From positions 23,107 through 87,106 of the forward strand of contig URPE01000003.1 in NCBI GenBank assembly GCA_900549625.1: a DNA stretch of 64,000 bases, written 5' to 3'. Shown here in pieces: positions 1 through 64,000 of the stretch. Within the stretch, counting starts at the first letter, position 1. The number at the start of each line of letters is the position of its first letter. The notes beneath the pieces are model-generated. The model was not told where the DNA came from and did not search any database. It saw only the letters and a list, made by a program, of their open reading frames with translations. The position numbers and the translations under genes were made by a program. Source of the DNA: an uncultured Mycoplasmatota bacterium. GTDB lineage: Bacteria > Bacillota_I > Bacilli_A > RF39 > UBA660.

Positions 1-58
1 GGTTTCAAAAACTAAATCATTGGCATCAGGGTTTAAAAGAAATCTTTCTATATCCATA
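1..58 (-). CDS. Hypothetical protein, 5' end only (gene runs off the left edge)
   Basis: ATG at 58 is preceded by the RBS AAGGGGTGA. The frame stays open to position 1 (MDIERFLLNPDANDLVFET...). Confidence 0.3.
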
Positions 59-78
59 TTTAATTATCACCCCTTAAA

Positions 79-1095
79 TTACATTTCTATTTCTAAATCT
101 TCTTCTACTTCTTTTTCAATATTTGGAGTTTCTTTGGAATATATTTCGTTTCTACCACTTGTTATAGAAGTGATTGTAGGAATTGAAAATGGACATCTCC
201 ATTGATTCTTATTAGCAATACTTGGATCATTTGCTTTAACAAAGTCTGATACTATTCCATATCCATTATTATAAGTTGAAGTTTCCATTTTACCACTTGC
301 TAAAGCACTTCTTAAATCATCAAGTTCATATTTAAATGTTAAGCTGTTTTCTCCATATTGAATTGTAATATTAACTGTCTTAGCATCTACATATTTAATT
401 GAATTAAGTATATTTTTACAACAATGAATATCATTATATGAATTATCTTTATTTTCTTTTAATTCTTCTAAATAACTTACTTTATCATGATAAATAAGCA
501 ATTCTAATCCATAACTTTGTCCATATCTTTCAATGAATTTTTTTGATATTTCCTCAACTGCTTTTTTAGGATTATTTAAATATGAAATTATATTGTTATC
601 ATAATCAATATCATAATTATTAATTGAAATTGTTAAATCTGCTGTTGGATTATCTTGAGTAATAAACATTTTATTTATTTCTTTTTTATATTCAAATATT
701 CTTGTATCATCTTTTGCTTCATACTTTTCCTGTGCTAATTTAGTTAATTCTTTTTCATGAGAAAAGCAATAATCATTTATATATTTTTTTACTGCATCTA
801 ATATTTTTTGATTTAAATTCTCAAATCTATCAAATTTTATAACATCACTTTCTTGAATTTTATCAGTTAAAAAATTCTCTGCATTATATATACAATGGTC
901 TTTGTTATCATAATAACCACACAAATTATAATAATTGCGATTTTGTCTTAAAGTATGATCATTTTCTTTAATATACAAAAGGTCAAATCTTTCATCATAA
1001 TGTTCTTTATGAAGTTTATACTCCTTTTGTTGATAATCAAAGACTTCATCATTAGCTTTCACATCTAATAAAAAGTTTTCTATTTTACTATACAT
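79..1095 (-). CDS. Hypothetical protein (conjugative-element accessory)
   Basis: 338-aa ORF packed in the minus-strand operon. No motif recognised. Confidence 0.5.
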   Translation of the reverse strand: MYSKIENFLLDVKANDEVFDYQQKEYKLHKEHYDERFDLLYIKENDHTLRQNRNYYNLCGYYDNKDHCIYNAENFLTDKIQESDVIKFDRFENLNQKILDAVKKYINDYCFSHEKELTKLAQEKYEAKDDTRIFEYKKEINKMFITQDNPTADLTISINNYDIDYDNNIISYLNNPKKAVEEISKKFIERYGQSYGLELLIYHDKVSYLEELKENKDNSYNDIHCCKNILNSIKYVDAKTVNITIQYGENSLTFKYELDDLRSALASGKMETSTYNNGYGIVSDFVKANDPSIANKNQWRCPFSIPTITSITSGRNEIYSKETPNIEKEVEEDLEIEM

Positions 1096-1116
1096 ATAAA
1101 TCTCCTTTCATTTAAA

Positions 1117-1698
1117 TTAATAATCCATCTCCATATCATCATTTTCCATTTCATAATCATCATTAGAATTTGAATTAAGTTGTTGTTCAGTATCCTGTTT
1201 TATACGATTTAATTCAATTGATTCTTGATTTTCAAGAAAATTAGATATTTCCATTGCTTCTGCTTGAATGTTAGGATCTGTGATTGCTCTATGATATTCA
1301 TTGGATATTTCTTGGTTGAAGAAATGAAATTCTTTTTTCTCAGTTCTTTGTTTGTCTTGAATATAATCATAAGTATGATTTATTGCAATTTGTTCTGATA
1401 ATCTTAAATCTTTTGGATTTAAATTGTTATCAATACATATTAAAGCTTGATAAAAAAGTTGTTCATTATCTTTCTTCAAAGCATTTAATTGTCCATACAT
1501 GATTGTTAAAAATTGTCTATTAACTGATTGACTAATAGCTCTTTCTACTTCTTGACCAAATTCTTTTTCAAAATGTGATGCAGGTACTTTGGTTGGCTGA
1601 TGTGTTTCAGGATTAGTATATTTAAAAACTATATCCTCAAGTGTTTTTGACATTTCTTTTGGTTTTTGTTGAATAAAATCATCATAAAATTTTCTCAT
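1117..1698 (-). CDS. Hypothetical protein with an acidic C-terminus
   Basis: 193-aa ORF with an RBS-like GGAGAAAG upstream. No motif recognised. Confidence 0.5.
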   Translation of the reverse strand: MRKFYDDFIQQKPKEMSKTLEDIVFKYTNPETHQPTKVPASHFEKEFGQEVERAISQSVNRQFLTIMYGQLNALKKDNEQLFYQALICIDNNLNPKDLRLSEQIAINHTYDYIQDKQRTEKKEFHFFNQEISNEYHRAITDPNIQAEAMEISNFLENQESIELNRIKQDTEQQLNSNSNDDYEMENDDMEMDY

Positions 1699-1715
1699 AT
1701 CTTTCTCCTTTTCTA

Positions 1716-2054
1716 TTAAATATTAATTTCTATATCATTTACTTCTTTATTATTTACTGACTTATTCTCTATTTGATGCTGTAAATTTTTATAATCTTCC
1801 ATTTCAATTAGTTCTAATAAATTTTGTGCTTTATCACCAGATAAACAAGTATATGGTGCATTAAATAAAAATCTATCTTGAATCATTTTTATAATCTCAT
1901 CTGTTGATTCTTTATTAGATACTTTTTCATCAAAATCTAATACACCACCATCCATGTTATGACCTTTTGAATTATAAATTGTATAATCGCATTTATATCC
2001 ATCATTAAAAATATGAAGAATATTATTTTCATTACTAATTATTAAAATATCCAT
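1716..2054 (-). CDS. Hypothetical protein
   Basis: 112-aa ORF. Its start abuts the stop of the upstream regulator gene. Confidence 0.45.
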   Translation of the reverse strand: MDILIISNENNILHIFNDGYKCDYTIYNSKGHNMDGGVLDFDEKVSNKESTDEIIKMIQDRFLFNAPYTCLSGDKAQNLLELIEMEDYKNLQHQIENKSVNNKEVNDIEINI

Positions 2055-2431
2055 TATTCATCCCTCCCAGATATTAAGGTTATAACAATTTCTATTGGTT
2101 CACATAATGGACAAGCATCACATTCTTCATCATTAATATCATCTTCTTCATCATCTAATAATGATTCCATTTCTGTTATATTATTCTCATTATTAATTTG
2201 ATTTGATGGAAGATAACCAGCTAAAACAAGTAAATGAATAAAATCTATTTTTAAAACTTCACACAATCTTATTAATGTAACTAAATTGTAGTTTTCTCTT
2301 TCACCATGTTCAATTCTTGATATTTCTGTATCACTAATTCCAACAATGGCTGCTAATTTTCTTTTGCTATATCCTAACATTATTCTTCTTTTTCTAAATA
2401 CTTCAGCAATAAAACCATAATTATTTTTCAT
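2054..2431 (-). CDS. XRE-family helix-turn-helix transcriptional regulator
   Basis: HTH_3 signature (GYSKRKLAAIVGISDTEISRIEHGERENYNLVTLIRLCEVL). The ATG at 2431 has an AAAGGA RBS, whereas the longer ORF start at 2470 has none. The palindrome at 2452-2469 lies just upstream. Confidence 0.75.
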   Translation of the reverse strand: MKNNYGFIAEVFRKRRIMLGYSKRKLAAIVGISDTEISRIEHGERENYNLVTLIRLCEVLKIDFIHLLVLAGYLPSNQINNENNITEMESLLDDEEDDINDEECDACPLCEPIEIVITLISGRDE

Positions 2432-2451
2432 AAATATTTTATCCTTTCTGT

Positions 2452-2469
2452 TGTCTACAATAGTAGACA
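2452..2469. promoter_or_regulatory. 18-bp palindrome TGTCTACAATAGTAGACA (operator or RNA hairpin), copy 1
   Basis: Perfect 7-bp arms with a 4-bp centre. On the transcribed strand it ends 4 nt before the RBS of the XRE gene. Confidence 0.6.
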
Positions 2470-2484
2470 TTTTGATTAAAAAAA

Positions 2485-2700
2485 TTATATTTCTATTTCT
2501 TCTTCTAAATTTTGTTCAACAGCATTTCTATCAAATAACCTATCTTCTAAAACATCTATATCAAAATCATATTGCATATTTGAAGTAATATATGAAATCA
2601 TCATTTCTTCCAAATCATTAGGATTTGAAATATCCATTCCTGATTCTAAAAATGTTTCCTTATTTTCCTCAAATAACTCTTTTATATACTCTTTATTCAT
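2485..2700 (-). CDS. Small acidic hypothetical protein
   Basis: 71-aa ORF with a 4-nt overlap with the upstream ORF. Confidence 0.4.
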   Translation of the reverse strand: MNKEYIKELFEENKETFLESGMDISNPNDLEEMMISYITSNMQYDFDIDVLEDRLFDRNAVEQNLEEEIEI

Positions 2701-2984
2701 TGTTCATCCTCCTTAAAAGAGCTTAAATATTTATCTTTTAATGTACCAAATATATTTATACAATTACTTCCTAATGATTGTTTATTATTATCATATTCAT
2801 TTAATAATTCTTGGCATCTCCACAACAACTTAAATTCCTCATCAGTTATTTCATAATTTCTTAAATCAACATAATTATCTGTTGGTGAATAATTATTTAA
2901 ATTATTATAAAAGTCATTTAACATTTTTTCATTTACTTTTTGAACTGCTTCTATATATTCTTTTTCTGTAAATATTTCTTTCAT
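2697..2984 (-). CDS. Hypothetical protein
   Basis: 95-aa ORF in the operon. No motif recognised. Confidence 0.4.
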   Translation of the reverse strand: MKEIFTEKEYIEAVQKVNEKMLNDFYNNLNNYSPTDNYVDLRNYEITDEEFKLLWRCQELLNEYDNNKQSLGSNCINIFGTLKDKYLSSFKEDEQ

Positions 2985-3001
2985 TAAAGCCCCTTTCTTT
3001 A

Positions 3002-3757
3002 TTAATTTGTTTCTAATTTCATTCCTAAATAGATACCATTTTCATCTTGTATTGGACTACACATTCCTGTTCTATTTATTTTTTTCAATTCTGTCGCACA
3101 CGCATCAGATACATTCAACATTGTATATCCATCTGAAAAAAGAAAATATTTTACTATTTTCTCTGAAGTATTATTATCATTTTTTGTAGTTTCCTCTTGC
3201 TTAGGAGTTTGAGAATTTTGTTCTTCTTTTTGAGATGGTTTAGATTCTGAATTTTTATTATCATAATCATTCTTAATTGAATTTGATTTATTTTCTGTTG
3301 AACCAGTTTTTGAATTATTAGTATCAACTTGTTCTTCTGTTTCCTTTATAATCACTTTCAATATAGCTTGACTTGTATTTCCAGCCTTATCACTAACGCT
3401 ATATATAATGGAATGCTCACCAACAATAGATGTATCTATCATTTCATATTGAACTTCTTCTATTAAATTCCCATCAATCTTATCTTCTACACTTTCAATA
3501 TAATCTTTGTAGTTTATATCATCCCCTTTCATTATCTCTATTTCTTTTATTTTTAATTTAATAATTGGAGCATCCTCATCTTTTATTACTACATCTTCTT
3601 TTGAATTTACCTTTGGTTCAGTAGATGAAGTATTATTAAAATGAAAATATAAAATCACACTAAAAATTAATATAAGAAGAAAAGTTATTCCACCAATTAT
3701 AATAAACCTCTTCTTTTTATATTTACGATACTTCAGTAATAATTCTTCATCACTCAT
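3002..3757 (-). CDS. Membrane-anchored protein with a bacterial Ig-like (DUF5011-type) domain
   Basis: N-terminal TM (FIIIGGITFLLILIFSVILYF). Ig-like segment APIIKL...GDDINYKDYIESVEDKIDGNL...GEHSIIYSVSDKAGN, paralogous to 3776-4198 and 49183-50208. Confidence 0.55.
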   Translation of the reverse strand: MSDEELLLKYRKYKKKRFIIIGGITFLLILIFSVILYFHFNNTSSTEPKVNSKEDVVIKDEDAPIIKLKIKEIEIMKGDDINYKDYIESVEDKIDGNLIEEVQYEMIDTSIVGEHSIIYSVSDKAGNTSQAILKVIIKETEEQVDTNNSKTGSTENKSNSIKNDYDNKNSESKPSQKEEQNSQTPKQEETTKNDNNTSEKIVKYFLFSDGYTMLNVSDACATELKKINRTGMCSPIQDENGIYLGMKLETN

Positions 3758-3775
3758 AATAATTTTCTCCCTTCG

Positions 3776-4198
3776 TTAATCTAAATATTTAAAGTTTGGT
3801 TTCTCTTTAATTATCACTTGAAGATCTATTTTTGTTGTATTTAATGCTTTATCACTAACCTCATAACTCACAACAAATTCTCCAATTTTATTTACATCTA
3901 ACTCATTATATTTTACTCTTTCTATTAAATTGCCTTCCAAATTATCTGATGCTTCTTTTATAAAAGATTTATAATTAATTGCATCTTCCTGATACATTAC
4001 CAATTTATCTTGAGTTAATATTAATATCGGAGCAACTTCATCTGATTTAAGCATTTCCTCATATTTTTCTTTTTCAAGTTCTTCTTGTTTTGCTATTTCC
4101 AATTTTCTTTGAATGACACTTTTGTTTAAAAATATTGGAATTGTAATACAAATAATAATTGTTAAAATCATTAAAAAAATCATTTTACCTTTTTTCAT
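3776..4198 (-). CDS. Membrane-anchored Ig-like (DUF5011-type) domain protein
   Basis: N-terminal TM followed by APILILTQDKL...INYKSFIKEASDNLEGNL...GEFVVSYEVSDKALN. Paralog of 3002-3757. Confidence 0.55.
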   Translation of the reverse strand: MKKGKMIFLMILTIIICITIPIFLNKSVIQRKLEIAKQEELEKEKYEEMLKSDEVAPILILTQDKLVMYQEDAINYKSFIKEASDNLEGNLIERVKYNELDVNKIGEFVVSYEVSDKALNTTKIDLQVIIKEKPNFKYLD

Positions 4199-6123
4199 TT
4201 ATTCTCCTTTTCATTATCTAAATATATAAATCCAACCACTGTTAAGCCACTACTTTTATTTGCTCTTCTATAAGCGTCATAAGAACTATAAGTTTTTGTT
4301 CTAACCAATTCTTCAGCATGATTATTAGCATATTCTACTTGACTGCATGAATTATCATTACTACAAGCGTTTCCAACATTGCCTTCACTAATTGTTATTG
4401 ATTTACCATCATACGCTTCAACATAAGCTACATGACCAAATTTGCGTCCCATTAATACGACAACAGAATTGGCTGAAGGTTGTGTTCCAGTCTTATAACC
4501 CATAGTAATAGCAGATGTAAGCCAAGTTTGTGCATTTCCTGTTGGCATCTTTTTACCAGAAGTTTCAAGAGTTCTACCAAAAGCATACCAAGTACACTGA
4601 CCTTTATATCCAGCAATTGTTAATGCATTTTTTGAATTATAATTATCACTTTTTAAATCTGCTGAAATTTCATTTTTACCATATACAGGAGTATGAGTTA
4701 TGAAGTTATTTCCAAGTAACTCAGCAAAGTCATCAGATTGATATAATAAAGATAACATTTCTTTTTGGTCATCTGAAAACGACTTATCAGATCCATCTGT
4801 TACTTTCTTTTTTTTATTAAAGTCTGCTACTTTTGAATAATTATTATTTAACCACTCTAAATAATCTTCATAAACACCGTTTGTAATTACCAAGACTGGG
4901 ATTGATGAGGAAGATGATTGACCATATTGTAAATCTTGAGATGGCGAATTTAATGATGGTGCAGATGGATTAGGTGTAGTCGAGTTATTATTTTCTACTT
5001 CTTGATACACAACTTCATGTTTTTCAAATAATCCAGCATTTTTAAATGTATCTAGTAATGCTTTCTCATCTGAATCAAAACTTAATTCAGCACCTGTTGA
5101 CTGCATAATAGCAAGAGGTATACGCCAATCTATTTGACCATAATCACCATTTACACCAACAACAATTCCATTAGGATTAAGTCTTTTCCAAGTATCAACC
5201 TGTGTATTGTATTCACTTTGCACAGATGCCATATATGATGAATAATCAGTTATTGACTTATCGCCTGATGAACTACTACCAAATATACAACATGCACCAA
5301 TTACAATAATCATTGCTAAACCAATAATTACTGCAAATAAAGAAGAAGATGTGAATAGCGATAATAATAGTTTTAAAATTTTAACTAAAACTGTTTTTGC
5401 AATTTGAGCAAGTTTTTTGCCAATTGTCTGACTAAACTTTCTTTGAATTTTTTTTCCACCTTTTTTGGCGATTTTATAACTTGTAGTTTTTACTTTACGA
5501 CCAATTTTATCATTTATATACTCAGTCCCAGTTCCATCACTACTCATCATCTTATTTAATTCTCTGGATACTTTTGTAACATTTTTTCTGGTCTTTGAAA
5601 TTTTATTTCCTGTCTTTCCTATAACGGTAAATGTTTTAGATACCTTGCCTTGATTATCATTAAATTTAAAAGTTTTTTGTGTAGCTTTTGAAACGGAAGT
5701 TTTTAATTTACTGAATCTAGAAATAGACTCAGCCTTGCCTTCTTTTTTATCTCCAGAAGTATTAGCCTCCACATCTTCATTATTGACATTAGTTTTTATC
5801 CTACTAGTTGTTTCATTTTGAGAATTAATCTCATTTGAATTATTGACATTAGTTTTCATTCTACTAGTTGTTTCATCTTGATCATTTATCTTACTTGAAT
5901 CTTCATTTTCTTGTATTCCTTCAGAAGTTTGTAATTGTGAATTGCTTTCTTCTTTTTTTCGATTTTCCTCTTCTTGAAATTTAAGCCTTCGTTCTTCTTT
6001 AACATCAGATATTTTTCTGGCAGATTTATCTACTAAATCAAATGTTTTAGATGATGCAGAAGAAGAAACAATTGATAATCTATCAATCGACTTCTTCGTA
6101 TCTCTCTCTGCATTATTATTCAT
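4195..6123 (-). CDS. Conjugation-associated cell-wall hydrolase with a C-terminal CHAP domain (VirB1/PrgK analogue)
   Basis: Central TM. C-terminal CHAP motifs GQCTWYAFGR ... GHVAYVEAYDG. Located directly downstream of VirB4. Confidence 0.8.
   Translation of the reverse strand: MNNNAERDTKKSIDRLSIVSSSASSKTFDLVDKSARKISDVKEERRLKFQEEENRKKEESNSQLQTSEGIQENEDSSKINDQDETTSRMKTNVNNSNEINSQNETTSRIKTNVNNEDVEANTSGDKKEGKAESISRFSKLKTSVSKATQKTFKFNDNQGKVSKTFTVIGKTGNKISKTRKNVTKVSRELNKMMSSDGTGTEYINDKIGRKVKTTSYKIAKKGGKKIQRKFSQTIGKKLAQIAKTVLVKILKLLLSLFTSSSLFAVIIGLAMIIVIGACCIFGSSSSGDKSITDYSSYMASVQSEYNTQVDTWKRLNPNGIVVGVNGDYGQIDWRIPLAIMQSTGAELSFDSDEKALLDTFKNAGLFEKHEVVYQEVENNNSTTPNPSAPSLNSPSQDLQYGQSSSSSIPVLVITNGVYEDYLEWLNNNYSKVADFNKKKKVTDGSDKSFSDDQKEMLSLLYQSDDFAELLGNNFITHTPVYGKNEISADLKSDNYNSKNALTIAGYKGQCTWYAFGRTLETSGKKMPTGNAQTWLTSAITMGYKTGTQPSANSVVVLMGRKFGHVAYVEAYDGKSITISEGNVGNACSNDNSCSQVEYANNHAEELVRTKTYSSYDAYRRANKSSGLTVVGFIYLDNEKENK
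5779..5880. repeat. Two copies of a ~42-bp imperfect direct repeat with a 60-bp period, inside the hydrolase gene
   Basis: attattgacattagttttTatCctactagttgtttcatTttg at 5779-5820 and again at 5839-5880. Encodes ETTSR(M/I)KTNVNN twice. Confidence 0.7.
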
Positions 6124-6124
6124 A

Positions 6125-8560
6125 TTACCTCGCTTGTACTATATTATCAGTATTATTTACTTGATATATTAAATAGTCTTTAGGAACTTTATTAGTAAAT
6201 GGAATTACATCAGAACCAAAAACAACTAACCCCTGCCCTGTTGGTGCATCACCTTGAATATACATTGATTCTTCTTGACTAATGTTAAAAATACTACATA
6301 TATCTGGCAGATCTAATGTCTTTTGTTTTAATATTAAAGCAAATTCTGAGTTAGACAAAATATCTCTACCAGCTTCAGATCTTAATAAATGAGCAATTTG
6401 CTGTGATATTACAGTATTTAAAGCATTTAGTTTTCTTCCAGTTTTATAAAAGTTGGCAACATACTGAGCAGAATACGGATTAGAAAGTAAGATATGAAAT
6501 TCATCAATAAATATCCATGTATATTTTCCCATTTCTTTATTTCTAGCTAATCTATTCTGAATATGGTCTAAAACAACTAAATATCCTGTTGTTTGTAATG
6601 ACGCAGATAATTTGCTTATATCAAATGACACAAGACGGTTTTGAATATCTATATTTGTTTTTTTAGAAAATAAATCCATTGACCCTTTGACATATCTTTC
6701 AATAATAAGAGCCAAATCCTTTGCTTCGGCTTCAGGTTGTTGTAAAAGCATATTATAAAAATCTGGCAAAGTTGGAAGTAAACTTTCATCCTCAAAATTG
6801 CTTTTTTCATAATCTTCAAAAATAATTTTAGTGCACCTGTCAATTATAGTTTTCTGACCACCAGTTAGTGCATTAGCACCTACTATACTTTCTAGGAATG
6901 CAATTATATACTCTACCTTACTTTTAACTGGTTCACTCTTGCCATTATCAGTACAACCATAATTTAACGATAAATCAAAAGGATTTATATGTGTATTTGA
7001 AGTTGTTGATATAAAAATCTTTTGCCCATTAAACACTTTCAATAAATTAGAATATTCATCTTGAGGTTCTATAATACAAACATCATCTGAAGGATAACGA
7101 ATTAATATTTGCTCTATTAATGTTTTTACATTGAAAGATTTACCTGCCCCTGATGTTGCCAAAACACATCCATTTCCATTAATTAGCTGTTTTCTATCAC
7201 AAAAAATTGCATTTTTACTAACAAGATTTACACCATAAAATAAAGACTTATCATGATTAAAGTCTTTACTATTAAATGGAACATTAACAGCTGTTGCTTC
7301 ACTTGTTAAAGTTCTTTGAAATTGTAATGAATTATGCCCTAAGGGAAGAATGTTCTGTAAACCTTCTAATTGTTGCCATAATAAAGGTTTCATTTCTACT
7401 AACATTTCAGCTGCAACTTCCTGTACCTTTACAGTTTGATCTTCTAATTCTTCAAATGAATTAGCTGAAATACAAACTAAGAAATTGTTTTTAAATATCT
7501 TTTGATTATTTTTTTGAAGATCATATTGTAATTGTTCTGCATTTGAAATCCTTGTTTCTAATTTTTTATCTTTGACCCATTCATAATCCAAATTACTCTT
7601 ACCTGCTCTTTTGATTTTTTCAAGTCTTTCAGTTTCCATTGCTGATAAACTTTTATCAACCTGTTTAATCATTTTTGCAGAATTAGTTGGACTTATATTC
7701 AATGTGGTTATTAAATTAATTTCTTCTAATGTAGTTAACCGATTGTAAAATCTTGGAGTTATACTTTTAGGAAGTTTTGATACATATAAAACCCTTAGAA
7801 ATTTTTTATCATCAATTTCAATAAAATCTGATTCTCGCATAGAAATCTTTTTAGGTGCAATAACATCAAAAATAGACATATTATTTTCTTTAGCATAAGT
7901 AATAATATTTTCTATTCCTCTTGTTTCTAAAGATTCTACATTAAAAAAATTGTATAAAAACTTTAGTCTTTCCTTAATACTAACTAATGTTATTTTAGAC
8001 TTTAATTCTTTAAATTTTTGCTCAGTTTTGATAAACATGTTTAGAAATAAAGCGTTGGCTTCAAGAAAATTTCTTGCTTTTAGTGATATTACAACAAATC
8101 TTTTAGTTTGCAAAGTTTCTTCATTAGATCCGAGAGAATTAGTAATTATTGTATTTAATTCTTCAGCTATTTGTAACTGATTTGAATCTTCTATACTATC
8201 AGTATCAAATATAAATCTTTCTTTATATTTTTCCGTTTTTATTGGTGTCCCAGCATTGATAACGGAAATATGATTATCTTCTCTAAACGAATGTAAGTAT
8301 TCTAACCATTTAAAGAATATATTTTCTGCTTCTTCATCATTAGCTTTAGCAAATGATACATCAGTATATTCTATACAAATTGAATATTCTTCATCATTTA
8401 TTTTAAATATATTTGTTTTTTCATCAACATCTTTAAACATATACGATATTACTTCTTGACTTGTTTTAGGTATAAAAACTCTAGGAATAAAACTACGCTT
8501 CCTCTTTGTTTGTTGTCGTAGTTTCTTTTGTTTCATTAATTTGTTTTTCCCCCTTTCCAA
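6125..8560 (-). CDS. VirB4-like conjugal transfer ATPase
   Basis: 811 aa with Walker A (ATSGAGKSF) and Walker B-like (WIFIDEFH). Sits between the PrgI-like gene and the hydrolase, as in Firmicutes T4SS operons. Confidence 0.85.
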   Translation of the reverse strand: MERGKNKLMKQKKLRQQTKRKRSFIPRVFIPKTSQEVISYMFKDVDEKTNIFKINDEEYSICIEYTDVSFAKANDEEAENIFFKWLEYLHSFREDNHISVINAGTPIKTEKYKERFIFDTDSIEDSNQLQIAEELNTIITNSLGSNEETLQTKRFVVISLKARNFLEANALFLNMFIKTEQKFKELKSKITLVSIKERLKFLYNFFNVESLETRGIENIITYAKENNMSIFDVIAPKKISMRESDFIEIDDKKFLRVLYVSKLPKSITPRFYNRLTTLEEINLITTLNISPTNSAKMIKQVDKSLSAMETERLEKIKRAGKSNLDYEWVKDKKLETRISNAEQLQYDLQKNNQKIFKNNFLVCISANSFEELEDQTVKVQEVAAEMLVEMKPLLWQQLEGLQNILPLGHNSLQFQRTLTSEATAVNVPFNSKDFNHDKSLFYGVNLVSKNAIFCDRKQLINGNGCVLATSGAGKSFNVKTLIEQILIRYPSDDVCIIEPQDEYSNLLKVFNGQKIFISTTSNTHINPFDLSLNYGCTDNGKSEPVKSKVEYIIAFLESIVGANALTGGQKTIIDRCTKIIFEDYEKSNFEDESLLPTLPDFYNMLLQQPEAEAKDLALIIERYVKGSMDLFSKKTNIDIQNRLVSFDISKLSASLQTTGYLVVLDHIQNRLARNKEMGKYTWIFIDEFHILLSNPYSAQYVANFYKTGRKLNALNTVISQQIAHLLRSEAGRDILSNSEFALILKQKTLDLPDICSIFNISQEESMYIQGDAPTGQGLVVFGSDVIPFTNKVPKDYLIYQVNNTDNIVQAR

Positions 8561-9113
8561 CTACCTGTTTTGCAAGTTTAAGCAATACTTGTGCCTCTTC
8601 TTGACTTAATGAAAAATTACTTTGGGTATTTTCTAAATTATTAATTCCAAATTTTTTCTTAGCACGAGCAATTTCTCTTTGCTTTTTTCGCTCTTTTTGT
8701 AATTCTTTTTGCTTTTGCTTTTCTAGTTTCTGAATATTTTTTTGTTCTTTTTTACTTACATTATTAGCTACTGTTTTTTTATTCTTACCATACTTTTCTT
8801 GAATAATTTCCTCTTCTGTTTTGTAAAGAATAGGTTTTGCAAAGTTAATGTAATTTCTTTTCCAATAAAACATTATTCTTTCAGCGTTAAGTCCTTGAAT
8901 CGGAATAAATCCAACAAAACCAATAGGAATTGCAATCAATATAACAATCCATCCTGCCGTATTGCTTCCTATTTTTGGAGATAAAAAAAGATATAAAGGT
9001 ACAGTAGTTATAAGAATAAGAATGCCAAATATCCATTGTCTTAATGTAAAATTATAAAATTTTTCTTTATAATCTTTTATTTCATCATGAATTCTAGGTT
9101 CTATTCTATCCAT
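8493..9113 (-). CDS. PrgI/VirB3-like membrane protein
   Basis: N-terminus (KDYKEKFYNFTLRQWIFGILILITTVPLYLF) followed by a second TM. Lies immediately upstream of VirB4. Confidence 0.6.
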   Translation of the reverse strand: MDRIEPRIHDEIKDYKEKFYNFTLRQWIFGILILITTVPLYLFLSPKIGSNTAGWIVILIAIPIGFVGFIPIQGLNAERIMFYWKRNYINFAKPILYKTEEEIIQEKYGKNKKTVANNVSKKEQKNIQKLEKQKQKELQKERKKQREIARAKKKFGINNLENTQSNFSLSQEEAQVLLKLAKQVVGKGEKQINETKETTTTNKEEA

Positions 9114-9114
9114 C

Positions 9115-9933
9115 TTATCCTCCTGTCCACTTTTCAGCCATATTGCTTGTCATTGAAATCATAGCCATCAAAAAGCCATTTAAGAACATAATAGCAATCA
9201 TTGAACTTATTGAACTTGCATCAGATAAAGTTGATAGTGAAAGCGAATAAATTGCTGTTGCAACAACTATCATTGATGCCTCAATTCCTAAAGCAATAGT
9301 TGACATTATAAATCGTTTACAAACATTTTGTCCGTCTTCCCAAGTACCAATTGCTATTGGTATCGGAGAAAAAGCAAAACTTAATATTAATTTACCTATT
9401 CGTAAAAACACTTGAACAAGAACACCGATCATTGTTCCCATAAATGGAATATATAAAATTAAAATGATAATTCCCATAAAACTACGGTCAATTATTCCTC
9501 CAGCATTTCGTACTAAATCTCCCATTTGAGTTGATAAATTAGGTAATGTACCTGTTGAGGATATTGTAGCAGTAACTTTTGTTAATATATCATTTGTTAT
9601 AGTCATAATAGATGATAACAATTCAAATGAATTTTCAATCAACATTTTAAAAATAAGGAAGCGAATACATGTAAAAACGATTCGCTCCCAACTCATTCTC
9701 TCATAATCCATTACTTTTTTTGTTATATCTATCAAGAAAAACAAAGTTAATAAACTCAGTCCAATTGGTACAATAATTGTATGTATCTTTGTTGCTAGAG
9801 TCCATATTGTCGTTTTACTTATAGTATTCCAATTACAAAGACTACGAACAGTTCCTACAAAATCACTTATATCTATTTTAAACCCTAATATTTTGAAGGA
9901 TATTTTAAATAGATTTTCAATTAATTTAGCCAT
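9115..9933 (-). CDS. Polytopic membrane protein, VirB6/TrbL-like T4SS channel component
   Basis: 272 aa with at least 5 predicted TM segments. Position between the pilin-like gene and the PrgI-like gene. Confidence 0.55.
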   Translation of the reverse strand: MAKLIENLFKISFKILGFKIDISDFVGTVRSLCNWNTISKTTIWTLATKIHTIIVPIGLSLLTLFFLIDITKKVMDYERMSWERIVFTCIRFLIFKMLIENSFELLSSIMTITNDILTKVTATISSTGTLPNLSTQMGDLVRNAGGIIDRSFMGIIILILYIPFMGTMIGVLVQVFLRIGKLILSFAFSPIPIAIGTWEDGQNVCKRFIMSTIALGIEASMIVVATAIYSLSLSTLSDASSISSMIAIMFLNGFLMAMISMTSNMAEKWTGG

Positions 9934-9957
9934 TCGTATCCTCCCTTATTTTAAATC

Positions 9958-10284
9958 TTATAGACCAAATAATCCTTTTGATTGACTAATAGCTATTACC
10001 ATAAATCCTGCCATCATAGTCATTAATCCTCTGGACTTTCCTTCTGCATCATCCCTTTGCCATCCTAATGCAAACATTACTGCACCAATTAAAGCAACTA
10101 CACCACCAATTTTTAGTAACCAATCACAAACAAAACTAATAAAACCATCTATACTACTTGTGTTACTACCAGCAGCATATACACTACTGGTACTTAAGAT
10201 CAAACTACAAACTATTACATTTAAACTACTAACTGTTTTCTTTACTGCTTTTTTTACTTTTAATAAGATATTATTATTTTTCAT
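9958..10284 (-). CDS. Small two-TM secreted/membrane protein (VirB2/Maff2-like pilin candidate)
   Basis: 108 aa. Signal-like N-terminus ending in VYAAG and a C-terminal hydrophobic hairpin. First gene after the palindrome at 10307-10324. Confidence 0.45.
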   Translation of the reverse strand: MKNNNILLKVKKAVKKTVSSLNVIVCSLILSTSSVYAAGSNTSSIDGFISFVCDWLLKIGGVVALIGAVMFALGWQRDDAEGKSRGLMTMMAGFMVIAISQSKGLFGL

Positions 10285-10306
10285 TGTTTTCTCCTTTTCT
10301 TTATTA

Positions 10307-10324
10307 TGTCTACAATAGTAGACA
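10307..10324. promoter_or_regulatory. 18-bp palindrome, copy 2
   Basis: Identical sequence, between the T4CP stop (10346) and the RBS of the pilin-like gene (start 10284). Confidence 0.6.
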
Positions 10325-10345
10325 ATTAAATTAAAAAAAATAAAA

Positions 10346-12289
10346 CTACAAATTTTCTAAAAGTTCATCAGTCAGACTTTTAGTAGATAAAATCACATCC
10401 CCTGAATTAATAGTTTGTTCTTCATCTGCTGTCAATTTTCTTGCTCTAAATTCGGGTTTCACTTTTGCAAAACCTAAACCTAGTTCGTTTAGTAATTGTT
10501 GCTTCTTTCTTATTTCTTTGGTCTTCCTCCTTTCTACTTCATGCTCATATTTATTTTGAATCGTGTTCTTTTCATCCCACGCCTCAAACAATTCTGAATA
10601 TCTAGGATGTTTTGTTAAATCGAACATCTTAGAGTAAAACGGACGCAATCCAGACACTAATAAAATGCAATATCCTTTTTCCATTCTTGCTATCTCATCT
10701 ATAAAAGCTAATTCTCTCCCAACAATATCCCAATTGGTAGAAGATGAACCCTGTTTAGAATAAGTTCGTCCTGATGATTTTTTATACCAAGATTTTTTCC
10801 CTAACATAGATGACATATAATCTAAAGTTTCTTTACTTCGTGAACCCATAAATAAAATATAATCGCAACAATCCAATGCTGTTTCCCAATTGTCTTTGTA
10901 TACTTTTTTTAACTGTGATAATGATTGAAGACAAGTCGTTAAACCACAATTTAATCCACGAATATAAGCTAAATTTTCTAAATAGCGAGGAATAACACCA
11001 AGTTGACTCCACTCATCACAATATATTTGACAAGGCGAAGCAAGAGAACCATTGTTATGACTGGCATTATAATCAATAATAGAAAATATCTGAGTATACA
11101 TAATACTTGCTATAAAATTAAATGTAGAATCATTTGGACTATTAATAATAAAATAGGCAATTTTGCCTTCATCACCTTTAGCTCCTATCCTACTTAATTC
11201 CATAGTATCATTAACTGTTATTTCTTCAAGTTCTGCTATATTAAATGGAGATAACCTTGCAGATGCTGTAATGATGATTGTACTCATCATTTTAGTGGAA
11301 GAAGCTGACACTTTAAAATGTTTCCATTGCTTTATTCCAATGTTATCTGGATCTTTTGTTTCCCATACTTTAAACATATTACCTAAAGTAGAATTGCCCT
11401 CTTTATCAGGTTCTGCCAATCTAATAAGTTCTAAGACAGTTTTAAAATTTCTATCTTTTTCATCATAATTAAAAATGACATAATAAATAATTGATTGAAG
11501 GAACATTGATTCACATCTCTCCCAAAATGGATCTCCAGTATTACTCTCTATTGTTTCGGATTTAGTATTTAACATTAATGTATTAATAAGAGTCATTACA
11601 TCATCTTCTGCAATCCATTCTTCACCTTCAGAATCTTCAGAAACATGCCTGTTTATTTTCTTTATATACATTAATGGATTAAAATGATCAGACTTCCATT
11701 TTTCAACTAAATTTAAAACTTTAATATCATATCCTTTATTAATCAAAGACATTCCACAATCTCTAAGTAATTCTCCCTTTGGATCTGTAAGAATAATTGT
11801 TTCACCATTAGCATTCAAAATGTTTGGCTTAAAATAATATCTTGATTTTCCAGTACCAGGTCTTCCTAACAAAATAACATTACGATTTCGTTTAGATATT
11901 TTCATATTTTTTGAAAACATCTCTGTAGATGTAAATATTTGATTATTCACAAATTCTTTATCACGAAATTCTAAAGTATTTTTAGGTTCTTCCCACTCCG
12001 AGCTACCGTAAGTATTTTCCTGTATATTTTTTTTATTTTGAGTTAAATAAGTATAAATAACCATTGCTGTAAATAAACCTGTAAACAATGATGTTGATAA
12101 TGTTTTTGCATTCAAAACTACTGGTGTTGTTATTATATGAAGTTTATCTAAGGCTTCTGTTAAATATTCAAATTTAAAACTACCATTAATTTCTGCAAGA
12201 CTACTTACTCTAAGAGCATAATAAGAGGCAATGAAAACAACAATAAGAATAATCCATTTACTACTTTTACGAACTCTTTTAACGAGCAA
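10346..12289 (-). CDS. Type IV coupling protein (VirD4/TraG family)
   Basis: Two N-terminal TMs, Walker A (LLGRPGTGKS), Walker B-like (IYCDEWSQLG), 647 aa. Confidence 0.85.
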   Translation of the reverse strand: MLVKRVRKSSKWIILIVVFIASYYALRVSSLAEINGSFKFEYLTEALDKLHIITTPVVLNAKTLSTSLFTGLFTAMVIYTYLTQNKKNIQENTYGSSEWEEPKNTLEFRDKEFVNNQIFTSTEMFSKNMKISKRNRNVILLGRPGTGKSRYYFKPNILNANGETIILTDPKGELLRDCGMSLINKGYDIKVLNLVEKWKSDHFNPLMYIKKINRHVSEDSEGEEWIAEDDVMTLINTLMLNTKSETIESNTGDPFWERCESMFLQSIIYYVIFNYDEKDRNFKTVLELIRLAEPDKEGNSTLGNMFKVWETKDPDNIGIKQWKHFKVSASSTKMMSTIIITASARLSPFNIAELEEITVNDTMELSRIGAKGDEGKIAYFIINSPNDSTFNFIASIMYTQIFSIIDYNASHNNGSLASPCQIYCDEWSQLGVIPRYLENLAYIRGLNCGLTTCLQSLSQLKKVYKDNWETALDCCDYILFMGSRSKETLDYMSSMLGKKSWYKKSSGRTYSKQGSSSTNWDIVGRELAFIDEIARMEKGYCILLVSGLRPFYSKMFDLTKHPRYSELFEAWDEKNTIQNKYEHEVERRKTKEIRKKQQLLNELGLGFAKVKPEFRARKLTADEEQTINSGDVILSTKSLTDELLENL

Positions 12290-13493
12290 TTTCTGGTTCT
12301 TCTTCCTTATCTAATACTTTTTCAATAGGATTATTTTTTTCGGCAAATTTATCTGCCTCTTTTACTAAATCTGCCGTCTTGGATTTTTTTTTACTATTTT
12401 CCAGTAAGTCTTTTGTGTCAGTTTCTTTTATCAAAACAGTTGTTTTACCATCTGGTGTATGCTGAGCAACAAAATCATTTGAACTATATTTTTCTTTAAA
12501 CAATTTATAATCTTCATAGTTATTTAATTCTAATTCAATTATATCATTTGAATTACTTTCTGTTTTTATATCTCTTGCACCATTTCTACCATACTCTTTT
12601 ATTGGTCTATCTAATGGTGCAAAAGTTTTATATTCTTGTAAATCCTCTGATGGAATTGCAATTATCATTTCTTTGTCATTATACACACATGCACCATGAC
12701 TTCTAAGTTCAAATAGTTGTTCTCTTATTTCACAATATTGTTCTTTAGTTATTTTTTGAGTACAATAATTGGATAAATAATCTCTAACTGGACAAGAGCC
12801 AAAATCTTCACCTATTTTACTTAAATCTGAAACTTTTAAATTCATTCCACGAGGCTGCATGATTTCATAATCTCTTCCATCAACAACGCCATCTTTATTA
12901 ATATCTGTAAGTTCATTTTGAGCATATTGTTTAACTCTGTTAGGTGGTATTTTTTCTAATTGTTCATTTAAAAAAGATAATTTACTTTTATTAAAGATTA
13001 AAACATATCTTTCATCTAAATTATCCTGTTCATCTTTAAGTGATAATTTTTTATATCTATCAGCCATAGTTTTACAAAAATTATAAATAATAAGTATCTT
13101 TTTTAAGGCTTTTCTTCTATCATCCCATTTATGAAACTTAATTTCATTTTTTGCTAGTTTTTCCTGTTTATGAAGTGATTGATTTCTACCTTGCTCACCA
13201 CTAGGATCCATTTTCTTAATTCCCATTAAAACATTATTTTCTCTACAAACCGTAATGATTTGTTTTGCTTCGGCTCTTGTAAGTGGTGGTGAAACATAAA
13301 GTTCCTTAGTCGGTCCATCATTTCTAAGAGCCTTCATTGATGATGAAAAATGTTTTTGGTAATATCTATTTGCTTTCTTCATAAACTTTCCAAATAATTT
13401 AGCAAATATTCTTGTTGATTTTTCTGATACAGCAACTGTTTTTTCTGCTGTGTGTTCCAAATCATGTTTTGCATTTCCATCCATACTATGCAA
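12279..13493 (-). CDS. Hypothetical protein, possibly a PcfB-like T4CP accessory factor
   Basis: 404-aa ORF that overlaps both the primase stop and the T4CP start. The assignment rests on position and weak recollection of PcfB/DUF3801 proteins. Confidence 0.35.
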   Translation of the reverse strand: MHSMDGNAKHDLEHTAEKTVAVSEKSTRIFAKLFGKFMKKANRYYQKHFSSSMKALRNDGPTKELYVSPPLTRAEAKQIITVCRENNVLMGIKKMDPSGEQGRNQSLHKQEKLAKNEIKFHKWDDRRKALKKILIIYNFCKTMADRYKKLSLKDEQDNLDERYVLIFNKSKLSFLNEQLEKIPPNRVKQYAQNELTDINKDGVVDGRDYEIMQPRGMNLKVSDLSKIGEDFGSCPVRDYLSNYCTQKITKEQYCEIREQLFELRSHGACVYNDKEMIIAIPSEDLQEYKTFAPLDRPIKEYGRNGARDIKTESNSNDIIELELNNYEDYKLFKEKYSSNDFVAQHTPDGKTTVLIKETDTKDLLENSKKKSKTADLVKEADKFAEKNNPIEKVLDKEEEPEIAR

Positions 13494-16482
13494 CCTCCTT
13501 TTCTAACATTGACATATCTTGAATTTCGTTATCTTCAGAAGGAAAATTTATAATTTTATCATTTTCTAGCGTTTGATTATAATATTCTAATATTTGATTA
13601 CTACTATAATGTCCTACATAATTTCCTTCTTTATCATGAAAACCTATTTGCTCATTTGGTGTAAATTCAATAATAACTGATTCTTTGTTTATTTTAGTTT
13701 TAATAATATTAACATCTATATAACCTGAAATATTATTAATAACTAAAGGTACTTCAACAAAATTAGAATTTAACTTACATTTATATTTTGGAACATTTAT
13801 TGATATTACATCTTTTTTCTTTGATTCATTAGGATAAAATATCTTTAAATATTTACTTATTTCATTATAGTTAATTCTTTTTTCAAAGGTCTTTTTAAAC
13901 CCCTCTAATGAGTATTTTGATAATCCTGAATTAAAGAGTCCCTTTCTTGGGCAAATAATTAGATAACTTTTATCGTCTGTCCAAGTACATATTTTTTTTA
14001 TTGCAAATAATAAAGATGATGAATCATTTGTTTTAATATAAAAACCTTTTTCAGTTTCTAAATAGATTTTTGATTTATAAATCCTACTAATAGGTTCTTT
14101 GTATTTAGAAATATATGAATTATCAAATATTAATTCCTCTTTTGAATTTTCGTAGGAGTCTTTTATTTTTTCATTACTGGGAGTCTTTTGCTTTTTTGTC
14201 TTATCTTCCCACTTAGTTTTTAATTCTTTAAAAGATTTTTCATATAGATATTCACCATTTCTATCATAAATTTTATAATATTCACCATCTCTTAATTTGG
14301 TATAAAATAACTCACCATTTTCAGTCCATTCACATTCATTCTTTGGCACATAAAAATATTCTTTAGCATCAGTATTTGGAATTCTAACAAAATAATGTGT
14401 TTCTGTTTCTAAAGATGAAACAAGCAATACTTGATTTATAGAAAATATATAATCTTCTTTTTTATCTTGTTCTAACTCCTTTGTAGATACAAATCTTTCT
14501 TCAACGACATTACTTTCTTTTGTAATAACATTATTTTTGTTTAATACTAAGTTGTTATCTAAATTATTATAAAAAAGAATCGTTTTAAAATTCCCAGTCT
14601 TTCCTTTAAATCTAGTATCAATAAAATCCTTATCAACATTTAAAAATAGACTTCCAAATTTAAAAAATTCCATTTTTCCTTTATTTAAAAATAATTTTTC
14701 TTTTATATTTTCTTTTAAAATATCAAGAGTTTTATTTTTATATGACAATATCCCATCAATATCATCAAGATTATTAATTATATAAAGTTCTTCTACCTCT
14801 TCTAACGCTAATTTATCCTGATCACTAAGACTATTTTCATATTGTTTTATTACGGTTTGTATCTGATTATCATCTAATCTTATTCTTGCACTTCCATTAG
14901 AATTTTTTATATAAGTTTTATCAAATACATTTAAGTATTTAAAGCGATTCAAGGATTCATAATCCGAATAGTCTTTATTATCTTTCAAAAAATCTGTTAG
15001 TAATTCATCTCTGTTAAGATTTGATGATTCATTTTTCAAATATTTATTAGGGTTCATATTAAAAATTGATACAAGTCTATCTTCAATTTCATCTTTATGA
15101 TTATTGAAATAAAAAGATAGTACCTTGTCATTCATTGAATTAACCTTTATTAAGACCTCTGTATACAAATAATTAGTCATTGCCTTAGTAGCAAAATTAT
15201 CCATCACAGATTCTTTCTTTTTAATTGCTTTTGGATACATTATTTCTTCCAAATCTTGTCTAGTATAATCAGTATTTTCAATAATATAATCTCTAAACAG
15301 GGCATCATCATAGGTGTTAATAATTATTTTTTCTTTTTTCAATTCCTTATAAACAGAAGATATATTTTGAACCTTTAATTCTAGATTTTTAAAGTATTTA
15401 TGACTTAATAAAAAATCAAAACCAGATACCTTACAATCTTGAATATCCATAAAAGATACATCTGCTTCTGATAAATCACCAAAGTCTTTATATTTTCCTA
15501 TTTTAGAAAAATCTAAAACATTAACCTTTAATCCTTTTTTTATTAATTCTGGAATCAGTTTTATCATTGCATCATGCCCTGCACGATCATTATCAAGAGC
15601 TAAGGTAATTGTAGAATTATTTTTTTTGATAAGTCTTAAATGTTCTTCGCTTAATACTAATCCCATCAAAGAAGAAACATTTTCAAAGCCTAATCTTTTT
15701 GCTCCAGCAACATCTAAAAAACCTTCAGATAAAATTAATTCATTATTATAAGAAAGAGATTTAGCATTTGAATAATTGTATAATAACTCTTTCTTTTGAA
15801 ATAATGAATTTTCTGCTGTATGTAAATACTTAGGTTGCTCATCTTTAATTCCTCTACCTGCAAATGATAATATATTTCCTTTTTCATCACAAATAGGAAA
15901 CATTATTCTATTAGAAAATACTTCTTGAATATTTCCCATTTCATCTATTCTTAAATATTTTAATTTAATTAAGTCTTCTCTTGTTATCTTATCATTTTTT
16001 TCTGTCAATTTAAGTAACTGTCCCTTAACTGCAAAACCTAAATTTAATTCATTTATTTGCTTATCTTCTACTTTCCTATTATGCAAATAATTTTTAGCAT
16101 CTTTATTTATTACAGTTAAATTGTAGTGAAATAATTTAGAAAGATATTCATTTACTTCTATTAAATGTTTTTCTTCAGTAGTATATTTTCTTGATGATAC
16201 AATAAACTGATTATTATTTGAAGTTCTATTTAATTTAGAAATATCTATATTTAAATTACATATTTCCACTACTTTTGCTATTGCTTGATTTATACTTAAA
16301 TTGTTACCATTTACTTGTTTTTCGTATTTTTGAACAAATGATATAACATTTCCAGTAACACCACAAGAAAAACAGGTAGCAATATTTTTTTTAGGATGTA
16401 CTACTAAACTTGGATTATTATCATTATGAAACGGACATAATGATTTATTATGATTTAATTTAAGTCCATAATAATTAAACAC
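13486..16482 (-). CDS. DNA primase (CHC2 zinc finger + Toprim) with a ~600-aa C-terminal extension of unknown function
   Basis: CPFHNDNNPSLVVHPKKNIATCFSCGVTGN zinc finger. Toprim motifs LSEGFLDV and LALDNDRAGHDA. Confidence 0.8.
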   Translation of the reverse strand: MFNYYGLKLNHNKSLCPFHNDNNPSLVVHPKKNIATCFSCGVTGNVISFVQKYEKQVNGNNLSINQAIAKVVEICNLNIDISKLNRTSNNNQFIVSSRKYTTEEKHLIEVNEYLSKLFHYNLTVINKDAKNYLHNRKVEDKQINELNLGFAVKGQLLKLTEKNDKITREDLIKLKYLRIDEMGNIQEVFSNRIMFPICDEKGNILSFAGRGIKDEQPKYLHTAENSLFQKKELLYNYSNAKSLSYNNELILSEGFLDVAGAKRLGFENVSSLMGLVLSEEHLRLIKKNNSTITLALDNDRAGHDAMIKLIPELIKKGLKVNVLDFSKIGKYKDFGDLSEADVSFMDIQDCKVSGFDFLLSHKYFKNLELKVQNISSVYKELKKEKIIINTYDDALFRDYIIENTDYTRQDLEEIMYPKAIKKKESVMDNFATKAMTNYLYTEVLIKVNSMNDKVLSFYFNNHKDEIEDRLVSIFNMNPNKYLKNESSNLNRDELLTDFLKDNKDYSDYESLNRFKYLNVFDKTYIKNSNGSARIRLDDNQIQTVIKQYENSLSDQDKLALEEVEELYIINNLDDIDGILSYKNKTLDILKENIKEKLFLNKGKMEFFKFGSLFLNVDKDFIDTRFKGKTGNFKTILFYNNLDNNLVLNKNNVITKESNVVEERFVSTKELEQDKKEDYIFSINQVLLVSSLETETHYFVRIPNTDAKEYFYVPKNECEWTENGELFYTKLRDGEYYKIYDRNGEYLYEKSFKELKTKWEDKTKKQKTPSNEKIKDSYENSKEELIFDNSYISKYKEPISRIYKSKIYLETEKGFYIKTNDSSSLLFAIKKICTWTDDKSYLIICPRKGLFNSGLSKYSLEGFKKTFEKRINYNEISKYLKIFYPNESKKKDVISINVPKYKCKLNSNFVEVPLVINNISGYIDVNIIKTKINKESVIIEFTPNEQIGFHDKEGNYVGHYSSNQILEYYNQTLENDKIINFPSEDNEIQDMSMLEKEVA

Positions 16483-16537
16483 ATCTATAATACTTGCTTT
16501 TTTTAAAACCTCGTCATATAGATTTATATTATATCGC

Positions 16538-17416
16538 CTACCTTTCTAGTTCCAAATCTAAATCATAATTTTTATCATTCTCATAACTAGATAATATTAA
16601 TGCTTCGTTCTTACATCTATAATTAATTTCATTGATTAATCTTGAAAGTAATCTCACATTGGCTTCTACATCATGAACAATGTCGCTTACACTTAATTCA
16701 TGACCTTCATCTAATTCTATCAACTGTCTTATATATCCATCTTTATCAAAATGGTCATAATAGTATTTTAAACCATCAGTAATATCAGTAGCTTTATTAT
16801 TCACTGTTGAAATACTAAATTTAAATGGAAATTTACTTGATTCTTTTTGTTCAAAATTCCAAAATGCACCAGTTTGTTTCACTTTCCATCCCAACTCTTC
16901 AATTATCGGTTTTAATTTATTAATAGGAACAATATCCAAATTTATATCTTCTCTTTCAATATAATACTTACCTATCTTTAATTCTTTAAATATTCTATCT
17001 AAATCAGAACACCATCTCGGTATAAAAGTATCTCGACTTAAAAGATTACTTTCTAAATTTTCAAGAGAATTATTGTAATAACCTCTAAATCCATTAATAT
17101 TATAATGTGCTATATCGCCACATGCGTTTGTAAAAAAAAGATACATTTTATTTGTTAATTTATCCAATGTACCATTTTTTTGCAGGTTTCTATATTCTTT
17201 AACTATTTTTTTAAATGAATATACAGTATTTCCTTCATATAATATTTCCGATTTTAAATTATTATTATCAATACACTTTTGAATCAATATTCTATCATTT
17301 GATTCATTACCAGTTAGAGGCAAATTATCAATTATATTCTTATCTGATTCTATTACATTATTGCTACCAAAAAAAGTTATTCTCTTATTATTTTTCTTTA
17401 GTTCTATACGATTCAA
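16538..17416 (-). CDS. Hypothetical protein
   Basis: 292-aa ORF with RBS AAGGAGA upstream. No motif recognised. Confidence 0.5.
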   Translation of the reverse strand: MNRIELKKNNKRITFFGSNNVIESDKNIIDNLPLTGNESNDRILIQKCIDNNNLKSEILYEGNTVYSFKKIVKEYRNLQKNGTLDKLTNKMYLFFTNACGDIAHYNINGFRGYYNNSLENLESNLLSRDTFIPRWCSDLDRIFKELKIGKYYIEREDINLDIVPINKLKPIIEELGWKVKQTGAFWNFEQKESSKFPFKFSISTVNNKATDITDGLKYYYDHFDKDGYIRQLIELDEGHELSVSDIVHDVEANVRLLSRLINEINYRCKNEALILSSYENDKNYDLDLELER

Positions 17417-17437
17417 TTTTATCTCCTTTCTTTAATA

Positions 17438-17875
17438 TTATTTCTCTAAATCAACATCTTCTTCTACTTCTTTTTTGTTAATTTCATTTTTCTTGTACCA
17501 TTCAACTAATCTTCTTGCATTTGAGCCTATTTCATTCCAACAAGAAGAAATACACATTGTATGATTTTCTATATTTGGATTTTTCATAGCACTTATAATT
17601 ATATTCTTATATGACGGTTCTTTAAAACAAATTAAATCATTTGATCTAACACAAACATATCTCTCCTCTACTTTGTCCTTTAAAATAGCATAAAGATTAT
17701 AATTTGTCTTCTGATATTTAAATATTTCTAAATTATATTTATTAATTTGCTTCTGTAATTCATTCTTTATTTGATTAGGATAATCTTCATAATTTTTATT
17801 TTTCTTAAATAATTTTTCCTCTATCCATTTGTTCATATAATCCATATCTTGATTCCTCCAATCTTGAACATTCAC
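17438..17875 (-). CDS. Hypothetical protein
   Basis: 145-aa ORF. No motif recognised. Confidence 0.45.
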   Translation of the reverse strand: MNVQDWRNQDMDYMNKWIEEKLFKKNKNYEDYPNQIKNELQKQINKYNLEIFKYQKTNYNLYAILKDKVEERYVCVRSNDLICFKEPSYKNIIISAMKNPNIENHTMCISSCWNEIGSNARRLVEWYKKNEINKKEVEEDVDLEK

Positions 17876-17964
17876 TTGATATGATGCAACAAGAATAAAA
17901 AAATGTTAGAACAAATAACAACATTAATACTCCCAATACTATTAACAATATTTTTATCATAAAT

Positions 17965-18993
17965 TTACCTTTCCAATTCACAGTCATCTAATTCAACTTG
18001 AGATTGAATATTTTCAACCATTTTATTAAACATAACTTCATCTTTTTCTATTGCAATGCTATTTCTATTAGTATTTAAACATGCAACAACAAAATTACCA
18101 CTACCTGCATACTGATCTAATAAGGTTTCAAAAGGATTTGAAATATATGAAATAATGTTTTCCAAAAGTTCTACTGGTTTTTCTGCTTCCATTACCTTAT
18201 CATTTTTTCCTCTTGGTTGATAATCAAATGTTGTGGGTAGCATACCATTAGTTCCCTTCATATAACATACATCAAATCCCTTATTAATTAAAATATCCCT
18301 TACTTCATAGGAAGTTTTTCCCTTAATATCAATATTATTTTTAGTTGCTATTTCTATATTTTTCTTGGCATCTAATTTTAAAGTTCTAGGTTCTCCCTTT
18401 GAGAAAATCATAACATCTTCTACATTCTTAGATTTTCTTCCTGTATTAGCAACAAAATCACCTTTTTTCCATGGTACTTTAGCAAAATACTTAAATCCAC
18501 TTTTAATTGCCGTATCTTTTATTTCAAAAAGATATTTATAATTAATTTCAGATTCTTCAGGTAAAAATTCTACAAGAAAAGCTCCGTCTTTTAAAACTCT
18601 TTGTTTTTCCTCAAAATCTTTTTGATTATATTTAAATAATTCATAAGAAGCAAATTTTCTATTTCCTCCTGTTAATGCCTTTGATAAATCGTAAGGATGA
18701 TCTGTTATAATTCCATCTATTGAATTATCTGGAATCATAGATAAATCTCTGCCATCTCCATTAATAAGTAAACAATCATTTCTATTGCCGTTAATTTGAG
18801 AAGTAACTTTATATACTCCACGAGAAACTTTTTCAAACAATCCTTTTTCAACGCCTTCGTATATTCTTGCTCTTATTGATTCATTATTTACTTTCATTAC
18901 AGAGTTAACAAGATTTGTTGCCTCTTTAACAGTAAATTGATTATCATCCAAAAAATACTGAAATAGATTCATTTGAATAGTATTATCTGTCAT
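17965..18993 (-). CDS. Orphan DNA methyltransferase (N6-adenine/N4-cytosine, beta-class motif order)
   Basis: A DPPY-type motif (ITDHPYD) precedes the AdoMet motif (LDQYAGSGN). No adjacent restriction endonuclease. Confidence 0.75.
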   Translation of the reverse strand: MTDNTIQMNLFQYFLDDNQFTVKEATNLVNSVMKVNNESIRARIYEGVEKGLFEKVSRGVYKVTSQINGNRNDCLLINGDGRDLSMIPDNSIDGIITDHPYDLSKALTGGNRKFASYELFKYNQKDFEEKQRVLKDGAFLVEFLPEESEINYKYLFEIKDTAIKSGFKYFAKVPWKKGDFVANTGRKSKNVEDVMIFSKGEPRTLKLDAKKNIEIATKNNIDIKGKTSYEVRDILINKGFDVCYMKGTNGMLPTTFDYQPRGKNDKVMEAEKPVELLENIISYISNPFETLLDQYAGSGNFVVACLNTNRNSIAIEKDEVMFNKMVENIQSQVELDDCELER

Positions 18994-19393
18994 ATTCTAC
19001 TTCATCCATTTCTTGTTCCTTATCTTTTTTTAAACATGGCTCTAATAGTTGTTTTAATTTATCACATAAATCAGTTTGCTTTTTAAATTGAAATGACTCA
19101 TAACTATCATTATATTCTCTACTATTTACATCCAAATCTAACTGAGCAGTCGTAATTTTAAATACTCCCCATGAATGTGTTATCCAAATTCTTTTATTTA
19201 ATATTTTACTTTCCATAATTATCCATAATGGTTGATGTAACTCAACATAATTTTTACTATTCTTATAAAACCAATTTGAATGATCCTTTATTTCATCAAT
19301 ATCGGCTGTAAAAATTAGTTTATAAATATCTTTATATTTTGTTTTATAAATTGAGTTTTGTAAATTATCAGTTCTAATCATTTGCTTCACCAA
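18983..19393 (-). CDS. Hypothetical protein (paralog of 19374-19733)
   Basis: 136 aa. Shares the N-terminal pattern IY-TKY-x3-Y with the neighbouring ORF. Confidence 0.4.
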   Translation of the reverse strand: MVKQMIRTDNLQNSIYKTKYKDIYKLIFTADIDEIKDHSNWFYKNSKNYVELHQPLWIIMESKILNKRIWITHSWGVFKITTAQLDLDVNSREYNDSYESFQFKKQTDLCDKLKQLLEPCLKKDKEQEMDEVEYDR

Positions 19394-19733
19394 TATATTT
19401 AGTTAATATTTTCTTTAGTTGTTTTACTAAGCAATGCAAATCAAGTGAAGAATAGTATTCAACTCGTTCATAAGTTATTTTTTTATTTAATGCTTTTGAA
19501 ATATCCATTATTACAATATAGTCATCATGATATTTTCTCACTCTAATTTCACAAGGCAATCTTTTATCCATTATTGATATATTTATTGTTTCATAATTTT
19601 TTTCACAATTATTCACTGGATTGTGAATTGATAAATCTAAAATATTTTCTATATTTTGATTAAATAAAAAGTTATATAATTCTTCATATTTTGTATCATA
19701 TATTTTTGATTCATAAACTTTATTAAAATTCAT
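19374..19733 (-). CDS. Hypothetical protein (paralog of 18983-19393)
   Basis: 119-aa ORF overlapping the downstream paralog. Confidence 0.4.
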   Translation of the reverse strand: MNFNKVYESKIYDTKYEELYNFLFNQNIENILDLSIHNPVNNCEKNYETINISIMDKRLPCEIRVRKYHDDYIVIMDISKALNKKITYERVEYYSSLDLHCLVKQLKKILTKYIGEAND

Positions 19734-19745
19734 TATCTATCCTCC

Positions 19746-22700
19746 CTAATTAAATTGACTTTGACCTTTTGCTCTTGTCCAAGCACTAGAATATCCATTT
19801 GTACATTGTATTGCTACCCAATATAAATAAGGAAAATTGTAATTAGTATAATTAGTATGAGAAGCAATATAATTTTTTTGAGTTTCTGCTTGAGCTCTAG
19901 TTAATGTATAGTCTGTAACTACAAGGTAATATCCTGGTGCAGATGGTGCTTCACTTATTTGCCCAGTCCAACCTGCTGATTGGAATACACTTAATAAAGC
20001 TGAAGCGTTCCCATAAGGACCATGACCAGTAATTAATTGACAATAAGCTTCTGTAACTGAAGCTGTTAAAGTTACATCATAATCAGGCATATTACTAACC
20101 CAACCATTCCAGCCATGAAATTTATGATAGCTATCTAAAACATCTTGTCCATTTAAATTAGGAATTTCATCTCCATATCCAACAGATCTTTGTGTCCACA
20201 AATTATTGTTAACATAATAGTTTACTGTATAGTAATTTTTACTCCAAGTTGCAATATAATTTCTATTTCCTACTGAACCTTTAGCAATAATTACATTTTT
20301 AGTTGCTGTAGTTAATTCTGTTCCAGTCCATCCAAGAAATGTATAGCCTTTTTTAGTTGGTTGTGATAGTGCTATCGTATTAGATTCTATATTATAATTT
20401 GTTGGTTGAGATGAAATACTACCACCATCCAAATTATAAGAAATACTGTATTCTATTGGTTTCCAATTTGCAGTATACACCTTATTACCAATTGAACCTT
20501 TTTCTATTTCCACATTATCTGATGGTATTGTGCCATTATCACCAGTCCATCCAAGAAATGTATAACCTTCTTTTGTTGGTTTTGGCAATAGAAATGTGTC
20601 AGTTTCAATATTATATTTTGAAATTGATGATGACAAAGAACCACCATTTAAATTATAAGTAATTGAATAATCTATTATTTTCCAATTTGCCTTTATTTCA
20701 TGATCAAAAGAAATATTCATAACTGTGTCTTCTTTTATTAATAAATTATTATAAAACCAGCCTTCAAATGAATAACCTTTTTTTGTAGCTTCTGGTATTG
20801 TTCCATATAGGCTATTATACGAAATATCTACATAACTAGGATTAACTATTCCACTATTTGGATTTAATGATACTCTGTATACATTAGCAATCCAATTGGC
20901 TTTATAATTTTTATTACCAATAGTACCTTTTGGTATTACAACATTAATTTCTGCTCTTAAACCATTATCACCAGTCCATCCAAGAAATGTATAACCTTCT
21001 CTTGTTGGGTTTGGTAATGTTATTGCATTAGATTCTACATCAAAGTTTATTTCTTTTAAATCTTTACTACTCCCAGTATTTAAATCATATTTAATAATAT
21101 ATTGATTTTTTGTGTATTGTGCATGATAATCAACATTAGTTTTTACTGAATTAATTGATGGACTCCATCCTGTAAATGTGTATCCATCTAAAAATGGATT
21201 TTCTGGAGGTGTTGGCATATTACCATAATCAACTTCTTCTTCTTTCAAAACTCCACCAAATAAATCATAATATTTTACATTTAATTTGATTATTTCCCAT
21301 ACAGCATACAAATTAATAACATCATTATCATTGCAAGATAAATTATATATTTCTTGCTCATCTTTATAAGTAACATTACCATTTGGAATTGTAGACCATC
21401 CTAAGAAATTATAGCCTTCTTTAGTGAAAGTATTTTTTCTTAAATTTTCTTTATTATTATATTTGATTTTTGTACTTTCCATCTTTCCTGTTCCTGATGA
21501 TGAATTATAAATAATACTATATGAAATCGGTTTATAATTAGCAGTTAGTTTTAAATTACCAGTTGAACCTTTTTTTATTTCATAATTAATTTTTGGTTCA
21601 TCATCATTTTTTGATGTCCATCCAAGAAATATATATCCTTCTTTAACTGGATTAGGAAGAATTATATTTTCTTCTACATTGTAGTTAAGAGGATTATCTT
21701 CAATCACTCCTCCAACTAAATTGTAAGTTATATCATATTTTATAATTTCCCAGTTTGCACTTATCGTTATATCTTTATCTTCATTAAATACATTTTTACT
21801 AGATACTTCATTATTGTTTTCATCAGTCCAATTAATTAACTTATATCCTTTTTTTGATATTGTTGGTAATTCACCATATATCTCATCAAAATTAATTTTT
21901 TTAGGACTTATTTGCTCTCTTGCACCATTTGTGTTATATATTAACTTATATGAATTAGTTTTATAATTGGCAAGAAGTTTTATGTTACCAATTGTTCCTT
22001 GATTTATCTTATAATCAATAATAGGTTCTTTTGTTTTATCATCTGTCCATCCTAAAAATGTATACCCTTTTTTTGAAGGCTTTGGAATATCAAATAAATC
22101 ATCTTCTACAGTATAAGTTAAAGGAGCATTATCTTCAAATGCTCCTCCACTTAGATTATAAGAAATTTCATAATTATTAACATCATAAAGTGCATTATAA
22201 GTCAAATCAGTTTTTACTTCATTTACTATATCATTGTCCCATTTTGAGAATGTATAACCTAATCGCTTTGGATTTTCTGGAGCAATAACACTCTCTCCAT
22301 AGTCATACTTACTTTTACTAATAACTGATCCATCATAATCAAAAAATTCAACATTATAAGTTTCTATTTTCCACATAGCATATAAGATAATATTTTCATT
22401 ATCTTTAGTCGTTAAATTAAAAACATCCATTTCATCCAAATATATAGGTTCTCCATTTTTTTCAGTCGACCAACCTGTAAAAATATATCCCTCTTTTGTC
22501 ATTGAATTTTTAGGTAATTTACATACTTCATTGCCTTTACAGGTTATAGACTCCATTGTTCCAGAACCATCATTAGAATCAAATGAAATATAATATTTAA
22601 TTCCTTTTGCTTCTTCTACTTTTTTTCTATTTGGAACATATTTATATGGATCATCTTCTTTTTTCTTATCTTCTACTGAATCTTTGTTGTTATCAGGAAA

Positions 22701-23087
22701 AATTTTTGTTTCTGGAAAATTAATCGGATTTTTAATAGGTAATGTGTCATTTTTATTAAAAATAATTAACAATCCAAAGATTAACAATAGCAACAATAAG
22801 ATAAAGAAAAAAGGAATACGATATTTCAAAGTAATATAACTATTATTACCAACGAAAACATATCCCTTATTAAATCCTAACATTTTGGTTTTCACTTCAT
22901 ATTTCTCATTTTTAAAATATAGTAAATCCAATTCTTTTTTTTCAGAATTGGATTTATATTTTTTTAATTTAGTACATCCAATAACAATATTATTTTGGTT
23001 TTTCTTTAACTCTTTTCTTGTTATATATGGAATTTCTTTATAATATTTTGAATTTTCATGCTCAATAACATTATAACTTTTACTCAT
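19746..23087 (-). CDS. Membrane-anchored surface protein with ~14 Listeria-Bacteroides (Flg_new-type) repeats
   Basis: TM at about aa 90-110. The motif GY(T/I/N)F(L/T/S)GW(T/S) recurs about every 70-80 aa. The ~170-aa C-terminal domain is non-repetitive. Confidence 0.7.
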   Translation of the reverse strand: MSKSYNVIEHENSKYYKEIPYITRKELKKNQNNIVIGCTKLKKYKSNSEKKELDLLYFKNEKYEVKTKMLGFNKGYVFVGNNSYITLKYRIPFFFILLLLLLIFGLLIIFNKNDTLPIKNPINFPETKIFPDNNKDSVEDKKKEDDPYKYVPNRKKVEEAKGIKYYISFDSNDGSGTMESITCKGNEVCKLPKNSMTKEGYIFTGWSTEKNGEPIYLDEMDVFNLTTKDNENIILYAMWKIETYNVEFFDYDGSVISKSKYDYGESVIAPENPKRLGYTFSKWDNDIVNEVKTDLTYNALYDVNNYEISYNLSGGAFEDNAPLTYTVEDDLFDIPKPSKKGYTFLGWTDDKTKEPIIDYKINQGTIGNIKLLANYKTNSYKLIYNTNGAREQISPKKINFDEIYGELPTISKKGYKLINWTDENNNEVSSKNVFNEDKDITISANWEIIKYDITYNLVGGVIEDNPLNYNVEENIILPNPVKEGYIFLGWTSKNDDEPKINYEIKKGSTGNLKLTANYKPISYSIIYNSSSGTGKMESTKIKYNNKENLRKNTFTKEGYNFLGWSTIPNGNVTYKDEQEIYNLSCNDNDVINLYAVWEIIKLNVKYYDLFGGVLKEEEVDYGNMPTPPENPFLDGYTFTGWSPSINSVKTNVDYHAQYTKNQYIIKYDLNTGSSKDLKEINFDVESNAITLPNPTREGYTFLGWTGDNGLRAEINVVIPKGTIGNKNYKANWIANVYRVSLNPNSGIVNPSYVDISYNSLYGTIPEATKKGYSFEGWFYNNLLIKEDTVMNISFDHEIKANWKIIDYSITYNLNGGSLSSSISKYNIETDTFLLPKPTKEGYTFLGWTGDNGTIPSDNVEIEKGSIGNKVYTANWKPIEYSISYNLDGGSISSQPTNYNIESNTIALSQPTKKGYTFLGWTGTELTTATKNVIIAKGSVGNRNYIATWSKNYYTVNYYVNNNLWTQRSVGYGDEIPNLNGQDVLDSYHKFHGWNGWVSNMPDYDVTLTASVTEAYCQLITGHGPYGNASALLSVFQSAGWTGQISEAPSAPGYYLVVTDYTLTRAQAETQKNYIASHTNYTNYNFPYLYWVAIQCTNGYSSAWTRAKGQSQFN

Positions 23088-23107
23088 TCAATACTCCTTT
23101 CATAATA

Positions 23108-26100
23108 TTACTTTCTTTTTTTCTTTTTAATAATTGATCTAGTTAAAGTAATTACGCCAATCAATGATACTCCACCAATTATTAAATATAAAGTTTTATT
23201 TGCTTCATATCCAGTTTGAACACCTTTATCAATTTTAACAGCTGGTAAAAGAGTATTTTGATATTTTATACTATAAGTTAAGTCTTCATCTGTTTCTACC
23301 AAATTATCATTAACAAACAAACCTTCATCATTCAAAGTTACCCTTACTATTTCAGATGAAATTGAGTAACCTATCGGAGCTGATTCTTCACGAATGAACC
23401 AGTGCCCATACTTTATTGGGATTAATGCAGTACCATTTTCCGTATTAGCATTATAAGTTCCAATTACCTCATTACATTTCTCATCTTTACATAATTTAAA
23501 CGAAAAATCTTTACTAACAATATTTTCTAATGTCTTATCATCTACTTTATTAATTAAAATATAATTTTTAATAGCTTTATTATAGATTTTTTCTGAATTA
23601 GATATTTTCTCTATATTTTTTCCTTTGTACTTTGTATCAACTGATAGTTTTTCTTCATTTTTATAATATCCATTTAATTCCTTTTCCTCACTTATTTCAA
23701 AATAAGTTTCATCATCATAAGATAATGGTAAGTCAGCATTAAATACATATTTACCTTTATTATCTGTTGTTCCAGTTTCTATTTTCTCACCAGCATGTAC
23801 TAATATTTTTCCATCATAAGACAAAATATCCTTAGTAGCTGTTAAATTAAAAATAACACCTTCAAGTGTCATATTTGTTTCAGCATCTAATTTTGTTAAA
23901 TTAACTTCTACTTTTTGTCGTTTATTAGTAATTGACAATGTTTTTAAAATAATTGGAGTTACATTATCTTTAAATTCCAAATTTATTTTATATTTATTAG
24001 TATCAATTATCATTCCTTTTGGAACTTCATATTCATAAACCAGATATTTCCCCAATGGAAGTTCTTTAGACAAGGCATCATTATTACATGTTGTAGTTAC
24101 CTTATCAACAATTTCACCCTTTTTATAAATGATAGAGCCATCTGCTGGATCAATTATATCTTCATCTGCTTGAATATTTACAGTCATACCAGCAAGACAT
24201 TTTTCTTCATAAATAAATTTCGTATTTCCATTTTTATCTTTTTCAACACCAGTTAGAACTTCACCTTTCTTCTCAATTTTTATTTGTCCTTTTACTGCTT
24301 TGTCATACATAGTAACAGTCAATATTGGATCTCCATCATCATCAACCTCTACAATATTTGAATTTGTTACTTTAAAATTTTGACCATCAGAATTAATCAA
24401 ATAAAAATCAGGACTTTCAATTTCTTCAAGAATCCAATTTCCAGCTTTAACTTCTAATGGTAATTGAAAAAATCCTTTGTCTGAAGTCTTCCATGTATCA
24501 TAAGTCTTATCAGCTACCTTTTGTTTTAGATATTCACCTGTTTCAGCGTTTTTAATCTTAAAAGTAGTATTTGACATTGTAATTAACTTATTGGTATCTT
24601 TATCTCTTTTTACAAGTTTTACATAGGAAGTAAAATTACGATTATTAATTATATATTTTACGGTATCTTGATTTTCTCTTGCAACCTTGAATTCCCATGT
24701 ATTTTTGATCATATCTGTATCTACTTTACCTTTTACTTGTTTAACAATAAATGTTCCATAAGCAAGTTTTCTAGTTTTAGCATAGCCTTTGTCTGATGTA
24801 ACTAATTTATCATATTCTTTTTCTGTAAATTCATCTCTATGATTCCAAGCCTCTTCTATACTTCCATATTTATCAACATATTTTTTTGCAACTACTAAAA
24901 ATTCAGCATCTTTTTCTTTTTCTACTATTTCTGATTCATCACCTGAAGTAATTATTTTTTCAAGTTCAAAATCTCCAACAATAACATTTTCTTTTGAAGT
25001 TGTTTTATTTATTACTGTTTTTGTTTCTTGATTAGCATAGTCCAAAGTAAACTTATGAACTGTTTTATCAACAGAATAACCTTCTCCAGCTGTTAGTTCA
25101 CGCCACTCATAGTCGCCCAAATATAAATTATCTACTTGTGCCATTCCGTTTTCAATACGAACTCTAGTTATTTCTGTTCCTTTATTATATATAATAGAAT
25201 CATCAGCTGGATCTAAAATATTCTCACTTGCATATAAACCATATAATGCACCATCAATAACTGCTTCATTTTGGGCATGTTTAACATCAGCATCTTCTTT
25301 ATACAAATAAGCTGTACCTTTAACTCTTTCGTTGGATAAACTTACTTTAATACTACCACTACCTGTTACTTTATCACTTACTGTATTATTCTCTGGATTT
25401 AACCAATACTTTGTTTTTGTTTTAGTTTCTATAACAGTATAAGTGTGTGTTTGTGAAGCCTTTTGATTAGCAGAATTTTGAGCTTCAGCGTCAGCAGCTG
25501 TTTGAGCTTCTATTTTACTATGATATGCACCACGCTGATTTACTTCATTCTTTCCTGCATCTCCTAAATCATCCCAATTTGTTACATAAGTTTTTGGTGA
25601 AGATGTAGATGAATGAGTTACTACAGAAGTTGATTTTGCATTTCCATTAGCGTCAGTTATAGCAGATGAAAACTTAACACCATCTCTATAAAAGTCAACT
25701 TCTACACCAGATAAAGGTTTATCACTTTCAATATCTGTTTTATGAAATGATACTTCTACCTTTTCTTCTGCACTTTTTGTAGAAGACAATGTTTCATATA
25801 TAGGTTCAACTTCAGTTAATCTAAATACATGAATATAATCCATTGAATTTACTGTTATATTTGTTAATCCAAATGTTGTAATTCCAGAAGCTAATACAGC
25901 ATCCCCAACACCATAATTATATCCATTTGCACCATACATTGATATTTTATTACCATAAATATGAATAAAGCCAACATGTCCACTACCAGTATAGTTTGCC
26001 TTGTCCTCTGGTCGTTGAATAACTAAATCACCATTTTTAAATAAACTTGCATTGGCTTTTACATCTTTAGCATATCCTGACCAAATATGCTTAGCATCTT

Positions 26101-26443
26101 CTGGATGATTCATAGCATTAGTATACATAGCTGATGGAGCATATCTAGCACCTGTTCCATCTGGCTGTTTTGTATTAATATCATACGGATGAGTTCCTAC
26201 AATTGAGGTTCCAATACCTAGTTTATTTAATGTACGAGTAACTAACCCAGTACATGTTCCTACTTCTCCATATCCCCAATCACTATAAGATTGAGCTGTT
26301 TCTATTATTTTATCTCCTGATACATTCGATAAAGCATGTACCTGTGTTACTAACAAATTAGTTGGTATTGAAGTAAGTAACATACCAGTAGTTAGAAACA
26401 AACTAAAAATTTTTTTGAATTTCATACCAATTTTCTTTTTCAC
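23108..26443 (-). CDS. Large surface adhesin: signal peptide, NlpC/P60- or CHAP-like N-terminal domain, multiple Cna-B/SpaA-type prealbumin-fold repeats, C-terminal TM with a basic tail
   Basis: GTG start with RBS AAAGGAGA. Motifs GTCTGLV ... GSGHVGFIH. Repeated segments of the type GA(L)YGLYA..ILDPADDSIIYNKG. The C-terminus is ...GVQTGYEANKTLYLIIGGVSLIGVITLTRSIIKKKKRK. Confidence 0.7.
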   Translation of the reverse strand: MKKKIGMKFKKIFSLFLTTGMLLTSIPTNLLVTQVHALSNVSGDKIIETAQSYSDWGYGEVGTCTGLVTRTLNKLGIGTSIVGTHPYDINTKQPDGTGARYAPSAMYTNAMNHPEDAKHIWSGYAKDVKANASLFKNGDLVIQRPEDKANYTGSGHVGFIHIYGNKISMYGANGYNYGVGDAVLASGITTFGLTNITVNSMDYIHVFRLTEVEPIYETLSSTKSAEEKVEVSFHKTDIESDKPLSGVEVDFYRDGVKFSSAITDANGNAKSTSVVTHSSTSSPKTYVTNWDDLGDAGKNEVNQRGAYHSKIEAQTAADAEAQNSANQKASQTHTYTVIETKTKTKYWLNPENNTVSDKVTGSGSIKVSLSNERVKGTAYLYKEDADVKHAQNEAVIDGALYGLYASENILDPADDSIIYNKGTEITRVRIENGMAQVDNLYLGDYEWRELTAGEGYSVDKTVHKFTLDYANQETKTVINKTTSKENVIVGDFELEKIITSGDESEIVEKEKDAEFLVVAKKYVDKYGSIEEAWNHRDEFTEKEYDKLVTSDKGYAKTRKLAYGTFIVKQVKGKVDTDMIKNTWEFKVARENQDTVKYIINNRNFTSYVKLVKRDKDTNKLITMSNTTFKIKNAETGEYLKQKVADKTYDTWKTSDKGFFQLPLEVKAGNWILEEIESPDFYLINSDGQNFKVTNSNIVEVDDDGDPILTVTMYDKAVKGQIKIEKKGEVLTGVEKDKNGNTKFIYEEKCLAGMTVNIQADEDIIDPADGSIIYKKGEIVDKVTTTCNNDALSKELPLGKYLVYEYEVPKGMIIDTNKYKINLEFKDNVTPIILKTLSITNKRQKVEVNLTKLDAETNMTLEGVIFNLTATKDILSYDGKILVHAGEKIETGTTDNKGKYVFNADLPLSYDDETYFEISEEKELNGYYKNEEKLSVDTKYKGKNIEKISNSEKIYNKAIKNYILINKVDDKTLENIVSKDFSFKLCKDEKCNEVIGTYNANTENGTALIPIKYGHWFIREESAPIGYSISSEIVRVTLNDEGLFVNDNLVETDEDLTYSIKYQNTLLPAVKIDKGVQTGYEANKTLYLIIGGVSLIGVITLTRSIIKKKKRK

Positions 26444-26537
26444 AATATTCTCCTTTCATCAAAAAATGGTACTACTAAATTTTAAGGAATAGCTCTCATC
26501 TCCTTTCTTTATAAGAAAAAAAGAGAAAAAAAGGCAT

Positions 26538-26564
26538 AAAAAAACAGACATTCAAATATGTCTG
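26538..26564 (-). terminator. Rho-independent terminator-like hairpin inside the leader of the adhesin gene
   Basis: Minus strand: CAGACAT-ATTTGA-ATGTCTG followed by TTTTTTT. Confidence 0.6.
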
Positions 26565-26597
26565 AATATACTCACCTTACATTTTCTCCATAATACC

Positions 26598-26626
26598 ATT
26601 ATAGCATGATTTTATAGGACAGTCAA
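26598..26626 (-). promoter_or_regulatory. Sigma-70 promoter with an extended -10
   Basis: Minus strand: TTGACT, a 17-nt spacer, then TGcTATAAT. It lies upstream of the hairpin at 26538-26564 and the gene start at 26443. Confidence 0.6.
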
Positions 26627-26656
26627 CGGACATTTTTAAAATAAGTAGAATAATTT

Positions 26657-26911
26657 TTAAATAATTTGAATTCTATCCAGCGATTCCATTAAACTAACAT
26701 TATATACTTCAAAATTCGAAAACGCCTCATCTAAAGAATTGTAAGATAATTTTCTATTAGAATATAAAATTGCATATATTATTACCTTATCATTTATTTC
26801 TTCTATGATATATTCTAAACTATATAATTTAAACTTTAAAACTTTTAATTCATTAAATTTTTGTTTTATACTTTCATAATCCATACAATCACCCATAATA
26901 TAAAATAACAA
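26657..26911 (-). CDS. Hypothetical protein
   Basis: 84-aa ORF directly downstream of the GNAT gene. Confidence 0.4.
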   Translation of the reverse strand: MLFYIMGDCMDYESIKQKFNELKVLKFKLYSLEYIIEEINDKVIIYAILYSNRKLSYNSLDEAFSNFEVYNVSLMESLDRIQII

Positions 26912-26913
26912 AA

Positions 26914-27450
26914 TTAATTATTATCTAACTTCTTCAATAATATGTGTCTTTTAATATTTTCATCTTTTTTATAAAATGTTTTTATTTCAAATCCCATATC
27001 TTGTAAATTCTTTAAGCTAAATTCATTTCCAAAAGTAACCTCTGCTACTATATTAAAAATTCCTTTCTTCTTAGCTTGAAGTTCTAAATAATTCACTAAC
27101 ATTTTTTGTAATCCGTTTCCCCTATATTCTGGTAAAACTATAACCCCATCAATATCTGCACATTTTCCTGTTATATCTGGAATAAAGTTTTTAATTTGTT
27201 CCATTCTATCTGATACTGATAAAAATATCCAAGCAATCATTTTTTTATTATAAAATGCACCATATATTTCACCATCTTTATCAGGATTATTCACAATTCT
27301 TAAATAGCTTTCTTCTTTAAATGGTAAAAAATATCCTTTTTCACTTTCTTTAAAATTATCAATTACTACTTCTTGAATATTATAAATATCTTTAACATCA
27401 TTACTATCACAAATTCTAATCTCAACTTTATTTAAGTCTATTTTAAACAT
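26914..27450 (-). CDS. GNAT-family N-acetyltransferase
   Basis: Acetyl-CoA binding motif (VLPEYRGNGLQKMLVNYLE), 178 aa. Confidence 0.8.
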   Translation of the reverse strand: MFKIDLNKVEIRICDSNDVKDIYNIQEVVIDNFKESEKGYFLPFKEESYLRIVNNPDKDGEIYGAFYNKKMIAWIFLSVSDRMEQIKNFIPDITGKCADIDGVIVLPEYRGNGLQKMLVNYLELQAKKKGIFNIVAEVTFGNEFSLKNLQDMGFEIKTFYKKDENIKRHILLKKLDNN

Positions 27451-27569
27451 AACCTTCCTCCATATTACACAATAAATAATTAAATAAATCTAAAAATATT
27501 GTACCACAAAAAAAGAAAATATTTATTATTCATATTCAAATACAACAAAAAAAGTAGTATATTATAAAA

Positions 27570-28721
27570 CTACTTCTTTCTTATAGATAAAACAGCAGGA
27601 TTTACTGTTCCTTTTTCATCAGCATCTTCGATTCCATATTTTTTATTCCAATGTTTTCTATATTCTTCACCTTGTTTTGAAAAATGTGATAATGCGTTTG
27701 CTGTAGCACCAGCCATAAAACCACTTAATCCTAACTCTTCATCATAAACTTGTTGTTCTGCTTCTTCAAAAGAAATACCTTCTTCCATTTTTTTCATCAT
27801 AGATATAGTTGCTTTTACAACAAATACTGAATAACCATCATTACTATTATTATCAGCAAATTGTAACCACTCTTCTGCTGTTTCTGGCTTAACTAATGTT
27901 AATCCTTCCCTCATTAAAGTATATTTCATTTTTTTAGCCTCAGCATCCCCTTTTTCTTTTGCTTCAGCCCATGCTTTATCTTGTTGTTCTTTTTCAGCTT
28001 GTTCAGCATCTACTATTCTATCACCAAATATTAATCTTTTAGAAGCAAATATATCTTCAGCTTTTCTTCTATCATATTCAGGTTCAATAAATGGATTTGA
28101 ATATAATACCTCACCATCTTTTGAAGTTATATCAGAAATTGCAGCTCCATATCCAACAAATGGTATACCACTATATCCAATTTCTACATTTATAAAATCA
28201 GTTACATTCTTTAATTCAGCTGTTTCTTCTTGCTTAACACCATACCACCATCCTGTGTATGATACATCTTCTCCAATATGTTCTCTTAATTTTTCAAACA
28301 TAGCTTTTGCTTTTGACTCTTTGTCTTGTTCTTTTTGAGCTATAAGTTCATCAAAAGTCATATCTCCTTCTTGCATTGGTAAAAATGATCCTGCTTGAGT
28401 ATGACAAACATATTGATAACCATTTCCTTCCATGTTACTAATTAGTATTCTATAATCTGGATTATTTCCATACTGTGCTTTAACTTCATCTAAACTTAAT
28501 CTCTTACCATAATAAATCCATTTTGAAAAATTTGATTTTTCTCCATCAAAACTTTTTTCACCATCTACAACAAATTCTTTGTCATAAAAACGAAAGCCTT
28601 GCATTTTACCATCATTTTCAATTTTCATTGGATCTCTTTCTTCAACTTCTGAAATTGAAGATTCACTAAATAATACTCCTCTGTAAATTTTTTCAACATA
28701 ACTTTTCTTTACTTTTTCCAT
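27570..28721 (-). CDS. Hypothetical protein (first gene of cassette A)
   Basis: 383-aa ORF with RBS AAGGGGGA. No motif recognised. Confidence 0.55.
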   Translation of the reverse strand: MEKVKKSYVEKIYRGVLFSESSISEVEERDPMKIENDGKMQGFRFYDKEFVVDGEKSFDGEKSNFSKWIYYGKRLSLDEVKAQYGNNPDYRILISNMEGNGYQYVCHTQAGSFLPMQEGDMTFDELIAQKEQDKESKAKAMFEKLREHIGEDVSYTGWWYGVKQEETAELKNVTDFINVEIGYSGIPFVGYGAAISDITSKDGEVLYSNPFIEPEYDRRKAEDIFASKRLIFGDRIVDAEQAEKEQQDKAWAEAKEKGDAEAKKMKYTLMREGLTLVKPETAEEWLQFADNNSNDGYSVFVVKATISMMKKMEEGISFEEAEQQVYDEELGLSGFMAGATANALSHFSKQGEEYRKHWNKKYGIEDADEKGTVNPAVLSIRKK

Positions 28722-28747
28722 ATCAATATTTCCCCCTTTTGCAGTCG

Positions 28748-28918
28748 CAAAGTGTAATACTATAAGAAAAAGTAATATCTATTTGCTATTTCATTAGTAT
28801 TTTAATATTGTTTTTTTAATATGATTAAAAAACATATATGGTCAAATTTGACAATTGCTCATTTTTATGTTAGAATACAAGCCATATCAAGCAGAAAATC
28901 TCAAAGTATTACACTTTG
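28748..28918 (+). promoter_or_regulatory. Candidate invertible promoter, switch A. The promoter currently faces away from gene 27570-28721.
   Basis: IR CAAAGTGTAATACT at 28748-28761, with its exact reverse complement at 28905-28918. Between them, on the plus strand, are TTGACA (28848-53), a 17-nt spacer and TGtTAGAAT (-10 at 28871-76). The right IR is part of the hairpin TCTCAAAGT-ATTAC-ACTTTGAGA, followed by TTTTATTTTT. Confidence 0.6.
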
Positions 28919-28923
28919 AGATT

Positions 28924-29811
28924 TTATTTTTGCAATTTTTTTATGTGCTCTAATTCAACCTTTTCACCTGTAAATTTGTTAATATAATCAAACATAGAAT
29001 TTGCATCATCAATAATATCATATCCTTGCACACCCATTTCTTCAGGGCGACAAATTACAATATCATTTTCAGCAAGAGAAATTACTTTTCTAATTGTATA
29101 GTCATCACAGGTTCTACCATAGCCACTTGTCCAAGCACTAGTTATATCTGGAGTCTGTTCCATTAATCTAAATACTAATCTTCTAAAAAATGATGGATGA
29201 GAAAACGGAAAAAACAATTTTTGTATATTAAGCCTTTCTCCACTCTTTTTTAGATTCAATTTAACATAATGTATTTGATTATATTCACTAGACATAGTAA
29301 AAACATTTAATCCTACACTAAATCCCATATTCTCTAAAATTTCAACAATACTTAATGTGATCGCACCACGATTAAAAATTTCGTTTGATGATGCCATTGC
29401 CAAATTAGCTGCATTAAAGTATATATCTATATGTTGGCGTTTTGGATATTGTCTATTTAACATAGAAAGTGGGTTACCTTCTAAATATGCTTTAACATCT
29501 GGAGCATAACCGACATAAAAATTATATTGTTTGCTTTTTTTTCTAGATAATTTTATATACTTTTCTAAGGTATTTTTTAATTCAACAAGTTTCTCAAAAT
29601 TGTCATGATAACCATACTTACACAATTCCTTTGCTTCTTCTAAAGATTGTGTTTTACAAAAATCATAATCTCCTGTTTCACTTGATAAATTTCTATATCC
29701 CCATACTCCACTATTTATTGGTGCATTCTCAATATAATCAAGAAATTCTGCTATGGAATCAAAATCATATTCCATAATATCATAATCATCTTTTTTATAA
29801 TACTTATACAT
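28924..29811 (-). CDS. Hypothetical protein, partner of the AAA ATPase
   Basis: 295-aa ORF that begins 1 nt after the ATPase stop. No motif recognised. Confidence 0.5.
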   Translation of the reverse strand: MYKYYKKDDYDIMEYDFDSIAEFLDYIENAPINSGVWGYRNLSSETGDYDFCKTQSLEEAKELCKYGYHDNFEKLVELKNTLEKYIKLSRKKSKQYNFYVGYAPDVKAYLEGNPLSMLNRQYPKRQHIDIYFNAANLAMASSNEIFNRGAITLSIVEILENMGFSVGLNVFTMSSEYNQIHYVKLNLKKSGERLNIQKLFFPFSHPSFFRRLVFRLMEQTPDITSAWTSGYGRTCDDYTIRKVISLAENDIVICRPEEMGVQGYDIIDDANSMFDYINKFTGEKVELEHIKKLQK

Positions 29812-29812
29812 A

Positions 29813-31558
29813 TTATCTACTCAATCTTAAACGCTTAATACCATCATAGTATTTATTGTCAGAACTTATATTTTGCATATTACCAATTATTGTATTCACA
29901 TCATCTTGTCCCAAATTTTTTACAACATTAGATGTTAATGTATCATTAACAGGTATTCCGTTTATTTCTTTCTTATATACTTTGCCAATACCACGAGTGG
30001 AAACAATGTGAGGTATTTTTGATTGATATACTGCATTTCTAAATGCCCACATAAATTGTAAAACTTCATCATTTGGATATAACGCTTTTTCTAAATTTGT
30101 ATCATAATCAAAGAATATGTTATCAAATCTATCTAGTGTTGCTCCATCTAGTGCATTTCTTCCTACATATTGTAAGTCTGCACCTTTTCCCCATGTATTT
30201 GCTGCTGCAATTATTCTAAAATCAGGATGCCTATCAATTGTTTCGTGTGGAAAAGCCATATATCCATTAGCAAGTGCTGAATTTATAACAATAAGTGCTG
30301 AGGGATCAGAATTATCTATTTCATCTAAGAAGAATATTCCACCATTTTTAAATGCTTTATAAAATTCTGTATCTCTATAATTACCACCTGCGTCTATAAA
30401 GCCAGTTAATTTAAACTCATTTGAAGCATTATTGGTATAATACATATGTTGTCCCAAAGCGTCAGCCACTTGTGATATAGCAACATTTTTACCACTTCCT
30501 GCTGGACCAATTAACATAATCGGTTCATCTAATTGTACCTGTGATAAAATTTGCTCAAATTTTTCATGATAGAATCCACCTTTAGTTTGTCCTAATACAG
30601 TATCTTTTAATTTAATAATATGAACAACTGGTACATCTATTCTACTGGCATATTCTGAAAGTTTTTCGTCAAATAATTCATTTAATTTATCAGTTATTTC
30701 ATGTTCTAGACTAAATTCTTGAAGTGTATTCTTAATTATTTGCAATATTTGTTTCCTTGTTTCAGTATCTAACTCATTCAAAATAAAACTACTTACTTTT
30801 TGTTGTGGATCTCCAGAAGATAGATATTCTTCAATATTTTCTTCTATTTTAGTTCTTATAGCTTCATCTGTAACTTGAACTAATAATGCATTTAATCCAT
30901 CAATTATTGAATCAGCATTTTGTTTTGTTTTTTTAATTAATACTGGATCTTTTCCTTTTTCTACTTTATCACCATCAATTGTGAAAAGTTCTCCATTTTT
31001 CATATATGTGTTTTCATCCATTTCATGAACTTCTTCACAAAATTGTTGTAAAATATCTGCATCATTTGAAAACATTATTTCGTTATTTCTTTTTGTATAT
31101 CCATAATATAAATGAGTATATTTACTATTAGGTTCTGTTACACCTGCAATAATGTCTTCACTATTATTGTCATATATAACTGAACAAAAGTGCATATATT
31201 GACTCAATTTTTTAAACATATTTTCTCTGCTATCAGCATATAAACAGTTGGTAATTCTTTGATACCTATCAGAATCATCAATACCATATTTTGAAAAATT
31301 TCTACATGCTCTTTCTACTTCATTTTGATTATATCCATTTACTGATAAAATTCCAGTCCTTGAATCATAATGTGGATCTCTATCTTCTACATAATTATCA
31401 TAAATTATTTTAGCAAAAATTAAATCATTAGCAGTTTTATATTTTACCGTATAATTACTTGGGCAAATTCTATCTAATGCTCTATAAATATCATTTTCTT
31501 CATATTCCTTTCCTTTATAGGCAATAAAAATTTGTCCACTTTTTTCTGTATTTTCCAT
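29813..31558 (-). CDS. AAA+ ATPase (AAA_5 / MoxR-McrB-like C-terminal domain) with an unknown ~330-aa N-terminal region
   Basis: Walker A (LIGPAGSGKN) and Walker B (GIFFLDEIDN), plus an arginine-finger-like region GRNALDGATLDRF. RBS GGGGGAAAA. Confidence 0.7.
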   Translation of the reverse strand: MENTEKSGQIFIAYKGKEYEENDIYRALDRICPSNYTVKYKTANDLIFAKIIYDNYVEDRDPHYDSRTGILSVNGYNQNEVERACRNFSKYGIDDSDRYQRITNCLYADSRENMFKKLSQYMHFCSVIYDNNSEDIIAGVTEPNSKYTHLYYGYTKRNNEIMFSNDADILQQFCEEVHEMDENTYMKNGELFTIDGDKVEKGKDPVLIKKTKQNADSIIDGLNALLVQVTDEAIRTKIEENIEEYLSSGDPQQKVSSFILNELDTETRKQILQIIKNTLQEFSLEHEITDKLNELFDEKLSEYASRIDVPVVHIIKLKDTVLGQTKGGFYHEKFEQILSQVQLDEPIMLIGPAGSGKNVAISQVADALGQHMYYTNNASNEFKLTGFIDAGGNYRDTEFYKAFKNGGIFFLDEIDNSDPSALIVINSALANGYMAFPHETIDRHPDFRIIAAANTWGKGADLQYVGRNALDGATLDRFDNIFFDYDTNLEKALYPNDEVLQFMWAFRNAVYQSKIPHIVSTRGIGKVYKKEINGIPVNDTLTSNVVKNLGQDDVNTIIGNMQNISSDNKYYDGIKRLRLSR

Positions 31559-31578
31559 ATTTTCCCCCTAACAATCTC

Positions 31579-31735
31579 AAAGTATGATACTTAAAGAAAA
31601 TCTTTAGAAACATAGACTTTATATATTAAGAAAATATATATGACCAAAAACTTTAACCTTTGAGAATTATTGACAAATAAAAAAAATATGGTATTATATA
31701 TTGCAGTCAAAAAAAGTCCCAAAGTATCATACTTT
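31579..31735 (+). promoter_or_regulatory. Candidate invertible promoter, switch B. The promoter faces away from gene 29813-31558.
   Basis: IR AAAGTATGATACTT at 31579-31592, with its reverse complement at 31722-31735. Plus strand: TTGACA (31670-75), a 16-nt spacer and TGgTATTAT (-10 at 31692-97). The right IR hairpin is followed by TTTCTTTTTTT. Confidence 0.6.
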
Positions 31736-31753
31736 AAGACTTTCTTTTTTTAA

Positions 31754-32215
31754 TTAAATTGATCTTTTATAACTTTTTTCTTGTTCCATTTTTTCATGAA
31801 TTTTTGGAGCAACAACTTCCTTATTAGCTCTAATATACTCATCCCAGTTTTTGTGAGTTGGTCCAAATTCTTCTTCATAAGAAGGAACTCCCTCAACTTT
31901 AACTGAATCATCTAAAAATGGTATTGCATAACATAATCCTAAATTTCCTTGAATTTCTTCCTGAGTATAAGCACCACATCTTAATGCCATTAATGTTCTG
32001 TTATACTTTCCCATATCCTTATTGCTACAATCACTATATAGCATCCAAATTTTTCCACTTCTAATATCCAAAGAATCAAGTAGTAAAATATCTAATAATC
32101 CTTTTGGATTTTGTAACATTTGCATTAAAACTGTTAACGCACCTGGATTTCCTTCAGACATGACCATCATCATATCCATCATATTCATATCTCCTGTTAT
32201 CTTTTCATTTCCCAT
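31754..32215 (-). CDS. Hypothetical protein (cassette C)
   Basis: 153-aa ORF with a Met-rich N-terminus. RBS AAGGGGGA. No motif recognised. Confidence 0.5.
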   Translation of the reverse strand: MGNEKITGDMNMMDMMMVMSEGNPGALTVLMQMLQNPKGLLDILLLDSLDIRSGKIWMLYSDCSNKDMGKYNRTLMALRCGAYTQEEIQGNLGLCYAIPFLDDSVKVEGVPSYEEEFGPTHKNWDEYIRANKEVVAPKIHEKMEQEKSYKRSI

Positions 32216-32240
32216 CTATAATTCCCCCTTTAACTATCTT

Positions 32241-32407
32241 AAAGTTAAAAACTAAAAGAATTATAAAGAAATAGTTCTATTTTATTAAATATACATAAAA
32301 AAAGAATATAAGAGGTTTATATTCTTTTTTGGTCAAATTTGACAATTGCTCATTTTTATGCTAGAATACAGCACATATCAACGAGTTATCTCAAAGTTTT
32401 TAACTTT
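32241..32407 (+). promoter_or_regulatory. Candidate invertible promoter, switch C. The promoter faces away from gene 31754-32215.
   Basis: IR AAAGTTAAAAACT at 32241-32253, with its reverse complement at 32395-32407. Plus strand: TTGACA (32339-44), a 17-nt spacer and TGcTAGAAT (-10 at 32362-67). About 60 nt around the promoter are nearly identical to switch A. The right IR hairpin is followed by TTTTTTT. Confidence 0.6.
32296..32330. terminator. Bidirectional terminator-like hairpin inside switch C
   Basis: AAGAATATA-agaggtt-TATATTCTT, flanked by an A-run on the left and a T-run on the right. Confidence 0.5.
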
Positions 32408-32416
32408 GAGATTTTT

Positions 32417-33772
32417 TTATCTTCCATATCTTTTATTAAATTTTTCTATCTGTGATAATGGTCTATTAGTCTTTCTTAAAACTTTTTCTGAATCTGTATT
32501 TTGTTCCAAACCTTGTCTATAAGTTTCAACATTTCTTATTTCATCATAACTAACAGTTCTTCCACTTAATAAATCAAATATTGATTCTCCTAATACGACA
32601 TCTTGTTCTCCGAAATATAAATGTTTTATTACCGAATTTGCTATATAGCCTTTAGAAAAATAGACATCTAATTCTAAAGCTGTAGGCATTGGTTGATTTA
32701 TATTTGATAGTGTTGGAATAGTAATATTCAAAGAATTATTTTTTATTTCTGTTGAATATTTATGTGAATGACCATGTAATATTATTGGTGCTGTTGTTTG
32801 ACGCATTCCACCAGCTTCAATATGATGATACAAATGAATTTTGTCATTTTTCAAATTAATTCCAGTATTGTTATAGCCCCCAATAACAATATCGTGTCTA
32901 AAATTATTACACATTTCTATTATATCCAAAGAGGCTGTGTTAAAGGCACTTATATCATGATCTCCAGCAACACTAAATGTTAAAATACTTTTATCTTGAG
33001 GATAATTTTTTATAAAATACTCTATTTGTTCATATAAATCAGATATTTTTTGTGTTCCTCTAGTAAATGTTCCATCTATAAGATCTCCACCACACAAAAT
33101 AATATTTATACCATTCTTTATACAATAATTATAAGCACGATCTATAAGATCAATTCTTTCTAATTCATTTCCAAAATGTAAATCTGATATTAATAAAAAT
33201 TTCATACTATTTTCATTTGTATCAGTAATAATAGTTCTATCTTGTTTAGCATCCATATAATTTTTTAAATCTTGCATTGTTGAAACATTACTATACTTTA
33301 TAGAACCATCAGAATAATATTTTCTACTATGTCGTATACCTCTATTTTTTAATTTTAATAATTCATCATATAATTGGCTAGATGAAATATTAAGACTCTC
33401 ACATATTTCCCTATTATTTTTTCCTACTTTCAATAATTGCAATAATTGAGCCGAATAATCAACAACTTCTATTTCTGGTTTTTGTTGTACCAATCTATTA
33501 TCTTGTTCTACTGACTTAGGCAAATCTACTGAATCAGTATTCTCAGAATCTTTAGAAAGTAATCTTTTCATCTTAGGAACTATAGTTCCATAATACTTTT
33601 CACTATTTTCCTTACTCCAATTCTTTTGTGGTGATGGATTATGTAAATCATTTCCAAATCTGGATCTGATAATTAACTTTTCATCAATAGACAATCCATA
33701 TATCATATCATCAATTTGCTTTTCAGTATAATCACTAAAATATTCATATACTGTTTGTAATTTTCTTCCCAT
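32417..33772 (-). CDS. Metallophosphoesterase (calcineurin-like) fused to an N-terminal HTH / sigma-region-4-like region (cassette D)
   Basis: Motifs LLISDLHFGN, GGDLIDG, VAGDHD and HGHSH. The N-terminus has IYGLSIDEKLIIRSRFG and NNREICESLNISSSQLYDELLKLKNRG. Confidence 0.7.
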   Translation of the reverse strand: MGRKLQTVYEYFSDYTEKQIDDMIYGLSIDEKLIIRSRFGNDLHNPSPQKNWSKENSEKYYGTIVPKMKRLLSKDSENTDSVDLPKSVEQDNRLVQQKPEIEVVDYSAQLLQLLKVGKNNREICESLNISSSQLYDELLKLKNRGIRHSRKYYSDGSIKYSNVSTMQDLKNYMDAKQDRTIITDTNENSMKFLLISDLHFGNELERIDLIDRAYNYCIKNGINIILCGGDLIDGTFTRGTQKISDLYEQIEYFIKNYPQDKSILTFSVAGDHDISAFNTASLDIIEMCNNFRHDIVIGGYNNTGINLKNDKIHLYHHIEAGGMRQTTAPIILHGHSHKYSTEIKNNSLNITIPTLSNINQPMPTALELDVYFSKGYIANSVIKHLYFGEQDVVLGESIFDLLSGRTVSYDEIRNVETYRQGLEQNTDSEKVLRKTNRPLSQIEKFNKRYGR

Positions 33773-33796
33773 AATAACCCCCTTCGAATGTTTCTT

Positions 33797-33963
33797 AAAG
33801 TTTAAAACTAAATGAAATATTAGAATTTGGGTTTTATTATCGAAGTTTTATACTATATTTTTTCAATTATATATTGTTCCAATTTTGTCAGATTTGACAA
33901 AATTATACTTATATGATAGTATATACGCTATGTTTACGGATGAATCTCAAAGTTTTAAACTTT
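33797..33963 (+). promoter_or_regulatory. Candidate invertible promoter, switch D. The promoter faces away from gene 32417-33772.
   Basis: IR AAAGTTTAAAACT at 33797-33809, with its reverse complement at 33951-33963. Plus strand: TTGACA (33894-99), a 17-nt spacer and TGaTAGTAT (-10 at 33917-22). Confidence 0.55.
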
Positions 33964-33979
33964 GAGAAAAAAATAAATC

Positions 33980-34462
33980 TCAACTATTGGGATTTATTTT
34001 TTTTGTTAACTTTTTAGGAAGATTGTCGGTTGTATCATATAAAGCTTGATTTAGTATATTAATATCAAAATCAAAATCATTATATCCTTGCAAACATGTA
34101 GATACATATTTTTTTGATGGAATATGATAATTATAACTTTTATTCATTATATAAATAAGAGCTTTTTTCTTTTTTCCTTCTACTTGTATTGGAATATAAA
34201 ATTTAGAATATGAGTTAGGATAACCTTCATAATCATCTAAAGAAAGAATATCAAAGTATGAAACTTCGAATAATCCTAATGGTACTTCTGATCCTTTAGA
34301 TTTTTCTATAGTTAAATATGCAAAATTGTCAGCTAATCCTTTATACACTAATCTATAATCTTTTAAATTCATTTTGCCTATCGGCTTTGCTGTTGGACAC
34401 CTATATTTCATTTGTTCCAAATTCAGATTACTTCCATACGCCAAATAATATTTTTTAAACAT
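33980..34462 (-). CDS. Gamma-glutamylcyclotransferase (AIG2/GGCT-like)
   Basis: YLAYGSNLNLEQMKYRCP N-terminal signature and DDYEGYPNSY. The ATG at 34462 has an AGGTG RBS, whereas the longer ORF start at 34516 overlaps the amidoligase gene. Confidence 0.7.
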   Translation of the reverse strand: MFKKYYLAYGSNLNLEQMKYRCPTAKPIGKMNLKDYRLVYKGLADNFAYLTIEKSKGSEVPLGLFEVSYFDILSLDDYEGYPNSYSKFYIPIQVEGKKKKALIYIMNKSYNYHIPSKKYVSTCLQGYNDFDFDINILNQALYDTTDNLPKKLTKKINPNS

Positions 34463-34472
34463 ATTATCACAC

Positions 34473-35471
34473 CTACTTAATAAATTTCTTAGCCCTTGCA
34501 GCTGTTTTAATACCATAATTTTCTTGAAAATCCTTTAAATATTGTCTTAAAAAATACATTTTATCTACATTATTATCAAATACTAAATCAACAAATTCTA
34601 GTGCATTCTTTAAATTAACTTCATTATATAAAAATTCATTACCTGAATATGATAAATATTCATGAGTAAGCTTATAATCTAAAAAATCTTCATCCATAGC
34701 TTTATCCCTAGATGACAATAACATCTTTGATAAAGTATTAATATTATTTTGCCATACTACTTCATTTGTTGTTGCGTTTGGGCTTCTAAATTCCAGTGTA
34801 TTTTTACCATATCTATACCATGGATCACAAAAATCAACATTACAAAAGTTCAAGGCTGCATATCTTTCATTGGTTTGTAAATTCCAGCGAATATCAGATA
34901 TTGAATTTGCCTTACTTATATCAGACATTCTATTATAAATTAAATCTGCTGTTGGTGGAGCATATTTAAATAACTTTTTTCTACCACTAATTTTATCTCC
35001 ATATATAAATCTAAACAAAACATTTTCATAAGCCGTATATAATTTGAGAAAACATTTCCATGCTTCTACATCTTCTCCTAATATACTTGCACCAATATGA
35101 ATATGCCCACCTGCATTATGCAATGTATCTGCTTTTCTTTTTGAAAGATGTTCACAAACTTTCTTTAGTTCTTTCCAATACCTAATATTATCTGACATAA
35201 CAGGTGATGTAATTTCGCCACCAGAACTTAATGAACCATCACTTTTTGAATTCCAATCTCTTAGATTTTTTGCTATAAAGTTGTCTGTTAACGATTTTAA
35301 AATACCTTCATACTCTATTTCGATTCCAAATGTTACATCATTAGGCAAATTTAATGTATCTCTATATTCTAAAAAATAACGGTTAGTTTCTACCAATAAA
35401 TTTTGTAAATCTACTCCTCTTAAAAATGAAAAATTATCATTTCTTTTTTGATTCATAAATGTATTATTCAT
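34473..35471 (-). CDS. Amidoligase-family enzyme (glutamine-synthetase-like fold, Amidoligase_2 type)
   Basis: Motifs FGIEIEYEG, SDGSL..GGEITSP and AGGHIHIG. Linkage to GGCT matches the described amidoligase neighbourhoods on mobile elements. Confidence 0.6.
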   Translation of the reverse strand: MNNTFMNQKRNDNFSFLRGVDLQNLLVETNRYFLEYRDTLNLPNDVTFGIEIEYEGILKSLTDNFIAKNLRDWNSKSDGSLSSGGEITSPVMSDNIRYWKELKKVCEHLSKRKADTLHNAGGHIHIGASILGEDVEAWKCFLKLYTAYENVLFRFIYGDKISGRKKLFKYAPPTADLIYNRMSDISKANSISDIRWNLQTNERYAALNFCNVDFCDPWYRYGKNTLEFRSPNATTNEVVWQNNINTLSKMLLSSRDKAMDEDFLDYKLTHEYLSYSGNEFLYNEVNLKNALEFVDLVFDNNVDKMYFLRQYLKDFQENYGIKTAARAKKFIK

Positions 35472-35484
35472 TTTACTATCACCC

Positions 35485-36339
35485 TTATATTCTTCTTAAT
35501 TTATAAGAATATCCATCAATACTACTATTATTATCATTGTTTAGCATTGACAAATTTTCTTGTTTCATTTTTAAAATTTTTTTCATTGTATCTAACTCTT
35601 CTTTATTTATTTTTCTAAAAGAAGGTTCATATTCTCTCAATTTATCTCTCATATATGTCTTTACAAATATTTTTTCTAAAAGTCTAACATTATTACCATA
35701 GGATAATACTAAAACTATATACCATAAAGAATGCCAAAAATTTTCACTTTTTGTTTCTAATCTTGTAATAGTTTCTTCTTCAGATTCTGAATGATCAATC
35801 ACAATTATTGCATCAGAATTATATATTTGATCTTCTGGATTTAAAGCGTTTTTCTTTACTGTTTTTATATCAGTTATGACTAAAGCATTATCTATATCAT
35901 CTTTTGTCATTTCTAGAATCTTCTCTTTATTTTCTAAATCAATATCATCATTCAATCTATATGAAGTAACAGTTCTTTCATAAAGACCTTGTTCATTTAC
36001 AATCCATCCAGTTGAATATTCTATTAATTCATCATCATAATCGAAATCATAAGATAAGTGTTCAAGATGAATTCCACTAGAAGTGTCTATAGTTTCAATA
36101 CCAGCTTTTTCAACAATTTCATCTACACGAAATGGTGCATTTCCTTTTGATGTTTGTGCATTAGCAATAATCATTGCTACTATAATAAACGGAAGAGCAT
36201 AATCTACTGCTATACCACTTTTTATTAACGATCTCACTACTGCATTACGAATATTATATAATTTTCTATGTTCTATTTTGTTTTGCAATCTATTAGCATC
36301 TTTTGTTAGTTTTTTCATTAACTCATTATTATCTATCAT
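35485..36339 (-). CDS. Two-TM membrane protein (paralog of 36329-37219)
   Basis: Coiled-coil N-terminus, then TM, a ~150-aa loop and a second TM. Shares the PF(H/R)xDEI motif after TM1 with the upstream gene. The ATG at 36339 has a GAAGGG RBS. Confidence 0.5.
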   Translation of the reverse strand: MIDNNELMKKLTKDANRLQNKIEHRKLYNIRNAVVRSLIKSGIAVDYALPFIIVAMIIANAQTSKGNAPFRVDEIVEKAGIETIDTSSGIHLEHLSYDFDYDDELIEYSTGWIVNEQGLYERTVTSYRLNDDIDLENKEKILEMTKDDIDNALVITDIKTVKKNALNPEDQIYNSDAIIVIDHSESEEETITRLETKSENFWHSLWYIVLVLSYGNNVRLLEKIFVKTYMRDKLREYEPSFRKINKEELDTMKKILKMKQENLSMLNNDNNSSIDGYSYKLRRI

Positions 36340-37219
36340 TGTTTTTACCCTTCTTTGTTCTTGAAAGAGATAAAATTTTTTCATTTGTTAATGCTAATTC
36401 TTCTTGCATTGGTTTGATTGCCTTAATTCTATAATTATAATCATTATTAGTACGCTTTAATTCCCATAAATATTCAAAATCCCTGAAATAAGCAATAGTT
36501 CCACCTATTCCTAGTCCAAGAATAAGCTCAACAATAGTAATAACAACATTTTTTAAATCTGTTTCATTATATTTTAGAGTGTCATTTTTATCTAACATGT
36601 GCAAACTAGCTTCAAAAAAATAGTCCATTTTTTCTGTTTCATCAATGCTATTAACTGTTTGTTTCTCCTCTTTATAATCCTTTAGATTTTCTTCTATATA
36701 TGAATAATCCTCTTCTAAAACAGCATTAAATAATTCTAATGAATTTAATTTATCTATATCATATTCTCTTTTATAACGAGTATACTGACTATTCTCATAT
36801 TTCCATGGAGTATATATAGTTAATTCATTTGATGGTAAATTGTCGTCAAGCAACCCATTTGTTCTATATGATTCATCCATAGTTACATAGCCATTTGTTT
36901 GATAATCTAAATCATATAATTTATATTTAGTAATTTCATCAGTATGAAATGGTAAGCCTCCACCAAACATTTTAAATACGCCAACAGTTAATCCTGCTGT
37001 AATTACAAAAGGTGCAACAAAATTACAAGTATTACCAAATATTTTTAAATTCCTTATATTTAGTTGTTTAAAATTTTCTACTCTTTGCTCTGCAATTTGC
37101 TTTTCTAATTGAATTGTTTTTTCTCTTAAATCTTGAAGTTCTTTAATTTGACTTTTTCTTTCTTTTATTCTTCTTTGCTCTGATTGTTGTTTTTGTTTTC
37201 TAGTTTTTCGATTGCTCAT
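36329..37219 (-). CDS. Two-TM membrane protein (first gene of cassette E)
   Basis: The ATG at 37219 (MSNRKTRK...) has RBS AAGGGGGA. The ORF-track start at 37243 is a non-ATG codon inside the IR. Confidence 0.5.
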   Translation of the reverse strand: MSNRKTRKQKQQSEQRRIKERKSQIKELQDLREKTIQLEKQIAEQRVENFKQLNIRNLKIFGNTCNFVAPFVITAGLTVGVFKMFGGGLPFHTDEITKYKLYDLDYQTNGYVTMDESYRTNGLLDDNLPSNELTIYTPWKYENSQYTRYKREYDIDKLNSLELFNAVLEEDYSYIEENLKDYKEEKQTVNSIDETEKMDYFFEASLHMLDKNDTLKYNETDLKNVVITIVELILGLGIGGTIAYFRDFEYLWELKRTNNDYNYRIKAIKPMQEELALTNEKILSLSRTKKGKNNDR

Positions 37220-37242
37220 TTTAAGTCCCCCTTTTATTCTCA

Positions 37243-37407
37243 AAGTGCATTACTTTATGATAATCGCTTTGAATGCACTATATAATATCATAAATTCATA
37301 AAAAGTCAAGTTTTGGAAGAAACATTATGATTATTGAAACTGGTCAGCTGAAAAGAAAATCCCCTTTTTTATGTGGTATATGAATCTGTTCTCAAAGTAA
37401 TGCACTT
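37243..37407 (-). promoter_or_regulatory. Candidate invertible promoter, switch E. The promoter faces INTO the operon 37219-33980 (ON-like orientation).
   Basis: IR AAGTGCATTACTTT at 37243-37256, with its reverse complement at 37394-37407. Minus strand: TTGACT (37309-04), a 16-nt spacer and TGaTATTAT (-10 at 37287-82). The spacing (84 nt, then promoter, then 25 nt) mirrors switches A-D. Confidence 0.6.
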
Positions 37408-37420
37408 AAAGTAATTATTA

Positions 37421-37460
37421 AAAGAAAAATGAGCATAGTTAGAGTAAATCCAACTATGCT
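37421..37460 (-). terminator. Rho-independent terminator of the recombinase gene
   Basis: Minus strand: AGCATAGTT, an 11-nt loop and AACTATGCT, followed by CATTTTTCTTT. Starts 1 nt after the stop codon. Confidence 0.65.
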
Positions 37461-38555
37461 TTATTTGTAAAATGGTTTTAATTGATTCATCATTAAAACT
37501 TTATTTTCATAATTTGGGTGAACATATCTTTCTAATGTTATTTTGACGCTTGAGTGTCCCAATATTTCACTTAATGTTTTAGGATCACATCCGTTTTCAA
37601 TACATCTTGTTGCAAAAGTATGTCTTAATGCGTGAAAATTATACTTTTCTAATTCAATAGAGGTAAGGATTTTTTTATATCTGTTAAAAAAAGTTCTTGA
37701 TTCAACAAATTTTTCTGTTCCAGATATTAAAAATGTATTTGGTGTTGCATCAACAGATAATTCTTTTAGTGTAGGAATAATAAAATCTGGTATTGGTATT
37801 TCTCTTATTGATGATGCAGATTTTGGTTCATCAATAATAACAATAGTTTTTTTCTTAGGGTTCTCTTCTGGATTTTTAATTCTTACTAAAGTTTTCTTTA
37901 TATTTATTTTTTTATTATTTAAATCAATATTTTTCCATTGGAGAGCACATAATTCACCAATTCTCAATCCAGTATATAAACATAGATAAATACCAAAAGT
38001 TGTTTCATTTAGATTAGACATCAATTCTTTTTCTAGTATTAATTGTTCTTCCTTCTTTAAAATTTGTATTTCTGTTTTTGGTACTTTTGGCATAGGAATT
38101 TTTATATTAATATCCCCTGTTTTCAAAATTTGTTGTAATATTATTAATATATCTTTGACACTTTTAGCTGCCAATCCCTCATCAAGTAATTCAGCCGTAA
38201 ATTTATTTATAATATCTAGTGATATTGTTTTTTTCTTAACTTTTGCAAACTTAGGAATTATTCTTGATTTTAGAGTATATTGATAATTTGAAAAGGTCGA
38301 TTTTTTATTTTTAATTTTTGAATTGTTCATCCACAAATTAATATCATAACCAATATAATTTTTATCAAATATCAATAAATCATTATTTTGAAATAATTCT
38401 TCTATTTTGTTTTTGTAATTCTCAACTACTTCTTCCTCATTACTACCGTAAACAGATTTGTAATTAGATGTCCCATCATCCCTGTAACCATAATGAAATC
38501 TAATTTCAAACCTTCCATCCTTTCTCGAATAAATGTTTTCAATGTCTTCTTTCAT
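37461..38555 (-). CDS. Tyrosine site-specific recombinase (integrase/invertase family)
   Basis: Catalytic-domain motifs GLRIGELCALQWKNID and HALRHTFATRCIENG...LGHSSVKITLERYVH. The ATG at 38555 has an AAGGAGA RBS. Confidence 0.85.
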   Translation of the reverse strand: MKEDIENIYSRKDGRFEIRFHYGYRDDGTSNYKSVYGSNEEEVVENYKNKIEELFQNNDLLIFDKNYIGYDINLWMNNSKIKNKKSTFSNYQYTLKSRIIPKFAKVKKKTISLDIINKFTAELLDEGLAAKSVKDILIILQQILKTGDINIKIPMPKVPKTEIQILKKEEQLILEKELMSNLNETTFGIYLCLYTGLRIGELCALQWKNIDLNNKKINIKKTLVRIKNPEENPKKKTIVIIDEPKSASSIREIPIPDFIIPTLKELSVDATPNTFLISGTEKFVESRTFFNRYKKILTSIELEKYNFHALRHTFATRCIENGCDPKTLSEILGHSSVKITLERYVHPNYENKVLMMNQLKPFYK

Positions 38556-38783
38556 AAATTTTCTCCTTTCGCACAATATAATACATTTATCTTCGTAGTT
38601 TAAAAAAATTAGTTACTGCTGAATTAAATATTGTTGTATATTAAAATCACATTACAATCGCCTCCTTTAATAGATAAAAAAAGAACTCATTAAGAGTCCT
38701 TAAAAACAAAAAAATGCCATCTAATGATGACATTTAATATACATATTACTTTTTAATATAATGATTTTTATTTAGAACAGAAT

Positions 38784-39233
38784 TTAAGATATAATATCTG
38801 GATTATCAGTTCTTCCTAAAATATAATCGACAGATTTATTATAGAATTGAGCAATTATAACTACCTTCAATGTTGTTGGTTTTCTATCACCAACTTCAAA
38901 ATGTGAATAAGTTTGTTGAGCAAATCCGAGTTTTTCAGATACTTGTTCCTGAGATAGTTTAGCATCTTTTCTTAACTTAGCAAGTCTTTCACTAAATAAA
39001 GTCCAATCAACAAGCAAATCCCTATCTGGAGTATTTTTATTTCTTGTTAATCCTAACATATAATCAAATGTAACTTTATAATAATTTGCTAATACATTTG
39101 CTTGTTCTACTGGCATATCGTTAATTTCATTCTCCCACTTAGAATATGTATTTCTTTTTACTTTTAAAATATTAGCAATATCTCCTTGCCTTTTATCTTT
39201 TTCTATCCTCAACTCTTCAAATCTAGCCGTCAT
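38784..39233 (-). CDS. XRE-family regulator with two tandem HTH domains
   Basis: Two HTH_3-like units (QGDIANILKVKRNTYSKWE and QEQVSEKLGFAQQTYSHFE). Paralog of 48055-48507. Confidence 0.7.
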   Translation of the reverse strand: MTARFEELRIEKDKRQGDIANILKVKRNTYSKWENEINDMPVEQANVLANYYKVTFDYMLGLTRNKNTPDRDLLVDWTLFSERLAKLRKDAKLSQEQVSEKLGFAQQTYSHFEVGDRKPTTLKVVIIAQFYNKSVDYILGRTDNPDIIS

Positions 39234-39435
39234 TGCAATCACCTACATATTATTTTAAAGTAATTGCAACTAATTATTGACTTTTGGGACGCTATGGGGT
39301 AAAATTAGTATGTAGTAAAGTATGCAGTATAATATCAAATGGGAAAATACCATATTGATTTATATTGCATTTTTTTATTATAATTTTACTGTTAAAGAAT
39401 GGAGGTGAAATAGATTATTTCGTATATTAGGGCAT

Positions 39436-39459
39436 AAAAAAACTTCTATTTGTTAGAAG
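39436..39459 (-). terminator. Rho-independent terminator overlapping the stop codon of 39446-39670
   Basis: Minus strand: CTTCTA-ACAAA-TAGAAG followed by TTTTTTT. Confidence 0.55.
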
Positions 39460-39670
39460 CATCTTTTGTAATAACTATTTTCATGTTATGAATTTTTGCA
39501 ATATGTAATAATGTATCAACGGTACAGTGTCTACTTCCAGATTCTAAAGATTGTATACTTCGTTCTGATCTATTAATAGTTTTGCCAAACTCTTTTTGAG
39601 TTAGTCCAGTCCACTCTCTCAAAATTTTCAGAATATCTTCAGTTGAGTATCCTTCAGCCTGTAATTTCAC
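39446..39670 (-). CDS. Small XRE/Cro-like HTH protein
   Basis: 74 aa with LTQKEFGKTINRSERSIQSLESG. Confidence 0.6.
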   Translation of the reverse strand: MKLQAEGYSTEDILKILREWTGLTQKEFGKTINRSERSIQSLESGSRHCTVDTLLHIAKIHNMKIVITKDASNK

Positions 39671-39754
39671 TCTACCACCTCACTCCATACAAATAGTATG
39701 TAACAAATTATACCTTAATATGCTGTCAATAAAGACGCAACCTGCACGACTTGT

Positions 39755-40054
39755 GTGGCTAGAAATAATAAAAATAACATGAGAAGTAAATTTTATTTTT
39801 ATCTGATATGCAAAACTTTAAAGAAAGAAAAAAATAAATATGAAAATATGGGATATATAATAAGCAAAGGAAAAAATAATATAAACATTAAATATGAAGA
39901 AAATAATTACAAACTATTTGTTTTAAAAGAAAAAAATGAATATTACTTAAAGTTAGTCCCTTATAAAAATTCATATTTCCAAACAGATTTAAACTACAAA
40001 GATTTAAAGCTTAAAATTCACATGTCTTTATTTGCAATTACTGAAAGTAAATAA
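39755..40054 (+). CDS. Hypothetical protein
   Basis: 99-aa, very AT-rich ORF on the plus strand with a non-ATG start in the track. An alternative ATG lies at 39779. Confidence 0.3.
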   Translation: MARNNKNNMRSKFYFYLICKTLKKEKNKYENMGYIISKGKNNINIKYEENNYKLFVLKEKNEYYLKLVPYKNSYFQTDLNYKDLKLKIHMSLFAITESK

Positions 40055-40063
40055 TCAAACTAT

Positions 40064-40753
40064 ATGAATGATAATTTATTAGAAAAAAGAAATGAAATAA
40101 TAAAATTATCTAGCGAAAATACTGATGATATAAATATGATTATATACATTTTTGCAATTAATCATAAACTTGACAATCTGTTAAACAAACTTGATGATAC
40201 AAATATCATAACAAACTCAAAATCTATCGTAAAAAAAGGATATTTAACACCAATTGAACATTTTTATCAAGTATTGTATTGCTTCATTAATCATATAAAT
40301 ACTAATTTATGGTTTATATCAAGAAGTAAAAATTTTATAATTGAAAAAATTATAAACAATAAAGAAGCTGAAGATGTTTTGTTTTACAAAAAATATATTC
40401 ATGACAACAGCAATATTCCATATTATCAAAATCATTTTGACAAAGCCTTAGTTGCTAATTTTTATAGATTTATAAAAACTATTCCAATTAGTGAAATAAT
40501 ATATAGTTTTTTCAAAAAATATGACTTAGATATTTTCAATTTAAATATAGATTCAAATGAAAATATTAGTAAATTATTTTATATATTAAAATTAATTTGT
40601 ATTGCCAATAATCATGCTTATGGATTATTTTACATGTTTGATGATGTAATAAATCAAAAAGGAATACAACACATTACAGGAAATTTTGAAATCTTAATAA
40701 TGAGAGCTAAAAAATATGAAAAAATATATAATAATCTATTAAAAGATTGCTAA
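40064..40753 (+). CDS. Hypothetical protein
   Basis: 229-aa plus-strand ORF. No motif recognised. Confidence 0.45.
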   Translation: MNDNLLEKRNEIIKLSSENTDDINMIIYIFAINHKLDNLLNKLDDTNIITNSKSIVKKGYLTPIEHFYQVLYCFINHINTNLWFISRSKNFIIEKIINNKEAEDVLFYKKYIHDNSNIPYYQNHFDKALVANFYRFIKTIPISEIIYSFFKKYDLDIFNLNIDSNENISKLFYILKLICIANNHAYGLFYMFDDVINQKGIQHITGNFEILIMRAKKYEKIYNNLLKDC

Positions 40754-40767
40754 AGGATGGTTAATTA

Positions 40768-41262
40768 ATGAAATACAATACAGAAGATAATGAAGATTTT
40801 TCATACACAATTAATAGCGAAATTGACCAAGCTATTCCTTATTTAGACACTTTAATTAGTGAAACTAAAAAGCTAAAAAAAGGTTACTTTAAAGAGATAG
40901 ATAATAATCCTTCATTATTAAAACTAATTAAATTTAAACTAAGGAAAAACAAATGTAATTCACTTGATTATAATAAAAAATATTTAAATTCTAAAGTTTT
41001 TAAAAAAGATGGATACACTTTCACAATAAAAATTATTCGTACAGTTAATAAAGATATATTTAATCCTCAATATGTATACCAATTTTACTCCACTTTAAAA
41101 TATGGCAAAGAAACTAGAGATAAACTTTTATACGAAGAATTTTTAGACAAAGATCAAGCGATAAAATATTTTCTTCAGATGGAAGGTGTATTTAAAAATC
41201 TTAAAAGAAGAGATTTAATTGAAAAAATTTTCAGAGATTTTCTAAATAAAATCAATTCATAA
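40768..41262 (+). CDS. Hypothetical protein
   Basis: 164-aa plus-strand ORF with RBS AAGGATGG upstream. Confidence 0.45.
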   Translation: MKYNTEDNEDFSYTINSEIDQAIPYLDTLISETKKLKKGYFKEIDNNPSLLKLIKFKLRKNKCNSLDYNKKYLNSKVFKKDGYTFTIKIIRTVNKDIFNPQYVYQFYSTLKYGKETRDKLLYEEFLDKDQAIKYFLQMEGVFKNLKRRDLIEKIFRDFLNKINS

Positions 41263-41341
41263 ATCAATTATTGACAGTAATTGATTTTTTTATTAGAAAA
41301 AGCAGATAGTTTAAAAAATCTGCTTAATAATTATAGTATAT

Positions 41342-42238
41342 TTATTGTAATTCTATAATAATCTTTAATTGATTGTTATGCTTTTCTGCATAAATATTAC
41401 CATTTAATTGTTTAGTAAATTCTTTTGCTATAGCTAATCCTAGACCAGTTCCCTCTTTTGTTCTTGATATATCTACGGTATAAAACTCATCAAAAATTCT
41501 ATCAATATCAACATCATTATCTAATAATTCATTACTAAAAATTATTTTTACTTTATTTTCTATTTCTACTTTTATATTTAAATCACTATTACTATGTTTA
41601 TAAGCATTTCCTATTAAATTCTCAAAAATTCTTGTTAATAACATTTTATTGGAATTTATAATTATTTTTCTTTGGTTACAATCTAATAATATTTCCCTGT
41701 TATTCTTTTTATAATCATCATAAAAAACAATAACGCTTTCTTCTAAAACAGAAGTTAAATTAATCTTTTCTAATACTGGTTGTTTATTAGTTGATATTAT
41801 TTTTGAAAATTCAAAGAAAGAACTTATTAATTCTTCTAATCTTCTTAATCTCTTTTCAATCGTGATTAAATCCTTTTTCTTTTCTTCTTCACTCAAATCA
41901 GTTTTCAAAATAATATCAATATACCCTAATGCAGAAGTTAATGGGGTTCTAAGATCATGAGAAATATTTGTCATCATCTTCATTAATGATTTATTCTTAT
42001 TACCATAATCAATTTTTATATTTTTTGACTCTGTTAATAAATTATTTATTTTATATATAAGATTATTTATATTTTTTAAATTATACTTTGAATGAATTAG
42101 TGTATTACTATCCAAATCTTTTATATTATCAATTTCTTTCGATATATGTTTTACTTCATTATGATATAAAAAAAGATAAGTAAGCAATATGATTATAACA
42201 ATAATTAAAATAATTATAATAAATTCCATACTTATCAC
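41342..42238 (-). CDS. Sensor histidine kinase with a single N-terminal TM and no extracytoplasmic domain
   Basis: H-box (NISHDLRTPLTSALGY), N-box-like region (IGNAYKHS) and G-box (GTGLGLAIAKE). Confidence 0.8.
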   Translation of the reverse strand: MISMEFIIIILIIVIIILLTYLFLYHNEVKHISKEIDNIKDLDSNTLIHSKYNLKNINNLIYKINNLLTESKNIKIDYGNKNKSLMKMMTNISHDLRTPLTSALGYIDIILKTDLSEEEKKKDLITIEKRLRRLEELISSFFEFSKIISTNKQPVLEKINLTSVLEESVIVFYDDYKKNNREILLDCNQRKIIINSNKMLLTRIFENLIGNAYKHSNSDLNIKVEIENKVKIIFSNELLDNDVDIDRIFDEFYTVDISRTKEGTGLGLAIAKEFTKQLNGNIYAEKHNNQLKIIIELQ

Positions 42239-42245
42239 CTGTCTT

Positions 42246-43079
42246 TTATTTTATTTCAGCTTTTTTAAAAGAATAATAACCAATTATGTTAAATATAGCA
42301 CAATATGCAACACCTAATATAATACAACTAATAATATATGTATTTGTTGGACTATCAACCAATTTTATTAAAGCCGTTTGGATTTCATAATCATTAATCC
42401 AAGTAATATTTAACTTAAATAAATTAGTTACACTTATCATAATTATTTGAATTACAACAATTAATGGTATTGATATTGAATTAAATAGAGATACTTTTTT
42501 AAATACAAAAGCTAAACATACTAATAGACTAATTATACCATATAATAACGGTAATTGTATAATTGTTAATTTTGTAAATTCTAATAATGGTGTTGAAAAT
42601 GCTTTACCATTTATAATTAAATTTAAAAGATATGCACCATAATTATTAAATAAAATCAAAAATGTACTTAAACCTAATATTAGTAACAACTTAGAAAAAT
42701 AATATTCTTTTCTTGAAATTGCAGATGATATAGTATTTTTTATAGACTTAGTAGAAAAATCTGTTGCTAACACTATAACTGTTATTACTATAAAAAAATA
42801 GTATAAATTTGTATTTGTTCCTATTATTTCTTTATCTAATGCAAAAGCACCACTATTCTTTATTATTTTCCTATATTCTCCTAATGTTTTTGCATTATTT
42901 ACTTCTGTTGCCAATCCTACATCACTTGTATCTGAACCTGTGCCAAATGATAAACCTATAGTTCCAGCAGATATTCCAACTACACTTACCATTGTTAAAA
43001 TGATAATTATTGCTAAAACTATGTATATAGCTTTACCCTTTAAAATTCTATATAAATCAGATTTAATTATATTAATCAT
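42246..43079 (-). CDS. ABC-2-type transporter permease
   Basis: 277 aa with about 6 TMs, immediately downstream of the ABC ATPase. Confidence 0.65.
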   Translation of the reverse strand: MINIIKSDLYRILKGKAIYIVLAIIIILTMVSVVGISAGTIGLSFGTGSDTSDVGLATEVNNAKTLGEYRKIIKNSGAFALDKEIIGTNTNLYYFFIVITVIVLATDFSTKSIKNTISSAISRKEYYFSKLLLILGLSTFLILFNNYGAYLLNLIINGKAFSTPLLEFTKLTIIQLPLLYGIISLLVCLAFVFKKVSLFNSISIPLIVVIQIIMISVTNLFKLNITWINDYEIQTALIKLVDSPTNTYIISCIILGVAYCAIFNIIGYYSFKKAEIK

Positions 43080-43080
43080 A

Positions 43081-43995
43081 TTATTTTGCCTCCTTTATCA
43101 ATGACTTAAAGTAATCTTCTAGTGATATACCAGTTTCCTTAATTTGCTTAACATTTATATCATTTTTTACAAGAGTTCTATTAACCGTTTCAACATTTTT
43201 CAAATAATCATAAAGTCTTATTTCTTCTTTATCTACAACCTTATAATTAGTTGTTTTTAAATCTTTTTCCAAAGCAATAGATGCTTTTTCTACATCATCA
43301 GTATTAATTACAATACATTTTGAACACTCAATATCTAATTCTTCTTTAGTTAGTTCTTTAACAACTTTACCTTTTTCTATTATACAAAAACGAGTTGCTA
43401 ATAAGTATAATTCAGATAATATATGACTAGATATTAAAATAGTAATATTTCTTTCCTTATTTAATTTTTTGAATGTATCTCTTAAATCACTAATACCAAT
43501 TGGATCAAGTCCATTAATTGGTTCATCTAATATTATAAAATCTGGATTATCTAATATTGCAAATGCAATTCCTAATCTTTGTTTCATTCCAAGAGAAAAA
43601 TTTTTAAATTTTTTCTTCTTTGCATCTTCTAAGCCTACTAGTTTTAAAGATTCATTAATTTGCTCATAATTAGTAATACCTTTTTGAATTGCATAATATT
43701 TCAAATTATCATACGCACTTAAATTAGGAAAAAATGCAGGATTTTCAATTAATGATCCTATTCTTTTTTTGGTTTCAGTTAGATCATTATCATTATGATT
43801 AAACAATGTAAATCCACCACTTGTTTTATTTGATAATGTTGTAATTATTTTCATCAAAGTTGTTTTCCCTGCACCATTTCTACCAATCAAACCATATATA
43901 TCTCCTCTGTCAATTTCAATATTGATTTTATCAAGAGCAACAAAATCTTTATATTTTTTAGTTAAATTGTTAGTTTTTAAAATTATTTCTTTCAT
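43081..43995 (-). CDS. ABC transporter ATP-binding protein
   Basis: Walker A (GRNGAGKTT), signature (LSLGMKQRLG) and Walker B (IILDEP). The ATG at 43995 has a GGAGGAA RBS. Confidence 0.85.
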   Translation of the reverse strand: MKEIILKTNNLTKKYKDFVALDKINIEIDRGDIYGLIGRNGAGKTTLMKIITTLSNKTSGGFTLFNHNDNDLTETKKRIGSLIENPAFFPNLSAYDNLKYYAIQKGITNYEQINESLKLVGLEDAKKKKFKNFSLGMKQRLGIAFAILDNPDFIILDEPINGLDPIGISDLRDTFKKLNKERNITILISSHILSELYLLATRFCIIEKGKVVKELTKEELDIECSKCIVINTDDVEKASIALEKDLKTTNYKVVDKEEIRLYDYLKNVETVNRTLVKNDINVKQIKETGISLEDYFKSLIKEAK

Positions 43996-44067
43996 TTTTA
44001 TTCCTCCATCAATTAAATTATACAAAAAAAGAGTTAAATAACTCTTAACACAATTCTTAAAAAAGTC

Positions 44068-44736
44068 TTAATTTTTTAATCTGTATCCAATACTCCAAAC
44101 ATTTTCTATGTATTCTTCATTTGGATTGCATTCTTTTAACTTATTTTTTATTTTACTAATATGCACATTTAAAGTATTATCATCAGCTGAATTTTCATCA
44201 TTCCAAATAGCATCAAAAATAGCACTTTTAGTTAGAGTCTGATTTTTATTTTCAATTATTAACTTTAGTAATTCGAATTCTTTTTTAGTAAATGATACAT
44301 TTTTACCATTGCACTTTACTGAAAAATTATTTTTATCTAATTCTATATCCTTAAATTTCAATATATTAGAAAAAGTATTATTATCTCTTAATTGAACTTT
44401 GATTCTAGCAATTAATTCATCATTATTAAAAGGCTTTGTTACATAATCGTTTGCACCCAATGAAAATAAATCTATTTTTTTATTAACATCTTCAATAGCA
44501 CTCATAACAATTACAGGAACATTATTTTTTTCTTTTAATTCTTTAATAATTTCTTCACCATTTTTGCCAGGTAACATTAAATCTAATAATATTAAATCAA
44601 CATTATCACTATGAACCAATAGTCCTTCTGTTCCAGAATACGCATTCTCTACATTAAAACCATTATTAGTTAACAATGCAGTAAGCATTTCATTTATATC
44701 TTTATCATCTTCTATTATTAATATTGTACTTTTCAT
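44068..44736 (-). CDS. OmpR-family response regulator
   Basis: Receiver domain (ILIIEDD...LILLDLMLPG...K) and a winged-helix C-terminus (FTKKEFELLKLI...GYRL). Confidence 0.85.
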   Translation of the reverse strand: MKSTILIIEDDKDINEMLTALLTNNGFNVENAYSGTEGLLVHSDNVDLILLDLMLPGKNGEEIIKELKEKNNVPVIVMSAIEDVNKKIDLFSLGANDYVTKPFNNDELIARIKVQLRDNNTFSNILKFKDIELDKNNFSVKCNGKNVSFTKKEFELLKLIIENKNQTLTKSAIFDAIWNDENSADDNTLNVHISKIKNKLKECNPNEEYIENVWSIGYRLKN

Positions 44737-44852
44737 TTAAATGCATCAACTCTTTCAACTACTATTTATTTAACTATTATTTCAAACACTTTAATTATAA
44801 CATAAAAAAGCAAATCTTATTATAGATCTGCTTGATAAATTGTAATTTATGA

Positions 44853-45437
44853 TTATTTATATAATCTAATAACTTGATATTCATAATGATCATTGGCATT
44901 TGAGATTCCTACTGAAATGCCTTTACCATTATTAGCTGTTTCTTTAGCAGAAGATTTTTCTTTGGCTTCTTTTAACAATTCATCAATTTCAGAATCAGTA
45001 ATTTCTTCATTGTTGGCTTTAATCAAAAGTTTTGTATACTTTATAGCAGTGGTTTCATCATACTTGTCATTATCCATATAAATAGCACTCATACCAAGAA
45101 TATCTTTTTCTTTATTTCCAGATGATTCAACTGGTTTTAGGTAGAATGCAACATCATCGGTTAGTGCAAACCAATATTTACCATTATCCACAACCATATA
45201 ATCATCACTAGCAGGTGTATTTAAACCACCATCCATTATTTCAGTATTAAATTTAGCAAGAATAGTATTTACAGTTTCTTTCTCAACCCATCCATATTTT
45301 TTATAAGTTTCTTCTAAATCATTTTTAGCATCTTCTAATTCTTTTTTAGAATCACTAACTGGATTGCTACATCCAGCAAGTCCTAAAGCCATAACTCCAC
45401 AAAGTAAAATCGCAAATAATTTCTTTTTCATTTTCAT
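44853..45437 (-). CDS. Lipoprotein
   Basis: Lipobox LGLAGC after a signal peptide. The start is ambiguous (ATG at 45437 or 45431) after GGAGGAG. Confidence 0.6.
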   Translation of the reverse strand: MKMKKKLFAILLCGVMALGLAGCSNPVSDSKKELEDAKNDLEETYKKYGWVEKETVNTILAKFNTEIMDGGLNTPASDDYMVVDNGKYWFALTDDVAFYLKPVESSGNKEKDILGMSAIYMDNDKYDETTAIKYTKLLIKANNEEITDSEIDELLKEAKEKSSAKETANNGKGISVGISNANDHYEYQVIRLYK

Positions 45438-45450
45438 TTCTCCTCCTATA

Positions 45451-46335
45451 TTACTCAAACATTATTGAGTCCATAATAAATTTACTAACTTCTAGCCATT
45501 CACTCATTTGTTCTTTTGTACAATTAAAATTAACTAATCTTAATTTATCATTAACAGAAAATGCAATAATATGATTATAGATTTCTGTATCTGATCCTTG
45601 TGTTGTAAATTTCATTTCACCAATTTTATGATTGTTTCTTTCCCAAAAATTTAATTTTACATCTTTTGAATAATTTTTATAAGTCGATTCCATTGTTTTG
45701 ACATATTCTTCTATCTGACTATTTTTCATTGTAACATCATTCATAACTAGTGCTAGATTAATTGTTGTTTTGTCATTTGTGTAAACAAGTGATGGTGCAT
45801 TTCCATTTGTATATTTAACATTAACAATTTCATCACTCATTATTTTAAATTCACTTGGAATCTTTATTTTAAATCCATCAAACATTTCATATTGTGTTTC
45901 AATGTTATTACCCTTATTGGTAGTAATGACTAATGTGTTTTCAATTTCACTTAAATTTTCAGTTTTTGTAATATTTGGTATTGTTATAATAGCCCAAATA
46001 ATTAAAATTGTTATGCTAATTATCAAACATACATTTAAAAACTTTGTTTTATCTTTGTATTCTGGTATTTTCTTTTCCTTTAAATAATATTGATACATAT
46101 TTTTAATATCTAAGTCATTCTTTATATCAAATACTGCAATAAGAAGTGCCATAATAATAATTAAAAGTGTATTAATGATTATTATATTAAATGGAATCAT
46201 ATTATTTATTATCAGTATAATATTTGGTATAACTATAATTGCTAATAACAATATAAGGATCATTTCATAAACATAGTAGTTCTTAAATGCCTTATTTTCT
46301 TTCTTCATCATTTTTTTAAATTCTTTTTTCTTCAT
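45451..46335 (-). CDS. Membrane protein
   Basis: 294 aa with three hydrophobic segments followed by a soluble C-terminal domain. Confidence 0.5.
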   Translation of the reverse strand: MKKKEFKKMMKKENKAFKNYYVYEMILILLLAIIVIPNIILIINNMIPFNIIIINTLLIIIMALLIAVFDIKNDLDIKNMYQYYLKEKKIPEYKDKTKFLNVCLIISITILIIWAIITIPNITKTENLSEIENTLVITTNKGNNIETQYEMFDGFKIKIPSEFKIMSDEIVNVKYTNGNAPSLVYTNDKTTINLALVMNDVTMKNSQIEEYVKTMESTYKNYSKDVKLNFWERNNHKIGEMKFTTQGSDTEIYNHIIAFSVNDKLRLVNFNCTKEQMSEWLEVSKFIMDSIMFE

Positions 46336-46374
46336 AATCTCTCCAATTTATTACTATAAATTCATCATTTACAA

Positions 46375-46728
46375 TTATTTTAGCATTTCATTTAATTCTT
46401 CTAGTGATAATTTTTTAATTAATATGTTATTATCGTTTTCATCAATGACATACTTCATAAGTTTTTTTATGGCCTCATAATAGTCTATATCATCTAAAAT
46501 TCCATTATTTGTTGTACTTACAAGCATTAACTTCCATTCATCAACTTCTATATTATCTGCTTTATACAATAGTTTTGGATTTTTAGGAAAAGAAGTTAAA
46601 GTATATTCCGTTAGTGCAAATGCACCAAATGGCTTACCATCTTTGCCATTATAAAAATTTGGATTCCCTACATAAGCATTTTCCCAATCATTATTTTCTT
46701 TCCTCTTAAATTTATCAAATAATCCCAT
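46375..46728 (-). CDS. Hypothetical small protein
   Basis: 117-aa ORF. Its 5' leader shares 23 nt with the leader of 46753-47214. Confidence 0.45.
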   Translation of the reverse strand: MGLFDKFKRKENNDWENAYVGNPNFYNGKDGKPFGAFALTEYTLTSFPKNPKLLYKADNIEVDEWKLMLVSTTNNGILDDIDYYEAIKKLMKYVIDENDNNILIKKLSLEELNEMLK

Positions 46729-46752
46729 AATTTAATACTCCTTTACAAATTA

Positions 46753-47214
46753 CTATTTATAAATTTCAATAAATTTATTCAAGTTTTCTTGATGATAATT
46801 TGCACCTTTAATCTTTTTAGCACAGTTCATTACATATTTTGTGCCATCATTTAGAATAATGGTAATTCTTTTATATATAAAATCTTCATTTTTAATTTTT
46901 ATTTTTTTAATCTCTTCTGGCTTTATATCAATATATCCATTAATATCAAGTTGCATAACTCTATGGTCATCAAGTATAACGGGGATTAGACAAATTTCAT
47001 TTTCATTCTTATTAACAAAATATCCACTTATATTATTTTTTTGTTTAGCCACCTCTATTAGTCCTCCAACTGCTCCAAGAGCTATTGGTAATGCTGATTG
47101 AGGTTTGAAGGTGCCAAAGCAATAATTATATTCATTTCCAAAGCGATTGATTCTTTTAAATAATTTTTCTACATTTTCAAGCAACATATACTTTTCATTA
47201 TTGTATTCTTCCAT
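46753..47214 (-). CDS. Hypothetical small protein
   Basis: 153-aa ORF downstream of the conserved promoter block at 47236-47277. Confidence 0.45.
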   Translation of the reverse strand: MEEYNNEKYMLLENVEKLFKRINRFGNEYNYCFGTFKPQSALPIALGAVGGLIEVAKQKNNISGYFVNKNENEICLIPVILDDHRVMQLDINGYIDIKPEEIKKIKIKNEDFIYKRITIILNDGTKYVMNCAKKIKGANYHQENLNKFIEIYK

Positions 47215-47235
47215 ATTTTGATGCTCCTTTACAAA

Positions 47236-47277
47236 TTACTATTTATCTGTTTATATTATAACATTTATTTTTTTATT
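47236..47277 (-). promoter_or_regulatory. Conserved promoter/leader block, copy 1
   Basis: Minus strand contains TGTTATAAT (extended -10). About 42 nt are nearly identical to 49110-49153. Confidence 0.45.
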
Positions 47278-47422
47278 AATCATCAGATTCATTAAAACTA
47301 ATAAAAAAGAAGAAATTATTAATAAATCCTTCTAAACAATATTATTGCATATACATTGATTATTAATTTTTTCAACATTTAATAACTAAAAAAATTAATA
47401 AGTTTAGGAGGCAATGCTTTTA

Positions 47423-47929
47423 CTACTCATTTTTATCTTCTTCTAAACCATCATGATATTTAATACAGTAATTAATTGCTACTAGTCTTAAAGCAATCCA
47501 AACTAAAGAATCATATAATTGATTATCACTAATATTTGAAGATAAACAATAATTTTTTATATAAGAAATATTTATTGGAATTTCTAATTTTCTTCCATTT
47601 CTTCTTAGTGCCTTGAACAATAAATCATTTGCAATATCATCAGATTCATTAATAATATCAGTATCATCATGTACTTTAATAAAATAATCTGTAATGTCAT
47701 CAACTTGATTAAAGACATTTCTAACTTTTTCCTCAGATTTTTCTTTTAACTCTATTAGTTGATTGTTTATTATTTCCTCAATTATTTTTTCTTTTTCACT
47801 TTCTTTTAAATCTCTAACTAATATAGTTAAATCATCTAAATTATATTCTTGTATTTCTATAATTTGGCTTAAACTCGATACCATTTTTCTTGTAATTCTA
47901 TTTACATAATCATTGTTTTCGTTTTTCAT
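47423..47929 (-). CDS. Hypothetical protein
   Basis: 168-aa ORF. No motif recognised. Confidence 0.45.
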   Translation of the reverse strand: MKNENNDYVNRITRKMVSSLSQIIEIQEYNLDDLTILVRDLKESEKEKIIEEIINNQLIELKEKSEEKVRNVFNQVDDITDYFIKVHDDTDIINESDDIANDLLFKALRRNGRKLEIPINISYIKNYCLSSNISDNQLYDSLVWIALRLVAINYCIKYHDGLEEDKNE

Positions 47930-48054
47930 ATACTATAACTCCCTTTCAATAACCCCTAAACTTATCATAATTAATTATACCATAAATTATTCATAGTGTC
48001 GTACTTTCGTGAATATTTGCCCATTCAATGGGAAAATTATTATAGGTGATATGT

Positions 48055-48507
48055 ATGATAGATAATAATTTAAAATGGTGTCGTGAGGAATTAGAAATGA
48101 CACAAGAAGAATTAGGTATAATATTAGGTGCTAGTAAACAAACCATTTCAAATTGGGAAACAGGTTATACACCAATTCCATTAAATAAATTAGTGAGATT
48201 TGTTAATTTATATGACTACTCATTGGATTTTTTAGTTGGTTTTACTAGAAATAATACTAAATATAATAAATTGATTAAATTAGATAAAAAATTAATAGGC
48301 AAAAATCTAAAGTTATTAAGAGAAAAATTAAATCTAACTCAACAAGAATTATCAGACAGATGTAATTTATATCAATCAACATATAATCATTATGAAAATG
48401 GTTACAGTTTAATAAAAATAATGCCTGCCTATTCGATATGTAAAACATACAATGTTTCTATGGACTGGTTAGTTGGTAGAACTATTAACAAAAATATTGA
48501 AAAATAA
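48055..48507 (+). CDS. XRE-family regulator with two tandem HTH domains
   Basis: Two HTH_3-like units (QEELGIILGASKQTISNWETG and QQELSDRCNLYQSTYNHYENG). The ATG at 48055 follows an AGGTG RBS. Confidence 0.7.
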   Translation: MIDNNLKWCREELEMTQEELGIILGASKQTISNWETGYTPIPLNKLVRFVNLYDYSLDFLVGFTRNNTKYNKLIKLDKKLIGKNLKLLREKLNLTQQELSDRCNLYQSTYNHYENGYSLIKIMPAYSICKTYNVSMDWLVGRTINKNIEK

Positions 48508-48595
48508 AAAAGCGAGAGTATATTAATATAACATATTCTCGCTTTTATAATTATTTAACAAACAACATAATGATATACATTTAAATTATGACTAA

Positions 48596-49090
48596 TTAAG
48601 ATATTGGCTTATTCATTAAATTAACACATTTTCCCTGAATATCATCAATCATAAAAACAATATTAATAAGTTTTCTAATATCTTGGTTGAAAATTTCTAA
48701 ATTAATACTCTTATTAGAAATATCTTCTAAAAATTTTTGATAAACTTCATCCTCATCATATTTAATTGAATTATTTTCATAATGTTTTTTTAGTTCGTCA
48801 TAAATAATCTCAAGGTAAGCATCAGAATAAATATCAAATGAATATAAATAGGATTTTATTTTAGATTTATCAGTCAAAATATTATTTTTTATTTCATCAA
48901 CTTCGTTGCCTTTTGTTAAATCATCAATCCATGGACTAACTTCCTTATCCATAAAATCACAAAATGCTTTCATAAATTCTGGATCAATTTTATTTTCATT
49001 TTTTAAATATTCATTGGCAGCATTTTTTGAAGATACACTTTCTATTTTATTTATTAAGCAAAACATTTCATCAGCTAAATTTTTGTTCAT
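48596..49090 (-). CDS. Hypothetical protein
   Basis: 164-aa ORF downstream of the conserved promoter block at 49110-49153. Confidence 0.45.
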   Translation of the reverse strand: MNKNLADEMFCLINKIESVSSKNAANEYLKNENKIDPEFMKAFCDFMDKEVSPWIDDLTKGNEVDEIKNNILTDKSKIKSYLYSFDIYSDAYLEIIYDELKKHYENNSIKYDEDEVYQKFLEDISNKSINLEIFNQDIRKLINIVFMIDDIQGKCVNLMNKPIS

Positions 49091-49109
49091 AATTTCATCT
49101 CACTTTCAT

Positions 49110-49153
49110 ATTACTATTTATCTATTTAATATTATAACATTTATTCTTTTATT
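49110..49153 (-). promoter_or_regulatory. Conserved promoter/leader block, copy 2
   Basis: Minus strand contains TGTTATAAT. Near-identical to 47236-47277. Confidence 0.45.
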
Positions 49154-49182
49154 CATTAAGCCTAGGAAAAAAGAATGAATTA

Positions 49183-50208
49183 TTAGTAATCCATCCTAAA
49201 TGACACAACTGCATACCATTGACCATTTATTTCATAGACACTTGCTGCAATTGCCGTGTTTTGCTCTCTTAGCATTGTAGCATTATGTGATGGACTATTT
49301 TTCCAAGCCATAATAAAATCTCCACCAGCATCACCATGTCCAATTATTTCACCAAAACCATAACCAGCTCCATCATGAGAATAATAGTTAACTAACTCCT
49401 TTGATCTTCTATCTGCCTCTGCTTGTGCTTCTGTTGTTACTGGTAATTCAGAAAGTCCATTTGCTCTTCTATAAGCATTTATCTGACTTACATAAGTATT
49501 TGAAATATCCTTTCTATACCCAATTGAAGGAGAACTTTGCTGAGTTGAATTTGATTGGAATGATTTATTATAACTATTATTTGAACTATTATTATTACTA
49601 TTATTTTTGGTCGCTACAGTTTTTTCTTCTTCTTTTTCTTTCACTTTTAAAGTAAACTCTTTTGACGAAATATTATTACTTTCATCTTTAGCGACAATTT
49701 TTAATTTATATTCACCTACTTTTGATAAATCATATTCTCCATCTACTAGTAATGAAACATTTGATAGATCTTTTGCTTCAAAATAATCGGATAAATTTAA
49801 GCTCTCTGTATTTTTTTCTAATTCAATAACTTCTTTTGAGGAAATAAATTCAGGTGCTATAGTATCAACTACCTCAATAACAAATTTTTTCTCATCTATT
49901 TTATTCTTAATAGTAAGATTATATTTGCCTAATGGTACAATATTATCTTTTTCTTTAATAAATTTTCCATTTTCAATTTTTAATTTATCAGAAGTTATTT
50001 TATAATCTTTTATATTACTAATAGAATCGGTATTTTTCAAATAATAAGAAACATCCGAAGTTATATCATCACCCAATTCATATACAAATTTTTCTTGATT
50101 TAATTCAATTTTATTTTTTTCTTTTGTAATGATTACCAATACAAATACAAATATAACTATAATTATTACTATCAAAATTGGTATAAATATTTTTAATTTT
50201 TTCTTCAT
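49183..50208 (-). CDS. Membrane-anchored CAP/SCP (YkwD-like) domain protein with Ig-like (DUF5011-type) domains
   Basis: N-terminal TM. C-terminus has INAYRRANGLSEL...HDGAGYGFGEIIGHG...WKNSPSHNATML. The ATG at 50208 follows a GGAGGAG RBS. Confidence 0.7.
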   Translation of the reverse strand: MKKKLKIFIPILIVIIIVIFVFVLVIITKEKNKIELNQEKFVYELGDDITSDVSYYLKNTDSISNIKDYKITSDKLKIENGKFIKEKDNIVPLGKYNLTIKNKIDEKKFVIEVVDTIAPEFISSKEVIELEKNTESLNLSDYFEAKDLSNVSLLVDGEYDLSKVGEYKLKIVAKDESNNISSKEFTLKVKEKEEEKTVATKNNSNNNSSNNSYNKSFQSNSTQQSSPSIGYRKDISNTYVSQINAYRRANGLSELPVTTEAQAEADRRSKELVNYYSHDGAGYGFGEIIGHGDAGGDFIMAWKNSPSHNATMLREQNTAIAASVYEINGQWYAVVSFRMDY

Positions 50209-50266
50209 AAACTCCTCCAACTGCTATGTTATTAATGTGGTTGTATAACCACATTATAATATATTT

Positions 50267-50728
50267 TTAATCTAAGTAGAAATAATAAGTTTTATCATAA
50301 ATAAATTCCACTTGATTCGAATAAACAGCTAAATAGAAATATGCTCTATTTTTTTGTCTTCTAATTTGTCTTTCACTTATATTTATTTTTTTTGCTATTT
50401 CCTTGTCAGTGTATCCATAAAAACATTTTAATCTTAAAAACTCTGCGATTGTTTTGTCTATTTTTTGAATTTTCAAAACACTTTTTATATAATTAGCAAT
50501 TTGATCATCATGCCATGATAATACTTTTAATAATTTATCAGAAGCAGATGAACCAGTTGTTCCACTTGAGAATAACAAAATACTTGCCGAATTAAATGAA
50601 CTTGTATTTAATTGCCTTAATCTTTTTTCAACAAGTGGTTGATATAATTCACATACTTCTCTACCATTCATAGCTGTTTTTTCTATATCTATTTTTGATA
50701 TTATTTTACTATCAAAAATATCAAGCAT
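50267..50728 (-). CDS. Sigma-70 region-4-like HTH protein (small sigma/regulator of a mobile element)
   Basis: C-terminal segment YGYTDKEIAKKINISERQIRRQKNRAYFYL. Confidence 0.5.
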   Translation of the reverse strand: MLDIFDSKIISKIDIEKTAMNGREVCELYQPLVEKRLRQLNTSSFNSASILLFSSGTTGSSASDKLLKVLSWHDDQIANYIKSVLKIQKIDKTIAEFLRLKCFYGYTDKEIAKKINISERQIRRQKNRAYFYLAVYSNQVEFIYDKTYYFYLD

Positions 50729-50982
50729 TATTCAGATTCCACAGTATCTTCTACATTAGATTCTTTTTCAGTTATTTTGCGAACATTAACAGCTTTTTCA
50801 AGCTCTTCATCATAATCAAAAATAACTGCTTCATTTTCTTCTAAAGTTTTATATCCTTTCATTTGAATATCTGAAAAATGAACATACACATCATTTTTAA
50901 TTTCATCACATTGAATGAAACCATATCCCTTCTCGTTACTAAACCACTTAACATTTCCTCTCATATTTACTTTTTCTTGCAT
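50728..50982 (-). CDS. Cold-shock domain protein
   Basis: RNP1 (KGYGFI) and RNP2 (VYVHF) motifs, with an acidic C-terminal tail. Confidence 0.85.
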
Positions 50983-51611
50983 TTTCTATTATCTCCTTTT
51001 CCATTCTTATTTACTACTATATTTACTGCTGTTTCATTTACTGCTAAATCATATAGTCTATTAATCCTTTTTAATATATAATCAATAGATAATATTATTA
51101 CTGCAACTACTACCACTAAATAAAAACTTCTCATTAAACTACCAAGAATCATAAAATTATAATTCAATAAAGCACTACATGGTAAAAATAATATTGATTT
51201 AATTAAAGTATTTATTATATTTTTACAATTCAAATTATTTTTTTTACCATAATATACAACTAAAAACATCATAATAACAAAAGTAATTATATAAGTATTT
51301 AATACAAATTTTCTTAAATCAATTAATTTTATCAAATTTGTATTATTGTTCAAACAATTAAAATTATCAAATATTGAAAATATAGTGTTAGTTGATAAAT
51401 ATAAACAATATATAATTATTAAAAATATTAATACAACTTTTAAATATTTCATTATAATTGATAACTTATGGTAAAATTGCATTCTTTTGTTATTTCCTTC
51501 ATCTTTCCAATACTCTTCTGCACTACTATTAAATAAATCCTTATAAAACTGCTTTATCTTTTTAATTGTTTTTCCTCCTTCTAAATCCCATTGATATTGA
51601 TAAAGCATCAT
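50967..51611 (-). CDS. Polytopic membrane protein
   Basis: Four hydrophobic segments. The true start is probably internal (MQFYHK...), because the 5' end overlaps the toxin gene. Confidence 0.4.
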
Positions 51612-51903
51612 CTATTTTCCTCATAGTTTTATCATCAAATGATTTTACATAGTGTATTACTTGATCTTTTGAAATAGTTAAAATACATTCACACAAAGCC
51701 ATTGTTTCACATCCTAATATAACATGAACTGGTAAGTAAGTTTTTTTTATTTTTGATGTAAGGGGGATAACTATTAAAGTCGGAGAGAATTTATTACCAT
51801 CATCATTTTGAACAACTACGCAAGGTCTTTTTCCAGATTGAACATGTTTAGATTTATTATACAATTGAACAAAATAGACATCTCCTCTTTTGATTTTTTT
51901 CAT
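51562..51903 (-). CDS. MazF/PemK-family type II toxin (endoribonuclease)
   Basis: KRGDVYFVQL...GKRPCVVVQND...TLIVIPLTSK pattern, 113 aa. Confidence 0.75.
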   Translation of the reverse strand: MKKIKRGDVYFVQLYNKSKHVQSGKRPCVVVQNDDGNKFSPTLIVIPLTSKIKKTYLPVHVILGCETMALCECILTISKDQVIHYVKSFDDKTMRKIDDALSISMGFRRRKNN

Positions 51904-52166
51904 ATAAAATAACTTTTAACCACACATTCTATTTCCAAAATATAATAAGCATCTAATGGATATTTAACCTTTCTTCTCCTCTTTAAATATTTATTTTCGT
52001 AAACAATCTTTAAAACACATGGATAACCTTGCCTTTTTAAAATTTCAATAATTTTTTCCTTTCCAATCTTTTTTACTATCTCTCTTCCACAACAACAATT
52101 ACCAAATTTTCTTAGATGACGCAAAATCCAATCAGGGATTTCTGTATTTTCCTCTTGAAAATCCAT
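51900..52166 (-). CDS. Hypothetical protein, candidate cognate antitoxin by position
   Basis: 88-aa ORF with a 4-nt overlap with the toxin start. No MazE/AbrB or RHH motif recognised. Confidence 0.35.
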   Translation of the reverse strand: MDFQEENTEIPDWILRHLRKFGNCCCGREIVKKIGKEKIIEILKRQGYPCVLKIVYENKYLKRRRKVKYPLDAYYILEIECVVKSYFI

Positions 52167-52187
52167 GATAGTTCCCCTCTCAAATTT

Positions 52188-52379
52188 TTAGAATAATTTG
52201 ATTAAATCAAAATCAAATTCACTTCCTACTTCAAAAAATTTTACTTCATCATCTCCATCAAACAAATAATAAATAATATTATCAATTACTTTAATGATTG
52301 TGAGAAAATATCCGTGATTATCTGATAAGGTATTAAAAACTTTGTACCTATCTTTTTCCTTATATTCTAAATGAATCAT
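52188..52379 (-). CDS. Small hypothetical protein
   Basis: 63-aa ORF. RBS AAAGGG directly downstream of the palindrome at 52394-52411. Confidence 0.4.
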   Translation of the reverse strand: MIHLEYKEKDRYKVFNTLSDNHGYFLTIIKVIDNIIYYLFDGDDEVKFFEVGSEFDFDLIKLF

Positions 52380-52393
52380 CCCTTTCTTTCATC

Positions 52394-52411
52394 TGTCTAC
52401 AATAGTAGACA
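52394..52411. promoter_or_regulatory. 18-bp palindrome, copy 3
   Basis: Identical sequence, just upstream of the RBS of 52188-52379. Confidence 0.6.
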
Positions 52412-52502
52412 ATTAGGGTAAAAAAATAATTTCTTACTCCTATTTTAACAACTATTATTTACTATTTTATTAACAATCACCTCCAAACGAACTTCCAGAG
52501 GT

Positions 52503-52520
52503 TGTCTACTATTGTAGACA
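52503..52520. promoter_or_regulatory. 18-bp palindrome, copy 4 (centre TATT on the plus strand)
   Basis: TGTCTACTATTGTAGACA, located 91 nt from copy 3. Confidence 0.6.
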
Positions 52521-52587
52521 CCTTATGTTAAAATAATAACCTTTTATTTAAAAAAAGTCAAGACCTATAATAAATAATATTTGTTTC

Positions 52588-52618
52588 AAAGAAAACTGTA
52601 TAGAAACAATCTATACAG
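52588..52618 (-). terminator. Rho-independent terminator after 52631-52939
   Basis: Minus strand: CTGTATAG-ATTGTTT-CTATACAG followed by TTTTCTTT. Confidence 0.6.
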
Positions 52619-52630
52619 CCGATACCTTTT

Positions 52631-52939
52631 TCAGTTTTTTATTGTTGTTACACAATCACTTAGCGTTGTAATTGTTTTGTCCAATTTTGCCTCGTCTTCA
52701 ACTGAAATGATACCGAGAGTACCAATTAATTCTATTAATTGTTCATACTTTACTGCCAAAGAATTACATAATAGAAGTTCATTTATAGTTTTATTATAAT
52801 CTTCTTCTACTTTGCTTAATTTTTTTATAACATCTTTCAATACTTCTTTTGATATATTTTCTTCCTCATTAATACATCTATTTAATACTTCCAAAACTAC
52901 TTTTACTTCATTTACTGCTAATCTTTCTTCTTTAGTCAT
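52631..52939 (-). CDS. Hypothetical coiled-coil protein
   Basis: 102-aa ORF. No motif recognised. Confidence 0.45.
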   Translation of the reverse strand: MTKEERLAVNEVKVVLEVLNRCINEEENISKEVLKDVIKKLSKVEEDYNKTINELLLCNSLAVKYEQLIELIGTLGIISVEDEAKLDKTITTLSDCVTTIKN

Positions 52940-52942
52940 TTT

Positions 52943-53203
52943 CTAACTTTCCTTTCCAATTGGTACTTCTTCTTTTCGTGATGTTTTATCCTTCAAACTA
53001 TCTAAGCATTTTTCTAACACACGAATTGTAGATTCTTCGTCCAACTGAGTCGTTAATGCAATATCATTATTTTTAATAATAATTTTTATGCACCTAGTTT
53101 GACTTGAAGACTGCATTTTATACAAAATTTCACCTGCCTTTCTAATAGTCAGGATGAAAACATCACCCTTAGTCCTATTGCCATAAATACTCCTCCACTT
53201 CAT
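52943..53203 (-). CDS. Small hypothetical protein transcribed divergently from the XRE gene
   Basis: 86-aa ORF. No clear RBS at the first ATG, so the start is uncertain. Confidence 0.35.
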   Translation of the reverse strand: MKWRSIYGNRTKGDVFILTIRKAGEILYKMQSSSQTRCIKIIIKNNDIALTTQLDEESTIRVLEKCLDSLKDKTSRKEEVPIGKES

Positions 53204-53261
53204 TTACTGCAAATATAGCTTTCTGCTATACATAAGATATATTATCAAAAAAAATTCCACT

Positions 53262-53279
53262 TGTCTACTATTGTAGTCT
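53262..53279. promoter_or_regulatory. 18-bp palindrome, copy 5 (two mismatches in the right arm)
   Basis: TGTCTACTATTGTAGTCT, in the divergent intergenic region 53204-53375. Confidence 0.5.
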
Positions 53280-53304
53280 ATTTAAAATTTTGTCGTTTAA
53301 TTTT

Positions 53305-53322
53305 AGTACACAATAGTAGACA
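53305..53322. promoter_or_regulatory. Half-conserved palindrome, copy 6, overlapping the -35 of the XRE gene promoter
   Basis: AGTACACAATAGTAGACA. The right arm TAGACA (53317-22), a 17-nt spacer and TAAAAT (53340-45) form a plus-strand promoter for 53376-53774. Confidence 0.5.
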
Positions 53323-53375
53323 TTTTAAAAAAAAGATAGTAAAATGGTTATGAAGTCTTAAGAGAGGAAAATATT

Positions 53376-53774
53376 ATGAGTAATGAAGAAGCTTTAGCAT
53401 TAATAATCAAAAAATATTGTGTTGTTCATAATATCAGTTATTCAGAGTTTGCAAGAGAAACAGGAGTAAGTAGAGCTTATATCAATAGAATAATAAGCAA
53501 TAAATGTGGTAAATTTGGGATTTCATCAACTATAAAAGAATTGATTGCAAAAGGATTACATACCAGTATGCCACAATTAGAACAACAAATTGAACAATGC
53601 AAAAATAATAATGATGTAAAATTTGATGATGAAATTGCAAATACAATTTCAAGTATTGTTAATGAATTAAAAAAATATGATATAAATGATCTTGAAACTA
53701 TTCAAAGTATTATTTCTGAATCTAATTCTCAAAGATTAAAAATTATTTATAATCTTCTTAAAAATATGAAATGA
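53376..53774 (+). CDS. XRE-family HTH regulator (candidate master repressor of the element)
   Basis: HTH (ISYSEFARETGVSRAYINRIISN). Transcribed divergently from the minus-strand genes, with palindromes in its promoter. Confidence 0.7.
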   Translation: MSNEEALALIIKKYCVVHNISYSEFARETGVSRAYINRIISNKCGKFGISSTIKELIAKGLHTSMPQLEQQIEQCKNNNDVKFDDEIANTISSIVNELKKYDINDLETIQSIISESNSQRLKIIYNLLKNMK

Positions 53775-53792
53775 CATATTTTTTTTATTTGT

Positions 53793-54614
53793 TTAAATAT
53801 CCATTTCATAATCGTATTCATCTTCTATTTCTTGACTTACTTCATTTTTTTCTTTAAACCACCCTAATTCTTCATTCCATTCAATCTCATTATTTATAAG
53901 TTTATCAATATTATTTAAAATTGCAGATTTAAAATATCCAAATTTATTTTTAATAGGTTCATTATTTTCATCAATGAAATTATGACTAACTACCCTTGGT
54001 ATAATATAATGAGTTATTATTATCAAATCAGTTAATTCATACTTTTGAATTAATTCATTAAATAAATTATCATAATATACAATTTGTAAATCATCAATTT
54101 CAATATACTTTCTATTTATTAATTCATTTGTAAGGATGTTATGATTTTTAGGATTATAAAATTCGGAATCCAAATTTTTAAATTCATTTAAAATGGTTTT
54201 ATCGTCTTTATCTATTTGTTCGTTAGTTCTTTGTTCTTTAGTATTTATTTGGGTATCATTTTCTACTGGTTGATTATCCACAGGTGGATTTCCTACCTCT
54301 GGATTTTTTTCTTGTACTATTTCTACAGGTTGTTCATAAATATTGTATACATACTCAAAGTATCCCTTATTATTACGAACCTTATCAATAATTAAATATC
54401 TTTTTCGTTTTAATTCTTTCAATGTACTCTTAATAGCCGTTTCTTGTTCCTTACAAATCGCACACAATCCATTTAGAGAATAGTCCCAATCAGAAGGCAA
54501 TGATAACATAAAAGACAACAATCCTTTCGCTTTTAAGCTAAGATCTTTATCCCTTAAATGATAATTACTCATTATGGTGTAATTCTTCGTTTTTTCAACT
54601 TTAAATACTGCCAT
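53793..54614 (-). CDS. HTH / DnaD-like replication-initiator-type protein of mobile elements
   Basis: N-terminus (NYTIMSNYHLRDKDLSLKAKGLLSFMLSLPSDWDYSLNGL...KELKRKRYL) resembles winged-helix replication/replisome-organizer proteins of Firmicutes elements (recognised from memory). Confidence 0.5.
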   Translation of the reverse strand: MAVFKVEKTKNYTIMSNYHLRDKDLSLKAKGLLSFMLSLPSDWDYSLNGLCAICKEQETAIKSTLKELKRKRYLIIDKVRNNKGYFEYVYNIYEQPVEIVQEKNPEVGNPPVDNQPVENDTQINTKEQRTNEQIDKDDKTILNEFKNLDSEFYNPKNHNILTNELINRKYIEIDDLQIVYYDNLFNELIQKYELTDLIIITHYIIPRVVSHNFIDENNEPIKNKFGYFKSAILNNIDKLINNEIEWNEELGWFKEKNEVSQEIEDEYDYEMDI

Positions 54615-54641
54615 ATTATCATCCTTTCTATTTTATTGCAT

Positions 54642-54680
54642 AAAAAAACAAGCTAATAACTTATATCAACTTGTCTTTTC
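54642..54680 (-). terminator. Weak terminator-like hairpin after valS
   Basis: Minus strand: ACAAG, a 17-nt loop and CTTGT, followed by TTTTTTT. Only a 5-bp stem. Confidence 0.3.
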
Positions 54681-54688
54681 AAGCATTA

Positions 54689-57112
54689 TTAATTGTTTTC
54701 TTTTTCTTCTAAATTTAATTCAATATTGTTTATCTTATAATCATTATCTTGAACATTAAGAATTAAATTTTCAATAAATAAAGTTGCTTTAAAATCTTTT
54801 ATAGAACTATTGATTGCATCTTTTAATTCTGGATTAACACTTACATCTAAGTTTTTAATTGGTGTCTTTAATGATAAATTATTATTTGATTTTTCACCTC
54901 TAGCTTGGCTTATTATTTCAATCATTAAATCACCATTTTTAACTTCAGACTCAAAATTAAATTCTAATGGTTTAATTTTTGTTAAATGAATTGACTTTTC
55001 ATCATGATATAATTCTTGATAAATTTCTTCTGTAATAAATGGGAAGAAAATGCTAAAATCTTGTAACAACTTATAAAGAATAGTATAAACTGTTTTTTGA
55101 CCAGAATATCTAGGAATATCCCCAAATTCTTCAGGTCTATATAATCTATGTTTTACTATTTCAATATAATTATCACAGAAATTCCAGAAGAATTTTTCTA
55201 AATGGTTAAGAGCAAGTCCTACTTCATAATCATCAAGGTATTTAATAAATCCCTTTTCCATTTCTTGAAAACTTCCTAGTATCCACTTATCTATGTATTC
55301 ATAATCATTAAAGTCTTTATCTTCATAATCTTGTAAGTGCATTTCAATAAATTTAGATACATTCCAAATTTTATTTACTAATTTTCTACCTCTTTGTAAT
55401 GTTTCTTCACTAAATACAATGTCTGTTCCTAGTCTTCCAGATCCTGCCCAATAACGAATTACATCAGCAGAATATTGTCCTATTAAATCAAGTGGATCAA
55501 CCTTGCTATTACCTTTAGATTTGCTAATTTTTTCGCCTTTACTTGCCATAACAAATCCAGAAATCATTACATTATCCCAAGGTCTTTGACCAAAGTGATA
55601 GAAGCTTTTTACTATTGTATAGAAATCCCATGTTCTAATGATTTCAGAAGCATTAGTTCTTAAACTCATTGGCTTTAAAATATCTTCATAATTTTCTTTT
55701 TCACCATATCTCATATTAATTAAAGGTGTAACAGAAGATGTTGCCCATGTATCCATTACATCCGTTTCTGGATTAAATTCAGTACATCCACATTTATGGC
55801 ATTTATCAACTGGTGGTTTATCAGATAATGGATTTACAGGTAAATCTTCTTTTCTTGCAAATATTGGTTCACCACAATCTTTACAATACCATACTGGAAA
55901 TGGAACACCAAAATATCTTTGCCTTGAAATACACCAATCCCATGCAACATTATTTACCCATTCATCATATCTATTATGCATGTGATCTGGATGCCATTTA
56001 ATTTCATTACCAATCTTGATAAAATCATCTTTATGACTCATTATATCAATAAACCATTGGTTCATAACTGAATATTCAACTTCTTTACCACATCTTTCGT
56101 GTGTTTGAACTTCATGTTCTAATTCTTCAACCTTAACAACATATCCACCAGCTTGTAAGTCTTCAATAATTTGTTTTCTAGCATCTTTTATCTTCATACC
56201 ACCGTAATTTGGTACTGAATCTATTATTCTTCCATCTGCTGTGAAAATATATTTTAATGGTAAATTATATTTTTTCCACCATTCAATATCTGTTTGATCT
56301 CCGAATGTACAGCACATAACTACTCCTGTACCTTTATCAATAGCGACTTTTTCATCTGACATAATAGGTACTTCTACATCAATTACTGGTATATGTGCAG
56401 TCTTTCCAATTAGATGCTTATGTTTCTCATCATTTGGATTAACAAATATACATACAATTGCTGGAATCAATTCAGGTCTTGTTGTAGCAATTGTAAAAGT
56501 TTCTCCATCTGTTGTTGAGTAATTAATATAATTAAATGTTGTTTTTATCGTTTTAGTTTCAAGTTCAGCTTGTGCAATTGAAGTTAAACATTCATTACAC
56601 CAAAGTGCTGGACTTTCCTTATGATAACAATGTCCCTTATCAATTAAATCTAGGAATGATAACTGACTAACTTTAATTGTTGATGGACTAACTGTTTTAA
56701 AATGAATATTCCAATCTGTACTTACTCCCATTTTACTAAATAAGTTTTGAAAATCTGCTTCATATTTATCAGTAGTTTCATAACAAAGTTTAGAGAATGC
56801 CTCTCTTCCAATTTCAGCTGCTTTTTTACCTTGTTCCTTTTCAACTAATCTTTCACTAGGCAAACCATTATCATCAAATCCAAATGGGTAAAAAACATTA
56901 TATCCTCTTATTCTTTTATATCTAGCCATCATTTCAGTTTGTGAATATGAAAATATATGACCAATATGAATATTACCACTTACTGTTGGTGGTGGGGTGT
57001 CAATAGAATAAACCTCCCTTTGATCTGGTTTAAATTCATAAACCTTATTTTCTTTCCAATATTCAAGCCATTTTTGCTCTTTCTCTTGAGCATTATATTT
57101 TTTATCTAACAT
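54689..57112 (-). CDS. valS: Valine--tRNA ligase, complete, of the non-bacterial (archaeal/actinobacterial-like) sequence type
   Basis: 807 aa with HIGH motif (SGNIHIGH), GFDDNGLPSE, WCISRQRYFGVPFPVWY and KMSKS motif (KISKSKGN). RBS GAGGAGAG. Confidence 0.8.
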   Translation of the reverse strand: MLDKKYNAQEKEQKWLEYWKENKVYEFKPDQREVYSIDTPPPTVSGNIHIGHIFSYSQTEMMARYKRIRGYNVFYPFGFDDNGLPSERLVEKEQGKKAAEIGREAFSKLCYETTDKYEADFQNLFSKMGVSTDWNIHFKTVSPSTIKVSQLSFLDLIDKGHCYHKESPALWCNECLTSIAQAELETKTIKTTFNYINYSTTDGETFTIATTRPELIPAIVCIFVNPNDEKHKHLIGKTAHIPVIDVEVPIMSDEKVAIDKGTGVVMCCTFGDQTDIEWWKKYNLPLKYIFTADGRIIDSVPNYGGMKIKDARKQIIEDLQAGGYVVKVEELEHEVQTHERCGKEVEYSVMNQWFIDIMSHKDDFIKIGNEIKWHPDHMHNRYDEWVNNVAWDWCISRQRYFGVPFPVWYCKDCGEPIFARKEDLPVNPLSDKPPVDKCHKCGCTEFNPETDVMDTWATSSVTPLINMRYGEKENYEDILKPMSLRTNASEIIRTWDFYTIVKSFYHFGQRPWDNVMISGFVMASKGEKISKSKGNSKVDPLDLIGQYSADVIRYWAGSGRLGTDIVFSEETLQRGRKLVNKIWNVSKFIEMHLQDYEDKDFNDYEYIDKWILGSFQEMEKGFIKYLDDYEVGLALNHLEKFFWNFCDNYIEIVKHRLYRPEEFGDIPRYSGQKTVYTILYKLLQDFSIFFPFITEEIYQELYHDEKSIHLTKIKPLEFNFESEVKNGDLMIEIISQARGEKSNNNLSLKTPIKNLDVSVNPELKDAINSSIKDFKATLFIENLILNVQDNDYKINNIELNLEEKENN

Positions 57113-57140
57113 ATCTATCTCTCCTCTACTTTTTTAAATT

Positions 57141-58025
57141 TTAACAAAACATGTACCCTAATGAACCCTTTATTTTCAATACTTTGAAAGGATTTGTACT
57201 ATTGGGCGTATTCTTAACAACACCAGTTCCTTTTTCCATATCAGCATGTTCATCGGCTATAATAGGAATTAACTTATTCATAAATGGTAAAACAACACTT
57301 TTACCAATATATTTTTGGTAACGAGCATCGCTTTTATTTACCGCAACAGCCGTATCCCCAAAAAGAGTTTCTGGTCTAGTAGTAGCAACATCTAAGTATT
57401 CCTCACTATCACTTAATTTATATTTCAAATGATAAAAAGCACTTTCTTCAGTTTTATAAACTAGTTCTTCATTAGAAATAGCTGTTTTAGCTACTGGATC
57501 CCAATTAATAATTTTTTTACCACGATAAATAAGACCTTTATTATAATAATCAACAAATACTTTTTTAACAGCTTCTTGCATACCCTCATCAAGAGTAAAT
57601 CTTTCTTTAGAATAATCAAGAGCAATACCAAGTTTAGCCCATTGAGCTCTAATTAAATCGGCATGTTCATGTGTCCAGTTATAACATTCATTTAAAAATT
57701 CTTCTCTTCCTACTGTGTATTTATCTTTACCTTGTTCTTTTAGTCTTTTTACAACTTTAGCCTCAGTTGCAATCGCTGCATGATCCATACCTGGAAGCCA
57801 TAATGTATCAAAGCCTTCCATCTTTTTATAACGAATTATAATATCTTGAAGCGTTACATCAAGAGCATGACCTAAATGTAGTTTACCCGTAACATTAGGT
57901 GGTGGCAAAACAATACAGTAAGGTTTTTTATCACTTTCTTCATCACATTTAAAATAACCATTATCTACCCAATAAGCATACTTGTTTTCTTCTACATTTT
58001 CATGATTATATTTATTATCTAGCAT
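57141..58025 (-). pseudogene. valS: 5' remnant (~280 codons) of a bacterial-type valine--tRNA ligase gene
   Basis: [48 protein letters not shown] ... [16 protein letters not shown] ... GTGVVK. Similarity decays at about 57180-57190 and a stop follows at 57141. A full-length bacterial ValRS is about 880 aa. Confidence 0.75.
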
Positions 58026-58060
58026 TTCTTACATTCCCTTCTGTTTTATTTTAATTCACA

Positions 58061-58429
58061 TTATCTTCCGTTATGTTTACTCACTTGGTCATATACTCCA
58101 TCAATAATATCCATCATAGCAGCATAATCACTAGAATTTGCTACCCCTTGTAGTACATATGTAATTTCACCATCAACAATAAATTCTCTATAAACATTCA
58201 TAAGCATAGAATTATCATTAACAGCATTATCTCTAGTAAACTTTTCTAAATAACCAACTTGTTCATCAGTTAAACTAGATGGTAAATAAATATTATATTT
58301 ATTTTCTTTGTTAATTATTATACCAACACATTTTGCATCAGATTCAATTCCCAAAATACCTAATTCCCCTTTTGCTGCTAGTATTTCTCCATTTGGCGCA
58401 ACATACCATTTTTTCACTTCATTTTCCAT
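58061..58429 (-). CDS. Hypothetical protein between the T-box leader and the valS remnant
   Basis: The ATG at 58429 (MENEVKKWY...) has an AGAGGGA RBS. The longer ORF start at 58477 overlaps the T-box terminator. Confidence 0.45.
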   Translation of the reverse strand: MENEVKKWYVAPNGEILAAKGELGILGIESDAKCVGIIINKENKYNIYLPSSLTDEQVGYLEKFTRDNAVNDNSMLMNVYREFIVDGEITYVLQGVANSSDYAAMMDIIDGVYDQVSKHNGR

Positions 58430-58445
58430 AAAATCCCTCTTTCTA

Positions 58446-58635
58446 TAAATAAAAAGATGATACCCAAAAGGAGTCATATAGACGGTACCATCCTTTAATT
58501 TAACTTTTTTTGATAACGCAGTATTCTGCTTTTAAACTCCCTTGCAACCTTCTAAAACTAAATTTATTTGTTTTCACCAACCACAAACTCTCTTTAAAAT
58601 TTATATCTTATACTCCTCAAGTTCAACGTTTATGA
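58446..58635 (-). promoter_or_regulatory. T-box riboswitch leader (candidate Val specifier)
   Basis: Minus strand has an AGAGAG box, a GGUGAAAAC distal element, and GAAGGUUGCAAGGGAG (candidate specifier GUU). The T-box sequence AAAGGAUGGUACCGUC has its 3' part (GAUGGUACC) pairing with GGUAUCAUC to form a terminator, followed by UUUUUAUUU. Confidence 0.65.
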
Positions 58636-58639
58636 ACTT

Positions 58640-58668
58640 ATTTTATATCACTAATAATAAAAATGCAA
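58640..58668 (-). promoter_or_regulatory. Promoter of the T-box leader
   Basis: Minus strand: TTGCAT, a 17-nt spacer and TAAAAT. Confidence 0.5.
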
Positions 58669-58670
58669 GT

Positions 58671-59267
58671 CTAATTCTTACCTATATAGAAAAATTCAAT
58701 ATCATCAATACTATTATCTTTTTCTGTAATAACCGGAATTATTATTTTTGTATACTTATAATTAGGACAAGAAAGATACTTTTCATTCTTATTAGTTATA
58801 CTATTTTCATCAGTCCCACAATTAAAATTACATACCCCATCTCCATCACTATCAACATTTAAAATAAAAGAACACAACTTATTATTATCATTAGGATATG
58901 TAGTAATCAAAATATTATTAAAATCATATGTTGCCCCACCACTTTCTAAAAGCCAAGTTTCCCCACTATAACTAATTTTATTTTCATAAACAACAACACT
59001 ACTATCAGTATTATTACTATATTTAAAAGTTAATGTTGCATAATCACTAGTTTTATTTAAACTTACTAAACTAAGACCTTTATCCATCAAGTCTTTTTCT
59101 ACTCTTTTAATAATAGTAGCTCTTTTAATCTGATTATCTTTAGCAAAAGAAGAATGATTATCTTCATATTCTAAATCTATCATTAATTGGAATAATAAAA
59201 GCATAACAATTGATAAAAGAGCCACACTAACAATTATTTCCATTAAAGTAAAACCTTTTTTATTCAT
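58671..59267 (-). CDS. Type IV pilin-like / pseudopilin protein
   Basis: Prepilin N-terminus (MNKKGFTLMEIIVSVALLSIV), with the G/F cleavage site and Glu at +5. Confidence 0.75.
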   Translation of the reverse strand: MNKKGFTLMEIIVSVALLSIVMLLLFQLMIDLEYEDNHSSFAKDNQIKRATIIKRVEKDLMDKGLSLVSLNKTSDYATLTFKYSNNTDSSVVVYENKISYSGETWLLESGGATYDFNNILITTYPNDNNKLCSFILNVDSDGDGVCNFNCGTDENSITNKNEKYLSCPNYKYTKIIIPVITEKDNSIDDIEFFYIGKN

Positions 59268-59268
59268 A

Positions 59269-59814
59269 TTAAGCCTCAATCCTTACATTAGCAAAATACT
59301 TATAACAATCCTTTGTATTTTCACATTTACCACCGCTTTTTGATTCTCTAAATTCAATGATCAATCTATAACCCGTATCTTTATCATTATCTAATGTTTT
59401 TAAATATTCTAACAAATTTAAATTAGTACAAAGTATTTTTGATTTACAATCAGTTAAATTAGAAACATCATAAGGAGTTAAAAGAATATTTTCAATATGT
59501 AAATTACTCTTCATTTCTTCAAAAAACTTTTTCTCATTATCATAATAACCCCCAAACAAATCACTTTGTCCATATATATTTTGATAAAACACATTTTTAT
59601 TATCTATTTTCTTTTTTAAAGTATCCAAATAAAAACTTTCTAAATAATTTTTAACATAAAAAGTTTCATATAATTTAGCTGGGTCATCATACCTAAGTCT
59701 TTTCTTTTCATTATTATTGGAAGCTACAAACAAAGAATATACAAGCATTAATGAGGCCAATATAATAGCCGTAACAATAATAGTTTCAACAAACACAAAA
59801 CCTTTTTTATTCAT
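59269..59814 (-). CDS. Type IV pilin-like / pseudopilin protein
   Basis: Prepilin-like N-terminus (MNKKGFVFVETIIVTAIILASL). Confidence 0.65.
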   Translation of the reverse strand: MNKKGFVFVETIIVTAIILASLMLVYSLFVASNNNEKKRLRYDDPAKLYETFYVKNYLESFYLDTLKKKIDNKNVFYQNIYGQSDLFGGYYDNEKKFFEEMKSNLHIENILLTPYDVSNLTDCKSKILCTNLNLLEYLKTLDNDKDTGYRLIIEFRESKSGGKCENTKDCYKYFANVRIEA

Positions 59815-59906
59815 ATTTAAAAACCTTTCTAATTCTAATAAAACCTAATAAATATTTATTAAGCTTTATTAGAAGTTTTACTATAATTAGTAAAACTAAA
59901 TATTTA

Positions 59907-61037
59907 TTAAAGACCAAGGATGAATGGATTACTTGAGCTGCCATTTCCACTTTGTACTACTACTGAGGATGACAGATAAACGACAGGACGAGCCCCACAA
60001 CCATCTGACGCACTGTCGCCGCTAACGCGGCCGTAGCGGTACACATAGAACGTATCGCGAGCATTGGAAGAGTATGCAGACGGCGATAATGTCCATTGAT
60101 AAGAACCGTTAAATAGCCAGTCATTATTATAACAATCCGAATAACTATTCCAACTATATAAAACAGTGTTTAAACATGTTGCTCGATCTGTTTCACTGCC
60201 GCCACCTGTGGCATAGCCATAATCGCTTGGATACATTAAACCTACTTTCCCTGTCCATGTTGTTGTTCTTTCTACTGTATCATTACAAGATGTTCCACTT
60301 GAACAAACTTTTCCAGTATTACTGCTTCTTTCTAATTCATAAAATTTTGAGGTTATTATATTATTATATATATACGTTTTACCATCATTTGCTCCGGTAT
60401 TCCATATGGCATCACTTATTAATGTTTTCAATTTGTCTTTAATACCTGTACTTGTGAAATTACAACTTGTTGTAGCATTGTTTTCATAGTTATAGCATGT
60501 TCCTGATTGGTTATTCCAGTATAATGAACCACCTATTGACTCACCTTCATAGCCTGGATTTAATAATTTCATTAGGTCTGCTTGGCTCCATTCGTTAACA
60601 CCATAACCATTATTTACAGAACTTTCACTTGTGTCCCACGAGTAATTACCTATTAATGTACTTCTTATTATTTTTACACGATTTTCTTTATTACCTATGC
60701 CATCATCAACATTTTTCATGACCCCTATAATACGCCATATATCGCCATCAAAACTTACATAGTTATTCGGGTCTTTTCCGATATATCTTGTATTACCATA
60801 GTTATCTGTTGCTAAGTTTGTTGTATCAGTACTTGCTAATGTTGTAATATATTCTGATACCATCGGTGGTTTAACTTTAAAATACAAATTACACTTTGTT
60901 CTTGTATAATCAGTGGCATTATAATTTTCATAATTAAGTATAGCTGAATATGTATTATCATCCCATGTTGGAACCACACCATTGGTACAATTACTCTTTG
61001 TAGTATCTAATGTATACCCAGTACCTTTTTTAGGCAT
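59907..61037 (-). CDS. Large secreted pilus-operon protein, 5'-truncated in the present frame. The open frame continues upstream to the G9 tract.
   Basis: 376-aa ORF from the first ATG. The frame stays open to 61277 and encodes a TM (IIVGIFLVLIVFALSGVYLY). The C-terminus (...WTLSPS...GARPVVYLSSS) resembles DUF6273-like modules (from memory). Confidence 0.55.
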   Translation of the reverse strand: MPKKGTGYTLDTTKSNCTNGVVPTWDDNTYSAILNYENYNATDYTRTKCNLYFKVKPPMVSEYITTLASTDTTNLATDNYGNTRYIGKDPNNYVSFDGDIWRIIGVMKNVDDGIGNKENRVKIIRSTLIGNYSWDTSESSVNNGYGVNEWSQADLMKLLNPGYEGESIGGSLYWNNQSGTCYNYENNATTSCNFTSTGIKDKLKTLISDAIWNTGANDGKTYIYNNIITSKFYELERSSNTGKVCSSGTSCNDTVERTTTWTGKVGLMYPSDYGYATGGGSETDRATCLNTVLYSWNSYSDCYNNDWLFNGSYQWTLSPSAYSSNARDTFYVYRYGRVSGDSASDGCGARPVVYLSSSVVVQSGNGSSSNPFILGL

Positions 61038-61261
61038 TTCTCTTGTAATATTGTTATCAACATAATAGGCAAAATATATGTCACCTGGATCACCTATCTC
61101 ACCATTAATTATATTAAACTGTTTATCACTTGTAAAAACTGCATATGTTTTATATAAATAAACTCCTGATAAAGCGAAAACAATTAATACAAGAAAAATA
61201 CCTACTATAATCTTACTATCATTTTCTTTATATTTTTTTAATTTTAGCTTATTATTATAAA

Positions 61262-61270
61262 CCCCCCCCC
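61262..61270. repeat. Homopolymer tract C9 (G9 on the coding strand)
   Basis: The only long G/C run in the window. It lies between the ATG at 61299 (RBS GAAGGGA) and the long ORF that is out of frame by +1. Confidence 0.9.
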
Positions 61271-61399
61271 GAGTGAGCTACACTCTTAAATGGCTTCATA
61301 ATATTCATTCCCTTCTATTATCTTATAAATAAATAATAGCATATTTTTCTATCTTTAACAATAGTTATAAAATACAAAAAAACATCTCCTTAAAGATGT

Positions 61400-62101
61400 T
61401 TATTTCATAATTAAATCAACTAATACCGGAGCCAGTATAACCATTAATATAATCGGTATAAAAAACACAACTGAGATTATACTTATCTTAGTAGGTAACT
61501 TACCAATCTCACTTTTAACCTCCATTAAATGCTTATCTCTTAAAAAATCTAACTGATTATTTAAAGATTCTTCAATATTATTACCAAATATACTTGACTG
61601 AATAATATTTAAAACAGCATTATTAATTGTATCACTTGGTATTCTTTCTTTCATACCCATTAAGCTCTCTGGAAAACTTTTACCCACTTTCATTTCACTT
61701 AAACTTTTTTTAAATTCACTTGATAACTCAGAATCAATATTTTTACTAGTAAGAGTTAAAGCATTAACTAAGTTACGACCACTTTCCATCGTAAGACTTA
61801 AAACCTCAAAGAAAAATATAGCTTCTTCTTCTAATTTCTTACTTCTCTTCTTAATAGGTAAATCAAGAACGAAATATTCACTTAATACATGAAATAATAC
61901 TAGTGTTACTGGGGCTAAAATATAACCATTCTTATTAAAAACAATTAATAAAGTAAATATAGCTATTCCACATAAAAGTCTTAAATTAAGTAAATCTGTT
62001 GCATCATACTTACAGTTTATTCCAAGTAACTTAATTTTCTTTTCAATTTTATCTATTGTTCTTACTGAATAAATTCTTCTTACTAAACTTCTTTCTTTCA
62101 T
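61400..62101 (-). CDS. Type II secretion system F-family membrane protein (TadC-like)
   Basis: 233 aa with TM, a cytoplasmic GspF-like domain and further TMs. Adjacent to the TadB-like gene and the CpaF-like ATPase. Confidence 0.6.
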   Translation of the reverse strand: MKERSLVRRIYSVRTIDKIEKKIKLLGINCKYDATDLLNLRLLCGIAIFTLLIVFNKNGYILAPVTLVLFHVLSEYFVLDLPIKKRSKKLEEEAIFFFEVLSLTMESGRNLVNALTLTSKNIDSELSSEFKKSLSEMKVGKSFPESLMGMKERIPSDTINNAVLNIIQSSIFGNNIEESLNNQLDFLRDKHLMEVKSEIGKLPTKISIISVVFFIPIILMVILAPVLVDLIMK

Positions 62102-63105
62102 TACATCTTCACCTCAAGAACTTTCTTGATTACTAAAATATAAAGAATATAAAATAGAGTTATAAATAATAGTAATATTCTTCCCATAACAGTTGTAAAC
62201 ATAGGTGTAAAATAAGCTGGATTAAGTAAATATATTACTAAAATAAATAAAAATGGTAAAATACATAAAATTCTAAAAACAAAAATACTAGCACTAGTAA
62301 GACTTTGCATTTCTTGTTTTAATTTTTTCTTATTAAAGAAATTTTTTTCAATTGTCCCAAATACTCTTACAATATTACCACCAGTTTTATTTAAAAGAGA
62401 AAGTGAACTAGTAATATATTTTGCATCATCTAATTTAACACGGTTATAAAATCTATCAAATACAACTTCGATACTAAGTCCATATGTCATATCTAAATAT
62501 ATCTTTTTAAATTCATCACTAATAGGTCCTTCTAACTCTTCTTTTACTATTTCTACAGCTTGCATAATATTTCTACCTGATTTAAAACTATTATTCATAA
62601 TAATAATAGCTTTTAATAAGTCTTCTTCAACTCTTTTTCTTTTTCTTTCATATTCAATTTCTAAGAATATATCTGGTAAAAAGAAACCTATTATAAATGA
62701 TAATAATAAACTTATAACACTTACACTTACAAGTTGAAACATACTAGTTACAATATTTAAAAAAATTAGTAAAATACCTACTAATAATTTAATAGATACA
62801 TAATCCATACCATTAAAGTTAAATCTATTTTCATAACGAATATGTTTATCATAACGTTTACTATAATTAGTTAAGAATACACTTTTCTTTAACCGTTTAC
62901 TTAAACGATGTATTAATTTCCAAAACGTATCATATAGGATATCAAAAAAAGACTTTTCATATTCATGAACACTTATTAAAGCAAACTTTTCAAATCTTTT
63001 TTCTAAAGAAATAATTCGTTTTTGTCTAATCAAATAAACAATTAAAATAAGTAGTATAATTATAACTAACCCTTGGGTAATTAATATTTGGCTAGAACTA
63101 CTCAA
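62101..63105 (-). CDS. Type II secretion system F-family membrane protein (TadB-like)
   Basis: 334 aa with the same topology pattern. Start/stop overlap with the downstream gene. Confidence 0.6.
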   Translation of the reverse strand: MSSSSQILITQGLVIIILLILIVYLIRQKRIISLEKRFEKFALISVHEYEKSFFDILYDTFWKLIHRLSKRLKKSVFLTNYSKRYDKHIRYENRFNFNGMDYVSIKLLVGILLIFLNIVTSMFQLVSVSVISLLLSFIIGFFLPDIFLEIEYERKRKRVEEDLLKAIIIMNNSFKSGRNIMQAVEIVKEELEGPISDEFKKIYLDMTYGLSIEVVFDRFYNRVKLDDAKYITSSLSLLNKTGGNIVRVFGTIEKNFFNKKKLKQEMQSLTSASIFVFRILCILPFLFILVIYLLNPAYFTPMFTTVMGRILLLFITLFYILYILVIKKVLEVKM

Positions 63106-63121
63106 ACCAATCCCCTCCTTT

Positions 63122-64000
63122 TTATTTTTTTACTGGAAACATAAAGTCAATTTCTGAAATACCTTTAGTACTAATTTTCTTATAAACTTTCGGAACCGTA
63201 TCATTATATAAGGTATATTCTCCATCTACTTCACCATTACTAGTTAAACCATGTTGATGAAAAGCAAATATTTCTTTTAAACTTATTTCATCTCCATTAA
63301 AACTCTCTAATTCACTAATACTAGTAATTTTTCTTTTACCATCACTCATTCTCTCAATATTTATAACTAAGTCAATAGCACTTACAATATACTCTCTAAT
63401 TGCTTTAATAGGAATATCAAGTCCACTCATCAAAACCATAGTTTCTAGTCTGTTTAACGCATCCCGTGCCCCATTTGCATGTAGTGTTGTTAAAGACCCT
63501 TCATGACCTGTATTCATCGCTTGTAACATATCAAATGCTTCTTTTCCACGTACCTCACCTACTATTATACGATCAGGCCGCATCCGTAGGGCATTAATAA
63601 CTAAATCCCTAATTGTTACTTCTCCTTCATTATCATAATTAGTTACTCTAGTTTCAAGGGAAATTACATGTTCTTTTTCCATTTTAAGTTCAGCCGCATC
63701 TTCTATTGTAATAATACGTTCATTATCTGGAATAAAGCCACTCAAAACATTTAAAAGAGTTGTTTTACCAGAACCAGTTCCACCACAAACAATAATATTA
63801 CACTTACCTCGTACAGCTGCCTCTAAAAATGTCGCCATATAAGGAGTCATAGAACCAATTCTTATCATATCATCTGGTGTAGCCATTGAAGGCTTAAACT
63901 TACGAATTGTAATAACTGGTCCTTTAGTAGAAAGTGGTGGTATTATAGCATTAATACGTGACCCATCTTTTAGTCTTGAATCAACCATTGGGTTTGTCGC
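63122..64000 (-). CDS. CpaF/TadA-type secretion ATPase (VirB11 superfamily), N-terminus outside the window
   Basis: Walker A ([10 protein letters not shown]), Asp box ([12 protein letters not shown]), Walker B-like ([11 protein letters not shown]) and His box ([12 protein letters not shown]). The frame is open to the window edge. Confidence 0.85.

What the first reader, a model, noticed from the sequence alone, without database searches (positions are those of the whole stretch)
2452..53322. The 18-bp palindrome TGTCTACAATAGTAGACA recurs six times and ties the conjugation genes to a distant regulatory hub
Four copies are perfect: 2452, 10307, 52394 and 52503. Two are degenerate: 53262 and 53305. 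An exact 18-mer recurring by chance is negligible.

Copies 1-3 sit a few to about 12 nt upstream of the RBS of minus-strand genes: the XRE regulator, the first T4SS structural gene and a small ORF. Copies 5-6 lie in the divergent promoter region of the XRE gene at 53376. There the half-site TAGACA doubles as the -35 element (17-nt spacer to TAAAAT).

Inference: this is the operator of an element-encoded repressor controlling conjugation, immunity-repressor style. Because copies 1-3 are transcribed and lie just 5' of ribosome-binding sites, with no obvious promoter between 10346 and 10307, an RNA-level role is an alternative. That role would be a 7-bp stem with a 4-nt loop acting as a processing, stability or protein-binding hairpin.
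Basis: partly seen in the sequence, partly recalled or inferred. Interest (0 to 1): 0.6.

Follow-up and report, generated by a model that had tools for sequence, protein, structure and literature searches.

The report
Repressor operator scattered through a conjugative element
An 18-bp palindrome found only inside a ~67-kb conjugative element of an uncultured gut bacterium is most likely the DNA site of the element's own repressor, placed at its promoters and in front of four gene blocks, an ordinary kind of control with one unusual feature.

Summary
All six copies are where stated, and a seventh lies 1 kb left of the window. In the 1.26-Mb genome the motif occurs only inside one integrated conjugative element.

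Related elements in other gut MAGs keep the copies at the same positions while the flanks diverge. Four lineages carry four different palindromes. In each lineage every copy has switched together, including those 36-54 kb from the hub.

The recognition helix of the hub XRE (53376-53774) differs in every class. The helix of the second XRE (2054-2431) is the same in two classes with different palindromes. The hub XRE is therefore the likely binder.

Two hub copies supply the -35 hexamer TAGACA of two divergent promoters. A third copy sits 12 nt after the -10 of a strong promoter. RNA-specific signatures are absent.

The unexplained part is the in-operon copies. Each sits in a conserved cassette: stop codon, T7-10, eight variable nt, palindrome, RBS. 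This cassette may be a repressor-dependent roadblock terminator or a gated internal promoter.

Verdict: a new variant of a known kind, of moderate interest, with no experimental proof.

The parts
53305..53322 (+). Operator copy c6 (AGTACACAATAGTAGACA). Its right half TAGACA is the -35 of the XRE-1 promoter.
   Evidence: The same design is seen in classes A', B, E and G.
53262..53279 (-). Operator copy c5 (AGACTACAATAGTAGACA on the minus strand). Its TAGACA is the -35 of the leftward promoter P_L.
   Evidence: The c5-c6 spacing is 43-44 bp in most elements and 54 bp in one.
53317..53345 (+). P_R: TAGACA-17-TAAAAT, the promoter of XRE-1.
   Evidence: 10 of 12 matches. It is conserved in relatives.
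53239..53267 (-). P_L: TAGACA-17-TAATAT with an upstream TG. It is the promoter of ORFs 52943-53203 and 52631-52939.
   Evidence: It is conserved in classes A' and B.
53376..53774 (+). XRE-1, a 132-aa HTH repressor candidate and the likely binder of the palindrome.
   Evidence: Pfam HTH_3. The AF2 model has pLDDT 84, with the recognition helix at residues 33-40. Foldseek finds the HTH of C.Esp1396I, C.BclI and SinR, and a whole-length match to SaPI Stl. The helix differs in each palindrome class.
52533..52561 (-). P_main: TTGACT-17-TATTAT, a strong promoter after the terminator-like hairpin at 52594-52620.
   Evidence: It is conserved in all classes.
52503..52520 (-). Operator copy c4, 12 nt downstream of the P_main -10 (about +6 to +23).
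   Evidence: The geometry is 11-12 nt in all classes.
52394..52426 (-). Cassette c3: T7 (52420-52426), N8 (52412-52419) and palindrome (52394-52411), 14 nt before the ATG of ORF 52188-52379.
10307..10340 (-). Cassette c2: T8, N8 and palindrome, between the coupling-protein gene (10346-12289) and the VirB2-like gene (9958-10284).
2452..2484 (-). Cassette c1: T7, N8 and palindrome, directly after the stop codon of ORF 2485-2700 and 20 nt before XRE-2.
2054..2431 (-). XRE-2, a 125-aa HTH_3 protein with an acidic Cys-rich tail. It is controlled by c1 and is probably not the binder of the palindrome.
   Evidence: Pfam. The helix ISDTE(I/L/V)SRIEHGER is the same in classes A and E although their palindromes differ.
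50267..52379 (-). First genes after c3: ORF63, ORF88, a MazF/PemK-like toxin, ORF214, a cold-shock-domain protein and a sigma-70 region-4-like protein.
   Evidence: Pfam. The cold-shock gene is conserved at this place in classes A', B, E and G.

Best explanation
The window lies in an integrated conjugative element of about 67 kb. The element runs from a serine recombinase at the left end to the HTH_36 gene at the right end. The 18-bp palindrome is the DNA operator of the element's master repressor, most likely a dimer of the XRE protein at 53376-53774.

Shown by sequence and comparison:
1. In the hub, copies c5 and c6 each donate their promoter-proximal half (TAGACA) as the -35 hexamer of two back-to-back promoters. 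One is the repressor's own promoter and the other drives two small ORFs. Occupancy would shut both promoters.
2. Copy c4 lies 12 nt after the -10 of the strong promoter that heads the long minus-strand gene array.
3. Four further copies (c3, c2, c1 and c0) each lie in a cassette: stop codon, T7-10, eight variable nt, palindrome, RBS. These cassettes precede the early regulatory genes, the type IV secretion genes, a second XRE gene and the SSB/ArdC/relaxase block.

Inferred:
- With repressor present, the cassettes block transcription that arrives from upstream.
- I favour a roadblock in which RNA polymerase is halted inside the T-run.
- A weak internal promoter (TAWTTT, then 12-15 nt, then operator) gated in the same way is about equally possible.
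- When the repressor is lost, or in a new host without it, all blocks open together.
For: - **Restriction to the element.** The motif is found only inside the element and is far above chance.
- **Purifying selection.** In elements 83-88% identical, the 18-mer is unchanged at homologous sites, while the 8-nt gap beside it differs at 2-5 positions.
- **A single trans-acting specificity factor.** There are four classes:
  - A: TGTCTAC-TATT-GTAGACA
  - B: TGTTTAC-TAGT-GTAAACA
  - E: AGTTTAC-TATC-GTGAACT
  - G: AGTTTAC-TAGT-GTAAACT

  Each class has its own palindrome at all positions. This includes copies 36-54 kb from the hub whose neighbouring genes stay about 90% identical to class A.
- **The factor acts on DNA.**
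  - The hub copies lie upstream of the predicted start sites.
  - They keep TAGACA as the -35 in every class, even where the class half-site is TAAACA or TGAACT. Their distal halves are class-specific.
  - Class specificity sits in stem positions 1/18 and 4/15.
  - The site can be flipped within its cassette (class G c2).
  - Half-sites vary independently: T-T, A-A and A-G at pair 3-16.
- **The binder.**
  - The XRE-1 helix is SRAYINRI in A, NKATLSKL in B, SKAYMSKI in E and SKSSISKI in G.
  - XRE-1 is the most diverged hub protein between A and B: 38% against 51-72% for the others.
  - The XRE-2 helix is the same in A and E.
  - The predicted fold matches dimeric operator-binding HTH proteins and the SaPI repressor Stl.
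- **The cassette.**
  - T>=7 runs occur 40 times in 67.3 kb of sense strand.
  - Yet one ends exactly 8 nt before each of c0-c3 and before nearly all homologues in four classes.
  - More distant relatives have intrinsic terminators at the same place, between the coupling-protein and VirB2-like genes.
Against: - No binding or expression data exist.
- Covariation of XRE-1 with the palindrome rests on four classes. XRE-1 is physically linked to four of the seven sites.
- The central 4 bp are unusually conserved for a spacer not contacted by an HTH dimer.
- Three or four of the degenerate copies carry the same A-to-G change on the mRNA strand. An RNA hairpin would also tolerate this change.
- The roadblock step is inferred from geometry alone.
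  - A polymerase stalled 13-15 bp before the site would have only the first few U of the run in its hybrid.
  - No upstream hairpin is conserved.
- The c3-c4 spacing (109-125 bp) is not phased. Looping between them is therefore unsupported.
Confidence: 0.66

Rival explanations
1. The in-operon copies (c0-c3, perhaps c4) act as RNA. A 7-bp hairpin just 5' of each RBS, with the U-run upstream, would control processing, stability or translation. One version has the U-run pairing with the purine-rich Shine-Dalgarno, with the hairpin as a clamp. The clamp could be opened by the element's cold-shock-domain protein or cut by its MazF-like nuclease. The hub copies would still be DNA operators.
For: - All four copies are transcribed in one orientation and lie 14-22 nt before start codons.
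- The minimum-energy folds of c0-c2 pair the U-run with the Shine-Dalgarno around the hairpin.
- Compensatory changes keep the pairing across classes: pair 4-15 goes from C-G to T-A, and pair 1-18 from T-A to A-T.
- Several degenerate copies are G-U on the sense strand.
- A cold-shock-domain gene and a MazF-like gene are conserved in the first operon.
- The 7-10 nt U-run matches the size of a cold-shock-domain footprint (from established knowledge of CspB; not tested here).
Against: - Compensatory change is equally expected for a symmetric DNA site.
- Over 17 distinct cassette hairpins, the non-Watson-Crick cells are 9 G-U, 6 C-A and 3 other, so there is no strand bias.
- Pair 3-16 is broken without compensation in c3 and c0 of one lineage.
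- The loop is flipped in class G c2.
- The identical sequence at promoter -35 sites cannot act as RNA.
- Concerted class switching needs a sequence-specific reader of stem positions, which is unusual for A-form RNA.
- No Rfam family matches.
Confidence: 0.17
2. The palindrome is a DNA operator, but its binder is not XRE-1. The binder would be XRE-2 (2054-2431), one of the small P_L-encoded proteins (52943-53203, 52631-52939), ORF88, or the sigma-like protein.
For: - XRE-2 is a canonical HTH_3 protein, lies directly behind copy c1, and differs between classes A and B.
- The small hub ORFs have no assigned function.
- XRE-1 covariation could reflect linkage to the hub.
Against: - The XRE-2 recognition helix is unchanged between classes A and E, whose palindromes differ at four positions.
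- The other hub proteins are 51-72% identical between A and B, and none shows an HTH.
- XRE-1 has the classic position of an autoregulated repressor, with operators over its own -35.
Confidence: 0.1
3. The cassettes are nut-like loading sites for a processive antiterminator, with a linear U-rich box, an 8-nt spacer and a class-specific hairpin. Alternatively they are parts of a leader attenuator of the pLS20 'zipper' type, formed by pairing of c4 with c3.
For: - The layout resembles lambda boxA-spacer-boxB (from established knowledge).
- c4 and c3 are perfectly complementary in the window, and RNAfold pairs them.
- Long Gram-positive conjugation operons use antitermination and leader attenuators (PMC8191782, PMC13401043).
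Against: - The c4-c3 complementarity is lost in the loops of classes A', B, E and G. Otherwise it is automatic for two copies of any palindrome.
- c3 is not followed by a U-tract, so it is not an intrinsic terminator.
- Loop identity, which is essential for boxB-type recognition, is flipped in one cassette.
- No arginine-rich small protein was identified.
Confidence: 0.04

Closest known systems
Rco repressor and the divergent Pc/Pr promoters of Bacillus subtilis plasmid pLS20 (PMC7641744, PMC8014075)
   Same: Both have an XRE-type repressor transcribed divergently from a very long Gram-positive conjugation operon. In both, operators overlap both promoters, and further devices inside the operon limit spurious transcription.
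   Different: - pLS20 uses two operator clusters near the promoters with DNA looping, a Rap/Phr anti-repressor, intrinsic terminators with the conAn antiterminator, and a leader attenuator.
- Here the same operator recurs 0.1-54 kb downstream inside T-run cassettes.
- The c3-c4 spacing is not phased.
- No conAn or Rap homologue was looked for or found.
ImmR of ICEBs1, Stl of SaPIs, and phage CI/Cro immunity regions
   Same: All are master repressors of a mobile element that are autoregulated from a divergent promoter region. Immunity classes arise where repressor helix and operator change together. The XRE-1 model resembles Stl over its whole length.
   Different: Those repressors act only at the switch region. 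Here four more copies lie deep in the element. No ImmA-like protease or other inducer was identified.
KorA/KorB regulon of IncP plasmids and the repressor network of IncW R388 (from established knowledge)
   Same: One palindromic operator is scattered over a conjugative element, so that replication, establishment and transfer blocks answer to one repressor. A burst of expression is expected on entry into a naive host.
   Different: These are Gram-negative plasmids with unrelated proteins (KorB is a ParB homologue). Their operators are at or near recognisable promoters, or act at a distance. No T-run cassette is present.
RNA polymerase I terminators: Reb1/Nsi1/TTF-I roadblock plus upstream T-rich element (PMC12366685)
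   Same: Both have a T-rich stretch on the non-template strand a fixed short distance upstream of a protein-binding site. Pol I stalls 15 bp before the site, within the T-rich element. Here the T-run spans -9 to -16/-18.
   Different: - The Pol I system is eukaryotic.
- It needs an upstream RNA hairpin for release.
- It is constitutive rather than gated by a repressor.
- Bacterial roadblocks described so far (CcpA, CodY, PurR, GalR; PMC10310618) are not reported with a T-tract partner.

Membership tests
XRE / Cro-C1 helix-turn-helix repressors (Pfam HTH_3 clan) | HTH_3-type domain detectable by profile | tested here: met
   XRE-1 scores HTH_3 at E 3.1e-5, 24.4 bits (cut-off 23). XRE-2 scores E 3.9e-9.
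XRE / Cro-C1 helix-turn-helix repressors (Pfam HTH_3 clan) | Five-helix fold with the recognition helix as helix 3 | tested here: met
   The AF2 model has pLDDT 84, with helices at 3-17, 22-29, 33-40, 51-60 and 65-77. Foldseek matches C.Esp1396I, C.BclI, SinR and ClgR at TM about 0.7-0.8 over the target, although E is only 4e-3 to 4e-2.
XRE / Cro-C1 helix-turn-helix repressors (Pfam HTH_3 clan) | Binds a two-fold symmetric operator as a dimer | not testable with these tools
   The half-site centres are 11 bp apart, which fits. Binding itself was not measured.
Mobile-element master repressor with a divergent switch region | Repressor gene transcribed divergently from the element's lytic or transfer genes, with operators overlapping both promoters | tested here: met
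   P_R and P_L both use an operator half as their -35. This is conserved in five lineages.
Mobile-element master repressor with a divergent switch region | Operator and recognition helix change together between immunity types | tested here: met
   There are four palindrome classes and four XRE-1 helices. This is correlative, with n = 4.
Mobile-element master repressor with a divergent switch region | A known induction route (protease, anti-repressor, quorum signal) | not tested
   No ImmA-like or Rap-like gene was noticed in the Pfam scans. No dedicated search was made.
Cis-acting RNA hairpin (5'-UTR or intercistronic stabiliser or translational operator) | Pairing kept by compensatory and wobble changes specific to the transcribed strand | tested here: not met
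   The count is 101 Watson-Crick, 9 G-U, 6 C-A and 3 other cells. The compensatory changes are equally explained by DNA symmetry.
Cis-acting RNA hairpin (5'-UTR or intercistronic stabiliser or translational operator) | All functional copies lie within transcripts in one orientation | tested here: not met
   c5 and c6 lie at -35 positions. c4 is flipped in the window lineage and c2 is flipped in class G.
Intrinsic (Rho-independent) terminator | G+C-rich hairpin followed directly by a U-tract | tested here: not met
   The T-run precedes the hairpin by 8 nt, and an RBS follows the hairpin. True terminator-like hairpins occupy this position in more distant relatives.
Protein-roadblock terminator (Pol I Reb1/TTF-I type) | T-rich non-template stretch at a fixed short distance upstream of the protein site | tested here: met
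   T7-10 ends 8 nt before the palindrome in c0-c3 and in nearly all homologues of four classes. The background is 40 such runs in 67.3 kb.
Protein-roadblock terminator (Pol I Reb1/TTF-I type) | Protein-dependent 3' ends and transcript release at the T-rich element | not testable with these tools
   This needs 3'-end mapping with and without the repressor.

The most novel reading that the evidence does not exclude
The cassette 'T7-10, eight nt, operator' may be a bacterial repressor-gated roadblock terminator. Bound XRE-1 would halt RNA polymerase inside the oligo-T stretch, and the transcript would be released.

One repressor would then close the promoter and four internal checkpoints of a 55-kb conjugation operon, and open them all at once. 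This would do the job that intrinsic terminators plus a processive antiterminator do in pLS20-type elements. It would also mirror the eukaryotic Pol I terminator design.
Probability: 0.25. Interest if true: 0.75.

Novelty: new variant of a known kind. Interest (0 to 1): 0.5.

Why it matters
- **An uncharacterised element family.** The repressor alone was seen on hundreds of contigs. The family comes from gut Bacilli with reduced genomes, where nothing is known about control of conjugation.
- **Ready-made specificity pairs.** The four classes pair a palindrome with a recognition helix. They could be used to study how immunity or incompatibility groups of conjugative elements diverge.
- **A possible new terminator type.** If the T-run cassette proves to be a repressor-dependent terminator, it would be a simple way, not yet described in bacteria, to keep a very long operon silent.
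- **If not.** Otherwise the finding is an ordinary multi-operator regulon.

Tried and rejected
- **18-nt RNA duplex between 52503 and 52394.** It is predicted by folding. I rejected it because the loop complementarity is absent in the roe-deer element and in classes B, E and G.
- **Antisense promoters using TAGACA as -35 at c0-c3.** c1 scores 10 of 12. I rejected this because the -10 after the A-run is not conserved in relatives or in class B.
- **A -10 hexamer inside the loop (TAKTGT).** I rejected this because the loop is flipped in class G c2.
- **DNA looping between c3 and c4.** The spacing is 109, 110, 119, 122 and 125 bp, which is not phased.
- **XRE-2 as the binder.** Rejected.
- **Searches with no useful result.**
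  - The plasmid database gave no match.
  - Scans of viral contigs gave only single, probably chance hits.
  - Rfam gave nothing.
  - Metagenome records could not be extended.
- **Left aside.** Classes C, D and F (AAGGAAC-N3-GTTCCTT, TTGGCAA-WW-TTGCCAA, TTAGGAAATAATTTCCTAA) in elements with about 50-65% VirB4 identity show the same habit of a recurrent palindrome. Their binders were not sought.
Full report
**1. Observation**

The 18-mer occurs exactly as reported. It is perfect on the + strand at 2452, 10307 and 52394, and perfect on the - strand at 52503. The copy at 53262 (-) has two mismatches and the copy at 53305 (+) has three. Shuffles give 0.10 hits against the 10 strand-hits seen.

The window is C3:23107-87106 of a 1.26-Mb, 28% G+C, 45-contig genome. 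In the whole genome the motif is confined to C3:22075-76437. A seventh copy, c0 (CGTCCACAATAGTAGACA), lies 1031 bp left of the window. All seven copies share ACAATAGTAGACA, and only the other arm degenerates.

**2. Context**

Pfam scans show a Gram-positive-type integrated conjugative element.
- **Left of the window:** a large serine recombinase, a MobA/VirD2 relaxase, a NikA-like protein, ArdC and SSB.
- **In the window:**
  - a coupling protein (10346-12289);
  - a VirB2-like protein (9958-10284);
  - PrgI;
  - a VirB4-like ATPase;
  - a CHAP hydrolase;
  - a DnaG-type primase;
  - adhesins and cargo genes.
- **Regulatory hub:** at 52.2-53.8 kb.

The 98%-identical hub in another MAG diverges from the window beyond 54648, which marks the right end. 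Nearly all genes are on the minus strand.

**3. Anatomy**

The promoter scan ranks three sites highest in the hub.
- P_main: TTGACT-17-TATTAT (52561-52533, minus).
- P_R: TAGACA-17-TAAAAT (53317-53345, plus). It drives the XRE gene 53376-53774.
- P_L: TAGACA-17-TAATAT with a TG (53267-53239, minus).

The two TAGACA hexamers are the promoter-proximal halves of c6 and c5. Copy c4 starts 12 nt after the P_main -10.

The other four copies share a longer module. In order it contains:
- the stop codon of the upstream gene (absent at c3);
- T7-8;
- exactly eight variable nt;
- the palindrome;
- 1-9 nt;
- a Shine-Dalgarno sequence.

T-runs of 7 or more occur 40 times in the 67.3-kb sense strand. Their placement before all four copies is therefore not chance.

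The genes behind the cassettes are as follows.
- c3: ORF63, ORF88, a MazF-like toxin, ORF214, a cold-shock-domain protein and a sigma region-4-like protein.
- c2: the secretion apparatus.
- c1: a second XRE.
- c0: ORF138, SSB, a resolvase-like protein, ArdC and the relaxase block.

**4. Relatives**

An exact-motif scan of species genomes and searches in those genomes found the same element in uncultured 'Bacilli' and 'Mollicutes' gut MAGs from humans and a roe deer. At 83-88% nucleotide identity the 18-mer is unchanged at c1 and c2, while the adjacent 8-nt gap differs at 2-5 positions.

The roe-deer hub keeps all four hub sites and all three promoters, with three differences.
- c4 has the centre in the other orientation.
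- c3, c4, c5 and c0 carry GTAGTCA or GTAGGCA halves that break pair 3-16 without compensation.
- c5-c6 are 54 rather than 43 bp apart, a difference of 11 bp.

**5. Specificity classes**

I used three searches: a VirB4-anchored scan of metagenome contigs (80 loci, 46-100% identity), pattern searches in family genomes, and an XRE-1 profile search. Together they show that sister elements carry other palindromes in the same architecture.

| Class | Palindrome | XRE-1 recognition helix |
|---|---|---|
| A | TGTCTAC-TATT-GTAGACA | SRAYINRI |
| B | TGTTTAC-TAGT-GTAAACA | NKATLSKL |
| E | AGTTTAC-TATC-GTGAACT | SKAYMSKI |
| G | AGTTTAC-TAGT-GTAAACT | SKSSISKI |

In every class the following hold.
- P_main is followed after 11-12 nt by the class operator.
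- c3 follows 109-125 bp later in a T-run cassette.
- c2 and c1 are class-type cassettes.
- The hub sites are hybrids. The promoter-proximal half stays GTAGACA (GTAGACT in G) as the -35, and the distal half is class-specific.

The class E copies c1 and c2 lie next to genes about 90% identical to class A. The distant sites therefore follow the hub class, not their neighbourhood. This calls for one trans-acting reader of the sequence.

More distant elements (about 50-65% VirB4 identity) have yet other recurrent palindromes. Several of them have intrinsic terminators at the position between the coupling-protein and VirB2-like genes.

**6. Which protein**

- The XRE-1 helix 3 (residues 33-40 in the AF2 model) differs in each class, as tabulated above.
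- XRE-1 is the most diverged hub protein between A and B, at 38% against 51-72% for the others.
- XRE-2 keeps ISDTE(I/L/V)SRIEHGER in both A and E, so it is unlikely to read the palindrome.
- The XRE-1 model (pLDDT 84) matches the HTH of C.Esp1396I, C.BclI, SinR and ClgR. Over its whole length it matches the SaPI repressor Stl. The Foldseek E-values are only 4e-3 to 4e-2, and the sequence search of solved structures is weak.

**7. DNA or RNA**

Across 17 distinct cassette 18-mers, the 119 pair cells are 101 Watson-Crick, 9 G-U, 6 C-A and 3 other. An RNA hairpin on the sense strand should show an excess of G-U over C-A, and it does not.

Further points against an RNA-only reading:
- the class G c2 cassette has the centre flipped;
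- the long-range c4/c3 duplex predicted in the window is not conserved;
- Rfam finds nothing.

Compensatory changes at pairs 1-18 and 4-15 fit DNA symmetry as well as RNA pairing. An added RNA effect cannot be excluded. The conserved cold-shock-domain and MazF-like genes of the first operon keep that idea alive.

**8. The cassette**

I see two DNA-level readings.
- **(a) Roadblock.** Polymerase coming from upstream meets bound XRE-1 and stalls 13-15 bp before it, inside the T-run. That distance is 15 bp for Pol I at Reb1 (PMC12366685) and about 14 bp for E. coli polymerase at EcoRI-Q111 (from memory of Pavco and Steege 1990, listed in PMC10310618). The T-run spans -9 to -16/-18 relative to the palindrome.
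  - The review of bacterial roadblocks (PMC10310618) lists CcpA, CodY, PurR and GalR, but no T-tract partner.
  - The fixed 3' edge of the T-run and its variable 5' edge favour this reading. So does the presence of a cassette 110-125 bp downstream of P_main.
- **(b) Internal promoter.** A weak internal promoter TAWTTT lies 12-15 nt before the operator, the same geometry as P_main. This would allow quick expression of SSB and ArdC in a new host. However, the 'TA' comes largely from stop codons and is missing in two class B cassettes.

**9. Comparison with known systems**

The logic is that of pLS20 Rco, ICEBs1 ImmR, SaPI Stl and phage immunity regions. The scattering of one operator over the element recalls the IncP KorA/KorB regulon.

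What differs is threefold: the host group, the set of four helix-operator classes, and the T-run cassettes inside the operon.

**10. Verdict**

The operator reading is supported, with confidence of about two thirds and no experiment. XRE-1 rather than XRE-2 is the likely binder. The RNA reading is not supported but not excluded. The cassette mechanism remains open.

Noticed in passing
G000:C3 about 10540-77750 (window 1-54650 plus 12.5 kb to the left); L044:5559-8987: The element is about 67 kb. A large serine recombinase (L044:7344-8987) sits at the left end, directly beside a 550-aa ORF that matches only the C-terminal two thirds of a valyl-tRNA synthetase. The element may have inserted into or beside valS. 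The right end abuts a complete LeuRS-like gene (54689-57112).
   Followed up: partly
window 50728-50982, 51562-51903, 50267-50728: The first operon after the hub encodes a cold-shock-domain protein, a MazF/PemK-like endoribonuclease and a small sigma-70 region-4-like protein. The cold-shock gene is kept at this place in all four operator classes, beside a separate chromosomal csp.
   Followed up: partly
window 52412-52502: The leader between c4 and c3 holds a conserved strong Shine-Dalgarno-like GGAGGTG. In the window it forms the 3' arm of a 9-bp hairpin. It is followed in relatives by mini-ORFs of 2-11 codons of unrelated sequence, which may be a leader peptide or a pause site.
   Followed up: no
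window 27570-28721: A 383-aa protein has a C-terminal Tad4 (type I Thoeris inhibitor) domain at E 6e-20, which is an anti-defence cargo gene. An ArdC-like anti-restriction protein lies left of the window (L044:15234-16181).
   Followed up: no
window 41342-44736: A cargo block contains an OmpR-type response regulator, a histidine kinase, an ABC ATPase and an ABC-2 permease. This layout is typical of peptide-antibiotic sensing and export modules.
   Followed up: no
L073 (2260, 5913, 7682, 14244, 15344); L062 (772-12404); L078 (about 7600): More distant sister elements (VirB4 46-55% identical) carry other recurrent palindromes: TTGGCAA-WW-TTGCCAA, AAGGAAC-N3-GTTCCTT and TTAGGAAATAATTTCCTAA. In L073, three copies lie about 15 nt upstream of a conserved TGGTACAAAATA...TATAAT promoter-like block, next to ParA/ParB-like genes. 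The other two copies lie just before an RBS.
   Followed up: partly
G445:C29:2936-2953 (L137, = L017): An exact class A 18-mer stands alone on a small contig of a genome whose own element is class E. It has no T-run cassette. It may be chance or a remnant of a second element.
   Followed up: no
window 48046-48507 (+): This plus-strand ORF is a third XRE-family protein with two HTH_3 domains (153 aa). It sits at the left edge of the hub module, which is shared at 98% identity with another MAG (window 48506-54648). No palindrome copy lies next to it.
   Followed up: no

Follow-up and report, generated by a model that had tools for sequence, protein, structure and literature searches.

Tyrosine recombinases that flip short promoter or regulator segments bounded by inverted repeats (IRs) include RecV of C. 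difficile (cwpV, flgB, and cmrRST) and FimB/FimE of E. coli (fimS). RecV acts on several dispersed sites, and the switches of all three enzymes are dispersed chromosomal loci that control mainly surface or motility traits. FimB and FimE are enzymes of roughly 200 aa without an N-terminal extension, and we know of no shared palindromic core with pair-specific centres described for any of these switches. Multiple inversions also occur in the R64 shufflon of IncI1 plasmids, in which one plasmid-encoded tyrosine recombinase, Rci, acts at sfx sites that share one crossover sequence, and the segments shuffle jointly, rewriting the C-terminus of pilV. On integrative conjugative elements (ICEs), invertible promoters are known from Bacteroidales, where all phase-variable ARGs sit on such elements; in one class of these IP-ARGs, two invertible regions with near-identical IRs lie side by side downstream of an invertase (Yan, Hall & Jiang, 10.1101/2021.04.26.441444; PMC8748976).

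Here we describe five modules on an ICE from the human gut that very likely form one family of invertible promoters, lined up in tandem in its cargo region and operating by the mechanism proposed below. An initial annotation of this DNA knew of no such array on a conjugative element. That statement needs narrowing, since invertible promoters on ICEs are known; our literature search did not turn up a Gram-positive ICE with a tandem array of this kind, in which orthogonal spacers go together with cargo of phage-like or anti-defence-like type.

Organization of the array

The array lies within the window, the whole 64-kb stretch of DNA that was analysed, and its host is an ICE of an uncultured gut Bacilli lineage, with all five modules in the cargo region. 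Genes for a T4SS, a coupling protein, and a relaxase are found on a chromosome-embedded block. The genes of the element include VirD4-like, VirB4-like, CHAP hydrolase, and primase genes, while the relaxase, SSB, and ArdC are encoded left of the window edge, more than 30 kb away from the array. The element is embedded in contigs of 235-460 kb, and its flanks diverge past ~44,850, where it has a conserved right end. All genes of the element have one orientation. Its only Resolvase-domain protein (PF00239, 314 aa) is encoded ~3.8 kb left of the window. The modules, to which no strand is assigned, and the neighbouring genes are as follows.

28745-28921: module A, OFF in the window, predicted to gate a Tad4-domain gene; sites 28745-28767 (TCGCAAAGT-GTAAT-ACTATAAGA) and 28899-28921 (TCTCAAAGT-ATTAC-ACTTTGAGA); predicted promoter 28848-28876, plus strand
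27570-28721, minus strand: cargo A, a 383-aa protein with a C-terminal Tad4 (Thoeris-inhibitor) domain (PF25186, 5.9e-20)
31575-31739: module B, OFF in the window, predicted to gate an AAA_5 and DUF7192 operon; sites 31575-31597 and 31717-31739 (spacer ATGAT/ATCAT); predicted promoter 31670-31697, plus strand
28924-31558, minus strand: cargo B, an AAA_5 ATPase (CobS-like, phrog_249) and a DUF7192 protein
32237-32411: module C, OFF in the window, predicted to gate a 153-aa gene; sites 32237-32259 and 32389-32411 (spacer TAAAA/TTTTA); predicted promoter 32339-32367, plus strand; internal bidirectional hairpin 32298-32330
31754-32215, minus strand: cargo C, a 153-aa protein with no match in family searches
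33793-33967: module D, OFF in the window, predicted to gate a metallophosphoesterase gene; sites 33793-33815 and 33945-33967 (spacer TTAAA/TTTAA); predicted promoter 33894-33922, plus strand
32417-33772, minus strand: cargo D, a 451-aa calcineurin-like metallophosphoesterase
37238-37412: module E, ON in the window, predicted to gate the four-gene operon 33980-37219; sites 37238-37260 and 37390-37412 (spacer GCATT/AATGC); predicted promoter 37309-37282, minus strand
33980-37219, minus strand: cargo E, two unknown proteins (296 and 299 aa), an Amidoligase_2 protein, and a GGACT gamma-glutamyl cyclotransferase
37461-38555, minus strand: candidate invertase, a tyrosine recombinase of 364 aa (Pfam Phage_integrase, PF00589, 3.5e-28)

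The five IR pairs lie where the initial annotation had placed them and are perfect across 13-14 bp, and its observation that the asymmetric central bases are inverted between partners also stands, with each pair having its own 5-nt centre that is reversed in the partner. In all five modules the IRs, whose partners are 129-143 nt apart, form the cores of conserved 23-bp quasi-palindromic sites, TCTCAAAGT-N5-ACTTTGAGA, that bound the module. The half-sites TCTCAAAGT and ACTTTGAGA, roughly 9-12 bp long, are common to all modules, and only the centre is unique to each pair. Allowing up to three mismatches, the full motif has eight matches in the 64 kb against 0.05 expected, every one of them within a module, and the shorter AAAGT-N5-ACTTT has seven against 0.32 expected. 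Perfect IRs of 13-14 bp alone are not rare in such AT-rich DNA, and unrelated ones are present; the significance of those described here therefore lies in the motif and layout that they share rather than in their perfection. Conserved inverted arms around a partner-matched centre are the hallmarks of a tyrosine-recombinase core site. The crossover can be placed only to within the 13-14 bp of identity. Having an odd length, the 5-nt centre can never be palindromic.

Each module contains one predicted near-consensus promoter, 22-26 nt from one of its sites, in the position first reported. The distance from the far site to the start of the -35 element is 76-84 nt, and that from the end of the -10 element to the near site is 23-26 nt. 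By consensus prediction, which was used for promoters and terminators alike, the promoters of A, B, and C reach 11/12, have a TG extension, and are three of the four 11/12 sites across 26.4-39.8 kb; those of D and E score 10/12 with TG. The promoters of A-D face away from the gene that they precede and that of E faces into its operon, as had been noted, and the start codons follow the proximal site by 20-27 nt, very close to the 20-26 nt originally claimed. The claim that all five genes have the same ribosome-binding site holds for A, C, and E (all AAGGGGGA), but B has TAGGGGGA and D has AAGGGGGT. In A-D the promoter-proximal site together with its outer T-run, or in D the second hairpin just beyond it, also reads as an intrinsic terminator; a predicted terminator is scored at the distal sites of A and C.

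Orientation of the modules in other assemblies

We compared the orientation of the modules across ~19 independent assemblies of this element from human gut metagenomes, a comparison between samples that is based on consensus sequences. Module E occurs in both orientations, ON in 4 and OFF in 12 of 16 assemblies, with the window carrying the ON form. Module D is flipped in 2/18 assemblies (L011 and L061) and module B in one of 15 (L067), while no alternate orientation was seen for A (0/15) or C (0/17). The assemblies bearing flips are otherwise 98-100% identical. The E flip (12/16 assemblies) and the D flip in L011 are exactly the predicted IR-to-IR inversions, the B flip matches its prediction save for one indel and one SNP, and the inner half-sites are swapped just as a crossover inside the spacer predicts. 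For E, D, and B, both orientations thus exist in nature with breakpoints in the IRs, which bears out the original proposal of DNA-inversion ON/OFF switches; A and C are probably invertons as well, judging from their homology with B, D, and E. The D-ON and E-ON states are each found in two sequence backgrounds, the window type and a variant type whose module A is 93-94% identical, and the flips are therefore recurrent. Orientation differences between samples could in principle be rare fixed events. The count of one ON and four OFF switches in this assembly was correct; the combinatorial phase variation that it was taken to imply may occur, but two or more switches ON together were seen in none of the consensus assemblies.

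The site family and the adjacent recombinase

Beyond this element, about 20 further modules with reverse-complement-matched spacers and a spacing of 141-178 nt were found in about 16 low-GC gut MAGs, most of them with a strong predicted promoter 22-39 nt from one site. They carry more than 15 different spacers and occur in both ON and OFF states; homologous modules 5' of AAA_5 operons, for example, are ON in L045 and OFF in L048. Across at least 25 pairs the N5 centre is reverse-complement-identical within the pair and different between pairs, the exception being L012, a hybrid of A and C with mismatched centres. An E-like module in L018 differs from the E of the window by a compensatory change in both IRs (ACATT/AATGT), and L026 retains half a module as a remnant.

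The recombinase gene stops 49 nt short of module E, and its product resembles an ordinary ICE- or phage-type integrase: the nearest solved structure is that of Tn1549 Int, and its N-terminus resembles an arm-binding domain by eye, with no family match. None of the NCBIfam invertase models reached its cutoff, the "tyrosine-type DNA invertase" model matching at E 6e-6, far below it. In 11 MAG loci a homologue is encoded no more than 8 kb from a site, and in eight of them it is 54-79% identical to the recombinase. In three of the 11 and in one viral contig (L020, L023, L055, and L078), the homologue, at 38-45% identity, is enclosed by a pair of perfect sites in inverted orientation, in segments of 1.1-1.4 kb. 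Between L020 and L023 the 1.39-kb recombinase segment is inverted with collinear flanks, and in both an outward-facing TTGACA-17-TATAAT promoter lies at one segment end. This association, by adjacency and co-occurrence, supports the 364-aa protein as the putative enzyme that flips the modules.

Proposed mechanism and alternatives

In the mechanism that we propose, the half-sites would be the recombinase-binding arms and T-N5-A the 7-bp strand-exchange region, with the tyrosine recombinase encoded directly upstream of module E as the probable flipping enzyme. The homology required for strand exchange would confine recombination to the two partners of one module, so that the five switches would flip independently and the intervening cargo would be neither deleted nor inverted. 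The spacers of C and D differ by one base (TAAAA vs TTAAA), and this orthogonality may therefore be leaky. In the OFF state the promoter is predicted to fire away from the operon and into the perfect-palindrome site, where a T-run just outside the site would complete an intrinsic terminator in A-C and a second hairpin terminator would follow the site in D. In the ON state the same hairpin would lie in the 5'UTR without a T-run, followed 20-27 nt on by the RBS and start codon. Terminators between the cassettes would leave each operon dependent on its own switch. The outcome would be heritable and reversible ON/OFF expression of each of the five cargo cassettes, which would be mostly OFF in natural populations.

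One alternative is that the sites serve an integron-like platform on which the adjacent recombinase captures, excises, or exchanges cargo, with promoter inversion secondary. The array does begin beside the recombinase gene, and cassette content varies among close relatives: the variant elements L072, L074, and L075 lack the E cassette including module E and have a different gene behind module B, and homology between the window and L072 stops at the outer edge of the distal site of D. The hybrid L012 and the remnant L026 could be read in the same way. However, partner sites within a module are inverted rather than direct, the spacer differences between modules would block site-specific excision, and no circular or excised cassette forms were seen. 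The join in L012 lies inside a 52-nt promoter stretch that A and C share at 92% identity, which fits homologous rather than site-specific recombination. We regard the platform as unlikely. An integron proper does not fit either, as every unit comes with a predicted promoter of its own, the sites are paired in inverted orientation, and integron-integrase models gave weak matches to the C-terminal box (45 bits, where the cutoff is 265). In L061, module C is disrupted by an IS.

It is also quite unlikely that the modules are invertons flipped by another enzyme, either a host recombinase or the 314-aa Resolvase-domain protein, with the adjacent enzyme acting only as the ICE integrase. The adjacent recombinase does resemble Tn916/Tn1549-type integrases, its N-terminus looks by eye like an arm-binding domain, and the PF00239 protein is encoded on the element. 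The odd-length 23-bp site with its 5-nt centre, however, fits a 7-bp tyrosine-type overlap and not the 2-bp stagger of serine invertases, and the Int homologues track the core site down to 38% identity, even inside an invertible segment. The Resolvase-domain protein has RVANS at the expected catalytic serine motif, and no homologue of it was found in the module-bearing loci. Moreover, the right end of the element has no core-like site, and the Int gene lies ~6.3 kb inside it. A serine invertase system of the Hin/Gin/Mpi type is at odds with both the PF00589 assignment of the adjacent enzyme and the odd 5-nt centre.

A static architecture without any inversion, with the sites acting as terminator or 5'UTR hairpins and short antisense or small RNAs arising from the plus-strand promoters, is very improbable. 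It would accommodate the distal sites of A and C, which score as intrinsic terminators 25 nt past the promoter and would give transcripts of roughly 50 nt, as well as the perfect 13-nt IRs that arise by chance at other places in such AT-rich sequence. The precise inversions in other assemblies refute it for B, D, and E. In addition, the two sites of a module give identical and not complementary RNA on opposite strands, no Rfam family matched, and the pair-specific reverse-complement spacers of more than 20 modules would be left unexplained.

Extremely unlikely, finally, are Frpo-like promoters, in which a module hairpin on the transferred single strand would turn a promoter that faces away on the duplex into the gene for early expression in the recipient, as the anti-defence flavour of the cargo and the single orientation of the element's genes might suggest. 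Folding pairs only the 14-bp ends and leaves the -35 and -10 hexamers unpaired or in small local hairpins, rather than paired with the opposite arm in the long imperfect stem of an Frpo promoter; for E, the z-score of the fold reaches just -1.3. The mirrored layout of E and the flips of B, D, and E also speak against this reading, and with the SSB, ArdC, and relaxase genes so distant there is no clear sign that the array belongs to the leading region.

Implications and comparison with known systems

Returning to the recombinase-linked and mutually orthogonal invertons that we favour, a tentative further reading, which we consider possible but rather less than probable, is that the conjugative element uses them to bet-hedge an accessory repertoire of "host-takeover" or anti-defence functions. 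If so, the state of each cassette would be written in DNA and travel along on transfer, and a donor population would export many pre-set ON/OFF combinations while bearing the cost of only a few. The 5-nt centre would be all that encodes orthogonality, and the shared sites and promoters would allow integron-like gain, loss, and swapping of cassettes between elements. Most known cases of phase variation through promoter inversion concern surface structures or, on the ICEs of Bacteroidales, resistance and capsule genes. On this one Gram-positive ICE, five cytoplasmic cargo cassettes would be individually switched, among them a protein with a Thoeris-inhibitor domain and phage-type amidoligase, GGACT, and CobS-like genes. 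The site design, with conserved arms and a pair-specific 5-nt centre, suggests a simple and testable rule for the way in which one recombinase could operate many adjacent switches independently with no scrambling between them. Open to test, too, are the questions whether anti-defence or takeover functions are bet-hedged by mobile elements, whether multi-bit DNA memory could be built from a compact recombinase and its site family, and what causes metagenome assemblies to fragment at the cargo region of the element.

As in the IP-ARG ICEs of Bacteroidales, invertible promoters adjoin an invertase gene (here a candidate) in the variable cargo region of an ICE. Those elements belong to another phylum (Bacteroidota), have other IR and promoter motifs, and carry one or two switches for antibiotic resistance or CPS, whereas here five switches, each pair with its own spacer, are spread over 8.7 kb among phage-like and anti-defence-like enzymes. 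The array shares with the RecV and Fim switches a tyrosine recombinase, in our case a candidate, and a short segment with a promoter, in our case a predicted one, between short IRs. The recombinase genes inside invertible segments in L020, L023, L055, and L078 recall Hin/Gin/Cin, and the outward promoter at one segment end in L020 and L023 recalls the classic hin-fljBA layout, but Hin, Gin, and Cin are serine invertases, while here we find a tyrosine recombinase, an odd-length centre, and, in the window, a recombinase gene outside the switches. Like the R64 shufflon, this is a multiple-inversion system on a conjugative element, here with one candidate tyrosine recombinase; in contrast to it, the centres are heterospecific, the segments would flip singly, and it is a predicted promoter rather than coding sequence that moves. 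Integrons likewise have a cargo array that begins beside a tyrosine recombinase gene and a cassette content that varies among relatives, but the array lacks attC-type folded sites and a common Pc, the centres are unit-specific, and the recombinase is not IntI-like. In site design, the array would parallel in natural DNA the heterospecific lox and FRT variants (lox511, lox2272) engineered for FLEx switches. Those have 8-bp spacers, 13-bp arms, and mutually orthogonal pairs, as the pairs of the array would be; in both, identical arms are combined with differing spacers under one enzyme, here the candidate recombinase, and inverted partners lead to inversion.

Architecture of the five modules

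The initial annotation had described five intergenic regions upstream of minus-strand cargo genes as sharing one arrangement of inverted repeats (IRs) around a promoter. Our analysis confirmed this layout, and the IRs of each module (A-E) form perfect pairs.

IR pairs of the five modules, each perfect over 13-14 bp, and the minus-strand cargo that each precedes (cargo assigned at the level of predicted domains)
28748/28905: module A; 383-aa protein with a predicted C-terminal Tad4 (Thoeris inhibitor) domain
31579/31722: module B; predicted CobS-like AAA_5 ATPase and DUF7192 protein
32241/32395: module C; 153-aa orphan protein
33797/33951: module D; predicted metallophosphoesterase
37243/37394: module E; two unknown proteins, predicted Amidoligase_2 and GGACT proteins

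Each IR forms the core of a longer, 23-bp site; the consensus of these sites is TCTCAAAGT-N5-ACTTTGAGA, and their 5-nt centre is specific to each pair and reverse-complemented between the partners. When up to three mismatches are allowed, this pattern has eight matches in the 64-kb window against 0.05 expected, and all eight are inside modules; the left sites of C and D are weaker copies that fall outside this count. The shorter motif AAAGT-N5-ACTTT occurs seven times, against 0.32 expected. Every module also contains a predicted near-consensus extended -10 promoter, scoring 11/12 in A, B, and C and 10/12 in D and E, all with the TG, and there are only four 11/12 promoter sites between 26.4 and 39.8 kb, three of which are those of A, B, and C. 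The -35 element begins at a distance of 76-84 nt from one site, and 23-26 nt separate the end of the -10 element from the other. As first described, the promoters of A-D are on the plus strand and point away from the minus-strand gene that follows (OFF), and module E is mirrored, with its promoter pointing toward its own operon (ON). The placement of gene starts just past the proximal site also held, with start codons at 20-27 nt, and G-rich ribosome-binding sites precede them, but these are similar across the five modules rather than identical as originally stated.

The distal sites of A and C score as predicted terminators, and module C has an extra internal bidirectional hairpin. No known RNA families or tRNAs were found in the window. 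The -35 elements of promoters A, C, and D lie within a 12-16-bp palindrome (GTCAAATTTGAC / TTGTCAGATTTGACAA; window 28839-28854, 32330-32345, and 33885-33900) that occurs nowhere else in the window, with no statistical enrichment at 3 mismatches; it could be an operator for one of the HTH regulators of the element (38784-39670), or a back-to-back -35.

Inversion in other assemblies

Using look-ups of exact window proteins, we collected independent assemblies of the same element from approximately 19 samples and called the orientation of each module in these consensus assemblies by comparing its interior with its own flanks. Module E had the window orientation (ON) in L003, L068, and L069 and the opposite orientation in 12 assemblies. 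Module D was flipped in two of 18 assemblies (L011 and L061) and module B in one of 15 (L067), while no flips were found for A (0/15) or C (0/17). For E (assembly L001) and D (L011), reverse-complementing the window sequence from IR to IR reproduces the alternative sequence at every base, and for B (L067) the predicted flip is matched save for one SNP and a homopolymer that differs by 1 nt. In flipped modules, the inner half-sites have traded places, exactly as a crossover within the centre predicts. The earlier proposal that the modules are DNA-inversion switches is thus borne out for B, D, and E by flipped assemblies, and we infer that A and C are also invertons from their homology with the other modules.

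At only 14 bp, the IRs fall below both the k-mer length of assemblers and the length needed for RecA-type exchange, and misassembly and homologous recombination are therefore poor explanations for these flips. Both D-ON and E-ON were observed in two backgrounds, one of the window type and one a variant in which module A is 93-94% identical, and the flips are therefore recurrent. The modules could also be read as static hairpins with antisense promoters, but the flips of B, D, and E contradict this and refute it for these three. A Frpo-like single-stranded DNA promoter, which would also account for "backward" promoters on the transferred strand, was rejected, as modules A, C, and E folded as ssDNA pair only in their 14-bp ends.

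None of the compared assemblies had two switches ON together. A scan of JGI metagenomes with the A/C promoter recovered no flipped A or C, and the single contig found carried a hybrid A/C module. Contigs with cargo genes were far more fragmented than those with a conjugation gene of the same element: blocks with the DUF7192 gene peak at 2-5 kb (74/153), approximately the size of its own cassette, compared with a peak at 20-50 kb for the conjugation gene. Assemblies that break at heterogeneous modules would produce such fragmentation, but the pattern is only suggestive. An IS3-like element (HTH_28 and rve genes) is inserted in the internal hairpin of module C in L061 (5130-6400; approximately window 32298-32330), the assembly that also has D flipped ON.

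The element, its cargo, and cassette variation

The window belongs to a conjugative element of Gram-positive type. Among the gene products of the window are a coupling protein resembling VirD4, an ATPase resembling VirB4, a CHAP hydrolase, a primase, and a DNA methylase, as well as giant SpaA/Flg_new surface proteins; genes for SSB, ArdC, and a relaxase are just to the left of the window. The element is integrated, because it is embedded in contigs of 235-460 kb from human gut metagenomes. The block conserved across assemblies ends at approximately 44,840-44,850 (...GATAAATTGTAATTTAT), probably the right end of the element, and the flanks diverge beyond it. The genes at 41.3-44.7 kb for a two-component system and an ABC transporter are therefore cargo of the element and not chromosomal. 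L073, L076, and L077 have an insertion of an IS110-family element within the conserved block, a few bases short of its right end. The Flg_new-repeat surface protein (1113 aa, window 19746-23087; L008/L063 16725-20059) has 1111 or 1113 aa among assemblies and is split into 62 + 1049 aa in one, which may mean that a surface gene of the element varies in length or by frameshift.

The functions of the module cargo are guesses from domains. PADLOC assigned none of the cargo proteins to a defence system, and several cassettes match PHROGs of the phage "moron/host takeover" class.

Integron-like cassette exchange may be an additional function of the array. The E cassette is missing in three variant elements (L072, L074, and L075; approximately window 31.5-37.5 kb), where module E and its four-gene operon are absent, module D abuts the recombinase gene, and homology to the window does not extend past the outer edge of the distal site of D. 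In the same elements, a module with the B centre (ATGAT) gates a 506-aa sigma-70-like protein and not AAA_5/DUF7192. Downstream of a DUF7192/AAA_5 operon with ~90% identity, L026 (5780-5840) retains no more of an A-like module than its distal site and the part next to the -10; as it has no partner site, this is a decayed half-module. The third case is contig L012 (OIYO01004659.1, 430-620), with a hybrid module beside the Tad4 gene; compared with window 28745-28921 and 32389-32411, its left site comes from A (centre GTAAT) and its promoter-proximal part and right site come from C (centre TTTTA). The junction of this hybrid is in a promoter stretch common to A and C, however, which points to homologous recombination instead: it probably arose by recombination within the 52-nt A/C promoter stretch (92% identity), with the intervening cassettes deleted. 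Because its centres are mismatched, this module should be locked.

A tyrosine recombinase associated with the sites

Beside module E, the window encodes a 364-aa tyrosine recombinase (Int; 37461-38555, minus strand; PF00589, 3.5e-28) whose closest solved relative is the Int of Tn1549, and which reached no curated NCBIfam cutoff, invertase models included. Judged by established recombinase mechanisms, the odd-length centre of the sites would fit the 7-bp overlap of tyrosine recombinases (T-N5-A), not the 2-bp stagger of serine recombinases. Eight loci (L014, L016, L018, L022, L040, L044, L052, and L054) encode an Int homologue with 54-79% identity no more than 8 kb from a site. In four other contigs, one of them from a viral collection (L078), a homologue with 38-45% identity lies between two perfect TCTCAAAGT-N5-ACTTTGAGA sites that have reverse-complement centres and are 1.1-1.4 kb apart.

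Recombinase-enclosing segments
L020: 4144-5531
L023: 518-1906
L055: 859-1969
L078: 5862-7249

An outward TTGACA-17-TATAAT promoter is present at one end of this segment in L020 and L023, beside a gene of 712-1213 aa, and the 1.39-kb recombinase-containing segment is inverted between these two contigs while their flanks are collinear. In the plasmid collection, the nearest relative of Int (Ruminococcus albus pRUMAL02) was 37.7% identical and had no core sites nearby. We looked for an inverton-like core at the right end of the element (~44,850) and found none; as the int gene is also ~6.3 kb inside that end, Int seems to be an enzyme dedicated to inversion and not the one that integrates the element.

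The only other recombinase-domain protein of the element is a 314-aa Resolvase-domain protein encoded between SSB/NT5C and ArdC, ~3.8 kb to the left of window position 1 (L057 13885-14829). It matches PF00239 in its C-terminal half only, has RVANS at the expected catalytic RVS, and has no evident HTH. We rejected it as the invertase based on this atypical motif and the lack of a homologue in the module-bearing loci.

In its OFF state, the E promoter aims at the 3' end of int (window 37413-37460). Only the int terminator hairpin (37432-37460), with a weak T-run on the plus strand, intervenes, and antisense transcription into int might therefore couple the state of E to recombinase levels.

The module family in other genomes

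Among 185,579 species genomes searched, the perfect palindrome was present at 44 loci. The matches in high-GC genomes and in Bacteroidota/Flavobacterium were lone hairpins without a partner and are probably due to chance. At approximately 16 loci in low-GC gut MAGs, a partner site with the reverse-complement centre is located 141-178 nt away, and most of these have a strong predicted promoter 22-39 nt from one site. The species-representative carriers are labelled uncultured Bacilli, Tenericutes, or Firmicutes and come from human, rabbit, and mouse guts. There are more than 15 distinct centres in the family, every one of them matched within its own pair. When orientation is judged against the neighbouring gene start, the family includes modules in the ON as well as the OFF state; for example, of two modules that precede homologous AAA_5/DUF7192 operons, that of L045 is ON and that of L048 is OFF. 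Arrays of two or three modules occur beside a recombinase gene in L014, L016, and L018. In L018, the first E-operon gene has a homologue with 62% identity, and the E-like module upstream of this homologue has the centres ACATT/AATGT, compared with GCATT/AATGC in the window, a compensatory change in both IRs.

Proposed mechanism

In the mechanism that we propose, promoter, terminator, and recombinase activities are all predictions. The arms of the site would bind the recombinase and the centre would be the region of strand exchange, with a polarity that is always defined, because a centre of odd length is never palindromic. If exchange requires homology between centres, each of the five switches would be orthogonal to the others, and neighbouring modules would not recombine together. 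In the OFF state, the promoter would run into a site that is a perfect palindrome; a T-run just outside this site would complete an intrinsic terminator in A-C, and in D a second putative hairpin terminator follows. In the ON state, the same hairpin would be in the 5'UTR, without the T-run.

Comparison with known systems

Invertons are well known, as are recombinases that act on multiple sites, such as RecV and Mpi, and a conjugative plasmid with a system of multiple inversions, the R64 shufflon, is also known. The L020/L023-type layout is Hin-like, but its enzyme is a tyrosine recombinase. In the literature searched, whose coverage is incomplete so that absence is weak evidence, we found no Gram-positive ICE with five independent switches arrayed in tandem, no use of conserved arms with a pair-specific centre as a natural orthogonality device, and no phase-variable control of phage-like or anti-defence-like cytoplasmic cargo. 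Our searches on inverton arrays and phase-variable anti-defence returned only work on Bacteroidales ICEs and general inverton surveys. The suggestion that no such array has been described on a conjugative element stands for the five-switch array but not for ICE-borne invertible promoters as such: in Bacteroidales ICEs, invertible promoters downstream of an invertase are known, including one adjacent pair (10.1101/2021.04.26.441444 / PMC8748976).

Follow-up and report, generated by a model that had tools for sequence, protein, structure and literature searches.

The 64-kb window, by which we mean the whole stretch of DNA analysed, probably carries an array of five independent invertible promoters, with a recombinase gene adjoining the array and pair-specific spacers in the recombination sites restricting exchange. 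The flipping itself is real, as other assemblies of this element from gut metagenomes show switches 2, 4 and 5 in both orientations. The array seems to occupy part of the cargo region of an ICE of an uncultured AT-rich gut member of the Bacillota. Invertible promoters are already well known; an array of five beside a recombinase is unusual in being placed on an apparent conjugative element, in its association with Tad4-domain (anti-Thoeris family) and conflict-type genes, and in the private crossover sequence of each switch.

Five promoter switches and their recombination sites

We identified five segments of 119–131 bp, each lying between inverted 23-bp sites and each upstream of a minus-strand gene or operon. 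Promoters were assigned by consensus match, and the five best extended −10 matches in 11.4 kb, all strong, fell one inside each invertible segment. With inverted repeats and an outward promoter beside a gene, the segments are invertible promoter switches (invertons) of the fimS type. Switch 1 (28745..28921) has the sites TCGCAAAGT GTAAT ACTATAAGA and TCTCAAAGT ATTAC ACTTTGAGA, starting at 28745 and 28899, and the promoter TTGACA-17-TAGAAT (with TG, as in all five) at 28848–28876 on the plus strand. Switch 2 (31575..31739) has TCTCAAAGT ATGAT ACTTAAAGA and TCCCAAAGT ATCAT ACTTTAAGA, starting at 31575 and 31717, and TTGACA-16-TATTAT at 31670–31697 (plus). Switch 3 (32237..32411) has TCTTAAAGT TAAAA ACTAAAAGA and TCTCAAAGT TTTTA ACTTTGAGA, starting at 32237 and 32389, and TTGACA-17-TAGAAT at 32339–32367 (plus), and switch 4 (33793..33967) has TCTTAAAGT TTAAA ACTAAATGA and TCTCAAAGT TTTAA ACTTTGAGA, starting at 33793 and 33945, and TTGACA-17-TAGTAT at 33894–33922 (plus). 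In switch 5 (37238..37412), 129 bp separate the left site TCTCAAAGT GCATT ACTTTATGA (37238–37260) from the right site TCTCAAAGT AATGC ACTTAAAGT (37390–37412), and the promoter, TTGACT-16-TATTAT, lies on the minus strand at 37309–37282. As the cargo is on the minus strand, the plus-strand promoters leave switches 1–4 OFF in the window, and the minus-strand promoter sets switch 5 ON. The distal sites of switches 1 and 3, together with a T-run, score as terminators (28895–28925 for the former); when these two switches are OFF, the promoter would thus fire into a perfect palindrome followed by a T-run that may act like a terminator.

The first-pass annotation had described all ten sites by the consensus CTYAAAGT-N5-ACTT. 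The pattern is real, and seven distinct sites match it; the left sites of switches 1, 3 and 4 (28745, 32237 and 33793, the latter two ending in ACTAAAAGA and ACTAAATGA) are off by 1–2 bases. We found 10 matches in the 64-kb window against 0.04 expected, and none of 100 shuffles reached 10, although the 10 matches represent only the seven distinct sites because the three perfect palindromes (28899, 32389 and 33945) count on both strands. The looser AAAGT-N5-ACT recovers the three deviating sites and gives 22 matches against 4.2 expected. The length of the unit had been understated: the full site is 23 bp, composed of a 9-nt arm TCTYAAAGT, a 5-nt spacer and a 9-nt inverted arm. Half-site positions 2, 7, 8 and 9 (C, A, G and T) are invariant in 20 of 20 half-sites and 19 of them have T at position 1, the invariant T and A bordering the spacer on either side. 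No further sites were found in the 64 kb, save a weak intragenic look-alike at 34249, and the sites themselves are far beyond chance.

The pair-unique centres reported earlier (GTAAT, ATGAT, TAAAA, TTAAA and GCATT) were confirmed, the partner being the exact reverse complement in every pair. Five random AT-rich 5-mers would all differ with p≈0.95, so the distinctness of the spacers alone is not statistical evidence of design. Furthermore, the spacers of switches 3 and 4 (TAAAA vs. TTAAA) differ by a single base, and those of switches 2 and 4 would equal their own reverse complements but for the centre base; in these cases, discrimination would hang on a single base pair.

The cargo consists of putative anti-defence and conflict genes, all on the minus strand. 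Switch 1 precedes a 383-aa protein (27570..28721) whose C-terminal domain is Tad4, a type I Thoeris inhibitor (Pfam PF25186, E 5.9e-20, 72 bits vs. a cut-off of 25). The unit of switch 2 (28924..31558) contains a 581-aa AAA_5 (MoxR/CobS-like) ATPase (29813–31558) and a 295-aa DUF7192 protein (28924–29811), both assigned with Pfam/PHROG. Switch 3 precedes a 153-aa protein (31754..32215) with no family match in Pfam, PHROG, PADLOC or NCBIfam; the identical protein is recorded in 139 blocks of the genome collection. Behind switch 4 lies a 451-aa calcineurin-like phosphoesterase (32417..33772; Pfam Metallophos, E 5.5e-7) with an N-terminal HTH- or CARF-like region, for which PADLOC gave weak Csa3/CARF-like matches only (E about 0.005), and an orthologue in L002 lies behind a switch with the identical TTAAA spacer. 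Gene calls, Pfam and PHROG resolve the operon of switch 5 (33980..37219) into four genes: two without an assigned function (296 aa, 36329–37219, and 284 aa, 35485–36339), an Amidoligase_2 (34473–35471) and a GGACT gamma-glutamyl cyclotransferase-like gene (33980–34462). The same four-gene amidoligase operon follows the recombinase and switch also in chromosomal relatives, and L038, in which the switch beside the recombinase has decayed, retains the first three genes.

Inversions and spacer evolution in related assemblies

Switch 5 was ON in the window and in L008 and OFF, with the inner arms swapped, in six of the seven other spanning assemblies; both orientations were found for switch 5 of a sister lineage too. 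Switch 4 was ON only in L009 and switch 2 only in L055, again with the arms (for switch 2, the inner arms) swapped. The inner segments of the inverted copies are 100% identical between orientations, and in every inverted case just one switch differs between assemblies. Each inversion has exchanged the inner arms and left the outer arms and the spacer unchanged, as a crossover within the core predicts. In two samples the assembly breaks at switch 5: L019 and L020 both terminate within it, and a third contig, L012, which shares its sample with L019, begins just past it. We saw no inversion of switch 1 in 16 assemblies or of switch 3 in the 13 assemblies including it, all being OFF; in L048, switch 3 is disrupted by an IS. 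Neither inversions nor deletions between switches were found in about 16 consensus assemblies, where rare events are invisible, and the gene order was constant in all places shown from 22 and 24 contigs, save L054 with another cassette set and L048 with its IS.

These patterns bear on the proposal, made in the first-pass annotation, that a single recombinase flips each switch independently and that recombination between switches is suppressed. The sites do recombine, switches 2, 4 and 5 flip singly and a recombinase gene adjoins the array; the role of the spacer as the cause of this independence remains the conjectural part. Suppression agrees with the lack of inter-switch events in those assemblies and with the co-variation of partner spacers, but the spacers of switches 3 and 4 are one base apart and switch 4 has been excised in a sister lineage. 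In the latter, represented by 10 assemblies retrieved with protein P0003 (L021–L030), the orthologous switch 4 is precisely deleted in all 10 and the hybrid site TCTCAAAGT TTTAA ACTTTAAGA is left. Noncanonical events thus do occur and, if the excision was mediated by the recombinase, a one-base mismatch does not block exchange completely.

Relatives whose recombinases are 39–94% identical to that of the window retain the arms and carry other spacers. All homologue loci that reach past the 3′ end of the recombinase gene (53–94% identity) have an adjoining switch, in L038 a decayed one, in which the arms are the same but the spacer is not, and in L044 (39% identity) inverted sites 1365 bp apart bracket the recombinase gene itself. 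Several loci with a recombinase and a switch are chromosomal and devoid of conjugation genes, lying between spoVA genes and a gene for RNHCP or else beside ltaS or valS. Common arms and a distinct spacer for each pair characterise the window and the arrays in L032 (ATTTC, TAAAT, GTAAA and a lone GAATT site, all different), L004 (TATTT and GTTAA) and L013 (GTATT, TTAAA and a lone TAAAA site). If any site exchanged freely with any other, the spacers of an array should by now be alike; the arrays keep distinct spacers. Orthologous switches with recombinases 74–76% identical have retained the spacer: the phosphoesterase switch has TTAAA and that of the amidoligase operon GCATT. In two orthologous switches one spacer base has changed, and on both partner sites: GCATT → GTATT and GTAAT → GTAAA. 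The second change is that of the L032 orthologue of switch 1, which has identical arms and the spacer GTAAA/TTTAC. Matched partner spacers could also arise automatically, since leaky exchange leaves a heteroduplex that segregates.

The adjoining recombinase and the choice of partner sites

The gene adjoining switch 5 (37461..38555, minus strand) encodes 364 aa from an ATG, the mechanical ORF starting at a TTG at 38576. Its domain matches (Pfam Phage_integrase, E 3.5e-28, and Phage_int_SAM_3), catalytic residues and fold place the protein in the tyrosine recombinase superfamily (PF00589), with R198, K236, H308, R311, H334 and Y344 invariant across 32 homologues. The AF2 model (pLDDT 84) has three domains, an N-terminal beta-sheet with a helix, a core-binding domain and a catalytic domain, and its fold is closest to those of Tn1549 Int and full-length lambda Int, with matches also to XerA and Cre. 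Tn1549 Int is the closest solved relative (E 1e-15), at an identity of only about 20%, and no NCBIfam family reached its cut-off with the protein. It is likely the invertase of the switches: the two are linked, with a switch beside the recombinase gene in each of the lineages examined.

The recombinase most likely binds the common arms of all ten sites, and strand exchange across the spacer would turn the promoter so that it either faces the downstream gene or genes or points away from them. The spacer is the crossover region and no two pairs have the same one, so productive exchange should be confined to the two sites of a single switch. The five cargo units would then be phase-varied singly, without deletion or inversion of the genes between the switches. 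On balance, we expect that spacer mismatch prevents exchange between switches, and consider the heterospecific spacer mechanism plausible but unproven. The earlier premise that strand exchange needs identity is not universal, since Tn1549 Int and IntDOT exchange across heterology (PMC5871717; PMC2034462). Tn1549 Int melts a 5–7-bp crossover region and needs almost no homology (PMC5871717), and the exchange by IntDOT is homology independent (PMC2034462).

The same tolerance of heterology in the nearest characterised relatives (PMC5871717, PMC2034462) favours a fairly unlikely alternative in which the adjacent recombinase flips the switches but the geometry of the synapse, and not the spacer, sets the choice of partner. 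With a heterobivalent recombinase and a loop fixed at ~150 bp, perhaps aided by arm-type or accessory sites, only sites of the same segment could synapse; the spacers would drift neutrally, and a pair would stay matched since each heteroduplex segregates into two matched daughters. In agreement with this, a three-strand sheet and a helix precede the core-binding and catalytic domains, and ~370 columns align with full-length lambda Int; Pfam, on the other hand, finds no arm-binding domain in the recombinase. The centre-to-centre spacing of partner sites is 142–154 bp in the window and 118–162 bp across 16 aligned switches from lineages down to 53% identity, but the sites 1365 bp apart in L044 indicate that the family does not require a 150-bp loop. 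The promoter-upstream inner arm, consistently degenerate in the 16-switch alignment, suggests an asymmetric nucleoprotein architecture, although the alignment contains no conserved candidate for an arm-type motif beyond the promoter and core sites. The one-base compensated spacer changes are easier to account for with leaky exchange followed by segregation; yet if heterology were freely tolerated, occasional long-range events would homogenise the spacers, and arrays have stayed distinct and orthologues conserved over long divergence.

We consider it improbable that the array is mainly a cassette platform with an integron-like logic, whose portable cassettes each combine a site pair, the promoter between them and a gene, and in which the recombinase also inserts and excises cassettes and flipping is one of several reactions. 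L054 and L047 carry different cargo with homology starting at the outer edge of the distal site, but the break in L054 falls at the edge and not inside the spacer. In the P0003 lineage, the chromosomal module has at its end a lone TAAAA site that matches the position of the distal site of switch 3 in the window, the lone site of L032 adjoins a fixed promoter, and cargo types (phosphoesterase, sigma-70-like, TPR pair, Tad4-like and amidoligase operon) recur with different neighbours. The precise excision of switch 4 with a hybrid site left fits as well, but it may be slippage between the 12/13-matching direct repeat made by the palindromic sites. Neither a circular cassette nor an empty site pair was observed among these assemblies, and NCBIfam integron-integrase models score far under their cut-offs. 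Least probable is that a recombinase encoded elsewhere in the genome flips the switches, the adjacent gene serving simply as the conjugative element's integrase. This gene is close to an end of the element and next to cI-like HTH regulators, the usual position of an ICE integrase, and its best PHROG and structural matches are integrases. However, the recombinase and switch pair is found also in chromosomal loci without conjugation genes, the element end (the point of flank divergence at ~41.3 kb) has no core-type site, the arms stay constant while the recombinase diverges to 39% identity, and no second recombinase was found among the window ORFs scanned.

Relation to known inversion systems

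The invertible segment of Mycoplasma penetrans mpl is reportedly about 135 bp long with 12-bp inverted repeats. The array resembles it in having a short invertible promoter for each gene (119–131 bp here) with independent ON and OFF states, and the host is likewise an AT-rich member of the Bacilli/Mycoplasmatota lineage. Two reports describe mpl (P35 family) as tandem genes, each with an invertible promoter, and hold the single tyrosine recombinase MYPE2900 responsible for the inversion (PMC2268961, PMC3599477). Whereas mpl encodes surface lipoproteins and serves antigenic variation, the cargo products here are intracellular enzymes plus a protein with a Tad4 domain, encoded on a conjugative element.

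Spacer variants of lox and FRT (lox511, lox2272, FRT3/F5) have the same arms and different spacers and are expected to recombine only with the same spacer, the asymmetry of which sets the orientation. The identical recombinase-binding arms and differing spacers of the array follow the same plan, but the former are laboratory 13-8-13 sites for Cre and Flp with measured orthogonality, whereas the latter are natural 9-5-9 sites of an unrelated lambda-Int/Tn916-like enzyme, with orthogonality inferred. Single-base lox variants are leaky, which matters for switches 3 and 4 because their spacers differ by one base. If the spacers confer orthogonality, the array is a natural answer to a problem for which synthetic biologists designed lox/FRT variants, and its compact 9-5-9 sites would form a family with many orthogonal members ready for use. 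Mobile elements would then phase-vary counter-defence genes individually, which bears on how conjugative elements trade the cost of such genes against their benefit in the gut.

The inverted repeats targeted by RecV of Clostridioides difficile are dissimilar. That system shares with ours a low-GC Firmicute host, segments containing promoters or regulators, and independent flips; its targets are scattered over the chromosome, whereas the switches here lie within 9 kb, have a strict arm consensus and are beside the recombinase. RecV is reportedly one tyrosine recombinase that flips several short segments, among them those of flgB, cwpV and pdcB, independently (PMC9286219, PMC12282940). The sites of Tn1549/Tn916 integrases consist of short AT-rich inverted arms around a 5–7-bp crossover region flanked by T and A (PMC5871717), a layout identical to that of AAAGT-N5-ACTTT here, and these integrases are the best sequence and fold matches with a similar domain layout. 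They excise and integrate transposons and ignore homology in the crossover region, in contrast to the present recombinase, which is tied to inversion between matched spacers.

Shufflon sites share one core, so that any pair can recombine and segments are shuffled. As in the shufflons (Rci) and M. pulmonis vsa/hsd, one tyrosine recombinase is associated with many clustered sites, and Rci is also on a mobile element; we rejected a shufflon of the Rci type, as each pair here has a private core spacer and the gene order is identical in all assemblies. An integron was likewise rejected, the integron-integrase models of NCBIfam giving 24–45 bits against cut-offs of 265–435 and each unit having its own promoter. 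Tentatively, and as a possibility more than an expectation, conjugative elements and small chromosomal islands of gut Bacilli may carry a platform of portable site–promoter–site–gene cassettes with a 5-nt address, one recombinase reading the arms, 2^5 counter-defence states and the same sites serving for cassette gain, loss and exchange. Each cassette would then be an independently phase-variable bit, the counterpart in nature of orthogonal lox variants, and the element would hedge its bets over 2^5 states.

Of all the switches, just one was found precisely excised, the orthologue of switch 4 in the sister lineage. Switch 4 is among the two with asymmetry at the centre base only, and the case offers a natural test of spacer asymmetry.

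Paired sites around invertible promoters

Each of the ten recombination sites was 23 bp long, with a 9-nt arm (TCTYAAAGT) and its inverted copy on either side of five variable bases, and all ten could be read as five matched pairs with shared arms and a pair-private central 5 nt, as the first-pass annotation had proposed. The sites start at 28745 and 28899 in switch 1 (spacer GTAAT), 31575 and 31717 in switch 2 (ATGAT), 32237 and 32389 in switch 3 (TAAAA), 33793 and 33945 in switch 4 (TTAAA), and 37238 and 37390 in switch 5 (GCATT), and the spacers within each pair are exact reverse complements. A pattern search with the annotated consensus (T)CT(C/T)AAAGT-N5-ACTT matched the window 10 times, where 0.04 matches would be expected. 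Because three of the sites are perfect palindromes and count once per strand, these matches stand for only seven distinct sites; the left sites of switches 1, 3 and 4 are one or two bases off and were recovered with the looser AAAGT-N5-ACT. The site structure is more regular than first described, with four arm positions invariant across the 20 half-sites and one more nearly so. The spacers of switches 3 and 4 differ at a single position, and in switches 2 and 4 only the center base distinguishes the spacer from its reverse complement. A half-good look-alike, TATCAAAGT ATGAA ACTTCGAAT (34249-34271, inside the GGACT gene), is kept in all copies, has no partner and is probably due to chance.

All genes of the array region lie on the minus strand, and each site pair brackets 119-131 bp directly upstream of a ribosome-binding site and start codon. 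In a consensus scan, the best extended -10 promoters in 11.4 kb fell in the five segments, one apiece. Switches 1-4 are OFF in the window, with their promoters directed away from the cargo genes, and switch 5 is ON toward its operon. The gene-distal sites of switches 1 and 3 (28895-28925 and 32388-32412) are perfectly palindromic with a T-run behind them, and both score as intrinsic terminators. As an OFF-oriented promoter of either switch would run directly into this terminator-like sequence, the distal site may double as an insulator. The palindromic sites are not mere terminators or operators, since the inversion breakpoints lie within them. In switches 1 (28841-28852), 3 (32332-32343) and 4 (33886-33899) and in orthologues at two other loci (L002 and L013), the -35 hexamer is overlapped by a different palindrome, (T)GTCAAATTTGAC(A). 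The cI-like HTH regulators encoded beside the recombinase could use it as their operator, which would provide a second layer of control.

Inversion of single switches in gut assemblies

Exact-protein look-ups placed this element in many assemblies of human-gut metagenomes, and we compared inner segments and site halves. Samples carrying the element are ERZ28622153, ERZ4567620, ERZ4568022, ERZ4560999, ERZ28621811, ERZ28614608, ERZ15610534 and SRR1761720. Switch 5 was ON in the window and one assembly (L008) and OFF in six; switch 4 was ON in one (L009) and OFF in eight; and switch 2 was ON in one (L055) and OFF in 13. Switches 1 and 3 were never seen ON, being OFF in 16 and 13 assemblies, respectively. 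The claim that switches flip one by one thus stands for switches 2, 4 and 5, whereas 1 and 3 were found only OFF. In inverted copies, the inner segment was 100% identical and reverse-complemented, and the inner arms were exchanged while the outer arms and spacer stayed as before; site 5L, for example, changed from TCTCAAAGT GCATT ACTTTATGA to TCTCAAAGT GCATT ACTTTGAGA. This matches the product of a crossover within the core. A sister lineage with a closely related recombinase (P0003; L013 and L021-L030) likewise had switch 5 in both orientations, ON in nine assemblies and OFF in two (L021 and L024), and contigs broke within switch 5 in two samples (L019 with L012; L020). Assembly artefacts were ruled out, as assembler k-mers exceed the 23-bp repeats in length and the arms swap exactly as predicted. 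Promoter inversion is well supported.

Every inversion event involved one switch alone, and we found no inversion or deletion spanning two switches in any assembly compared. The structural variants were limited to an insertion sequence in switch 3 (L048), an internal deletion in a cargo gene (L011) and a different cassette set (L054). In the first, an rve-type element at about 300-400 takes the place of the promoter half; in the second, a deletion of ~258 bp cuts the second gene of the switch 5 operon (L011 5336-5932) from 284 to 198 aa.

Spacers and the choice of partner

The first-pass annotation proposed that one recombinase could flip each switch independently while differing spacers suppress exchange between switches. 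The single-switch inversions and the lack of two-switch products in the assemblies agree with the behavior, and we consider orthogonality by spacer the best explanation with moderate confidence, judging from sequence comparisons. The distinctness of the spacers carries no weight by itself, as five random AT-rich 5-mers would all differ 95% of the time. Free exchange among any sites would copy spacers between switches through heteroduplex segregation and homogenize the array, and the arrays are not homogenized: in all those with several switches (the window, L032, L004 and L013), the spacers differ within each. Orthologous switches also retain their spacers over considerable divergence: the phosphoesterase switch has TTAAA in L002 and L013 as it does in the window, and the switch of the amidoligase operon has GCATT both in L034 and in the window. 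In two orthologous switches, the spacer changed by one base on both partners, from GCATT/AATGC to GTATT/AATAC and, in the switch 1 orthologue, from GTAAT/ATTAC to GTAAA/TTTAC, with unchanged arms and cargo proteins 84% identical.

The premise that tyrosine recombinases need spacer identity does not hold for every such enzyme. Tn1549 Int acts on sites built like those of the window, in which a crossover of 5-7 bp, bordered by T and A, separates AT-rich arms; the enzyme melts this region and requires virtually no homology (PMC5871717), and IntDOT is similar in one exchange (PMC2034462). The heterobivalent layout of the recombinase, suggested by the full-length alignment of its model with lambda Int, would permit a rival mechanism in which the partner is chosen through the way the synapse is built and not through the spacer; on the other hand, an alignment of 16 switches contained no conserved arm-type motif other than promoter and core sites. 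Matched spacers are no proof of a homology requirement either, as replication after a single leaky exchange between mismatched sites gives daughters with matched pairs. In the chromosomal P0003 lineage, ten independent assemblies (L021-L030, position 14555) have lost switch 4 by a precise deletion of 151 bp that fused the phosphoesterase gene to the upstream operon, while L013 (14555-14728) retains it intact. The residue is one hybrid site, TCTCAAAGT TTTAA ACTTTAAGA, with the outer arm of each partner around a spacer. Recombination between the two partners in the "wrong" alignment, across the single central mismatch, would leave just such a site. Alternatively, the deletion could have arisen by slippage at the direct repeat, which matches at 12 of 13 positions.

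The recombinase, its relatives and the surrounding element

The candidate invertase, a tyrosine recombinase gene (37461-38555, minus strand), sits directly upstream of switch 5 and encodes 364 aa from its ATG, a longer mechanical ORF beginning at an upstream TTG. Its AlphaFold model (mean pLDDT 84) has an N-terminal three-strand sheet with a helix, a helical core-binding domain and a catalytic domain, and aligned full-length to lambda Int and Tn1549 Int; by both sequence and fold, the closest solved structures are those of Tn1549 Int. The family is large, has no name and occurs in MAGs of uncultured gut Bacilli, "Tenericutes" and Erysipelotrichaceae; a metagenome scan with the recombinase recovered no more than six loci, half of which were distant. 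Across the 16 aligned switches, the promoter-upstream inner arm is degenerate (ACTWWAAGA) and the promoter-downstream one matches the consensus, an asymmetry that may bias the direction of switching.

Every homologue locus that could be inspected downstream of the recombinase had an adjacent switch with the same arms and a spacer varying by locus. The recombinase of the P0003 lineage is 94% identical to that of the window and its spacer is GTATT, L013 also carrying a switch with TTAAA and an unpaired TAAAA site. Further loci carry ATTTC, TAAAT, GTAAA and a lone GAATT site (L032, 80% identity), GCATT (L034-L037, 76%), TTAAA (L002), ATTAA (L003) or TATTT and GTTAA (L004; all three 74%), ATTTT (L040-L042, 61%) and TTTTC (L043, 53%). 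In L004, the recombinase reading frame is split (10001-11096) and both switches are OFF. In L038 (11140-11310; 71%), both sites are decayed, e.g., TCTCAAAGT AAT TTGAGA, with the promoter fixed toward the operon, and the switch is fossilized and locked ON. A viral-database contig (L044; IMG/VR UViG_3300006217_003059, 5862-7249) has a 39%-identical recombinase gene flanked by perfect inverted sites (TTATT/AATAA) at a distance of 1365 bp, and the promoter there points outward; this enzyme would invert its own gene. Several homologue loci are plainly chromosomal, with neighbors including spoVA, ltaS and valS and no conjugation genes nearby, which argues for a dedicated invertase rather than the integrase of a conjugative element.

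The DNA around the array looks like a Gram-positive integrative conjugative element. Positions 1-26443 encode a conjugation apparatus (CHAP hydrolase, VirB4-like ATPase, PrgI and VirD4), a 998-aa primase, an orphan N6/N4 DNA methyltransferase (17965-18993) and two adhesins of ~1110 aa with SpaA and Flg_new repeats; we saw no relaxase or second recombinase in the ORFs scanned. Mycoplasma penetrans itself, considered as the source, was rejected on the grounds of long table-11 ORFs, a type IV secretion system of the Gram-positive kind and sortase-type adhesin domains in the window, and of spoVA genes in relatives. A phage origin, suggested by the first cargo hits (Tad4 and PHROGs), was dropped given the conjugation proteins and primase, and the region had no megablast match in plasmid and phage collections. 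The cI-like regulators (38784-39242 and 39446-39670) flank the recombinase, and chromosomal genes follow past about 41.3 kb. Element flanks differ between samples at ~41263-41342 (~916 in L005/L006), just past a 164-aa gene and next to ...TTTTAAACTATCTGC; at this divergence point, taken as the element end, a TCTYAAAGT-type core site is absent, which likewise speaks for a dedicated invertase.

In L054 and L047, two elements whose cargo differs, homology begins at the outer edge of a distal site. A chromosomal module ends in a lone TAAAA site at the position of the window's switch 3 distal site, and L032 has a lone site next to a fixed promoter. On this evidence and that of the decayed L038 sites, switch units behave as modules gained, lost and fossilized at the sites, by the recombinase or another agent. 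The mode of action is like classical promoter inversion, and in architecture the M. penetrans mpl array comes closest (PMC2268961, PMC3599477). Engineered heterospecific lox/FRT sets are similar in layout, while the array does not show the defining features of shufflons or of integrons. Neither the arm motif nor phase variation of anti-defence genes carried by conjugative elements turned up anything relevant in literature searches.

The cargo comprises a 383-aa protein with a Tad4 (Thoeris-inhibitor) domain (switch 1), an AAA_5 ATPase and a DUF7192 protein (switch 2), a 153-aa protein with no family match (switch 3), a 451-aa calcineurin-like phosphoesterase (switch 4; 32417-33772) and a four-gene operon ending in Amidoligase_2 and GGACT proteins (switch 5). 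PADLOC found no defence systems among these genes. The N-terminal third of the phosphoesterase weakly matches HTH and Csa3/CARF-type sensor models (E about 0.005); very tentatively, the protein could combine a sensor with a phosphodiesterase as a counter-defence enzyme degrading cyclic nucleotides.
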